Below are positions 1-64,000 of a stretch of 64,000 nucleotides of DNA, piece after piece (position 1 is the stretch's first letter; every line of letters starts with the position of its first letter). The stretch spans positions 1 through 64,000 of the forward strand of contig NIVC01001872.1 in NCBI GenBank assembly GCA_002269645.1, in the 5' to 3' direction. Under the pieces are notes generated by a model. The model saw only the letters and a program-made list of their open reading frames with translations. It did no database searches and had not been told where the DNA came from. The position numbers were made by a program, and so were the translations under genes. This DNA is from Macrostomum lignano (lineage: Eukaryota).

Positions 1-282
1 ACGGGATGGCGTGGGAGAATGAGCTGCTCGGAAACAATGCCTCAGCAGCATTGGCGGCTTTTTGCTTAGTGCAAACACTATGGATAGCGACACTGATATG
101 GGAAGAAATTCCCAAAACTTCCTGGGCAGGGCAGTCTCTCTCTCTCTCTCTCTCTCTTTATTGAGAGTAAAAAAGTTCACAGGCTATAATTGATGCTGTT
201 GCACTTGCAGCAGTGCGTGCACTTGTGTTTATCGACTGTGACTACAGAGTGAATGAGGCGAGAATGCTGTCTCACCTCAGTC

Positions 283-460
283 TCGAGTCTCCCCCCAGAG
301 TCACTCCAAGACTCGAGTCTCCCCCCAGAGTCACTCCAAGACCCAAGTGTGACACTAGAGTCACTCAAAGACTCAGGACTCACCCTATAGAGTGACTCTA
401 AGACTTAAGCCGCAAATAAGAGTCACTCTAGAAGTCAAGTCGCATCCTAGAGTGACTTCA
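283..460. repeat. Degenerate ~30-nt tandem repeat (ccccccagagtcactccaagactcgagtct)
   Basis: Two near-exact copies at about 290-345, followed by decaying agagtcact/agagtgact units. Confidence 0.6.
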
Positions 461-1730
461 AGACTACAAATGACTTCATTGACCCTGTGCAGATTACATG
501 TAAGTCTATGAATTTTCACGTAGATGTATAACCGATAGAGTTGTATTAGTAAGATATGAGCATATACATTTGAATATTCGTAATAAAAAATCATTGCAAA
601 AACACGCACGCACTACATTAAGATGCTGATACATCACCTCGGACACATAATCTTCAGTTAAGCAGGTTTAATTTAATTGTGTAATTAACTGTGTAATTAT
701 TTTTCCTGTGTATTTAACTTTCGGTAAAGTGAATAATGTTATATTCAGTACAATACGGATGCAAACTTTCATCATCACTGACTACTGCAAATGAGTAGTA
801 AGCTGTTCGCATCGCTAATTGGACACATGCATACGCAACTTCAAATGTCCAGTATGAAACGTGGTGAAAAAAATGTTAAAAGTTCTTTTATTATATATAA
901 AAAAGCACAGAAAGGTTTGTAGTTGAATATTCAAGTACGTGAATTAAATTAAATTTCCTAGAAAAGCAGGTTTAAAAATTACCACACAGCGGTAGGCTCA
1001 TGTACATTGCGTTTTGCAAGCAATAAATGAACCGTTGCTTAAAAATTGGCTAAAGGCTATGAAATCAGAATATTTCTGGGTAAGGATAAACTTACAAATA
1101 AACCGGAGGCCGGTGAGTCACGTATATTTGTCGTGTCGCTGGTGCATTTAGTGTGCTCAATGGGAGAACGCACGGACGGGGCTGAATGGAGTTTTACCAT
1201 AGACAGATTCAGTCTTAAATATATCCGACCTCTCGAAAGCATACTGGATGCACCAGCGATACTACAAATACCGAATCATACTTCAGCTGTCCATGGGGTA
1301 AAAAATGGTTTGAATAAAATTCTCCGATAAAGCGATCGAATTATCTGAAATTACAAAAGCGCTATAAATGATCAAAGGCATTGCAAAATAAATTATAAGG
1401 GATACGTAGGCAGCTAAAAAACTGCTATAGTATGATACACCGTGACTGTCAGACAGATCAGGCAAGAATTATAATATTTCTAATACTATTTAGTAATAAC
1501 TAAAACCAAGTGAACTCTGTGCCCTGTCAGAAGAACGAGTATGCGGAGGTCAAAGTGAGAACAAGTCGACCAACAAATGACACAGCAGGAGAGAATGAAA
1601 GAAAGAAGAAGTCGTACCAACTGTTTTTTATGCTGACTTTTAAGTTAATCCGTTAACTGCGGCCGCTTAGCTTAATCTGTCACTTGCCTTGAGGGTTGAC
1701 GGTTACTAAACCAAAATCGAAGCTCACATC

Positions 1731-2459
1731 CAGTGGCGCACAATGAATTAAGACCACCGAACACAAATTTGAACTTTCAATTTCATAACCTACACAGATT
1801 GCTGGAGCATTTTAATCTAATCAGGTATAGATAAACGTGGTATCAATCACTTAAATAAATGATGTGTTGGGTGACTACTTGCAATTGAGTGTGTTTGATT
1901 GGAGTCCCTTGTCTCGTCTCACTTTCGAATTTGATAAGCCACAGAGTAATAAAACCAGTTTCAGCAGGACAGCAATCCGAAGCACACCTCCAAGGTTGTG
2001 AAGGCATGGCTTACAGAGAACAATCCGCACCATGGACTGGCCAGCGCAGTCACCAGACCTCAATCCGATTGAGAATCTGTGGAACTGGGTCGAGCGGGAC
2101 ATCCAGATGCAGCAGCCAGCTTCCCTTGATCAGCTGTACCGTATCATTGAGGACTTGTGGGCTGCCATCCCGGCAGAAGTGGGCCAGAAGCTGGTGGATA
2201 GCATTCCTAGGCGGTGCAATGCTGTGATTTAATCAAAAGGCTTTGCTACAAAGTATTAGAGTAGTTTTTGGATATCAGTGGCATTTGCTTTACTTATTTC
2301 GAAAGTATTTAAAGATGGTCTTATTTCAATGTTAAATAAAGTAACACTTGTATTCCTACAAGTTTTACTGCCAATTTAATACTTGAATTTAGCTTAAAGA
2401 CAAGTATGCCAAAAATAAAATTATTTTACTTTGTGGTCTTAATCCATTGTGCGCCACGG
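1731..2459 (+). mobile_element. Internally deleted Tc1-family DNA transposon
   Basis: 27-bp TIRs: cagtggcgcacaatgaattaagaccac (1731-1757) and gtggtcttaatccattgtgcgccacgg (2433-2459), 2 mismatches. TA follows the right end; the left flank is TC. Contains only the transposase C-terminus. Confidence 0.85.
2032..2232 (+). pseudogene. Tc1 transposase C-terminal fragment
   Basis: WPAQSPDLNPIENLW is the Tc1 DD34E third-residue motif, followed by LVDSIPRRCNAVI. The N-terminal DNA-binding domain is missing. Confidence 0.9.
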
Positions 2460-2946
2460 TACTTTTTGAGCTTGTCAGGCGCTTTCTTAAAATATTATGC
2501 ATCAGAATTTTCAGGTAGCATCACTAGTCAAGCTGTAGAAAGCTGTATCAAAATAGAGACAACATGGTTTCTGAGAACTCAGCAACAAGATCCTACAATA
2601 ATCCGGTTTGGCTCGAGTTTTAAAAATTCAGAAGGCATGCACAGCTGAAGTAAAAGGACGCGAGACTCCAATTTCCTGGAAATCAGATGGATTACGCTAA
2701 GGAGCGCGTATTCTTCGTATCAATAGTGCATTCAGAAATCGCTGGAGAACGCGTAGGACTAAAAAGAGGTTTCGACATAGACAAGTTCGGTCTATAAAGA
2801 TACGATTTTTCTAGAGCATTCTACTCTCATAAATGCACTAACGATACGACAGGATACACATTCCAGCCCATTTCTAAGAATATGCAGTGTAGCGTCCTTC
2901 TACTTTAGCTGTCCATGCGAAAAACAACAAAATCTTAACTTTGACT

Positions 2947-4289
2947 TCAGAAACGCCTGGCGTGCAGCTTGCAGTAGGCCTTGCCATCCTTCGGAGCGAA
3001 CGGCTTGCCCTCCAAGCAGGTGCCGCACACGGCGCAGCAGAAGCACTCGGCGTGATAAGTGCCGCCCAGCACCTCGACGAAGCGATCGATCGGCGCGATC
3101 GCCTCGTGACACTTGGCGCACTTGGTGAAGAACAGGTCGCCCCAGTCCTTCTCGCAGTAGGGCCGGTTGTCCTCAACTCGGAACTTCCGCCCGGCGATGC
3201 TCTGTCGGCAGTGAGCGCACACGAAGCACTGCCGGTGGAAGTATTGGTCCATGGCGTGCACGCTCTCGCTGACGATCGTCTGCTGGCAGCTGCCGCAACG
3301 GGGCGCCAGAAGTCGGACGTAGTCGTCCTCGCAGTACAGCTGGTTGGCCTCCTCGACGAAGCCGCACGGTTCAAGGTTGCGGCCGCAGACGCTGCAGTTG
3401 AAGTGGTCCGGGCAGAAGCACTTGTCCAGCGCCACGAGGAACGGGCCGCGGATCACCGAGCCGCAGACCGAGCAGACCGGGACGCCACCGGCCGCTTGCT
3501 GAGTTCGGCGCTGGGCCTCGCCACGGCGACTGCGACCGGAGAGTCCGGCACTGCCGCCTCCACCACCGACAGACGACATCAGAGGAGCAGTTGAACGTGG
3601 AGCCGAAGGTGGCGGCGGCGGTGGTTGAGCAGGCGGAGAAAAGTTCCGCGGCGAGAACTGCTGCGGCGGTGAGAACTGCTGTGGCGAGAACTGCTGTGAC
3701 GAGAACTGCTGTGGTGAGAACTGCTGTGGCGAGAACTGCTGTGGCGAGAACTGCTGTGGCGAGAACTGCTGTGGCGAGAACTGCTGTGGCGACGAAGAGT
3801 AATGCTGTACAGCGTTAGGCTTAGCGAAGTGATGCTGCGGAGCGGGTGGGTAATAGTGCGACGATGGAGAAGAAGGCGACGCGTTCGCGGCGGGCAGCCG
3901 TGTGGCGCCGCTAGAGTTGCCGGCAGTCTGGCGGGCTGGCGGGCTGTAGGGCGGGCTGTAAGGAGCCGCGGCCGGTTGGAACTGGTGCTGTTGCGGCTGA
4001 GGCTGGAAGTAGGCGTGGTTGAATCCGCCGCCGCCGCTCGCCAAGCCAAGGTCGAGCTCGTTGCCGCATCGGATGACCGCCTGCTGGGCCTGCTGGTGTG
4101 TCCAATTGTGTGTCGGGTCCCGCCGATGCTCACCACCCTGTCGCCGACGCAGACGCCGTGCCGCTCGGCCATGCCGCCTTTGCTCACCTTCTGGATGGTG
4201 AGAGCGGAGTTGAAATCGCGTCCGCCCTGCAGCCGGAAGCCCCACGGCGTTCCGGAATCCGGACGAGTCATGCGCACCTGACGAGACAT
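2947..4289 (-). CDS. PDZ and 3xLIM domain protein (Enigma/PDLIM5/LDB3/Zasp family), intronless, with a 1-nt frameshift at about 4119-4121
   Basis: ATG at 4289 gives [26 protein letters not shown]...GDRVVSIGG (PDZ). The PDZ continues in another frame as [24 protein letters not shown]. Three C-terminal LIM domains follow (CSVC..HFNCSVC..C; [15 protein letters not shown]; [18 protein letters not shown]). Confidence 0.9.
3650..3790 (-). repeat. Coding 15-nt minisatellite encoding (QQFSP)n in the PDZ-LIM linker
   Basis: About 9 copies of tggcgagaactgctg, in frame. Confidence 0.85.
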
Positions 4290-5124
4290 TTTTCTTGCTT
4301 AGGGTTACTGCGTTCGGGTTTCTGACTAGCTGAGTGCCGGGGCGATGAAAGAGAAGCTGCTGGGTGCCGCACCCTGCATGGATAAATACTAGCGATGGTT
4401 GGCGCTTCCTGTACGCAGCCAAGATCAATTTGATGCGCGGTTGGTCCAGTGTACGTGACTAGGCCGACCCTCTCCTACACAACCGCAAGGGTGCAAGACG
4501 CCTTAACCTGCCCGACAGAGGAAACAAGGGGAAGGAAGGTTCAGTCATTTCCATAGCGCAACTTCGATGTTACAACGAATAAGGAAGCTGCCTGGCTGAA
4601 AGAGACGGTCTGGCGAGACCTTTTCAAACTGTGGGGGTGCGCATTGATCGATTGGGCCGGCGCTGAAGCTCCGCACTTAGTCTGGGCGGGCTGGTGAATA
4701 GCGAACACAGGGGGCTGCTGGGGGGCTGGGGGGATGAGTGGGTGAACTGACTGGGGGGAAGACTTCCCAGGAACGCAGGACCTTTTGCGGCGTGCAACGG
4801 GGTTCATCCGCTGCCCGAAACTGACCGAGCTGCAGTCCGAGAGAGGGGAGGGAGGAGTCTCGACGCGACCTTCTGAATCGAGACAGGCCAAGGGAAGAAA
4901 AGGATGGATAAAGTTTTTTTATATTCACTTAAATGGCCCATTTGTGGCGGCTGCGGTTCTTTCATTTTAGCGAAAGACTTTGCAAAGAAATTGTACAAAT
5001 GGAATGGAAACTTCAATTTGCAGATTCGCTCGTAAAGTACGCCACGCTTATGACGCCTTGTGAAAGTTCATTCATTTAAGCTCCCTGTGGCTATTGGAAT
5101 GTACCGAATAACATTTACAAAAAA

Positions 5125-5410
5125 GGGGTTGTAGCCTAGTGGTTGGAGCGTCGGACCCACGACTGAAAGGTCGGGGGTTCGATTCTTGACCGAATCAGAA
5201 CAGTTAGTGTCCTTGAGCAACAATACACTTGATTCTGCTTTACTCCAGTTCACACCAGCTGTAAAATGGGTTGTCAGCATTAGCTGGGGTAATTGAGGGT
5301 GTGTGTGGCGACCCCCCAGTCCTTGGACTGAACAGCCGTACGCAGCCTTCAGATGCGCCGCGCAATAGCTGCGGCTGAGCTGTCGGTTGCACATCTGTTA
5401 TTATTAATAT
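5125..5410 (+). mobile_element. tRNA-derived SINE
   Basis: Pol III A-box-like TAGCCTAGTGG (5132), B box GGTTCGATTC (5176), gtgtccttgagcaa core segment and a (tta)n-like tail at about 5398-5410. No complete tRNA acceptor stem. Confidence 0.75.
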
Positions 5411-5739
5411 TTACAAAGAGTATACAAAATGTTTTTGAGAAATTATTCTTAAAATATACATTGAGCAGCGTAATAAAAAACCACAATGGGCAAAAAATTG
5501 ATATAAAACTTGTTTATTTGAGATTCAATTATTAAAAAACGCAAAATTTCATAGAAAATTTTCGTACCGTAGTGGTAGACACAGTGTCCCTATACATTAT
5601 TGAGCTGTTCTGTGTGAGGCAGAATTAAATTTAAAAAATTCAATGGTAACCACTTTGCTTTCAGTTATTCTAAAGTAGTGAAGAAGGAACTACAGAGAAA
5701 AAATATTTGGTTTTGTATTTCTTTACTGGTCATTGCCTC

Positions 5740-8700
5740 TCAGACCTGGTAACGCACGGTCACCCTCTGCAGCTGGTTCACCATAATGTCCTTGCTGTCC
5801 GATTGGGTCCTGCGCTGCTGGTAGCGCGGCACTCGAGACCAATCAAAGTAGGTGAACTCCATGGGCGTCTTGCGCTGACGCCGCTGCTCGTAGGCGGCCT
5901 CGATTGAGTCGAAGGTCTGCTGAGGGCTGCGCGAGGAAACAGTGTGGTTCTCTGTGTTGCTGCCGTGTCAAGGGGCAAAAAATTTCAGGATTCAGTAGAA
6001 CTTTTCAGTGGCTTTAGCACCAGGGGCTTTAGCATCAGAGGCTTTAGCACCAGGGGCTTTAGCATCCGGGGCTTTAGCACCAGGGACTTTAGCACCAGGG
6101 ACTTTAGCACTAGGGGCTTTAGCATCAGAGGCTTTAGCACCAGGGGCTTTAGCATCAGGGGCTTTAGCACCAGGGGCTTTAGCACCAGAGGCTTTAGTAC
6201 CAGGGGCTTTAGCACCAGGGGCTTTAGCATCAGGGGCTTTAGCACCAGGGACTTTAGCACCAGGGACTTTAGCACCAGGGGCTTTAGCATCAGAGGCTTT
6301 AGCACAAGGGACTTTAGCACCAGGGGCTTTAGCACCAGGGACTTTAGCACCACGGGCTTTAGCATCAGAGGCTTTAGCACCAGGGGCTTTAGCATCAGGG
6401 GCTTTAGCACCAGGGGCTTTAGCACCAGAGGCTTTAGTACCAGGGGCTTTAGCACCAGGGGCTTTAGCACCAGAGGCTTTAGTACCAGGGGCTTTAGCAC
6501 CAGGGGCTTTAGTATCAGGGGCTTTAGCACCAGGGAATTTAGCACCAGGGACTTTAGCACCAGGGGCTTTAGCATCAGAGGCTTTAGCACCAGGGACTTT
6601 AGCACCAGGGGCTTTAGCATCAGAGGCTTTAGCACCAGGGACTTTAGCATCAGGGGCTTTAGCATCAGAGGCTTTAGCACCAGGGAATTTAGCACCAGGG
6701 GCTTTAGCATCAGGGGCTTTAGCACCAGGGGCTTTAGCATCAGGGGCTTTAGCACCAGGGGCTTTAGCACCAGAGGCTTTAGTACCAGGGGCTTTAGCAC
6801 CAGGGGCTTTAGCACCAGAGGCTTTAGTACCAGGGACTTTAGCACCAGTGGCGCCAGCACCAGTGGCACCAGCACCAGTGGCGCCAGCACCAGTGGCGCC
6901 AGCACCAGGGGCTTTAGCGCCAGGGGCGCCAGCACCAGGGGCGCCAGCACCAGGGGCGCCAGCACCAGTGGCGCCAGCACCAGGGGCTGTAGATGCATAG
7001 ACATAATAGCTCATAACTTAATTTCAAAGAATGTACTTTGTAATAGATTACAGTGGCCTTTCCTGCACTTAAGCGAACGAGTGACGCTAAAAATTTAGAT
7101 TTAAGGTTTTACTTAAATTGCCTGAGAGCTCAGAGCAGCCAACTCACATCATTGATCTGTCGATTTCCGCTTTTCCACCACCATCCTGTTTGATCGCTTT
7201 AGCCGCCCCGGCGCTGGTATCGGCTGGACATCCTCTGGTCTCCACGCGGCTGCCGAAGGCCAGCCGGTCCCGCACCAGCTGATTGTCGGTGTCGAACAGG
7301 CGCTGCGCTCTCATGCGCTCGTTGAATGTGATCTCTGCGAGCGTTTGTGATAATAATGTAATGATTTAGGTTGCGGTAGCGTTGTAGGGTAGGCCCACGA
7401 TAATAGCGCGTCCCGTGGTACTTCTGGTTATTCTGCTGACTCCTAAACACGCTCACACTAGGTGTACACACGCGGCCCTGACTTTCTAATCTTCAGGCAT
7501 GTACACTTTCTGTGCCTTGGAGATCGACCCTCATGGATGGCTGTGAATCGTGCGACAATCATCTGGCCAATTTTTAAGCACACAAGCCCCAAATGAAGTG
7601 TGGCCGCCCACGGAATCGAAACATGATTATCGCTAAACTGATCTGACTCTTGTTAGGAAGTTCTTTCAAACTTTAAGACTACATGCTGTGAGGGTACATT
7701 TTTGTTGTAAAACAAAAACAACAAAAAAACAAAAATTTTGTAAAACAAAAGCTTAAAAACCTCCGTATCATTGCGTCGTCGAAGTCTTGATTTGTAGAAC
7801 TATATCGAAGCTACAATACTTTGCTCAAGCATACGGTACAATTGAAAATTTACTCGGTTTGAAAGTTTCTTCAAAATACGAGTCCAATTATACGCCATTT
7901 TCTGCCAAGATATCACTAAAATTATTCGTAAGTAGTATACGTTGATTCCACATGAGTTACAAGTATATACGAGTATAACAATATCTCCTCGTATAGATAC
8001 GTTTTACGTTTCGTTTTCAGTGGCCTCGGATTATCTTAATCTATAGTCGTTATAAAGGCATGCTCACATTTAAATCAAGAGTTCTCATTCTCAAGGCCAC
8101 TCACCGTGTCTATCCAGCACCTTGACCGACGGCAGGTGGAAGATGACGTAATCGCGATAGTGCTTCTCTTGGGCTACCGGATTGTCGAACAGAGCTGCAT
8201 GGTGTTGAAATGTGTGGGAGTGAGTCAAGTGGTAAGCGATACTCATTAGTATTTTAGGGCGAGAATATACATGCATATCAGCACTGTCAATTTAATATCA
8301 TATGAGTCTGGTGGTAGCGTGAAAAGATTCACAACAGTTGAAAAAGCATGCTAAATGCTACTAAGATCATATTCTTAACGATCCCTGACGCTTACATTCT
8401 CAACTCCCTGACGCTTACTTTCTCAACTCCCTGATGCTCATATTCTCAACTCCCTGACGCTTACTTTCTCAACTCCCTGATGCTCATATTCTCAACTCCC
8501 TGATGCTCATATTCTCAACTCCCTGACGCTTATATTCTCAACTCCCTGACGCTTATATTCTCAACTCCCTGATGCTCATATTCTCAACTCTCTGATGCTC
8601 ATCTTCTCAACTCCCTTATGCTTATATTCTCAACTCCCTGATCCTCATATTCTCAACTCCCTGATGCTCATATTCTCAACTCCCTGATGCTCATATTCTC

Positions 8701-11096
8701 AACTCCCTGATGCTCATATTCTCAACTCCCTGATGCTTATATTCTCAACTCCCTGACGCTTATATTCTCAACTCCCTGATGCTCATATTCTCAACTCCCT
8801 GATGCTTATATTCTCAACTCCCTGATGCTTATATTCTCAACTCCCTGATCCTCATATTCTCAACTCCCTGATGCTCATATTCTCAACTCCCTGATGCTCA
8901 TATTCTCAACTCCCTGATGCTTATATTCTCAACTCCCTGACGCTTATATTCTCAACTCCCTGATGCTCATATTCTCAACTCCCTGATGCTCATATTCTCA
9001 ACTCCCTGATGCTCATATTCTCAATCCCTGATGCTCATATTCTCAACTCCCTGATGCTTATATTCTCAACTCCCTGATGCTCATATTCTCAACTCTCTGA
9101 TGCTTATATTCTCAACTCCCTGATGCTTATATTCTCAACTCCCTGATGCTTATATTCTCAACTCCCTGATGCTCATATTCTCAACTCCCTGATGCTTATA
9201 TTCTCAACTCCCTGGTGCTTATATTCTCAACTCCCTGATGCTCATATTCTCAACTCCCTGATGCTCATATTCTCAACTCCCTGATGCTTATATTCTCAAC
9301 TCCCTGATGCTTATATTCTCAACTCCCTGATGCTCATTTTCTCAACTCCCTGATGCTCATATTCTCAACTCCCTGATGCTCATATTCTCAACTCCCTGAT
9401 GCTCATATTCTCAACTCCCTGATGCTCATATTCTCAACTCCCTGATGCTCATATTCTCAACTCCCTGATGCTCATATTCTCAACTCCCTGATGCTCATAT
9501 TCTCAATCCCTGATGCTCATATTCTCAACTCCCTGATGCTTATATTCTCAACTCCCTGATGCTCATATTCTCAACTCCCTGATGCTTATATTCTTAACTC
9601 CCTGATGCTTATATTCTCAACTCCCTGATGCTTATATTCTCAACTCCCTGATGCTTATATTCTCAACTCCCTGATGCTCATATTCTCAACTCCCTGATGC
9701 TTATATTCTTAACTCCCTGATGCTTATATTCTCAACTCCCTGATGCTTATATTCTCAACTCCCTGATGCTTATATTCTCAACTCCCTGATGCTCATATTC
9801 TCAACTCCCTGATGCTTATATTCTCAACTCCCTGACGCTTATATTCTCAACTCCCTGATGCTCATATTCTCAACTCCCTGATGCTCATATTCTTGGTAAC
9901 TGTGATGCTTAATTGGTGCTGTAAAAATGTTTAATTTGTTGTGCAGGTGATCGAGTTACATGGAATAAACGAAGGGCATATAGAGTAACATGAGTGTGAA
10001 TTTTATACGAGTTCGATAAAAATGAACACTTATTATATAACTTGAAAGGTGAACTTGAATTGTACTTACTGATTTTTTCTAAACACTGGAATATTTTACA
10101 GGATTTATGGTTGGAAATTCAGAATATTGTAATGCTTCAAATTTAAACTATAACAAGTTAAGAACTACTGGAAACTTTTCTTAACAGCTATACTGGTACT
10201 TACTCAAAGTCTGCAATCCCTGCATATTCTTCAGCTCCTGCACGACTTCCTCAACTTTGCTCAGCTGATTGTTGTGCAGCAAGAGAGTTTTGAGTCCTGT
10301 AAGCTGTCCCAATGAGCCACTGATGCTGATCAGCTTGTTGTTGTGCAGGTACAAGTCCCCTAGCCGAAGGTTGTCTTTCAAACAGTCCACTTTTAACAGC
10401 TGAAATTTTCAGGCAGTGATTTTCATCACACGGGTCTAAAACTAGCTGTAATAATTTTAAACAAGACACCAGAAATGTACTCACCCTGTTGCCATTAAGC
10501 CACACTGCTTGAAGATTAGGGAAGCAATGAAGTGATGGAATCGTTCCCAATGATCTGAAGTACGAAATATATGTAGCTAAAATTTCGTTTTATAAAATCA
10601 GTACCTGCATCAATATGGATACTGACTGAGAAACTATCATAAGTAAAGCCTATAAGAAAGACTCACAGTTTTCCTAGATAAAGTTCTTCGACCTCAAACA
10701 AGCGCATTACATGCTGACTCTTCATTTGATTTTGAAGGTTCTAAAAGAAAAAATTCCGTATTCGAATATATAGGTCTACCAATATTGTGCAATAAATTTA
10801 AGTTTTAAGAACAAAATTGAATAGCGAGCTATTAAAGTAGAAATATGAGTTGCTACAAACTGTCAAAACATAAAAAAGGACACAAATTGGAACCAATTTT
10901 ACGCTAATTTGACGGATAAATTCAAGTGATGAGATGATAAAATAAAAGCTAGGTAATTATTCGGACGGCTACTTAATTTTTTTATTGCGATTCTTTTTTA
11001 AGTTACGCTCGTATACTCGTCTATCGCTCTCGACACGAGTTGCTAGGCTGGGCTTACCTGGTGCAAAGATGGATTCGCTTCTAATATGTGTTCCAT
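5740..11096 (-). CDS. LRRC72: Leucine-rich repeat-containing protein 72-like, 7 exons, about 280 aa
   Basis: Exons 11096-11058, 10740-10667, 10554-10485, 10399-10204, 8194-8105, 7334-7148, 5926-5740. All introns are GT-AG and the phases join into an 843-nt ORF. Peptides EVEELYLGKL, LQAVWLNGNR, LGDLYLHNNKL, LKTLLLHNNQL..VVQELKNMQGLQTL, LFDNPVAQEKHYRDYVIFHLPSVKVLDR, RLAFGSRV and FDWSRVPR match my recollection of LRRC72. Confidence 0.85.
6007..6985. repeat. 15-nt minisatellite (ggctttagcaccagg)n in the last LRRC72 intron
   Basis: About 65 copies with variant units; a cagtggcgccagcac variant block sits at the right end. Confidence 0.95.
8380..9893. repeat. 23-nt minisatellite (ctcaactccctgatgctcatatt)n in LRRC72 intron 4
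   Basis: About 65 copies; period measured between 8468 and 8491. Confidence 0.95.
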
Positions 11097-11667
11097 TATA
11101 TAGCTGTTGAAAAAGGCTCTTGTTCAAATTTTCAGCTTCCAATTTCGGGTAAGTTTAATAACATCAATGTAATATATTTTACAGATATAAATTTTCTACC
11201 AGCTGCTTGAAAATCAAATCGTAGCTGTGTTGCTACTGAATACAATTTTATACGTCTAAAACAGTAACTTAAATGAAGTTAAAAACAAACAAACATATAC
11301 CTTACTAAGAAATTTACACAGTTTGACATACCTACCAGAAAGAGTTATCAAACTTTGATTTACCAATAGTTTCTACGAAAGTAATGTAATAATTTTTAGA
11401 AGTAAAAACTCGATAGAACCAGGTCGAAATCGGCATGTTGATGTAGTGAGTTTCACTTTTAAAAGGAGGTATTTTTTATACTGATAAGTTCTTTGTATTT
11501 CATATTAAGAGTGATCTGTGATTGTAAAGTAATTTTTCGCTGTTCACTCCTATCACTAGGTCTATCCATCAACTAGGTCGTTGACTCGATAGCCTCAATA
11601 TTTGTTTTTGTAAATTTTGCTTGAACTTCAAGATTCAAGAAAGTGGTTGCTGATTAACTTTTCAAAA
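11097..11667. promoter_or_regulatory. Putative bidirectional promoter/5' UTR region between LRRC72 and CLINT1
   Basis: Divergent ATGs at 11096 (-) and 11668 (+), about 570 bp apart. Confidence 0.5.
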
Positions 11668-21687
<10,020 letters not shown>

Positions 21688-22239
21688 CGGCTGCCCCTGA
21701 CTGAGTCGCACTGGAATTATTGATATGAATTTATATTAGAATTACTCAATATTGAATGAGCATCTGGTCACTGCTGTGTTTTGTTTACTGCTTGTCTCCG
21801 GCTGTCAAAATCACCTCGCAACTGCTACTCACAGTACTCACAATACCTGTCTGACCTTCCAGTGTCCCTGCTGTTATTAATGCACTGACTGTTGTGACTG
21901 CCCAGTTCAGTATATAAAGTGCATCTGACTACTGTGAGTAGCTTTGCTTTAAATGAAACCAAATAAATTTATTCCAATGCTGCTTTTGTTAGTCTTCATT
22001 TCGATGGGTATTAAATGTACTTTTATTTATTGCTGTCTGTTAGTTGAAACTGCTGTCAATTTAAATTTGTTTTACTGCACCAGAGTAAATTCATTATTGA
22101 TGAGGTCAGTGATTTCAGTTATGTCTGTCAGTTGAGTTTAAACCGACCAATCTGCACAGATGCAAACTGCCTGATCTGGTGCTGCTGCCTGCTTTGTTCT
22201 GGTTTTTATTTTTTGTTTTACTGGTCTGGCCACTTAGTC

Positions 22240-22830
22240 AGCTAAAACTCCCACTCACTCAGCTAAAAATCCACAAACTCAGCTAAAAATGCCACTCACT
22301 CAGCTAAAAATCCACTCACTCAGCTAAAAATCCACTCACTCAGCTAAAAATCCACTCACTCAGCTAAAAATCCCACTCACTCAGCTAAAAATCCACTCAC
22401 TCAGCTAAAACTCTCACTCACTCAGCTAAAAATCCACTCACTCAGCTAAAAATCCACAAACTCAGCTAAAAATGCCACTCACTCAGCTAAAAATCCACTC
22501 AATCAGCTAAAAATCTCACTCGGCTAGGCTGAAAATGTCACTCACTTAGCTAAAAATCCACTCACTCAGCTAAAAATGCCACTAACTCAGCTAAAAATCC
22601 ACCCACTCAGCTAAAAATCCACTCACTCAGCTAAAAATGCCACTCACTCAGCTAAAAATGCCACTCTCCCAGCTAAAAATCTCACTCACTAGGCTAGGCT
22701 AAAAATGCCACTCACTCAGCTAAAAATCTCACTCACTCAGCTAAAAATCCACTCACTCAGCTAAAAATCCACAAACTCAGCTAAAAATTCCACTCACTCA
22801 GCTAAAAGTCCCAATCACTCAGCTAAAATC
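22240..22830. repeat. ~20-nt minisatellite (cactcactcagctaaaaatc)n
   Basis: About 28 variant copies. Confidence 0.9.
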
Positions 22831-23460
22831 CCAATCCATGTATTTCTGTTTCCCACTGTCGTCTCAGTCGCTGCTGAAGCCTTCAACCCAGGTGTTATTT
22901 TATTCAATCAGAGCTCAGCCTCTGTCTCAGGCTGATGGATTCCATCTGCTTATCAATGCTGCTCAGCCTTAGTGTCTCAGGCTGATGGATTCCATCTGCT
23001 TATCAATGCTGTTCAGCTTTTAGCAGTCATGCAGTTCTGCTGTTATTCACCTGTCAGAACAACTTTGCTTGGGACCCTGCATCCGTGATGGAGATGAACT
23101 GCTTAATGACTCTGAGGTGGATTTGAATTATCAAAGACAATCAGAAATGCCATTTTAGTGCTGCACACCATGCTTATGCAATAAGTATTGTCTCATTAGT
23201 GTAACTCTGATACAGGTTTGTTGTAATGAACCGTATTTTTATTTACATTGTGGAATGAATATGTTTTAAATTTTAATTTTAATTGTCTAGTAGATTATTG
23301 ATCCTTTTTAGTTATTTAAGATTTTATTAATAACCAAATACATGAGTTCCTGCAGTCGGATGGCATCTGTTATAACGCTAGCGAACAACGCTATCTACTC
23401 TTGTGATTTGCATAATTTCATTTGTAATATTAGCTAATAGATGGACAGGCAGCCTGTAAT

Positions 23461-23560
23461 CTAGTCAGACAGCATCACAGATCTAGTCAGACACCATCAC
23501 AGATCTAGTCAGACACCATCTCAGATCTAGTCAGACACCATCACAGATCTAGTCAGACAC
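23461..23560. repeat. 22-nt tandem repeat (ctagtcagacaccatcacagat)n
   Basis: About 4.5 copies. Confidence 0.85.
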
Positions 23561-23619
23561 TTTTGCTTTAATCACCGGCTCAACTGCTAGTCCTTCCAGC
23601 TGATTCTGTAGTTCGGCCC

Positions 23620-26600
23620 GCTACTCGGTTTTGCGGGTACCAGTATCCCATAGCAATTTGGGTTGTCTCCTGCAGTCTCTGTCGATCCTGACTGCACAGA
23701 ACTTTTGACTAGGCATCAGGAAGTAGGAGCGACAACCTTGTTCTGACAGTTCTGCCAAACAACACTTCCGAAGGCGTCTTGCCCGTTGTGCTGTGCGGTG
23801 TCGTCCTAGCACGCCACAGAAAGTTTGAAAGCTGTTTTAGCATGTCAGGATCATTGGAAGCTTTTAAAGCCTTTTTGACTTGCTTGAGCATGTTTTCTGC
23901 CAAGCCATTTGATCTCGGATGTCCAGGGCTGCTCAGCGAATGCCGGATTCCAGTTTGCCTAAGGAACTCCTTAAATTGGTAGAATGTAAACAGAGAGCCA
24001 TTGTCCGAGTGAAGCACTCGACACAATCAAAGTCTTGCGAAAATCTGCCCTAGACACCGAACTGTTCTCCGACGTCGCATTCTTCATTGAAACCACTTCG
24101 GGAAATTTACTCGTTGCATCAGCAACCACCAGAAACATCCATGATCTGTATGGCCCTAAGAAATCTGTGATTCCGAGTCCACGGAGTAGTTGGCCAGGTC
24201 AGTGCGCTCAATGGTGCTTCAGGAGTGCTTGACCTCTGCAGCTGACATCCGCGACAATTGCTTACACTGTCCTCAATGTCTTGATCGATTCTCGGCCACC
24301 AGCAGTGCATCCTCGCCCTTGACTTTGTAAGCACAATGTCTAGGTGTCAGTGCCTCGTGCCAGTCTGCAGAGCTCGGCAGTAATAATCACATGCATCCCA
24401 AGCAGCAGTACACCACAGAAAATTCCGAGTTCATGTCTCTTGTCATAGTATGGCTTCAGTTCTGTCCTGATATCAGCTTCTTGCCATCCCTGTTTGCAAA
24501 GTATCAGCACTTGCTTCAACACCGGATCCTTCACAGTTGCTGTCGCAATGGTATCCGCCTGCACTGGCAATCTGCTGATCATCACCTGCTGAACTTCATC
24601 ACCTTCGGTTTCACATGCCGTTCCTGCTTTCTCTGGCAGTCTCAACAAACCACTCGCATTGCAGTGACGGTCTGTTGGCCTGAACTTGATTTCATACAAA
24701 TGAGCGCCTAGAAACATCGCCCATCGTTGCAAATGACTTGATGCCACAGACGGCACTGGTCTCTTGAGATTCTAGACAAAGGTCAAGGTGAAGCACCAAA
24801 TTCTAGCTTCATCTTCTTGGACGGATCATAGTGAGTTAGCACCTTGCTTGAGGTAAGTTGACCTTTGACTTGCTTGAACACGGATTCGTACTCGGCTGGC
24901 CAGTCGAAATCTTCTTCTTATCGAAGTCGCAAGTGAAAGCAGTGTTTCAGAGTAGCCAGATTCTGAATGAAATTCCCATAGTAATTTACCAGTCCAATCC
25001 AAGCCCTCAGCTCGGACACGTTACGTGGGCGTGGAACCTCGTGGGTAGCTCTGATCTTGTCCTCAGTTGGGTGGATTCCCTTTTCGTCTTGAAATTGACT
25101 TGAAATCCGCACAGATTCTCACCGATTTGCTGTCCGTCTTAAGTAATGGTACAATTTGAGTAGCCCAGTCCGAATGAGTAATTGGTATGATGACACCCTG
25201 CTTCTCCAGGCGTTTCAGCTCAGTCTCCACTAGTGGTTTCAGGGCGAATGACATCGTGCGAGCTCTGCAAAATGTTGGCTTGCTCCCTTCCTTGATCTTG
25301 ATCGTAGCCTTCACTCCTGTTATTTGGCCAATGTGTTCGTTGAAAACGTCTGAGTAGGTACGCAGAATCCCGTCCAGCTGACTGTTCTCCGGATCCGATA
25401 CAACGTTTTTCTCTGCGCTTCGCGTTCCGAGGATCTGACTCGAAGTTAGTTCAAGACACCCTGTCGCATCCAGTCTCTTCCAAGTAATTTGAACCATTGT
25501 TTGACACAGCAAGTATCGAAAGTTTTGCAACCTTACCTAGGTACTCTACGAAAACACTACATTCACCCTTGGCCGCAATTTCTCTACCAAGGCAATGACT
25601 GTGCTTGGTATCACTCGGCTTTAAGTCTAGTCCGAGCGACTCTGCTGTCTCATCATCCAGGATGTTCCTTTCAGCCCCCGTGTCGACTTCAAAGTGAACC
25701 GGCTTTTTGTTAATCAAAACTTCTCCGAAGTAAGCGGGGTTGCTTCTGTTAAATACCCGATTATTGCTTGGTGGTGATGCCCTGGCTCCGTAACCTGCTT
25801 GTTGCGAAATCCTTTCAGAGCCACGGTAGATGTTCCTTCTTTCGACACTTCTTGCACTTTTTAATACGATGTGGGCAAGCATTTCTCAAGTGATCTGGGT
25901 CAGAGCAACGGTAGCACCTACGAGTAAATGTTGGCTTCTCCTTGTTCCTTCTCTGAATTAGCGCGTCTCAGTAGCGCGTCGAAAAGCCGGCTTCTGCTTC
26001 TGGAGCTGGTCGCTTTGAGTGTCAACTCTGTTGAGCGTTTTTGTACGCATTCTCAATGACCTAGGCCTCCTCAACTGCGCAACTTTGAATGTCAAGCCGT
26101 CCCTTAACAAATCCATGAGCAATATAGCTCATTTGCGAGGTAAACTGGTGCCGGAATGCAGTCAGTAGCTCCTCGTAGGAATTGTTGTTATACTTTTCGT
26201 ATTATGCTTTTAAAAAACCGTGATGCTCAAAGAGCGCTCTTGAATTGTTAAGTTCTTTTGGAGCTCTTGGGCTCTCAGCTTTTTTCAAATTTATTATTTA
26301 TGTTTAAGAGAGTCGAGCTCTACTGGCTCAAGCAGCCGTTAGCTGCCTACACAGCCATAGACAAAAATGAACTGAATTACGCTCGAAAATACAAGTGAAG
26401 CTCGCAATAAGTTTGCTGTGCTCAACCCACAGCAATTGTCTTTCCTCAGAATTAAGTCAGCCTCTTCTCCGATCACGGTCAGCAGGTTGGCCTTTTTATC
26501 AGCGCCGTCAGTGACTTTCTTGACCGCAAGAAAACGCTCCAACCGCTCCTCGTACGCCTCCCAGTTCCGAGGGTTGCTGCAGTTGAATGGTTCGATAACA

Positions 26601-26620
26601 GGCCTAGTCGCCACTGTTTT
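23620..26620 (-). mobile_element. Ty3/Gypsy (K02A2.6/Mag-like) retrotransposon remnant with the RT core deleted
   Basis: Gag IEPFNCSNPRNWEAYEERLERFLAV (about 26590), protease VHFEVDTGAERNI, RT start ATQIVPLLK..RICADFK, then directly GIHPTEDK..VNYYGNFI. Also SSHLQRWAMFL, integrase WWPRIDQDIE..CRGC and HSDNGS..HPRSNGLAE..TPHSTTGKTPSEVLFGR. No YLDD segment seen. Confidence 0.9.
26603..26613 (-). promoter_or_regulatory. Primer-binding site TGGCGACTAGG
   Basis: One mismatch to TGGCGACGAGG, the complement of the tRNA-Ser(GCU) 3' end as I recall it. Follows ..AACAG at the element 5' end. Confidence 0.55.
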
Positions 26621-26831
26621 TGTTTTTATGTCGTATTTTGTCGGAGCTAGTCTATTGTAAAAACAAACACGTAGGCTCGAAGCCTAACGGACAAAAATAG
26701 TAAAATGAATATTAAAAAGCCCGCAGCTTTCTGGGTACTTTAGCTCCCGCTAAGTCCGTGTTTAGACCATAAACATAAAAGTGCATACGTCACACACACA
26801 TCCAGTCAAATACCATCACAGATCCAGTCAG

Positions 26832-27491
26832 ATGCCATCACGCCAAACCCCCACACCGCCACCCCAGGAGGACCCAGTCCAGTTCCGCGACCTTCACCAC
26901 TTTGGCTGCTACTACAGCCTGGAGGACATTCTGGCTACAGGCGAGCGGCTCAAGTGCGTCACCGGTGACGCGCTGCCCCGCCTGGCCGGGCTGGAGGTGG
27001 GCGGCGGTCACTCGGACGAAGACCTGCCGGCCGGAGTGAAGATCGAGCTGCCCTTATTCATGGTGTCGCACGTGTTTGTGCGCCTTCGGCAGGCCTGCTC
27101 GCTCCGCGTGGAGCCCCCGCGCTGCCTGACGGAGGCGCAGAAGAACATCTTCAGCGCTGACCCCACCGTGGTGAACCTGCGCCAGCTGTCGCCTCAGCTC
27201 TACCTGCAGGGCATGCACCTGCTGCTGCTGCCGGGGGCATCAAAACCTGACATCGCCCACACCCTGTGCAAGCTGCTCAGGGGAAGAGTCTGCGCCATCA
27301 TGGACCGAGCTCTGCACTCGCCGCTAAATGAGCACTGCTCAATTGTCAACATGCTGGACGACACCGAGATGCTGTTGTTTGGCATCGGCAGGGACACCGC
27401 CAGGAAGCTGCAGTGTTGGGACTCGGGGCGTCTGCACTCCATCACCGTGTCTGAGACTGTGCTCAGGCACCGAAAGAGGATGGAGCGGTGA
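26832..27491 (+). CDS. GINS3: DNA replication complex GINS subunit PSF3, intronless, about 219 aa
   Basis: YYSLEDILATGERLKC, GVKIELPLFM, VEPPRC..IFSADPTVVNLRQLSPQLY, LDDTEMLLF..LQCW and HRKR. Start taken at ATG 26832. Confidence 0.9.
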   Translation: MPSRQTPTPPPQEDPVQFRDLHHFGCYYSLEDILATGERLKCVTGDALPRLAGLEVGGGHSDEDLPAGVKIELPLFMVSHVFVRLRQACSLRVEPPRCLTEAQKNIFSADPTVVNLRQLSPQLYLQGMHLLLLPGASKPDIAHTLCKLLRGRVCAIMDRALHSPLNEHCSIVNMLDDTEMLLFGIGRDTARKLQCWDSGRLHSITVSETVLRHRKRMER

Positions 27492-27544
27492 CCTCCTGCT
27501 ACCTGTGACTTCGGCTCACCGTCTCAGGCACCTCACTGCCTCAT

Positions 27545-27895
27545 AGACACCCAGCCCTCAGCCACTCAGCACTCAGACATACAGCACTCAGACACCCAGC
27601 ACTCAGACACCCAGCCCTCTGACATCCACCCTATGACACCCAGCCCTCTGACATCCACCCTATGACACCCAGCACTCACACACCCAGGCCTCAGTCACCC
27701 AGCACTCAGACACCCAGCACTCAGTCACCCAGGCCTCAGTCACCCAGTATTCTGACACCCAGCCCTCTGACACCCAGCACTCAGACATCCAGCACTCAGA
27801 CACCCAGCACTCAGACATCCAGCACTCAGACACCCAGCACTCAGACACCCAAAACTCAGACACCAACCACTCAGACACCCAGCACTCAGCCATCA
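27545..27895. repeat. 15-nt minisatellite (cagcactcagacacc)n
   Basis: About 20 variant copies just 3' of GINS3. Confidence 0.85.
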
Positions 27896-28842
27896 GTGGC
27901 TCCCATTGGTCAGTTTTGACCCCTTCGCAGCCAATCACTATGGCTGCAATGTACATCATGTACTTTATAAGTGCCAGTTCAAACTCACGTGGTTCTGCTC
28001 GGCTCCAGAGCGAACCCGCAACTTGCACTGCTCTGACTCTCCTGCTGCCTGCATTTGTTCAAAGTCTGCTTGGCTCAATGAAATCCTGTTGCATGCTGGT
28101 CTGCGCGCATTTGCCAGTCTGTGTGCTGCTTTTGCATGCCATTGTGCTGCTTTTGCACGCCATTGTGCTGCTTTTGCATGCCATTGTGCTGCTTTTGCAT
28201 GTTATATTGTTATTGTGCTGCTTTTGCATGTTATTGTGCTGCACCTTTTGTACGTCTTGTTCAGCTTGAACAATGAGTGACTTTTATAAGCAAATATACC
28301 TGACACTGCACCAATTTACATTTATCAACATGGTTACATATGTTCATTCAATTGTTTCTTTGATAGCAGCGTTTAAGCTACAAAGGAATTTGAAATGCTT
28401 CAAACCGAATGCATTACAAACTGAAATGCTTCCAATATCCACCTGCAGTTTATAACCTCTAAAATTCTGAAAAAATACGGTATCAATACCGTCCACTATG
28501 TACTCGTTAAATTTGACTGCGCAATCAGAGCTCAATTGGATTCAGGGCTGCTCAATGTACTACTAATTCAAGTAGCCACACCCTGGCATTGCAGCAGTTC
28601 TGCTTAGCACAGGCGGCCGCAATCTGAGCAGGCAGGGTGAGAAGGTATTCGCTGCAGCTGCTCCAGGGCCAATAAAATCTGCTGCACAGGCGGCCGCTGC
28701 CCTGCCGGACTCTCGGGCTGAGCTGAGACACCTGCGACTGAGCTTGCAGTTATGGCACAGCCAACGCCATTTCCTGACAAAAAAATAAGTAAAGTTCAAG
28801 TGAGGAAACCGAAAGCATAACAATATTTGTAAGCTTGATTGC

Positions 28843-30640
28843 AGTTGCAGGAACTCACTCACATGTTTGAATGTGCAGCTTGGGTGTCTCAATTGCAGTT
28901 ACAGGAACTCACTCACATATTTGAATGTGCAGCTTGGGTGCCTCAATTGCAGTTGCAGGAACTCACTCACATGTTTGAATGTGCAGCTTGGGTGCCTCAA
29001 TTGCAGTTGCAGGAACTCACTCACATGTTTGAATGTGCAGCTTGGGTGTCTCAATTGCAGTTGCAGGAACTCACTCACATGTTTGAATGTGCAGCTTGGG
29101 TGCCTCGATTGCAGTGGCAGGAACTCACTCATATGTTTGAATGTGCAGCTTGGGTGCCTCAATTGCAGTTGCAGGAACTCACTCACATGTTTGAATGTGC
29201 AGCTTGGGTGCCTCAATTGCAGTTGCAGGAACTCACTCACATGTTTGAATGTGCAGCTTGGGTGCCTCAATTGCAGTTGCAGGAACTCACTCACATGTTT
29301 GAATGTGCAGCTTGGGTGCCTCAATTGCAGTTGCAGGAACTCACTCACATGTTTGAATGTGCAGCTTGGGTGCCTCAATTGCAGTGGCAGGAACTCACTC
29401 ACATGTTTGAATGTGCAGCTTGGTTGCCTCAATTGCAGTTGCAGGAACTCACTCACATGTTTGAATGTGCAGCTTGGGTGCCTCAATTGCAGTTGCAGGA
29501 ACTCACTCACATGTTTGAATGTGCAGCTTGGGTGTCTCAATTGCAGTTGCAGGAACTCACTCACATGTTTGAATGTGCAGCTTGGGTGCCTCGATTGCAG
29601 TGGCAGGAACTCACTCATATGTTTGAATGTGCAGCTTGGGTGCCTCAATTGCAGTTGCAGGAACTCACTCACATGTTTGAATGTGCAGCTTGGGTGCCTC
29701 AATTGCAGTTGCAGGAACTCACTCACATGTTTGAATGTGCAGCTTGGGTGCCTCAATTGCAGTTGCAGGAACTCACTCACATGTTTGAATGTGCAGCTTG
29801 GGTGCCTCAATTGCAGTTGCAGGAACTCACTCACATGTTTGAATGTGCAGCTTGGGTGCCTCAATTGCAGTGGCAGGAACTCACTCACATGTTTGAATGT
29901 GCAGCTTGGTTGCCTCAATTGCAGTTGCAGGAACTCACTCACATGTTTGAATGTGCAGCTTGGGTGCCTCAATTGCAGTTGCAGGAACTCACTCACATGT
30001 TTGAATGTGCAGCTTGGGTGTCTCAATTGCAGTTGCAGGAACTCACTCACATGTTTGAATGTGCAGCTTGGTTGCCTCAATTGCAGTTGCAGGAACTCAC
30101 TCACATGTTTGAATGTGCAGCTTGGGTGCCTCTATTGCAGTTGCAGGAACTCACTCACATGTTTGAATGTGCAGCTTGGTTGCCTCAATTGCAGTTTCAG
30201 GAACTCACTCACATGTTTGAATGTGCAGCTTGGTTGCCTCAATTGCAGTTTCAGGAACTCACTCACATGTTTGAATGTGCAGCTTGGTTGCCTCAATTGC
30301 AGTGGCAGGAACTCACATGTTTGAATGTGCAGCTTGGGTGCCTCAATTGCAGTTGCAGGAACTCACTCACATGTTTGAATGTGCAGCTTGGGTGCCTCAA
30401 TTGCAGTTGCAGGAACTCACTCACATGTTTGAATGTGCAGCTTGGGTGCCTCAATTGCAGTGGCAGGAACTCACTCACATGTTTGAATGTGCAGCTTGGG
30501 TGCCTCAATTGCAGTTGCAGGAACTCACTCACATGTTTGAATGTGCAGCTTGGGTGCCTCAATTGCAGTTGCAGGAACTCACTCACATGTTTGAATGTGC
30601 AGCTTGGGTGCCTCAATTGCAGTTGCAGGAACTCACTCAG
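28843..30640. repeat. 54-nt minisatellite ending at the acceptor of ankyrin exon A1
   Basis: About 33 copies of catgtttgaatgtgcagcttgggtgcctcaattgcagttgcaggaactcactca. Confidence 0.95.
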
Positions 30641-33600
30641 CCGGACCCCAAAAACCGGGCAAGCGTCGGAGACTCACCAGCCGATCTCCGGAATCTCGCC
30701 CACGATGTCATCCGAGGTGACTTCGGCCAAGTGCGGCGGCTGGCAACGCGCCAACTGGTCACCAGCGCTGATGTAGCTCGTCGAACCGTCCTCATGCTGG
30801 TGGCCGACGCTCCTGAGACTCCCGTGCACACTGAAAAGTGCATCTTGTACTTATTTGAGGTGGGCGCAAACCCCAAGGCGGCTGACGCAAACGGCGACAC
30901 GGCTGCGCACCTGGCAGCCCGGCGGGACCACCTGCGGCTGCTGGCGCTGCTGTCGTTCGATGCAAAGTGGCTGCGGAACGACAACGGCGCCACTCCGCTG
31001 ATGGAGGCGGCGCGGACTGGAAGCTGGAAATGCGCCAAGCACCTGCTGCACCTGCTCAGGCAGCGAAGGTTCAATGAGTGCGAGAAGCACGGAAACTCGA
31101 AGAGGTCGCGGCTGCTCGGACTGGAGGATCGCGAGGGTCGAACGGCGTCGGACCTGGCGAGGCTCAGCGGCCACTCAGAGCTGGCCAGCTACATCGAGCG
31201 GTGAGTGAGCAGATCGCTGCTGTGTCCATCAAGTTTTGCAGCATTCGGCTGGGGTGGCCAGAGCTGCAGTCTCAGGCCAGCCAATCAGAGCCAGTCAGCT
31301 AAGCTTGTCTCTGGCTTAGTGCATGTGAAAAATTTAAGAGTGGTGATTAGTCACTCAAAAACTCTCACTTCTAGACACTGGGGACCAAGTATATCCTCGG
31401 GTCAAATATCTCTGACGGTAGCGGCTCCTCGTAGGCTTCGAGGTTTGGCTTCGGTGAATCGCTACTTCCGCGAGTCCTTGACTTTATCTGTGGGTCGACC
31501 GAAAGCGAGAGCGAATCAGAATTCTTGACGGTGTCCTCGAGCTCGAGGTGCAGTCTCAGGCCAGCCAATCAGAGCCAGTCAGCTGAGCTTGTCTCTGTCT
31601 GACTGTTTGATGGGCGAGAGCCGTGATTGGCTGGCTGCCTCCCAGCCAATGGGGTGACGGTTGATCTCAGTCGAAAATGGAAGCTGTAGGGCCTCGGTGT
31701 GTAGTGAGTGTGTGTGGGTTGAGCTGCAGATGGAGAACTGGGAGGCTGTGCGTGAGTGCTTTGTGTGACATTGTGAGATGGAAGGAAACTCATGCTGCAG
31801 AAATGGAAAATGAGCTGCGTGTGAGAAGTCGGATGCGCTATCGCCGATGCTGATTGTTGCAGAGCTGCTGCAGTCCTCTTGGAAACTCCATCTGCCAGCA
31901 GCACAGATATTTAAGAAATTTCTTTTTACTAAATTTTTCATGAAAATTAAATCCTACAACTTAAGATTATTATTTAGCGATTGAGGTTGTAGAATTTGAG
32001 AAAATGTCAAATTCGCAGCTCATTTTTGCTGTTGCAGGGAGATGCGGCTGGTTGTGAATGCACATGGCGAGATCTCCGGCTTGACAGCCCAGGTGAGCGG
32101 TGCCGATGCGGCTGCAGCTGAGCAGCTGTGCTCAAATTTCCCGCTCGCCTTTGCAGGAGGAGCGGGATCGACTGGAACTGCAGCGGCTGGCCAAGTCGGG
32201 CGACTCGGCAGGGCTGCGGCGAGCGGCGACCCGCGGCAATTGCGACCTGCCTTACAGTTTGGGTGTCACCGCGTTGATGTTGGCAGCTGGAAACAGATCG
32301 TGCGGTGATGAGGCTCTGTGGGAGCAGCTGGTGCAGCTGGGTGACCCCACCTGTGCGAATATATGGGGTATCAGTTACCTGCAGTGGGCAGCCAGGGCTG
32401 GCAATTCTGCCGCAGCCTCCGCTCTGCTGTCTGCCGGAGCCTCCGCCAATGCCAGGGGTCTGTGTGAATTCACGCCCCTCATGCATGCAGCCTTTGCGCC
32501 CCCCGCCACCGCCGCCGCAGTCGGTCGGGTTCTGCTGGACTCAGGGGCGGATTGGAGCCTGAAGGACAAATTCAGCAAGACTGCGCTGCGTTTGGCCACA
32601 GAGAAGAGGAGCGAACTGGCTGAGCTGCTGCGTGGGTGAGTTTCCATGGCGACTGAGAATGTCAGTTTATTTAAGATTAATTAGAGCAACTAATTAAAAT
32701 ACATATTACGAGCGACAAAAATTTTATAATTAATTGTTTAAGTAAGGATTACGTTAACTTTTAATAGTAAACTATTTTTTATAGAAGACCTAAGTTCTAA
32801 AATAATACAGTTTACATGTTTCAGATTTGAAGGAGACAGCTACTTCCAGGATCCTCTGTGAGTTTGCTACAGCACACACAGCTACAGCACACACAGCTAC
32901 AGCACACACAGCTACAGCACACACAGCTACAACACACAGCTACAGCACACAGCTACAGCACACAGCTACAGCACACAGCTACAGCACACACAGCTACAGC
33001 ACACAGCTACAGCACACACAGCTACAGCACACACAGCTACAGCACACAACTACAGCACACACAGCTACAGCACACACAGCTACAGCACACACAACTACAG
33101 CATACACAGCTACAGCATACACAGCTACAGCACACACAGCTACAGCACACACAGCTACAGGACACACAGCTACAGCACACAGCTACAGGACACACAGCTA
33201 CAGCACACAGCTACAGCACACAGCTACAGCACACAGCTAAAGCACACAGCTACAGCACACAGCTACAGCACACAGCTACAGCACACAGCTACAGCACACA
33301 GCTACAGCACACAGCTACAGCACACACAGCTACAGCACACAGCTACAGCACATACAGCTACAGCACACAGCTACAGCACATACAGCTACAGCACACACAG
33401 CTACAGCACACAGCTACAGCACACAGCTACAGCACACACAGCTACAGCACACAGCTACAGCACACAGCTACAGCACACACAGCTACAGCACACAGCTACA
33501 GCACACACAGCTACAGCACACAGCTACAGCACATACAGCTACAGCACACACAGCTACAGCACACAGCTACAGCACACACAGCTACAGCACACACAGCTAC

Positions 33601-36600
33601 AGCACACAGCTACAGCACACACAGCTATAGCACACACAGAGCTACAGCACACAGCTACAGCACACACAGCTACAGCTACTTTCTAAACGTATCGGTTAGT
33701 CTCCAGACTCTCGTCCACGACGTCATCCGAGGTGACTTCGGCAAGGTGCAACGGCTGGCAACGAGCCAGCTGGTCACCAGCGCTGATGCAGCTCGTCGAA
33801 CCGTCCTCATGCTGGCGGCCGACGCTCCTGAGACTCCCGTGCACACTGAAAAGTGCATCTTGTACTTATTTGAGCTGGGCGCGAACCCCAAGGCGGCTGA
33901 CGCGAACGGCGACACGGCTGCGCACCTGGCAGCCCGGCGGGACCACCTGCGGCTGCTGACACTGCTGTCGTTCGATGCGAAGTGGCTGCGGAACAAAAAC
34001 GGCGCCACTCCGCTGATGGAGGCGGCGCGGACTGGAAGCTGGAAATGCGCCAAGCACCTGCTGCACCTGCTCAGGCAAGCAATGTTCAATGAGTGCAGAC
34101 AGCACGGAAACTCGAAGAGGTCGCGGCTGCTCAAAAAGAAAGATCTCGAGGGTCGGACGGCGTCGGACCTGGCGAGGCTCAGCGGCCACTCAGAGCTGGC
34201 CAGCTACATCGAGCGGTGAGTGAGCAGTTCGCTGCTGTGTCCATCAAGTTTTGCAACATTCGGCTGGGGTGGCCAGAGCTGCAGTCTCAGGCCAGCCAAT
34301 CAGAGCCAGTCAGCTGAGCTTGTCTCTGTCTGACTGTTTAATGGGCGAGAGCTGTGATTGGCTGGCTGCCTCCCAGCCAATGGGGTGACGGTTGATCTCA
34401 GTCGAGAATGGAAGCTGTAGGGCCTCGGTGTGCAATGAGAGTGTGTGGGTTGAGCTGCAGATGGAGAACTGGGAGGCTGTGCGTGAGTGCTTTGTGAGAC
34501 ATTGTTAGATGGAAGGAAACTCATGCTGCAGAAATGGAAAATGAGCTGCGTGTGAGAAGTCGGATGCGCTCTCGCCAATGCTGATTGTTGCAGAGCTGCT
34601 GCAGTCCTCTCGGAAACTCCATCTGCGAGCAGCTCAGAGAATTAAGAATTTCTGTTCACTAAATTTATCATGCAAACTTTATCGTACAACTGGGAATTTA
34701 ATTTTAGCGATCGTAGTTGTCGGACTCGAGAAAATGTCAAATTCGCAGCTCATTTTTGCTGTTGCAGAGATATGCGGCTGGTTGTGGATGCAGATGGCAA
34801 GATCTCCGGCCAGACAGCCCAGGTGAGCGGCATCTGCGGTGCCGATGCGGCTGCAGCTGAGCAGCTGTGCTCAAATTTCTCGCTTGCCTTTGCAGGAGGA
34901 GGCGGATCGACTGGAACTGAGGCGGCTGGCCAAGGTGGGCGACTCGGCGGGGCTGCGGCGAGCGGCGACCCGCGGCAGCTGCGACCTGACTGACAATGAT
35001 GGTTGCACCGCGTTGATGTGGGCTGCTGAGAACAGCTCGTGCGGTGATGAAGCTCTGTGGGAGCAGCTGGTGCAGCTGGGTGACCCCACCTGTGCGGATG
35101 TAGATGCTGACAGTTGCCTGCTCCGGGCAGCCAGGGCTGGCAATTCTGCTGCAGCCTCCGCTCTGCTGGCTGCCGGAGCCTCCGCCAATGCCACGAGTAT
35201 GTGGGAATTCACGCTTCTCATGTCGGCAGCCATCTGTGCGCGCCCCTCCGCCGCCGCCGCAGTCGGCCGGGTTCTGCTGGACTCAGGGGCGGATTGGAGC
35301 CTGAAGGACAGAGACGGCAGGACTGCGCTGGATTTGGCCACACAGAATGGAAAGAGCGAACTGGCTGAGCTGCTGCGTGGGTGAGTTTCCATGGCGACTG
35401 AGAATGTCTCTCTGACTTTGATTTATCATTGATAAACATTATGCTGTAATTTATGATTGAATATTGAGCAGCTGACTGCAGTTGCTCTGAGTGGGCATTT
35501 TTACATTTTTGTAGTTTAAATGGGCAGCAGGGACTGACTGAGCTGCATTGAGGGAGTTTGCAGTGCAGTTTGACTGCAGATTGCCAGTTGAATATTAATG
35601 TGAGCTGTGAGACAATACACTTGTTTGAGTAAATTTGGGTAAATTTTTTGAAGCTTTTTGTATTCTACATGGCTCTCAACTGAATTCCCTCTGACTTCAG
35701 ATTCCGCACTTCCTATTTAGGTACGACGGCAAGATTTACTTCTACGAGCCTCTGGCACTGCCGTGAGTTCCTACAGCACACAAAATAATTACTCTACTGT
35801 TAAAACGACTACAGCAGACAGCTACAGCATACAGCTACAGCACACAGCTACAGCACACAGCTACAGCACACAGCTACAGTACACAGCTACAGCACACACA
35901 GCTACAGCACACACAGCTACAGCACACACAGCTACAGCATACAGCTACAGCATACAGCTACAGCACACACAGTTACAGCACACACAGCTACAGCACACAG
36001 CTACAGCACACAGCTACAGCACACAGCTACAGCACACAGCTACAGCACACAGCTACAGCACACAGCTACAGCACACAGCTACAGCAAACAGCTACAGCAC
36101 ACAGCTACAGCACACAGCTACAGCACACACAGCTACAGCACACACAGCTACAGCACACAGCTACAGCACACAGCTACAGCATGCAAATTATCCCTGATTG
36201 CCTGAATCCGCATCCCCTCAGACCCGAAGGTCCCCCGTTCCTGAAGCGCTGGGATGCCCTTCGCCTCATCGGCCGCGGAGGCTTCGGTGAAGTCCACGAA
36301 GTTCGAACTGACACGGGCGTCACGTGCGCTGCCAAGACTCTCAGACTGCCTGTGCAGCTCGGTGATGAGCTGCCCTCTGTGAGCACAGAGATTCACAGAG
36401 CTGTCGAGAGCGAGAACCTGTGCCGACTGCGGCATCCCAACATCGTCAGGTTCTTGCACATCGCTCAGCCGGAGCCCGCCACAGTCGTTGTGTTCATGGA
36501 GCTGCTGGACGGCCGGAGCTTGGAGAGGTTTATCGACAACCAGCCGCTGGACGAGCTGACGATTCGAGACTTCAGCGAGCAGGTGAGCATTGTGCATCCT

Positions 36601-37199
36601 TGATGCTCCTGCTCCATGTTCCCATGAATGATGACTGCTCACTGACCGACCGACCGCAGATCTGCCGCGCGCTGCTCTACCTGCACAGCCGGCAGCCGCC
36701 CGTGATCCACAGAGACATCAACTGCTCGAACATAATTGTTTGTGCTGACAACACGCGAATCAAGCTGATCGACTTCGGCCTGTCAATCAAGCTGGAGCAG
36801 TCAGTCAGCCACATCTCAGCCTCCCCTCAGTCATTGCCCAAAGGCACTCTGAACTTCATGGCGCCAGAGCTGCTCGGAGCGGGAGAGTCAGACAGCGTGC
36901 AGTACAGCAGAGAGTCGGACATCTGGGCGTTCGGCTGCTCGGTCTTCCAGATGGCGTCCGGCGCGAGGCCGTTCGCGAACGCCAAAAGCCTGTTAGAAAT
37001 GGCCCAGCTAATCGACAGGAAGGGCGCCCCCGCCCTGCCGGACGGCCGGTCCGCAGAGCTGAGGGATTTCTACAGCCGCTGCACCGCCAAGGACCGCAGG
37101 AGGAGAAGACCCGCGCAGGAGCTGCTGGAGCACGAGTTCCTGACGGGCAGGAAGCTGCAGCCTGGATTCTTCAGCTCGTTTTTTAGTACAAGGAAATGA
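30641..37199 (+). CDS. Ankyrin-repeat / STE (MAP3K-like) kinase gene 1: two ANK modules plus kinase, about 1040 aa plus an unknown first exon
   Basis: Exons A1 30641-31200, D1 32038-32092, B1 32157-32635, C1 32825-32857, A2 33700-34215, D2 34768-34822, B2 34896-35380, C2 35721-35762, K1a 36222-36582, K1b 36660-37199. All introns are GT-AG and the phases join without a stop (3126 nt). ANK motifs GDTAAHLAARR, GATPLMEAART, GRTALDLA. Kinase motifs GRGGFGEV, CAAK, HPNIVRF, HRDINCSN, DFG, GTLNFMAPE, SDIWAFGC. Possible first exon 28752-28799 (weak). Confidence 0.8.
32865..33676. repeat. (cacagctacag/cacacagctacag)n 11/13-nt array filling intron C1-A2
   Basis: Starts about 8 nt after the donor gtgagt and ends just before the branch/acceptor region. 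Confidence 0.9.
35810..36179. repeat. (cacagctacag)n array filling intron C2-K1
   Basis: Same unit as 32865-33676. Confidence 0.9.
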
Positions 37200-38289
37200 C
37201 AGAAGCTGAGCTGGTTGATGGCTCGCCTTCATTCAGATCGAGCAGCCGTTTCAGTCTTAGCAAACTTTTCTGCTAATGCCATGTTTAGCCTAGACTGCTT
37301 TCACCTGCTAAACTTGTATTCTATACTGATTGTAAGCCATTTTCTGTTAGTTTCATTCATTAGTTTAAATAAAAAATTGTAACTACCTTAAAAATTGTAA
37401 TTGTAACCTTAGCTACTCAATTGCCGTTAACTTTAGTTCTGTAACTTTCCTGTTTCTGTAATGAAAATCTAGTAATCTAATTATGAGCTAAGGTACTTGA
37501 GCTTGCATGCATAAGCTATGAGCCATAGGAAAATGCTCATAGGATTTGGAATGGGAATTTGGCAAGGTCACCTGGCCGTGTCACCCTGGTCGTGTCACTT
37601 GGCCGAGGCTGGACGGCAACGAGAGGACTCAATGTGAGCCTGGAGCGGGGGGACCAAAGTTATGAAGTAGGCTCCAACGTTGCTGTCGCTAGCCTCTGTC
37701 TAAGGCAGATCAGCAGATCAGACCAGGACAACACGACCAGTTCAGCAGGAGAACGGAAGTTCATTGTGCTGCCACGCCTAATGGTATGCACAAGTGAGAT
37801 TAGGAAAAGTCCAGCCTGCTGAAGTTGGCTTGCACTAAGAGCGTCAGGCTCCCACGAAAACTGCTGACATCAGCGCCCAAGATCTGCGACAGCGGTACTG
37901 CTGCGACACTGGTGGAGCTGCCGAATGCCGCACTACGGCCGGGTCTGATCTAGCCGTGTTCACATGGAACTGGCATGCAGGCGTTCAATGTTTTTCACTC
38001 AAGTAGTTGCTATTGCGTAGTTCTCTAACCCTCTTGCTATTGTGCAGCAGCGAGCTACAGCATCCCCGCAGCCACCCCAGCATCGTGGGATTCTTTCCGT
38101 TGTCAGCGGTGCTTGTAGTTTCCGTTTTAGCTGTTCGAGAACGCCAGGTAAATTTTACGTGAATTTAAGTTTTGTGAAAAAGCTAAAGGGAGGGACTTCC
38201 TAGAACTACAGGACTGAAGGCGAGCCAGAGAAAAGCTGTGGAGTCCTTCTTGACAATCAACACGCAGCGAGGCCTGTACCAGCTCATTT

Positions 38290-39450
38290 AAGGCCGCAAG
38301 GACGATTGTAGGGCTCCTCGGCGAAGACAAGGCAATTCCGGAGCACACGACTGCCGAGTCAGTTTGAACAGAAGCCGTCCGTCAACGCCCTGCTGCTGGA
38401 TGCTGGTGCTGGAGACCGGGTCCGCAATATCGGCCAGGTCGGTCACGTGTAAGACCTCGCTCGGCGCCCTTCTCGACCAAGGTGCTTTGCTGTCTGCGGA
38501 CCGGAGCGCTAATGGTTGGCGCTGACCTGATCGACAGGCAGGTTCAGCTGAGCGTTCGAGCAGGGCTGCGTGCTGTGGGGCGCCTACGGTTCTGCGACAA
38601 GGCGTGCTGAAGGAGCTGCACCAGGCTCGCTGGCCCAGAGCTACGCCTGGTGGCCCGGCCTGGACGAGCAGCTCGCAGCGACAGTCAAGTCGTGCCGGAC
38701 ATGCACGCTGAACCAGACCGACCTGCCCAAAGTGCCGAAGCAACCGTGGCCGTTTCCTGCTGAACCCTCGACGAGGCTGCACCTGGACTTCGCAGGCCCC
38801 GTGACAGTTGCACATACCAGGTCATCGTACGTGGAAGCCTTCAGCGAGTGGCCAGAAAAGCAGCAGGTTCGCAGCAATACGTCTGCGGTCATCATCGAGC
38901 GACTCTGCGAGGTATTTTCCATGAGTCGCAGTCTTCCTCGCTTATCTCCTCGCAGTTCAGCAAGGCGCAACGGCATCCGCTACATTCTCTCACCCCGTTC
39001 CACCCGGCAACGAGCGACAGAGCCGCTCTTTAAGAGCGGGCACTCAACGGCCGCACTGCAGCGGGTGCTGATGCCCTACCGCAACACGCCGCAATCGATC
39101 ACCGGCGAGGCTCCCCAGATAGCTCCTCATCGGCCGCAGACTAGCTGCGAAGCTGGCTGGACCTGCTGATGCCATCGCTGACGAGCAGCATGCGGCAGCG
39201 GCAAGAGCGGCAGGTGAAGCAGCAGCTGCATGCGCGCGAGCTCCAAGTCAGCGACCGAGTTCTGCTGCGCCACTTCAGCTTCAACGCCAGGACTGGCGGC
39301 GGCACCCGATGGGCGGATGGGACTGGCGTGTCCGCTGGCTTCAGCAATTGCGACGTTTTTGTCAGCGCCATGTGCGGCACACTGACCAGCTGCTGACGAG
39401 CTCGCTGCCGGAGGCCGGGGTTTTTGATGAGCCGCTTACCGAGCAAGGCA
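38290..39450 (+). mobile_element. Degenerate Gypsy integrase remnant
   Basis: LAQSYAWWPGLDEQL..CRTC, PWPFPAEPSTRLHLDFAGP, EAFSEWPE and LMPYRNTPQSITG, with frameshifts. Confidence 0.8.
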
Positions 39451-39949
39451 AAGGCGACGGCGGAAATGACGAGCCGCAGGATGACGCATTGTTATAATTA
39501 CTCATGTCATTGGGTTCGTTGTTATTTCAATCATTCTTTGTTCTTGAGTTTTTTAGTTCAAGTGCACCTCATCAGATGCATTTTTGTTCGGACGAAGAGC
39601 CAGAGGCTGAAACCGGTTGCCAACTGAATACCAGCTGTGACTCCCCCTGTGATACCCTGTTGGCTGATGCGGCACCCACCCTTAGTTTCTTTATCTACTT
39701 CGTATTTAATTATACCGAGTCAGTAAATGAAATTTGAGTAAGAATAACGAAAAATTACAACTGCAGTACTCGTCTCCAAGCCACAAGCCACATTAATTTC
39801 ACACCTGGAACCACCTGGACCGGAATCAAGCCGAAAATAACTCATGGATTTCTAAAACCTTCTGGACTGGAAGCGAGCCGGGTCAAAACCAAATTATAAG
39901 AACCAAAACATAAATTTAATATCACAAATTTCAGAATTTCAGAATGGAA

Positions 39950-40367
39950 CCGGACACAAACAAATAGGTAGAGCCGGACACAAACAAATAGGTAGAGCCG
40001 GACACAAACAAATAGGTAGAGCCGGACACAAACAAGTAGGTAGAGCCGGACACAAACAAATAGGTAGAGCCGGACACAAACAAGTAGGTAGAGCCGGACA
40101 CAAACAAGTAGGTAGAGCCGGACACAAACAAATAGGTAGAGCCGGACACAAACAAATAGGTAGAGCCGGACACAAACAAATAGGTAGAGCCGGACACAAA
40201 CAAATAGGTAGAGCCGGACACAAACAAATAGGTAGAGCCGGACACAAACAAATAGGTAGAGCCGGACACAAACAAATAGGTAGAGCCGGACACAAACAAA
40301 TAGGTAGAGCCGGACACAAACAAATAGGTAGAGCCGGACACAAACAAATAGGTAGAGCCGGACACAG
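39950..40367. repeat. 24-nt minisatellite (ccggacacaaacaaataggtagag)n
   Basis: About 17 copies. Confidence 0.95.
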
Positions 40368-40839
40368 CGGGCCTGTTCATGATGCTTTTTTATACCCCAA
40401 GCATGGAGCCTCCATAACGTGGCTACAGAATCCTCCTCATCTTTCATTATCCCATTAATTTCATCTGCACGAGCGTATTATCCCTAATGAAATGGTAAAC
40501 TTTCAACATACCACTTCTACTCGCTACCATGATAATCCCTTTATTATTCATTTTCAAAAGCCATAATTCAAACCTCATTCAATTTGCTGCCCAAAACCAG
40601 ATCTCAAAAACTTTCAACAATTATCGCAGGTTCCTCACCATCTTGAAATAATAATTTACATTAAAATTTTCTCAGTTGCGTCACCAGGTTCCTACTACGC
40701 CCAACCGAACCCATTGCACAAACCCAAATACAAGTTCGGACCCCAGATAGAAATTAACGAATATTGATCAGGCACTCAATGCTGTGTCAACAGCATGAAG
40801 CAATAATTTATGAATGTCAGTTACTTTAATAACCTATAA

Positions 40840-40905
40840 CCTAAGGACCGCAAAAGCAGAAAGTCCGCACTGGAGCTGATGGGGCACGAGTTCCTCATCG
40901 TCAGG
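40840..40905 (+). pseudogene. 3' remnant of a third kinase copy
   Basis: cctaaggaccgcaaaagcagaaagtccgcactggagctgatggggcacgagttcctc encodes KDRKSRKSALELMGHEFL, paralogous to the K1 end KDRRRRRPAQELLEHEFL. Confidence 0.6.
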
Positions 40906-41318
40906 TACAAATGTACAGTAATTCGGCTAGCCTTAGACACCTGTGCGATATGATGCTCATGCAGAGGTGAGACCAGTGTTGCACTTTTCCATCAGTTGTC
41001 AAGCAGCTCACTGTGCTCACGCTGAAGATGCGCCGCCTACTTTGAGCAGTGAGCACTGAGGCCTCAGCTAGGAGCTCAGAAAAAACTTGTGCTCAATTTG
41101 CTTCGATATAGCAAAAGTCCTTCTCAGACTCAGAAACAGTTCGACGGAGTTGCTGCAAATTTTTGGCAGCTAAGTTTTACTGAATATGACATCCAACAAA
41201 TTCTTTAAACTGCTGTGACTCCCGTGCATCTCCACATTTTTGCCTTTTTGTCAAGAAATTCAAAAATTCTGATCAGCAGCTCAACTTTTCCTGACTTGCT
41301 TTCCAATTTTCCTAACAG

Positions 41319-42251
41319 CCCCGTTTTCAAGGAGAGCTGGGACTCCGTTCGCTTTGTTGCAAATGGATTTTTTGGTGACATCCAGGAAGTTGTCACAGAC
41401 AGAGGCATCAGGTGCGCCGCCAAGACTCTCAACCTGCCTGTGCAGCTCGGCGATAAGAAGGAGACGAAAACGAAGAATATCGATGAAGCTGTCGAGAGCG
41501 AGAGAAACCTGTGCCGACTGCGGCATCCCAACATCGTCAGGTTCTTGCACATCGCTCAGCCGGAGCCCGCCACAGTCGTTGTGTTCATGGAGCTGCTGGA
41601 CGGCCGAAGCTTGGAGAGGTTTATCGACAACCAGCCGCTGGACGAGCTGACGATTCGAGACTTCAGCGAGCAGGTGAGCATTGTGCATCCTTGATGCTCC
41701 TGTTCCATGTTCCCATGAATGATGACTGCTCACTGACCGACCGCTCGCAGATCTGCCGCGCGCTGCTCTACCTGCACAGCCGGCAGCCGCCCGTGATCCA
41801 CAGAGACATCAACTGCTCGAACATAATTGTTTGTGCTGACAACACGCGAATCAAGCTGATCGACTTCGGCCTGTCAATCAAGCTGGAGCAGATAGTCAGC
41901 CGCCACTCATCTTTCCCGGAGGCACCCAAAGGCACTCTGAACTTCATGGCGCCAGAGCTGCTCGGAATTGGCACCTCTGAATGCCTTCAGTGCAGCAGAG
42001 AGTCGGACATCTGGGCGTTCGGCTGCTCGGTCTTCCAGATGGCCTCCGGTGCCAAACCGTTCTTAAATGTCAAAAGCTTCTGGGAACTGGCATTGGATCT
42101 TTACAGGACCGGTGCCCCCGCCCTGCCAGACGGCCGGTCCGCAAAACTGAGGGATTTCTACAGCCGCTGCACTGCTAAGGACCGCAGGGAGAGAAGCTCA
42201 GCCCAGCAGCTGCTGGAGTTTCTGGCAAACTGTTCTGACTCGCAGCTCTAA
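41319..42251 (+). CDS. Second STE-like kinase module (K2), two exons
   Basis: Exons 41319-41673 and 41751-42251, same intron position as K1. Motifs ANGFFGDI, CAAK, HRDINCSN, DFG, GTLNFMAPE. Phase-2 acceptor; the upstream exon is undetermined. Confidence 0.8.
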
Positions 42252-42994
42252 GCCGAGATGCTTGAAAAAACTGTCCGTGATGATTTTTATACGCATGGTA
42301 CGCGTAAATTGAACGAAAACTGTTTTTAGCAGTCTAGCATGCAATACTTGGCTTTTGAACTTTCACTTACTTTGTCCCTCAAGTGGCGCTTTTATTTTTC
42401 GAACAAAATGACAAATATTTTGTCAGCAGACGGATTCCTGACAGATCTGGACTAAATCTGAAAATGTGTTGAACGATTAAAATTTGTTGATTTAACTTTT
42501 TCTCTTTATTGTTTCGATTTCGCCAGATTTTCAAACTACGCTCGTATTTATTCCACAACTATTCTATAGATTTGCCGCAGGCATAGATGGGTCACTAAGC
42601 TTCGAATCCCCCATGACTGAGTGCCAGATGCAGCCATGAACTTTTCTCATTTCAAGCGCCAACTTTTTATTTGTTTCCCCTTCTCTGCTTTCTCTTCGGC
42701 ACCAATCTTTTACTCTCTGCCCACCCTCAAGCAGTGAAGCTGCTCAAATGCCTATCTGTACTCAAGCTCTTTGCTGTTTGCCATGAGCTGGTGTCGCTAT
42801 TTATGAGCTTTTCGTGACGAATCAATGAAAGTGGAACCTGACGACTTTTCCAGAGAGAGTAGAGCCAGCTGCAGAGAGAGTAGAGCCAGCTGCAGAGAGA
42901 GTAGAGGCAGCTGCGGAGAGAGTAGAGGCAGCTCTGCTCTACTGTGCATACAACTGAAGCATTACACAGCATGCACACATCACCCACACTAAAT

Positions 42995-43345
42995 TTAGCA
43001 TCCCCATCACCCAGCATCCCCATCACCCAGCATCCCCATCACCCAGCATCCCGATCACCCAGCATCCCCATCACCCACCATCCCCATCACCCTGCATCCC
43101 CATCACCCACCATCCCCATCACCCACCATCCCCATCACCCAGCATCCCCATCACCCAGCATCCCGATCACCCAGCATCCCCATCACCCACCATCCCCATC
43201 ACCCTGCATCCCCATCACCCACCATCCCCATCACCCAGCATCCTCATCACCCAGCATCCCCATCACCCAGCATCTCCATCACCCAGCATCCCCATCACCC
43301 AGCATCCTCATCACCCAGCATCCCCATCACCCAGCATCCCAATCA
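42995..43345. repeat. 16-nt minisatellite (catccccatcacccag)n
   Basis: About 21 copies. Confidence 0.9.
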
Positions 43346-45427
43346 CCCACCAACACGCAACCCTCTAGCTAACAGGCTGTTTATTCGTGGGATTCCCTCC
43401 GGAATCAGCGGTGCTTCCAGAACAAAAGCAACTCAATGCAGGAAGTGGCTCACTCTGCGGTTGTCAGGCACGGATCAGCTGACGGAATGCATTCGGCCTC
43501 AAAATGAGAGCCTATAAATAAGGCAATGAGCACAGCAAGCAGAGCAGATTCCAGACCCTGAGTGCTTGCAGGAGTCACAATTATTCTCTGATTGCCGATT
43601 CGGAGGCAACTCTGAGCTGCTTCATCTGTAGGCCCAGTTTGTCGCTTTTATTCTGTTTGTATTTTTTTCGACCGCGCCTTTGTTGTTGGATAATTCTGTC
43701 TGTCTAATTTACTTTTTTGCCTGCTGACGATCGGTGCAATCGCGTAAAGATTCAACTTCATGAATAAATATATGAGCTGCATCACTGCTTTGCTGGTATC
43801 TCCAGATGAAGACAACTTTTTTATGCAAATTATTAGCCAGAATTGGCCGCCACTATATATCTTAGTTATATAAAATAATAAATATATAATAAATCGTATA
43901 ACTTCCTATTTCATTTATGTAATTGTTGCTTATGGTGGCTCCAATTGGGCCGTTTTAATCTGTGCTTGTTGTGTGTATTCAGAGCGGTCCGTGCAGTATG
44001 ATAGTTTCACGATCAATAATTTAGACCTCTCAGTATCGAAAGACTGTGCGCCTCATGCCAGTGTTTTGCTCTCCAAGTGCAGCATGCAGAAGTCTCGCAG
44101 AGCAGATAAGCGGGACTCGAGGCAGTTCCTGCACTGAAGACTCGGCAGCCCTTAGCAGTGTCTGCAGTGGAGTTGGCCGGCCTGCGGCTCTGTGAGTGCC
44201 CAATGCAAGCTGCAGCACGTCGAGTTGAGCTTTGCTTAATCAGATAAAATTCTTTTTCAGCTGTTGAATTTCTGCGAATTTCTGAGCATTAGGCATGAGT
44301 GCTTGGTTTTCATTGCTTAAATAAACCATATATAGACAGGCTGGGAGGCTGGCTGGAGAGTATCAGATCCACGAGCAGGTGCTTAGGATCAAGGCTTAGC
44401 CTAGGTACCCTACAATGTGAGCTCTTACTTGGTTCAAAGTCCTAGCTGAACATGTTACCTGTCGGAGTCACATGACCGAGGCAGGCGAAGGTCGAACTGG
44501 ACACTGGGGTGCCTGTGAGGTGTCTCACAAAGACAATAACCAAACAAGGCTTCAGCTTTGCAGCAAGGCCAGACCGAAAACACAAAAGAGCCACAGGTCG
44601 CACCTAAATTCCGCCCCTGTAGAAAACAAGATTAGTGGAGCCACCGAAGCCGCAACGCAGATCAAAACAAGCTCTTCCCGATAAGAGAGTCGCGCAGAGC
44701 TCACCTGAGAAGGGCAGCCATGCAGCCCCAAGAATCAGCTGACACTGACGTCAAGGGTCGAAAGCAACACTGGGCAAGAGAGCTACATCTTTAATTTAAC
44801 TGTTGACGCGAGTTTTGAAAGCTTTGTGAAAAGATGAAATTGTCAGTCGGTTGAGGAGCTCACAGTGCATGAGGCCACTTTGATTGCAGTGGAAAGCTCA
44901 AGAATCGCATCATCTGTGCTTTTCAGCCATTCTCTGCTGCTTTTGCGGCCTGCATGCGATTATGGTTTAGCTGGGTTCCATTTTATACTTGTTAAAGAAA
45001 TAATCAAGTCTAATAAATCTAAGGGTTAGACTTTAACAAAAAAACAGGTAAATGAGCCCTGTGGCTAAATTATTGCTTATATACAAAATTAAATCGATGT
45101 TCTCTCTCTCCAACTCTCTGACTCAACAACGCCTCACGCACATCAACCCCACCCCAACACACTCTGAGACGGGGACCGCCAAGTGTACACTGGCGACGCT
45201 ACACATAGCAGAGGGTCGGTACGCAGGCACTCCAAATCCAATACAATACTACTATTAGGATTCATTAATGCTAAAAGTGCTTGTTTTTCTTTGAGTTTAA
45301 AACCGAAAATGAATCTGAGAAATTATTTTCTCGCATTTTGTTTTAATAACAGTACACAATTCTAAAATCTCTCAAGATTAAGACGCTGAGAGATTCTGAG
45401 ATGCTGGGAGATTCTGAGATGCTGAGA

Positions 45428-45712
45428 GGACACAAACCAGTGAATAGAACCGGACAAAAACCAGTGAATAGAACCGGACACAAACCAGTGAATAGAACCG
45501 GACACAAACCAATGAATAGAACCGGACACAAACCAGTGAATAGAACCGGACACAAACCAGTGAATAGAATCGGACACAAACCAGTGAATAGAACCGGACA
45601 CAAACCAGTGAATAAAACCGGACACAAACCAGTGAATATAACCGGACACAAACCAGTGAATAGAACCGAACACACACCAGTGAATAGAACAGGACACAAA
45701 CCAGTGAATAGA
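45428..45712. repeat. 24-nt minisatellite (ccggacacaaaccagtgaatagaa)n
   Basis: About 12 copies. Confidence 0.9.
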
Positions 45713-46227
45713 GGCTGCTCTCTGCTGCCAGGGTGCTGTCTCAACTCTCACAGACAGAATACTGCAGTCAGAAATGAGCGCACAGTTTGCATGTATCAAC
45801 TGGCTGTGCTGCTCTTAGAAGGCACCGGCGCAGCCAGAAATAGGAGCAGCAGAAGTTCCACAGTTCCTCTGAAAACAAGCAATGACGGCAGAGGTCTGTC
45901 TCGGGCAGACTACGTTGGGCGATGGCATCTGGTGGACGTTCGGCGCTGTGCACTCTCTGGAGTCCATGAGAATCGTGCAAAGTACATGTACATTGTACAT
46001 GTCCTTTCTGCGAAATAAATATTGTACGAGTAATAGTACATTCTCCCATGTAGAGACTCACTAGCGACCCAGCTTAGACTCTCAGGAAGGACAGAGAAGT
46101 CCTCTGTGTCCCTGCATGGTCAATGCGATCCGAACCCAGCAGTGTCCTTTTTTATCAGCTGTGACTTCGAGATCGACAGCCAAAAGAGTTAAGACAGTTC
46201 AGACTCAGAGCCACTTCTAGTCGGAAA

Positions 46228-47362
46228 TCTGTATGTTCTATCTGTATGTTCCATCTGTATGTTCTATCTGTATGTTCTATCTGTATGTTCCATCTGTATG
46301 TTCTATCTGAGTGTTCCATCTGAGTGTTCTATCTGTATGTTCTATCTGTATGTTCTATCTGTATGTTCCATCTGTATGTTCTATCTGAGTGTTCCAACTA
46401 AGTGTTCTATCTGTATGTTCTATCTGTATGTTCTATCTGTATGTTCTATCTGTGTGTTCTATCTGTATGTTCTATCTGTGTGTTCTATCTGTGTGTTCTA
46501 TCTGTATGTTCTATCTGTGTGTTCTTTCCGTATGTTCTATCTGTATGTTCTATCTGTATGTTCTATCTGTATGTTCCATCTGTATGTTCTATCTGAGTGT
46601 TCCAACTGAGTGTTCTATCTGTATGTTCTATCTGTATGTTCTATCTGTATGTTCTATCTGTATGTTCTATCTGTGTGTTCTATCTGTGTGTTCTATCTGT
46701 ATGTTCTATCTGTGTGTTCTATCTGTATGTTCTATCTGTGTGTTCTATCTGTGTGTTCTATCTGTATGTTCTATCTGTGTGTTCTATCTGTATTTTCTAT
46801 CTGTATCTTCTATCTGTATGTTCTATCTGTATTTTCTATATGTATCTTCTATCTGTATGTTCTATCTGTATTTTCTATCTGTGTGTTCTATCTGTGTGTT
46901 CTATCTGTATGTTCTATCTGTGTGTTCTATCTGTGTGTTCTATCTGTATGTTCTATCTGTGTGTTCTATCTGTGTGTTCTATCTGTATGTTCTATCTGTA
47001 TGTTCTATCTGGATGTTCTATCTGTATGTTCTATCTGTATGTTCTATCTGTATGTTCTATCTGTATGTTCTATCTGGATGTTCTATCTGTATGTTCTATC
47101 TGTATGTTCTATCTGTATGTTCTATCTGTATGTTCTATCTGTATGTTCTATCTGTATGTTCTATCTGTATGTTCTATCTGTATGTTCTATATGTGTGTTC
47201 TATCTGTGTGTTCTATCTGTATGTTCTATCTGGATGTTCTATCTGTATTTTCTATCTGTATCTTCTATCTGTATGTTCTATCTGTATTTTCTATATGTAT
47301 CTTCTATCTGTGTGTTCTATCTGTATGTTCTATCTGTATGTTCTATCTGGATGTTCTATCTG
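46228..47362. repeat. 13-nt minisatellite (tctatctgtatgt)n
   Basis: About 85 copies. Confidence 0.95.
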
Positions 47363-48224
47363 CCATTGTTGAGTCCTTTCTTCATCTCCTCTCTTATCTT
47401 TGCAATTTTTCACTGCCCACTCAACTCTGCAAGTCTGCACTCCAAACGCTACTGCCATAAGTAGTATGCATTCCGTACGGAGAAGAATCAGAGACCGAGG
47501 CTCGCATTCGGCCAATAAGCCGTGAGCAGTGAATCTCTCTGACAATGTCTTCTGAGGCCGATAAAATAACTGCTGTGCTGGGGGGGGGCGGCTGGTCATG
47601 CAGTTTTCTTTTCTTTTTAGGCTGAGTTGAGATAATCTGATCGAAGCGCGCATAATGGGCAATGGAACTTCGAAGGTACAGCATTTTTATTTTAAAGTAC
47701 TTACTTTTGCGAGTTCAAGCAGTAAATTAAAACAAACTTTTTGCCTTGTTCTTACGTCCTCATGTTCAGCTTGGGTGCAATTGCAGTTGCAGAAACTCAC
47801 TTAGCCAAACTATAGAAACCGGGCAGTAGCAGAAACTCAGCAGCCAGGCATAAAACATCACACTTATCATATCTCTTCTACTTCTATTCGTACTCCCATT
47901 CCTATTTTTGCGCGTGGTGCCCCTAATCGGTTCGTTTTATCCCTACTTGTGTGTATTTAGAGCGTATTCGCGAAGTTGCACGATCAATAATAGCCTCTTC
48001 GCGCGTTATCAAGTTTTTTTTATACGAGCTAATATAACCGCTCTCGCCTCGGTCAGCCGACTTTTACTGCCACGACAAAATGTACCCTCACTCGAAAATT
48101 TCCGATCAAACAGTGCCAGCCGATAAAAGTCAGAAATGTACATTAAATTAACGTAGATTGCAAAGTCTTGAGGAGCACTCTCAGAGTAGCAATGAAAGGC
48201 GCGGAGAGAGATGGAGAACAAGGA

Positions 48225-48229
48225 GAGAA

Positions 48230-48314
<85 letters not shown>

Positions 48315-48347
48315 GAGAGAGAAAGAGAGAGATGGAGAGAGAGATGG

Positions 48348-48380
<33 letters not shown>

Positions 48381-48428
48381 TAGATGGAGAGAGATTAGAG
48401 AGAGAGAGAGGTAGAGAGAGAAGAGAGG
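48225..48428. repeat. (GA)n microsatellite at the PLE 3' end
   Basis: Read directly. Confidence 0.95.
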
Positions 48429-48456
48429 TAACGGCGTGTTGAAAATATTGAATATG

Positions 48457-48494
48457 GGCTACCGGTTTCGAGCCTCTGGGCTCTTCGTCAGGCC
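48457..48494 (-). ncRNA. Minimal type I hammerhead ribozyme motif (PLE 3' end)
   Basis: Minus strand: ggc CTGACGA a gagcc caga ggctc GAAA CCGG TA gcc. Core, stem I (ggc/gcc), stem II (gagcc/ggctc), palindromic ACCGGT stem III, GUA triplet. Confidence 0.8.
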
Positions 48495-48768
48495 GTAATG
48501 CAATGCAAATAGGTCTTTTAAGTAATTTTTCTGAGTCTGATAAAATTGATGAGTACTTGTACGAGTACATATGAGGGATGTACTGCCTGTTTCGTCTAGC
48601 GGGAGCATGGTTTATTTTGTAGCTTATCAAAGTTTTTAGCTATCTCGTTGGAAAGCCAGACCGTAGATGGGTGAAAAGGAAGGACCAATGGGATGGGTCG
48701 GAGAAGGTGATTGTCGACCCTGATGCTCGCATTCGGCGGTTTGTCAGTCCCCAGTTTTTAATCCAGAT

Positions 48769-50804
48769 TTATTCCCTTAGTTCGATTTTGTTGCTATTAA
48801 GAACTTGTTCGATAGCAATGGAGAAAAAGTTTGCAATCGAGTGATTGGGAGTGAGAAAGTGCTCTAACCCCGAAGTAACGATTCTCCTGTTAATATTTGA
48901 CCTGTGCTGGTTCATTCTATCTCTCATTGTTCTTCTAGTCATACCTACATAGAAGATTTTCCCAGGGTGGCACTGGTTACAGGAGATGCCATAGATGATG
49001 TTCTTGGAGCCACAGGACAGGCTCTGAGAGACTAAAACATCGGAAGCCGGTTTCAGCCCCTGGGCGGAGAGAGCAGGCGGTGAGTGGGTGCAGCATTTGC
49101 AGCGGGATGACCCACAGGGATGGAACCCTTTGGGAAGCAAACACAGATTGGTTGTTGGTCCCGCAGTCCAGTTCGTAAGTTTGAGGACCTCCTTTTTGCA
49201 GTTTCTAAGAAAAATCTTCAAGTAGCCTAATTGCTTGAGTTCCGATTTTAAAGAATTGAAAGCATCGTTGAAAGACTTGTAGTCATCACAGATTCGAGCG
49301 TACCGAAGGATTTGGGATTTTACTACCCCCTTGAAGGTGTGTGACGGATGGAAGGACTGTCGGTGCAGCAATCTATGAGTGTCTGTTTCTTTTGAAAACA
49401 GTTGTGTTGTGAAGCGGTTTTCAGCTTTCTTGATGGTCATGTCAAGAAAACTGACCTCAGTTGATGAGGAGCTGACGGTGAGTTTGATGTTGGGGTTGAT
49501 TGAATTTAGGTGTCGAACAAATTCTGTCAGAGCTTCAGCCGGGTGGTCCCAGTGAATGAAGATATCATCTATGTACCTAAAATAGATGTTGGGCTTATAA
49601 AGAGCAGTTTTCAGGGCAGTTTCCTCCCAGAGGCTCATGAAGAGGCAGGCATAGCTGGGCGCAAATATGCGCCCCATGGCTGTACCTCTAAGTTGTAGGA
49701 AAATAACTTTGTCAAATTCAAAGTCATTCCTGTACAAACACAATTCCAGTAGCTTTATTATTTCAGCATCCGGTCTAATGGGATCCGGGTATCGGTTAAA
49801 GAATTCCTGGATCGCTGCAATGCCCTGATCTATTGGGATCATGGAGTACAGACTCTGGACATCACAAGTTGCCAGAGTCGAACCTTCCTTGCAGCTTTTA
49901 TCCATAAGGTGTGCCTTGAAGTCATAGGAGTCCTTAATGAAAGTGGGTTGCGCTTGGGCAATCGGTTTTAGAAAGAAGTCTATGTACTTTTCGGCCCCAA
50001 TTGCTTCAGAACTGCATCCGCTAACAATAGGTTTGCCTGCTGGGACCCGAAAGGGGATCAGCCAGGTGGCCGGGTCCTTGTGAATTTTTGGGAGCAGGTA
50101 GAAATGCCGGGGACGGAAGTTCTCTCCGGGACAAAGAAAAGAAAACTGTTTCTTCGATATGAACTTTCTATTACATAAATCGAGGAAGATCCCCCTGATA
50201 AGTTCCGCAGTCTCGGGTTGCAGTGGCTGGTCCAGCTGTTGATAGGCATTAGTGTCAAGCAATTGGTTGTAGGCTGCAAATTCGTAATAATTATGGTGCA
50301 TGATGACCACTGCGTTACCTTTGTCCGGCTTTTTATAAGGACGGAGCTGTTTCGCTTGAGCCCCTGAATCGCTTTGGTCTCTGGCACCTCTAGGTTGCCT
50401 TTGATCTGTACCGTTGTCAAATTCTCTACCAGTTTTTGGTTCTCAAGCACAAACAAGTTGCACTCATCCCTTCTACGTTTTGAGGGAACCTCCTTTACTT
50501 ATTTCCCCATGAAGGGGGCGGGCTGCTATTGGCGAGCCCCTCTTTTGAAAAAATCTGTCCAGAAAAGTTTCCGATAAAATTCCGTCATGCAGTTCCTCAG
50601 ATCATCGAAATCAAGGGCTTGGGTTGGGATAAAATTAAGTCCCTTATCTAGCAGCCTCGTCTCGGACTCGGAGAGTTGGAAGGTAGGGTGTAGATTCAAA
50701 ATGTTGCCTTCCAGTTTGGGAGGCCTACAGTAGTCAGCTAGTTTAAAGTTCTCAGCCAGGAAGCCAGCGCCAGTATATAAAGTCAGGCGCTGAGAAGGAT
50801 ACAA
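48769..50804 (-). pseudogene. PLE reverse transcriptase + GIY-YIG endonuclease (frameshifted)
   Basis: N-terminal ILNLHPTFQLSESETRLLDKGLNFIPT, KPDKGNAV-type region, FYLLPKIHK, CDVQSLYSMI, GTAMGRIFAPSYACLFM, YFRYIDDIF, FLDMTI, CGSSRCKCC linker and NIIYGISCNQC..FYVGMTRRTMRDRMNQHRSNI. Confidence 0.92.
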
Positions 50805-50920
50805 TTGGTTTAAGAGGAGAAGAGGCAGTAAGAGTAACAGGTGAGATCTGGTAGCGATGCTCGTTTAATAAGTAATAGAGAAATGAAGGCCAACACCAAC
50901 ATATAATAAATTATTTTAAT

Positions 50921-50959
50921 AGCCAACGCGTTTCGACACAAGCGGTCATCTTCAGGGCT
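50921..50959 (-). ncRNA. Hammerhead ribozyme motif (left arm)
   Basis: agcc CTGAAGA t gac cgcttgt gtc GAAA CGCG TT ggct. Confidence 0.8.
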
Positions 50960-51219
50960 TGCACTCATGATTCACATACAGTTCAGTATACTTAAATAGA
51001 GAAAATCAAGATCTGTACATGGCAATAGACAAATGGGTTCAGTCCGGTCGATAATTGTGCATTACGAGACGTTTTCTGTGTGATGGCCAAATAATTTATT
51101 ATAGTTTCGTCTCGTAATGTACAATTATCGACCGGACTGAACCCATTTGTCTATTGCCATGTACAGATCTTGATTTTCTCTATTTAAGTATACTGAACTG
51201 TATGTGAATCATGAGTGCA

Positions 51220-51258
51220 AGCCCTGAAGACGACCGCTTGTGTCGAAACGCGTTGGCT
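51220..51258 (+). ncRNA. Hammerhead ribozyme motif (right arm)
   Basis: agcc CTGAAGA c gac cgcttgt gtc GAAA CGCG TT ggct; palindromic ACGCGT stem III, GUU triplet. Confidence 0.8.
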
Positions 51259-51377
51259 ATTAAAATAATTTATTATATGTTGGTGTTGGCCTTCATTTCT
51301 CTAATAGGTGAGAGTTTCTTACTCAGAATTTGAGTCAATCCTTCACCGCTGGCAAAGGGCGGAACAAGAAGGATCTC

Positions 51378-52385
51378 TCAGTAGATCGATGGCCTCAGAG
51401 AGCGACTCTCGCCAGTGGTCTGTGCTGAGCAGCTCGTCCGCCAGGACCAGCACCGTTGACTGAGCGCATTGCCGGTTCCGCAGGGCGGCCGACCTTCGTA
51501 GTGATGGTAAGGCTGACATTGAGTACTCATGCACCTCTGTGATTGCCAGCAGTTTGAGGCCCTCGAAAGGCTTTGGGCAGAGGACCAGGTTCCGGAAGTC
51601 CCTGCTGATGATGAGCGTACCGGGCTGCTCAAAGGTGAGTCATTCAGATGCGGCCTGTGGCGTTCCGGACCACCAGGGGAGTCCTCAGAGTCCGGCGATG
51701 GTAAGCGACGTTCAGCAGGTGAAGCAGGCAGTCCCACCCGTGGAAGAGGCGGGGTCACAAAAAGGTCGTCAGCCGCCGACGTACAGCCGTTGTCGGGTGA
51801 GGCGACTTCGGTGGTCCCACCGGCCGCCGGACTGCCTACCGGAGCCCCAACCGCAACCGCTGGCGGGTCGTTGCTTATCGTCGCATCGGCGCTCGCTGCC
51901 ACGTCCCCAATAGCGCCGTCCGCTACCGAGTCGGCGTTGGTCTCCGTGCTCGTGCTAGCCGTGGATTCATTGTTTGTTGCTGCGATCGTGCTGGCTGTCG
52001 TGGTGTCGTCCTCCACGTTAGAGCAGACGACCTCTGAGATCCTACGATGTTTGGCAGATTGGGCGCTCTCTTCGAGATCGACTGGTGCCAGGCTTGTAGC
52101 CAGAGAGATTACGGTGCTGGGAATGGCAGTCTTGGTGGCACTAGGTGCAGATGGGGCCAAGAAAGCCCCGGTGGCACCGCTGTTGGGATCTTCGTGAGTC
52201 CAGCGGAAGGTCAAGTTGAACTGGCGGCCACGTTTGTGGTGTTGCGGGGGAATTCGATGATAAAAATTGGCCTGACAGTCGCTTGACATGGTCAGAAGAC
52301 TGCCATGAAATAGATCGAGAGATAAACAAGGCGCAGTCGCTGACTTAGCTTTTAGATCGAAGGTTCTGGTGCACCTGATTGACAA
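51378..52385 (-). pseudogene. AlkB-like 2OG-Fe(II) dioxygenase C-terminal fragment plus Ala/Ser/Thr/Pro-rich linker (PLE N-terminal extension)
   Basis: RTFDLK..LDLFHGSLLTMSSDCQANFYHRIPP..RQFNLTFRW matches the AlkB pattern LxHGSLLxM..Q..WxHxIP..RxNLTFR. The HxD half is cut off by the (GA)n tract. Confidence 0.7.
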
Positions 52386-52696
52386 AGAGAAAGAGAGAGA
52401 GAGAAAGAGAGAGAGAGAGAGGGGGAGAGAGAGAGGGCACCGGCACCATGATTGGCAAGTTGTTTATTTAGTATTGGTCTAACGCAATTTTATATACAGG
52501 GACTCAAGCACTTTTAGTCTGTACTCACTTGAGCTCTTATGAATGGTAAAAAATTATTTGCGAAAAATTTACTAAGCTAGACCTTGCAATCTACTGTATA
52601 TTTAATTTACATTTCTGATTTTTATCGACCCCGTTTCACGTCTAAATTTATATATATACGGTTAATAAATACAGAAATAAATCGTTGCTAATTTTA

Positions 52697-52737
52697 AGAC
52701 CCTGACGATGCCTGACGCGAACCGAAACATGTCGCAT
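52697..52737 (+). ncRNA. Degenerate hammerhead motif of another PLE-like terminus
   Basis: CTGACGA..GAAACATGTC with palindromic ACATGT; stems I and II pair poorly. Confidence 0.4.
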
Positions 52738-54799
52738 ATCAAAAAACGATAGCGCTCACATTCTTAATTTTACTATTTATCAAACGCGCAATTTTCCGCA
52801 ATGAAACTTGAGTTCCATTTTCGTTATTTGTCCTATTAGCAATTGGACATAACGATTCTCGCCCAGCTCGTCATCCGAGGTGACTTCGGACAGGTGCCGC
52901 AGCTGGCAACGCGCCAGCTGGTTACTTGCGCTAATGCAGCTCGTCGGAACGTCCTCATGCGGGTGTTCGGCGCTCCTGAGACTCCCGTGCACACTGAAAA
53001 GTGCATCTTGTACTTATTTGAGCTGGGCGCGAACCCCAAGGCGGCTGACGCGAACGGCGACACGGCTGCGCACCTGGCAGCCCGGCGGGACCACCTGCGG
53101 CTGCTGACGCTGCTGTCGTTCGATGCGAAGTGGCTGCGGAACAAAAACGGCGCCACTCCGCTGATGGAGGCGGCGCGGACTGGAAGCTGGAAATGCGCTA
53201 AGCACCTGCTGCACCTGCTCAGGCAGATAAGGTTCAATGAGTGCTCTGAGCACGGAAACTCGAAGAGGTCGGAGCTGCTCGGACTGAAGAATCGCGAGAA
53301 TCGGACAGCGTCGGACCTGGCGAGGCTCAGCGGCCACTCAGAGCTGACCAGCTACATCGAGCGGTGAGTGAGCAGTTCGCTGCTGTGTCCATCAAGTTTT
53401 GCAGCATTCGGCTGGGGTGGCCAGAGCTGCAGTCTCAGGCCAGCCAATCAGAGCCAGTCAGCTGAGCTTGTCTCTGTCTGACTGCTTGATGGGCGAGAGC
53501 TGTGATTGGCTGGCTGCCTCACAGCCAATGGGGTGCCGGTCGATCTCAGTCGAGAATGGAAGCTGTAGGGCCTCGGTGTGCAGTGAGAGTGTGTGGGTTG
53601 AGCTGCAGATGGAGAACTGGGAGGCTGTGCGTGAGTGCTTTGTGAGACATTGTGAGATGGAAGGAAACTCATGCTGCAGAAATGGAAAATGAGCTGCGTG
53701 TGAGAAGTCGGATGCGCTCTCGCCAATGCTGATTGTTGCAGTGCTGCTGCAGTCCTCCTGGAAACTCCATCTGCGAGCAGCTCAGATAATTAGGAATTTC
53801 TGATTATTTAGTCTATTATTAAAATTTTATTGTAAAACAAAAACATATATTTTGGCGATCGCATTTGAGTCGGATTTGAGAAAATTGCAAAATTCGCTGC
53901 TCATTTTTCCTGTTGCAGGGAGATGCGGCTGGTTGTGGATGCACATGGCTGGATCTCCGGTCTTACAGCCCAGGTGAGCGGAATCTGCAGTGCCGATGCG
54001 GCTGCAGCTGAGCAGCTGTGCTCAAATTTCCCGCTCGCCTTTGCAGGAGGAGGCGGATCGACAGAAACTGCAGCGGCTGGCCGAGGCGGGCGACTCGGCA
54101 GGGCTGCGGCGAGCGGCGACCCGCGACAGCTGCGACCTGCCTGACAAATGGGGTCGCACCTCGCTGATGTGGGCAGCTCACAACAGATCGTGTTGTGATG
54201 AGGCTCTGTGGAAGCAGCTGGTGCATCTGGGTGACCCCACCTGTGCAGATAAATATGCTGGCAGTTGTCTGCACCATGCAGCACGGGCTGGCAATTCTGC
54301 CGCAGCCTCCGCTCTGCTGAGTGCCGGAGCCTCCGCCAATGCCACGGGGCTAGGAGACACGTCCCTCATGGAGGCAGCCGAATTTACGCCCCCCACCGCC
54401 ACCGCCGCCGCAATCGTTCGGCTTCTGCTGGACGCAGGGGCGGATTGGAGCATTAAGAACAACGACGGCAAGACTCCGCTGGATTTGGCCGTGGAGAACG
54501 GAAATATCGAAGCCGCTGAGCTGCTGCGTAGGTGAGTTTCCATGGCTGTTGTATATTCAATGAGACACAAATATGGTTGATGGATCTGATTCCCTTTTCT
54601 AGCCGGCCTCTTCGCTCTTATATATTATTTATATCTTCTACACCATTTTACCTTCTATTTTGAACAAACTCTTGTTTAAAAAAACAAGCATATTAGGGCT
54701 TGCGGAAATTAAATTCAAAGTCCCTTTCTATTGAAACAGAAAAAATTCAATTCAGACTGTCTGTGGCCAAAATTGTCTCAGAGTGACGCGCACGCGCAA

Positions 54800-55200
54800 A
54801 CTTGAAATTCAATTACAACAAGCTGTCTTGTTGTAATGTTGGACAATTTTATCCCTCATACTAGTTGCTTTGGCTTCAATTTGATCAGCTGTTTTCTGCA
54901 ATTCCTTTGCAAAAAATCGTCTATGAGCTGGCAAAACTCGGACTGGGTGGCCAAACAGGATTTGCGCCGGCGACTTGCCATCATGGCGAGCCACCTTGGC
55001 GTGTAGCAAAATATCAATATTCCTTGGCAAAACTTGTCCCAGTCGATCTTCTCTGACTGCGGATTCCATGAACCTCGCAGAAGCTTTTTCATTTCCTTCA
55101 CTGCCGACTTGTTGGCTCTGCTATTGCTCTGTAAGTCGGAGACGATACTCTGTGCTCCACTTTCCATCTTCACAAGAAAGCAGTGAACAAATCCTAGCTA
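54800..55200 (-). mobile_element. Gypsy integrase C-terminal fragment between ankyrin exons B3 and B4
   Basis: KSAVKEMKKLL, DGKSPAQILFGHPVRVLPAHRRFF..KIVQHYNK. Confidence 0.65.
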
Positions 55201-56129
55201 AATTGAGGTCCTCCGTAGGACCAAAGAATCTCTTGTGCTGATTTTTCACAAAATCGCTGTCTTAGCGCATTAATGACCTTTGATGTCCGAGCGTTCGTTG
55301 TACGAGTATCCGAATGCATTCACTGCACAGTGCAGCCAATGCTAGCAACTCTGCCGGAGCCTCCGCTGTGTCGGCTGCCGGAGCCTCCGCTGTGCCGGCT
55401 GCCGCAGCCTCCGCTGTGCCGGCTGCCGCAGCCTCCGCCAATACCAAGAGTCAAAAGGATTGGACGCCCCTCATGTGGGCAGCCTTTGCGCCCCCCGCCA
55501 CCGCCGCCGCAGTCGGTCGGGTTCTGCTGGACTCAGAAGCGGATTGGAGCCTGAAGGACAGACAGGGCAGGACTGCGCTGGATTTGGCCACAGAGAAGAG
55601 AAGGAGCGAACTGGCTGAGCTGCTGCGTGGGTGAGTTTCCATGGCGACTGAGAATGTCTCTCTGACTTTGATTTATCATTGATAAACATTATTCTGTAAT
55701 TTATGATTGAATATTGAACAGCTGACTGCAGTTGCTCTGAGTGGGCATTTTTACATTTTTGTAGTTTAAATGGGCAGCAGACACTGACTGAGCTGCATTG
55801 AGGGAGTTTGCAGTGCAGTTTGACTGCAGATTGCCAGTTGAATATTAATGTTCAGCTGCCTGCGAGCTGTGAGACACCAGAAAGCATTTTGCTGTGCACA
55901 TTGCAGTTGAGTTTTAACGTATGCAATTTTCTGATAATTGTCTGTAAGATAAAAGAAAATAATTACGATTTTTTCATAGTTGATATAATAAGCAAAAAGA
56001 AGAAATTAAGCACAGAACATCGTCTCTCACCTGAGTTCCCCTGACTTCAGACTCCGCATTGTCTATTAAGGTACGACGGCAAGATTTACTTCGACGAGCC
56101 TCTGGCACCGCCGTGAGTTCCTTCAGCAA

Positions 56130-57070
56130 ACAGCTACAGCACACACAGCTACAGCTCACAGCTACAGCACACAGCTACAGCACACACAGCTACAGCACAC
56201 AGCTACAGCACACAGCTACAGCACACACAGCTACAGCACACAGCTACAGCACACAGCTACAGCACACACAGCTACAGCACACAGCTACAGCACACACAGC
56301 TACATCACACAGCTACAGAACACACAGCTACAGCACACACAGCTACAGCACACACAGCTACAGCACACAGCTACAGCACACACAGCTACAGCACACAGCT
56401 ACAGAACACACAGCTACAGCACACACAGCTACAGCACACACAGCTACAGCACACACAGCTACAGCACACAGCTACAGCACACACAGCTACAGCACACACA
56501 GCCACAGCACATACAGCTAGAGCACACAGCTACAGCACACACAGCTACAGCACACAGCAAAAGCACACAGCCACAGCACATACAGCTAGAGCACACAGCT
56601 ACAGCACACGGCTACAGCACACACAGCTACAGCACACAGCTACAGCACACACAGGTACAGCACACACAGCTACAGCACACACAGCTACAGCACACACAGC
56701 TACAGCACACACAGCTACAGCACACAGCTACAGCACACAGCTACAGCACACACAGCTACAGCATACACAGCTACAGCACACACAGCTACAGCACACAGCT
56801 ACAGCACACAGCTACAGCACACACAGCTACAGCACACAGCTACAGCACACACAGCTACAGCACACAGCTACAGCACACAGCTACAGCACACACAGCTACA
56901 GCACACAGCTACAGCACACACAGCTACAGCACACAGCTACAGCACACACAGCTACAGCACACAGCTACAGCACACACAGCTACAGCACACAGCTACAGCA
57001 CACACAGCTACAGCACACAGCTACAGCACACACAGCTACAGCACACAGCTACAGCACACACAGCTACAGC
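56130..57070. repeat. (cacagctacag)n array after exon C3
   Basis: Same unit as the arrays after C1 and C2. Confidence 0.9.
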
Positions 57071-60000
57071 ACTACTATATGAACCCGTATCCGTTGATTT
57101 TGGAGGTGGGGTGGGTGTCAACCCTCCTCGCCTCTCATTGGCTGGCGCCCCGATCACTAGGTGATCGGTACCCGTATCGATATCGGCGCTCGGCGCGCGC
57201 GCGCCGCAGGCGCGTGGCGCCAAGCGCCGCAGGCGCACCCTCCCGATATTAGATCCCAATAAATCAATCAGATCCCAAATCAATCAGATCCCAAATCAAT
57301 CAGATCCCAAATCAATCAGATCCCAAGCGCACCCTCCCGAGCCGCAGGCGCCCATGCAGCAGGCGCCCCTCCCCGTCTCAGGCGCCCCTCCCGATATGTA
57401 TGCGCACTCTCCCTATATGTACACCGATATGTATGCAGCAGGCGCCCCGAGTGTACACTCCCCCGATATGTGTGTACACCGATATGTAGTCATCGATACG
57501 GGCCTCTTCCCCTCTCTCACCTACATCTCAACTAGCGAAATCGAACCCAGGTCGCGCCCATACTAGGACACTACACGGTTGTGGGGTATAGGGAGCGAGA
57601 AGTTTCAACCCTAACGCTGACGCAGCCCTGTACAGTGAGAGTGTACGGGCAGAGAGGGGTGGCGCGGACAGAGAACCAGCCACTAGGTTGTTATACTGTT
57701 GAAGCATAGGGAGCGAGAAGTTTTAACCCCGATGCTGACGCAGCCCTGTACACTGAGCGTGTACGGGCAGAGGGTGGGTGGAAAGAGATGTGAATAACAC
57801 AGCCTGCTGCAGGAGCCGGATAGAGAGGCGCATGCTAGGACAGAGAGGTAGTGTGAGTCACACACACCCCACAGAGAAAGCCATACAGAGGATAGAGAGC
57901 TCCCTCCCCAGTTGCAGGGGACAGAGAGGCAGGCAGGGTATGCAGGGGCATGCGAACCGTCAAGGGGCCACGCGAGGATAGAGTGGAGGAGCAGAGATGT
58001 GTTTGGACAGAGAGCCAGCCACGTGTGCGTAGTGTGAGGGAACAGAAACATATGGAGCAGGAGGGAGATAGGAAGCAAACGCGCAGGGTAAGGGAGCCAC
58101 ACAGGGCGGTACAGTGAGACACGGGCAGGGGTGGAGCCGTGCGTGGACAGAGCTGAACGGCACGGTCAGCTGCAGGAATAGGATGATAGAGAGGCGCGGA
58201 GGGGGACAGAGAGCAGTGTGCAGGGGTAGGCAGCCACGCAGGCTGGGGAACAGAGAGGCGCGTGTCAGCCAGTTGCAGCCCGGGACAGAGAAGTATGAAG
58301 GGGGGCCTGGGACAGAGTTCCGAGCAAGGCACAGAGGTAGGGTCCTGTAGCTATGTATAGGCAGGGAGCCACGCGAGGGCAGGACAGGGGAGCAGACATG
58401 CAAGTTGCATGCAAGGCCAGAGAGGTGTGCGCGGAGGGAGACAGAGAGCAGTGTGTAGGGGTAGGTAACAGCAAACTTTAGTAGCGGCGCGTGCGGGGAC
58501 GGAGAAACCAGTCAGAGCATACAGAGACGTTACAGAGAGGTACACAAGCAGAGACCAAAGCGAGCAGAGCACATGTGTAGGGACAGAGACGTGAGGGAGA
58601 ATCGACCAAAACACGCTATGTATTTTCAAAAGTTGGTTTTAGTGCAACATGTTTAATAGTGGGTAGTATAATAGTATGTACATAGTAGGTATAATAGTAG
58701 TAATAATAGTAAGCATATTAGCCCAAAAGGTAGACTAAAACAGGCTAAACTGTGTGTACGCATCCTCATCACCCCACAAGCCCCCTCTCCGCCAGACTCA
58801 CTCTACCAAACCCTCCTGTATTGCTGCATGAAGGAAAATATAGTGTAAAAATACAGATCTTAACCGTCAGACCGCTGAAATCAGGGCACACTAGAGGGGG
58901 TTTCGGGGTCTGCATGCTCTATGTAAGCTGCTTGAGGAGGTTCCAAGGGCGTTGTGAGGGTTTCCATTATGTTTTGAAAAAAAACTAGAGGCTTAAATAC
59001 AACGTTTTATTCAAAAGTAGGTTATTTTAATGAAATAGCTGACACAATCATTGTCGAGAGTAGAAATTTTTATAAGAAACCAGGCATTTTAGCAAAAATA
59101 AACCTTCAAACCACATAAAATTGAATAAAAAGCAGACATTTTCAATTATAAACCGCAAGTATTTTAATAGAAAAGTAAGCAAACAAGGCACAAAACCAGC
59201 AAATTTTACCTTTTTATTTTAATGTTACTGATAAGGTAGAGAGTAGAAACTTGTGAGCTGTACGGAGTTAGAAAGTATTAACCATTATGTATCGTATGAA
59301 TTATTAGTTCAGTACCAGCCATTGGTCAAGCGAGCATTTATGAAGTTATTACGAGTGATGAAGGGATAGAGAGCTATATACAGGAAGACAGTATCCTTCT
59401 AAACCACCACGAACAGATTGCTAATAGAGATAAGCTTTGTCTGTGTGCAGTATGAGTAAGCGAAGGCGGGGCAAATACTTTTCCACATGCCGGACAGAAC
59501 AGTATTGTGCTAGGATTTCTCTCGAAATCGCGGTACGTTACTAGTTTTTATCACACCATCCAGATGCGTCAACTAGTCAGCAGTAGTCATTTATATGTTA
59601 TTAGAACTTACAAACCCAGGTCAAGTAAATATTACAAAGAGTATATTACGTACACACGCCAACTCCGAATACCAAGCCATACTAGTCTACTTGCAGTGCT
59701 CCTGGAGGGAAGGGACGGCGGGGTGTACATCCGGCAGGGTGGGCGTCCAGCGAGTGTACATCTGACAGGATGGGTGTTCAGCAAGTGTACATCTGACAGG
59801 GTGGGCGTTCAGCAAGTGTACCTTCAGCGTCGAGTAGGTGTACACCCGTCAGTGGGAACTCAGCCCCTCCCACCAATGTCGTGTGCATGCGGTTAGTCAG
59901 TATAGTGGTGGGGTAGACGGTGCAGGAAGGAAACCCAGATGCTGACGCTGCCCTGTACAGCGAGCAACCAGCCCTCCTGTAGCAGGAGGGGGACAGAGAG

Positions 60001-61400
60001 TGCGTGGAGGCAGTAGGAGATAGAGGACGCTACCCGGCATGTCGCAGCACGCGGCGCGGGACAGAGAGGCAGTGTGTAAGTCACCCCCACAGGGAGAGCT
60101 GCCCTGGCAGGAGGCGCGGGACAGAGAGGCGGTGAATCACACCACACGGAGAGAGCCGTACAGCGAGCTTCCCACCCGAGTCCGGTAAATATTACAGAGT
60201 ATTACGTGCACACGCCAGCCCTGAATACCAAGCCATACTAGTCTACCTGCAGTGCTCCCAGAGGGAAGGGATGGTCAGGAGTTACACACCAAGAATGCAT
60301 TCATACAAAGAGTACACAACTCGAGCCCAGACACCAAGTCACAGTCTACTTACAGTAGAGATGGTAGATTAATAGCAAGATTATATTACAATTAGACCTC
60401 CCTAGCACATGAGGAGTGAAATTCAATAATAATTGAATTCAATAATAATACAACATTTAGACGTAGTAATTTAATTACAAAATACCACTAACACTGAGCC
60501 AACGAATTGTAGGTTACAAAGGAGTTGCCACTCATATGGAAAGCCAGTATAATGCAGGTGTATATTATTAAAACATAGACAAAAACGATGCAGACGTATA
60601 TACACACTATTGATTTTGTACATGTACATTTCGGCATATTACCACACATCGCAGGCACATATTATATATCGGGGGATAGGTTAAAATACACACATCGTAG
60701 ATGTAGAAGCAGACACAATGCAGGAAAATTATGATACGAGTGTACATATTAGTGCGTAAAAGTATCATATTATGACACCCTGTAGCACATATTGACATAA
60801 TGCAGGGGAAAATATTGACAGAAATAGTACACAATTGTAGAGGTAACAACCCGCCAACTAGTAAGGACATCCAGCACTTGTTCAGGTTTTTATTATTTCG
60901 AGACGAGTGTCATGCCCCCGCAAGAGATCTTATCAGAAATTTGTTGAACTCCACTGCAACTCTCCCCAGAGCCTCCAAATGTGAGTTTTTAACCCAGGGT
61001 CGAGTACAAAGGACCCGCCCACTCTTAACCCCAAGGGGTGATCGTAGCGGAGACCAAGTACAGTGCGGACGGAGAGGGGTAACAGAAAGCGCTGCATCAG
61101 ACCGCAGGGCTGCATTCCTCCCCCGAGGTAGGCGCGTCAGCTCCCACTCCTCATTTAACCATCAAGTAAACTAAAGAAGTCAAGCAGAAAGCCTTACAAT
61201 CACCCGCAACCAGCACAAGTAAGAGTACTTTCCACTAGAGAGCCATAGTGCAAGATTCGCGAGCCAAGTTGAAGAAGCACACCAAATTACACTAAAGACA
61301 TATGTATTAAAAAGCATACCGGCACCTCTACAAAAACACAGTATGTACCGATTAAAGTTGCTTTTGGTGCAGTGTATTTAATAAAAAGCAGGTACCTAAC
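57070..61400. other. Unclassified repeat-rich block, purine-rich on the + strand
   Basis: GC-rich start, (gatcccaaatcaatca)x4 at 57253-57325, recurrent gggacagagag, and dispersed duplicates (57610/57725/59935; 59641/60199). Confidence 0.35.
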
Positions 61401-61556
61401 ACAAAAGTAGGCATCAATGCAGTGCACGGACTAAACTGTATTTACAAACGCAGGGCAACGAACTACACACAATGTAGCGCATAGACATAATTGTACGCAT
61501 AAATGTACGCAATTTCCGGTATATAGGACCACATGTACGCAAATGTACACAATGTA

Positions 61557-61565
61557 CACAAACAA

Positions 61566-61635
<70 letters not shown>

Positions 61636-61728
61636 CCAGGCGTATCCTGCAGAGCGCATCCTGCAGCGCCGATCGCCGCAGGCGATGGCGCCATCGGCAG
61701 GAAGCTCTTGCTGTGAATACGCCTGAGG

Positions 61729-61766
<38 letters not shown>
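61557..61766. repeat. (CA)n and (TG)n tracts in inverted orientation around a self-complementary core
   Basis: CA run to 61631, core 61631-61733, TG run 61734-61764. Confidence 0.8.
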
Positions 61767-61768
<2 letters not shown>

Positions 61769-62962
61769 GCACGGGGCATTTGTTGGGCCATACGCGTACA
61801 ACGGGACCCGCACTGTTGGGCCAAAAAAAATGTTGGGACTGACCCATCAAGTCCGTCCAACACTTCCAAAAAACTTACAATAGCAGCTCAAAAAAATACT
61901 CTATGGATTCAGCTCGACAGCCTCTTTTTGATGGTGCAACTCATTTTTAATAATTTTACTTTCTGAGTCCATAATTAAGCAAAAACTGGCGTCCCAATAA
62001 GGAAAAATGATACAAAATTCGACTAAATCACTATTGGGACACTGAAATGGCTAATCTGCTCCCGCATATTTTTATTGGTTTTTTCTCATATTTTTACTAA
62101 TAGTAGATTTCAAGCGCATTCATTTGCTGCAGTCTTTGTTACAAGACGTAAATACATAGCATACATTAAAATACATACAAAGCAAAGCATAGCAAAACAC
62201 TTTTAAGGGTATTTTATTGTCAAAGGATGGTTCTGGATGGAGATAAACCTAAAGAAATGACAAGGGCTTACATGTACTTCTGACTGTGATGGGCATCAGT
62301 ACTCTACACGAACTAAATTGTTAGGACAGTGTTGCAGTGTTGAATACAACAGCCCACTCTTGTTAGGACTCATGCTATTGACTGCTGCGCGCATTCGATA
62401 TTCTATAAATTGTTGGGACTGTGTGCTAGAGTGTCGTTTACAAAAGCCCACTCATATTAGGACTTACCCCGTACATGTTAGGACTAAGCCCTACCCCCCT
62501 GTGTACATGGCTCCAATTTACCAGAGTCCCCTTGCTAGTTAAGTGTACTTTTATTTTGGTCTATTATTGACGCCACCCCGCAAACGTACGGTAAAACTAA
62601 ATTGGCATGTACTCGCTATGCTGAAATCAATGGTCAACTCTGCCTCTGCCATGGCACCCGAGTCACCATGGTATGGAAAGAACAGCATGGAATGGCACAG
62701 CGAGAAACATGTAAGTGGTATTAAAAAACTTTGTCGGAAACAAGAAGCATTTATATTTAAATGCTATAAAAAATACTGCTCCTGCTAAGCAGTACCTACT
62801 TTACTTCAGGTATATCACCTTTGATCAACTGCCATGTGGCGCAATTGCCAAAGGATCCGTCGACTTTAACCAGTAAGCTGTAAAAGCTTTGAGTAAAACT
62901 TGACATTTCGTCTGAATCCATTGACATCAATAGCCTACGTGTCCAACCACAAAAATTATAAG

Positions 62963-64000
62963 TTTTGTACTTTTAACTCTCAGATCGGGTCTTAGCAGAT
63001 TCTATAGCTATGCATGCAAGGGCCCCTCAGAGGAGATGCTTAAACACTGCAGTGCATTTTTCCTAGCAATTATTGGGACACGAAGTGTTGGGCCACTGTG
63101 TGTGTGTGTCTAGTTTTTTCCGCATTTGTTAAGTCACCTAAAGAACTCAATTAATAAAGGGCTCCAGAACAAATTGATGGGCAAACGGATGACACACTGC
63201 ACAGAGACTTGTTGGGACATATTAAAAACAGCTTATTTTAGAATGGGTACACTTTACTAAAGTAGAATGCTCCTACAGAAAGCTGCAAGCAAACTAGCAT
63301 CTTCTGGAGCTGACATGCAGAGAAGAATGATTTTGTCGTCCTTGAAATCACTAAACAGATATGCGAAATCGATCTTTTGCTAATCCCACCACAGGTTCCA
63401 GTGAAAAGAAGAAACGAAACCCATTGACTAAATTGGCAGTCGACTCAATCGATGCCGACTGCAACGGACCTGTCAGCTTCGAACTCAGGAGAGCAGCTAA
63501 TAGTCTACGAGAGTAATGCTAGATGCCAGAATGCTTCACAGCATCAAAGTTTAAAGCAGAAGCTTCAATAAAAGGTTAGTTCATGCTGTGGCTGCATTCG
63601 TTTTCGTGTCTAGAAGCGTTATAACTTTTTGTACTTTTAACTCTCAGATCGGGTCTTAGCAGATTCTATAGCTATGCATGCAAGGGCCCCTCAGAGGAGA
63701 TGCTTAAACACTGCAGTGCATTTTTCCTAGCAATTATTGGGACACGAAGTGTTGGGCCACTGTGTGTGTGTGTCTAGTTTTTTCCGCATTTGTTAAGTCA
63801 CCTAAAGAACTCAATTAATAAAGGGCTCCAGAACAAATTGATGGGCAAACGGATGACACACTGCACAGAGACTTGTTGGGACATATTAAAAACAGCTTAT
63901 TTTAGAATGGGTACACTTTACTAAAGTAGAATGCTCCTACAGAAAGCTGCAAGCAAACTAGCATCTTCTGGAGCTGACATGCAGAGAAGAATGATTTTGT
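62963..64000. repeat. Direct repeat with a 664-bp period
   Basis: About 62963-63336 recurs, apparently identically, from 63627 to the window end. Confidence 0.85.

What the first reader, a model, noticed from the sequence alone, without database searches (positions are those of the whole stretch)
30641..56112. Ankyrin-kinase cluster whose B exons vary at the ankyrin binding-surface positions (DARPin-like variable receptor candidate)
Seen: four copies of exon B keep the scaffold helices almost unchanged (DEALWEQLVQLGDPTC, GNSAAASALLSAGASAN, AVGRVLLDSGADWS). They differ at the beta-turn and helix-1 positions of every repeat. Repeat 1: PYSLGVTALMLAAGN / TDNDGCTALMWAAEN / PDKWGRTSLMWAAHN. Repeat 2: NIWGISYLQWAA / DVDADSCLLRAA / DKYAGSCLHHAA. 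Repeat 3: RGLCEFTPLMHAA / TSMWEFTLLMSAA / TGLGDTSLMEAA / KSQKDWTPLMWAA. Exon A copies and much of the intron sequence are nearly identical. Established: these positions form the ankyrin ligand-binding face and are the ones randomised in DARPins. Inference: a diversifying sensor module joined to a conserved ankyrin module and a MAP3K-like kinase, possibly an invertebrate intracellular immune or allorecognition receptor family. I do not know of a described family with this architecture.
Basis: partly seen in the sequence, partly recalled or inferred. Interest (0 to 1): 0.85.

Follow-up and report, generated by a model that had tools for sequence, protein, structure and literature searches.

The report
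Hypervariable ankyrin-kinase gene cluster, flatworm
This stretch of the flatworm Macrostomum lignano genome holds tandem copies of a species-restricted gene family in which one ankyrin-repeat module is kept constant and a second changes fast at exactly the residues that ankyrin repeats use to grip their targets, joined to a signalling kinase, which makes it a credible but untested candidate for a family of variable intracellular sensors.

Summary
The window is the first 64 kb of M. lignano contig NIVC01001872.1. It holds three full A+B ankyrin units, one 3' fragment of B and two kinase copies, broken up by transposons and minisatellites.

I compared 16 genomic copies from 10 loci.
- Changes in B concentrate at the canonical ankyrin binding positions: pN 0.41 against 0.11 elsewhere.
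- The same positions in A repeats 1-3 are almost fixed (pN 0.055).
- A site model I wrote (M1a against M2a) gives 2dlnL=161 and omega 4.5 for 20% of sites.
- 17 of the 21 selected sites are positions randomised in DARPins.

One caveat: if the hypervariable codons get their own synonymous rate, omega falls to about 1.3, which is not significantly above 1.

The kinase belongs to the STE group and is MAP3K-like. Paralogs carry the same ankyrin modules joined to a caspase, to a kinase plus a caspase, or to nothing. All full-length relatives found are from M. lignano. Ankyrin-caspases of flatworms are already described; I found no description of this hypervariable kinase family. An immune or sensing role is inference only.

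The parts
28752..28799 (+). Putative exon 0 with the start codon (MAQPTPFPDKK...). The donor used in the sister locus is AT here instead of GT. An in-frame GTGAGG donor follows at 28800.
   Evidence: Comparison with exon 0 of P0003 in L001; open reading frame in the in-silico splice.
28838..30639 (+). 54-bp minisatellite, about 33 copies. It is a tandem duplication of the intron-0 acceptor plus the first codons of exon A (unit LQLQELTHMFECAAWVPQ).
   Evidence: L001 has about 7 copies and L009 about 28.
30623..31200 (+). Exon A1: N-terminal peptide plus the conserved ankyrin module. It ends CG|GTGAGT (phase 2).
   Evidence: Pfam Ank_2 1.7e-18; tblastn with P0003; splice sites; P0278 matches at 100%.
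32038..32092 (+). Mini-exon m1 (R-EMRLVVNAHGEISGLTAQ), 55 nt. It is variable at VVxxxxGx.
32157..32635 (+). Exon B1: hypervariable ankyrin module (cap plus 4 repeats).
   Evidence: Pfam Ank_2 1.5e-19.
32825..32857 (+). Linker exon L1 (FEGDSYFQDPL), a diverged copy of YDGKIYFxEPLALP.
33700..34215 (+). Exon A2, 5'-truncated: it lacks the ELTQPDP...SPAD N-terminus. The acceptor at 33698-33699 would be in frame with L1.
34768..34822 (+). Mini-exon m2.
34896..35380 (+). Exon B2: hypervariable ankyrin module.
35721..35762 (+). Linker exon L2 (YDGKIYFYEPLALP).
36222..36582 (+). Kinase exon K1a (G-loop GRGGFG, CAAK lysine).
   Evidence: Pfam Pkinase 5.1e-49.
36660..37199 (+). Kinase exon K1b (HRDIN, DFG, APE) through the stop codon.
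41311..42245 (+). Second kinase copy K2 (exons about 41311-41676 and 41748-42245), 87% identical to K1. Its glycine loop is degenerate (ANGFFGDI). Retroelement debris separates it from K1.
   Evidence: The paralogous locus L002 has three tandem kinase copies annotated as one protein, P0001.
52854..53363 (+). Exon A3, 5'-truncated at the same point as A2. The annotated CDS of Mlig001598g17 starts at an internal Met at 52957.
53919..53973 (+). Mini-exon m3.
54047..54531 (+). Exon B3: hypervariable ankyrin module, the most diverged of the three.
55326..55630 (+). B4: a 3' fragment of a B exon (homology from 55399, repeats 3-4 only), preceded by a triplicated 21-nt expansion. It is spliced in frame after B3 in the annotated protein P0030.
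56071..56112 (+). Linker exon L4 (YDGKIYFDEPLA). It is followed by the same minisatellite as after L1 and L2, with no kinase downstream in the window.

Best explanation
The region is a tandem cluster of a gene family found so far only in Macrostomum lignano. The proteins are cytosolic and built from three parts.

1. Module A is a conserved ankyrin module. Its own binding-face residues are almost fixed among paralogs, so it probably holds a common partner or the effector domain.
2. Module B is a second ankyrin module. It comprises the mini-exon, exon B and also the last repeat of A. Its concave binding face (positions 33, 1, 2, 3, 5, 10, 13, 14 of each repeat) changes much faster than neighbouring silent sites and introns, so each paralog presents a different recognition surface.
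3. A C-terminal effector follows. Here it is an apparently active STE/MAP3K-like kinase. In paralogs it is a caspase, a kinase plus a caspase, tandem kinases, or nothing.

Most likely working (inferred): B binds a variable protein ligand, either foreign or altered self. Binding changes the state of the attached kinase or caspase and starts MAPK-type signalling or cell death. That would be a sensor-plus-effector design without a nucleotide-binding oligomerisation domain.

Shown here: the anatomy, the family, the position-specific hypervariability and its contrast with module A, the kinase class, and the swapping of effectors.

Inferred: ligand binding, activation, and any immune role.

In this window there is one probably complete gene (exon 0, A1, m1, B1, L1, then A2, m2, B2, L2, then K1), an extra kinase K2, and a truncated copy (A3, m3, B3, B4', L4) annotated as Mlig001598g17.
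For: Organism and family:
- The relatives listed down to E=6.7e-32 (67 clusters at 90% identity) are all from M. lignano. The next hit has only 28% identity.
- L008 is 100% identical to the window.
- In a profile search of 1.84 billion representatives, every full-length relative whose source I checked is from M. lignano.

Fold:
- Pfam Ank_2 matches both modules.
- The AlphaFold model has pTM 0.74 and shows paired helices. Its closest solved folds are DARPin-DARPin fusions.

Hypervariability:
- It shows in the family alignment.
- Over 16 genomic copies, pN is 0.41 at DARPin positions and 0.11 elsewhere (permutation P<5e-5).
- M1a against M2a gives 2dlnL=161, omega2=4.46 for 20% of sites. 21 sites have P>0.95, and 17 of them are DARPin positions.
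- The nonsynonymous rate at surface codons against the scaffold synonymous rate gives 2dlnL=293.
- Scaffold codons that sit between hypervariable codons (G4, T6-M9, A11-A12) are almost invariant even at silent sites.

Internal control: the same canonical positions in A repeats 1-3 have pN 0.055.

The copies are kept as coding sequence:
- None of 16 A copies or 16 B copies has a stop codon or frameshift.
- Homeolog pairs have pN/pS 0.66.
- No recombination signal was found inside B (PHI P=0.19).

Selected sites are rich in R, D, W, F and Q and poor in A and L.

Effector:
- K1 has all catalytic motifs.
- Its best solved relatives are MAP3K2 and MAP3K5.
- Paralogs carry caspase domains (Pfam PF00656) on the same A+B module.
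- Caspase exons lie next to ankyrin-kinase genes in L002 and L005.

Gene model:
- It follows annotated paralogs and splice sites.
- All splice combinations tested give open reading frames.
- P0278 reproduces the A1-m1-B1 junctions exactly.
Against: - When the 26 surface codons get their own synonymous rate, that rate is 3.4 times the scaffold rate (2dlnL 33.7). Local omega is then 1.26, not significantly above 1. Strict codon-local evidence for positive selection is therefore lacking.
- My site-model code uses a fixed neighbour-joining tree, a fixed kappa and no model for multi-nucleotide changes. All three can inflate the M2a signal.
- Scaffold omega is high (0.75-0.9), so constraint on the family is weak overall.
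- NCBI annotates no gene for A1 to K1 in this contig, and the canonical exon-0 donor is lost here.
- I saw no expression data, no ligand and no phenotype.
- M. lignano has a recently duplicated genome. Some of the 16 copies are homeologs or haplotypes, not independent paralogs.
- Nothing ties the family to immunity except its design.
Confidence: 0.55

Rival explanations
1. The family diversifies to target the worm's own proteins. It would be a set of substrate- or location-targeting subunits for a kinase and a caspase. After duplication, each B module adapts to a different endogenous partner, for example in germline, neoblast or regeneration biology. No foreign ligand is involved.
For: - Ankyrin modules commonly act as adaptors.
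- The effectors are ordinary signalling and apoptosis enzymes.
- Homeolog pairs keep their hypervariable residues nearly unchanged. This fits specificities that became fixed after an early burst, not a continuing arms race.
Against: - Dozens of paralogs exist, with 5-10 different residues at each contact position and with aromatic and charged residues enriched. That is more than ordinary subfunctionalisation usually gives.
- The family is absent outside Macrostomum in the databases searched.
Confidence: 0.2
2. Relaxed constraint in a decaying, recently amplified family. Exposed loop and helix-end residues are simply free to drift while the fold-determining residues are kept. Many copies would be pseudogenes or on the way there.
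For: - Local omega at the variable codons is about 1.3 and not significantly above 1.
- Scaffold omega is 0.75-0.9.
- Truncated copies exist (A2, A3, B4).
- The exon-0 donor is lost.
- The neighbourhood is rich in transposons.
Against: - Neutral sites cannot change faster than adjacent silent sites and introns. Here they do, 3-5 fold.
- The same exposed positions in module A are nearly fixed.
- No stop codons or frameshifts occur in 32 exon copies.
Confidence: 0.12
3. A mutational process without selection on function. Either short patches are exchanged between paralogs (micro gene conversion), or there is a locally raised mutation rate or multi-nucleotide mutation at these codons. Either would raise both silent and replacement changes there.
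For: - The synonymous rate falls off with distance from the variable codons: 2.8 at surface codons, 1.3 at positions 1 and 10, 1.15 at scaffold codons inside the patches, 0.69 outside.
- Identical patch motifs such as PDKWG recur in copies that are otherwise not closest relatives.
Against: - The PHI test shows no recombination signal in B (P=0.19).
- Invariant scaffold codons sit between variable codons at a scale of one to three codons. Neither conversion tracts nor regional mutation rates explain that.
- Patch exchange would reshuffle diversity but would not create it.
Confidence: 0.08

Closest known systems
[quoted passage not shown] 2014)
   Same: - An N-terminal ankyrin domain joined to a cell-death or signalling enzyme, in flatworms.
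- M. lignano paralogs of the window's genes carry this same A+B module in front of a caspase (P0035, P0038) or a kinase plus caspase (P0032).
- The paper places an M. lignano caspase with a kinase-like pro-domain as sister to the ANK caspases.
   Different: - The genes in this window carry a kinase and no caspase.
- The paper does not report hypervariability, the two-module design or the large copy number.
- Homology between the A+B module and the schistosome pro-domain was not established here.
Designed ankyrin repeat proteins (DARPins)
   Same: - A constant ankyrin scaffold with diversity confined to positions 2, 3, 5, 13, 14 and 33 of each repeat.
- 17 of the 21 sites selected by the model are these positions.
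- The closest solved folds to the model are DARPin-DARPin fusions.
   Different: - DARPins are synthetic libraries; this is a natural germline gene family.
- Positions 1 and 10 also vary here.
- The repeats carry insertions and are not consensus repeats.
Fungal NOD-like receptors with hypervariable ANK, TPR or WD40 repeats (PMC4986451)
   Same: An intracellular sensor design: a repeat domain whose binding-face positions diversify, joined to interchangeable effector domains, in large lineage-specific families.
   Different: - No NACHT or NB-ARC domain appears in any family member listed (Pfam columns).
- There are no highly similar internal repeats.
- The effector is C-terminal.
- The organism is an animal.
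STE-group MAP3Ks (MAP3K2/MEKK2, MAP3K5/ASK1)
   Same: They are the closest solved kinase domains (E 2.8e-27 and 8e-26), and K1 has all catalytic motifs.
   Different: - PAK, TNIK and WNK score almost as well, so only the kinase group can be assigned.
- Known MAP3K2 and MAP3K5 have no N-terminal ankyrin modules (from my own knowledge).
Ankyrin-kinase proteins of animals (ILK, TNNI3K) and plant tandem kinase resistance proteins
   Same: - ILK and TNNI3K have ankyrin repeats N-terminal to a kinase.
- Plant tandem kinase proteins pair a kinase with a degenerate kinase in immune receptors. Here K1 is followed by K2, which has a degenerate glycine loop, and paralogs have 2-3 kinase domains.
   Different: - ILK and TNNI3K are single-copy, conserved, TKL-group kinases (from my own knowledge). 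The kinase here is closest to the STE group.
- The resemblance to plant tandem kinases is one of design only.

Membership tests
Ankyrin repeat proteins | Significant match to ankyrin repeat profiles | tested here: met
   Ank_2 E=1.7e-18 for A and 1.5e-19 for B.
Ankyrin repeat proteins | Helix-turn-helix pairs stacked into a solenoid | tested here: met
   The AlphaFold model of P0022 has pTM 0.74 and regular helix pairs. Its best solved matches are DARPin fusions, ankyrin-1 and ankyrin-B.
STE-group / MAP3K-like protein kinases | Protein kinase domain with catalytic motifs (G-loop, VAIK lysine, HRD, DFG, APE) | tested here: met
   Pkinase E=5.1e-49. K1 has GRGGFG, CAAK, HRDIN, DFG and APE. K2 lacks the glycine loop.
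STE-group / MAP3K-like protein kinases | Closest relatives are MAP3Ks and not other kinase groups | tested here: inconclusive
   MAP3K2 and MAP3K5 rank first (E about 1e-27 to 1e-25), but PAK1, TNIK and WNK1 follow within two orders of magnitude. No phylogeny was made.
Platyhelminth ANK caspases | Caspase p20/p10 domain C-terminal to the ankyrin domain | tested here: not met
   No caspase exon is in the window: tblastn gives only ankyrin overlaps. The feature is met by paralogs elsewhere (P0035, P0038, P0047).
Platyhelminth ANK caspases | Ankyrin pro-domain homologous to that of schistosome ANK caspases | not tested
   No schistosome sequence came up. The profile search was swamped by giant ankyrin proteins, and the caspase search returned only Macrostomum and fish initiator caspases.
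NOD-like / STAND receptors with ankyrin sensors | Central NACHT or NB-ARC nucleotide-binding domain | tested here: not met
   None of the family members listed carries such a Pfam domain. The window's exons encode only ankyrin and kinase domains.
Variable recognition families under diversifying selection | Replacement rate at contact positions exceeds the neutral rate | tested here: inconclusive
   Met against the exon-wide or neighbouring synonymous rate and against introns (omega 4.5-4.6). Not met with a codon-local synonymous rate (omega 1.26, not significant).
Variable recognition families under diversifying selection | Demonstrated ligand recognition and a response to non-self | not testable with these tools
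   Needs expression, interaction and knock-down experiments.

The most novel reading that the evidence does not exclude
The family would be a new class of animal intracellular sensors with no nucleotide-binding domain. A germline-encoded, DARPin-like hypervariable ankyrin surface is wired directly to a MAP3K-like kinase or a caspase.

In addition, tandemly duplicated B cassettes in one locus (B1 and B2 here) might be used as alternative, mutually exclusive exons, so that one promoter and one kinase serve several recognition surfaces.

Evidence for the cassette part:
- All three splice patterns tested are in frame.
- The annotated transcript model in the sister locus joins A1 to B2 and skips B1, L1 and A2.
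- An independent model joins A1-m1-B1.
Probability: 0.25. Interest if true: 0.85.

Novelty: new variant of a known kind. Interest (0 to 1): 0.62.

Why it matters
Natural proteins that keep a repeat scaffold and vary only the contact residues are the basis of several immune systems: lamprey VLRs, plant NLRs and fungal NLRs. DARPins are the engineered counterpart.

A germline family in an animal that does this with ankyrin repeats, and that plugs the same sensor into a kinase or a caspase, would be a simple and experimentally accessible model for two questions:
- how recognition diversity is built;
- how recognition is coupled to signalling or cell death without an oligomerisation domain.

According to PMC11463336, platyhelminths have lost key components of extrinsic apoptosis. 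M. lignano can be studied by RNAi and transgenesis (from my own knowledge), so the idea can be tested directly. The set of natural B modules would also show which ankyrin surface positions tolerate change and which are used for binding.

Tried and rejected
- **A spliced directly to B.** Rejected because the phases do not match. The 55-nt mini-exon found through annotated paralogs resolves this.
- **Nei-Gojobori dS at the hypervariable codons as a neutral yardstick.** This gave pN/pS 1.1, but multi-hit codons make it unreliable. A parsimony count on a tree gave the same picture. I therefore wrote a maximum-likelihood partition model. It confirmed that the local synonymous rate estimate really is raised.
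- **Deeper genealogy of whole patches as the cause.** Only partly supported. Scaffold codons inside patches have 1.7 times the outside synonymous rate, not 4 times, and they are nearly invariant by eye.
- **Recombination inside B.** The PHI test is not significant.
- **First run of the mixture model.** It timed out. I rewrote it with eigendecomposition.
- **Search for relatives outside Macrostomum.** The profile search was dominated by giant ankyrin proteins. Every single-stretch full-length hit with a named source is from M. lignano.
- **Literature.** Searches by locus identifiers found nothing. Searches for a described hypervariable ankyrin-kinase family also found nothing.
- **Caspase exons in the window.** None.
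- **ILK/TNNI3K-type (TKL) kinase.** Rejected by the ranking of solved structures.
- **Whether the window belongs to another species.** Rejected: it is 100% identical to NIVC01001872.1.
Full report
**What is there**

A self-comparison of the window shows three units, each made of an A exon and a B exon:
- unit 1: A1 30623-31200, B1 32157-32635
- unit 2: A2 33700-34215, B2 34896-35380
- unit 3: A3 52854-53363, B3 54047-54531
- a 3' fragment of a fourth B (homology 55399-55630)
- two kinase copies: K1 36222-37199, and K2 at about 41311-42245, 87% identical to K1.

Both A and B match ankyrin profiles, and the kinase matches Pkinase at 5e-49. Between and around these pieces lie:
- retroelement debris (integrase fragment 38570-39169)
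- a Penelope-like element with reverse transcriptase and a GIY-YIG domain (48769-50310, minus strand)
- several minisatellites.

**Where it comes from**

[quoted passage not shown] Locus L008, fetched through protein P0030 (BOX15_Mlig001598g17), is 100% identical to window 42957-64000 with the same coordinates. The window is therefore the first 64 kb of contig NIVC01001872.1 of assembly GCA_002269645.1. Two other contigs (L001, L009) carry the same arrangement at about 95% identity. They are homeologous or haplotype copies.

**Gene structure**

I mapped annotated paralogs onto the window and read the splice sites. This gives:
- exon 0 with the start codon
- A, which ends CG|GTGAGT
- a 55-nt mini-exon encoding (R)EMRLVVxxxGxISGLTAQ
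- an intron of about 65 nt
- B, which ends GG|GTGAGT
- a short linker exon (YDGKIYFxEPLALP)
- an intron filled with a 13/15-nt minisatellite
- two kinase exons.

A2 and A3 are cut at the same 5' point and lack the N-terminal peptide. B4 is a fragment. No kinase follows unit 3 in the window. The cluster is thus one probably complete gene plus partial duplicates.

Assembled in silico, three splice patterns are open from ATG to stop:
- with B1 only: 697 aa
- with B2 only: 702 aa
- with both units in tandem: 1063 aa.

The annotated model in the sister locus (P0003 in L001) joins A1 to B2 and skips B1, L1 and A2. An independent UniRef model (P0278) reproduces the window's A1-m1-B1 junctions at 100%. 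NCBI annotates only unit 3 in this contig, as P0030, which starts at an internal Met and reads B3 and then B4 in frame. In the window the exon-0 donor used in L001 is AT instead of GT. An in-frame GTGAGG donor lies 15 nt downstream.

**The pattern of variation**

In an alignment of the three window units with 17 family members, A repeats 1-3 are almost invariant. Variation is periodic in B. It also affects the mini-exon and the last repeat of A.

I numbered the repeats as in DARPins (T of the TPLH motif = 6). The variable columns are then 33, 1, 2, 3, 5, 10, 13 and 14.

I fetched ten paralogous loci. From them and the window I extracted 16 non-identical genomic copies each of A and B. None has a stop codon or frameshift.

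| Codon set | pN | Source |
|---|---|---|
| 26 a-priori DARPin codons in B | 0.41 | |
| the other 135 codons in B | 0.11 | |
| the same canonical positions in A repeats 1-3 | 0.055 | |

- No random set of 26 codons out of 20,000 reached the observed pN.
- The A positions show 1-3 residues per position, against 2-10 in B. A is a useful internal control because it shares fold, locus and duplication history with B.
- Within the window alone, surface pN is 0.39-0.42. Scaffold pS is 0.08-0.12 (Fisher P from 1.7e-7 to 6.8e-5) and intron divergence is 0.08-0.10.
- Whole-exon dN/dS for the window pairs is 1.71, 1.54 and 0.94 for B, and 0.66-0.97 for A.

**Codon models**

PAML and HyPhy were not available, so I wrote a maximum-likelihood MG94-type codon model. 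It uses F3x4 frequencies and a fixed neighbour-joining tree.

*Site classes with one synonymous rate* (the logic of codeml M1a against M2a):
- B gives 2dlnL=161 (P=1e-35), with omega2=4.46 for 20% of sites.
- 21 sites have posterior above 0.95. Of these, 17 are DARPin-randomised positions (hypergeometric P=3.8e-13) and 20 fall in the set extended by positions 1 and 10.
- A gives only three such sites, all in its last, irregular repeat.

*Partition model with separate rates*:

| Partition | Synonymous rate | Nonsynonymous rate | Omega |
|---|---|---|---|
| surface codons | 2.81 | 3.53 | 1.26 (2dlnL against 1 = 1.4, not significant) |
| the rest | 0.82 | 0.74 | 0.90 |

- Equality of the two synonymous rates is rejected (2dlnL=33.7).
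- The synonymous rate falls with distance from the variable codons: 2.8 at surface codons, 1.3 at positions 1 and 10, 1.15 at scaffold codons inside the patches, and 0.69 outside.
- With the scaffold synonymous rate as the neutral yardstick, surface omega is 4.6 (2dlnL=293).
- A PHI test finds no recombination signal inside B (P=0.19).

*How I read this.* Replacement changes at the contact positions are 3-5 times faster than silent changes in codons one to three positions away, and faster than in flanking introns. Drift cannot produce that. But the silent rate estimated within the hypervariable codons themselves is also raised. Three causes are possible:
- repeated multi-nucleotide replacement, which a single-step model splits into silent and replacement steps;
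- exchange of short patches between paralogs;
- hitch-hiking of old variants.

The nucleotide alignment shows invariant GGT, ACC-GCG-TTG-ATG and GCA-GCT codons sitting between codons that differ at one to three bases. This favours codon-specific selection over any regional process.

Homeolog pairs (window against L001) have pN/pS 0.66 and keep almost all hypervariable residues. Specificities are therefore retained over the most recent roughly 5% of neutral divergence.

**Structure and effector**

- An AlphaFold model of the ankyrin-only paralog P0022 (A, mini-exon, B) has mean pLDDT 71.6 and pTM 0.74. It shows regular helix pairs.
- In that model, positions 2, 3 and 5 lie in the loop before helix 1, and positions 13 and 14 at the end of helix 1.
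- The closest solved folds are DARPin-DARPin rigid fusions, that is, two ankyrin modules joined end to end.
- The selected sites are rich in R, D, W, F and Q and poor in A and L.
- The kinase is closest to MAP3K2 (2.8e-27) and MAP3K5, with PAK1, TNIK and WNK1 close behind. It therefore belongs to the STE group and not to the TKL group of ILK and TNNI3K.
- K1 has the glycine loop, the catalytic lysine, and the HRD, DFG and APE motifs. K2 has lost the loop glycines.

**The family**

- 67 clusters (at 90% identity) of relatives of the query, all from M. lignano, were found. At least 47 of them hold a near-full B module.
- The closest paralogs are 85-92% identical in A but only 72-79% identical in B.
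- The same A+B module is followed by one kinase, by two or three kinases (P0001; kinase-only models P0002 and P0014 also have two or three kinase domains), by a caspase (P0035, P0038, P0047), by a kinase plus a caspase (P0032), or by nothing (P0022 and others).
- Caspase exons lie just upstream of ankyrin-kinase genes in L002 and L005, so the clusters are mixed.
- The caspase domain is closest to initiator caspases (caspase-8/9-like, about 30% identity).
- A profile search of 1.84 billion representative proteins gave no full-length relative with a named source outside M. lignano.

**Comparison with what is known**

[quoted passage not shown] One M. lignano caspase with a kinase-like pro-domain is placed as their sister (PMC11463336). 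The general idea of an ankyrin domain in front of a death or signalling enzyme in flatworms is therefore not new.
- What I could not find in the literature searched is the ankyrin-kinase family, its two-module design, or its position-specific hypervariability.
- By design it resembles fungal NOD-like receptors with hypervariable ankyrin repeats (PMC4986451) and, in engineered form, DARPins. It lacks the nucleotide-binding domain that defines NLRs.

**Verdict**

The structural reading is well supported: a conserved module, a variable binding face and a MAP3K-like kinase. Diversifying selection is supported by most tests but not by the strictest one. A receptor or immune function remains an inference from design.

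I rate this a new variant of a known kind, with moderate to high interest.

Noticed in passing
window 28838-30639: A 54-bp minisatellite of about 33 copies. It is a tandem duplication of the intron-0 acceptor plus the first codons of exon A1 (unit LQLQELTHMFECAAWVPQ, each with an ATG and an AG acceptor). It stays open in frame except for one 50-nt unit. The sister loci have about 7 copies (L001) and about 28 (L009).
   Followed up: partly
window 28785-28800: The exon-0 splice donor used in sister locus L001 (AGA|GTAAGT) reads AAA|ATAAGT here, so the canonical GT is lost. An in-frame GTGAGG donor lies 15 nt downstream. NCBI annotates no gene for A1 to K1 in this contig.
   Followed up: partly
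window 32849-33650, 35785-36180, 56024-about 57000: The same 13/15-nt minisatellite (CAGCTACAGCACACA-like) fills the intron after every linker exon. It sits at the breakpoint of the unit 1 / unit 2 duplication, which suggests that it mediated the duplication.
   Followed up: partly
window 31545-31844 (also 34276-34575 and 53424-53723): A 300-nt stretch of the A-to-mini-exon intron is 96-97% identical among the three units, more conserved than either exon. It carries minus-strand ORFs of 92-111 aa with no Pfam match. The cause is unknown.
   Followed up: partly
window 41311-42245; L002 20065-23671: K2 is a second kinase copy with a degenerate glycine loop. The paralogous locus L002 has three tandem kinase copies that the annotation fuses into one protein (P0001). 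P0002 has three kinase domains. This recalls kinase-pseudokinase tandems.
   Followed up: partly
window 55340-55400: The B4 fragment is preceded by a triplicated 21-nt unit (AGASAVS / AGASAVP / AAASAVP) derived from the ALLSAGASAN helix. The annotated protein P0030 reads through it in frame.
   Followed up: partly
window 48769-50310 (-): A 513-aa ORF with reverse transcriptase and GIY-YIG domains, so a Penelope-like retroelement. It lies between K2 and unit 3.
   Followed up: partly
window 38570-39169 (+), 24340-25882 (-), 15323-16384 (-): - 38570-39169: an integrase zinc-binding fragment.
- 25451-25882: a retroviral-type aspartyl protease ORF.
- 15323-16384: an intact-looking 353-aa mariner/Tc1-like DDE transposase.
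   Followed up: partly
window 51378-52385 (-): A 335-aa ORF whose first 61 residues match the C-terminal end of the 2OG-Fe(II) oxygenase (AlkB-like) profile. The rest is low-complexity. It directly abuts the truncated A3.
   Followed up: no
window 2947-4428 (-), 26781-27491 (+): Neighbouring genes: a protein with three LIM domains and a QQFSP repeat tract, and an ORF with a PSF3 (GINS complex) N-terminal domain. The latter is also present in sister loci L001 and L009.
   Followed up: partly
P0038 and P0065 (locus L010), outside the window: Some ankyrin-caspase paralogs read QAGRG where the caspase active-site motif is QACRG, so the catalytic cysteine is lost. Most others keep QACRG.
   Followed up: partly
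window 62956-64000 and beyond (L008 20663-23039): A tandem repeat with a unit of about 666 bp starts near the end of the window and continues past it at over 99.6% identity between copies.
   Followed up: no
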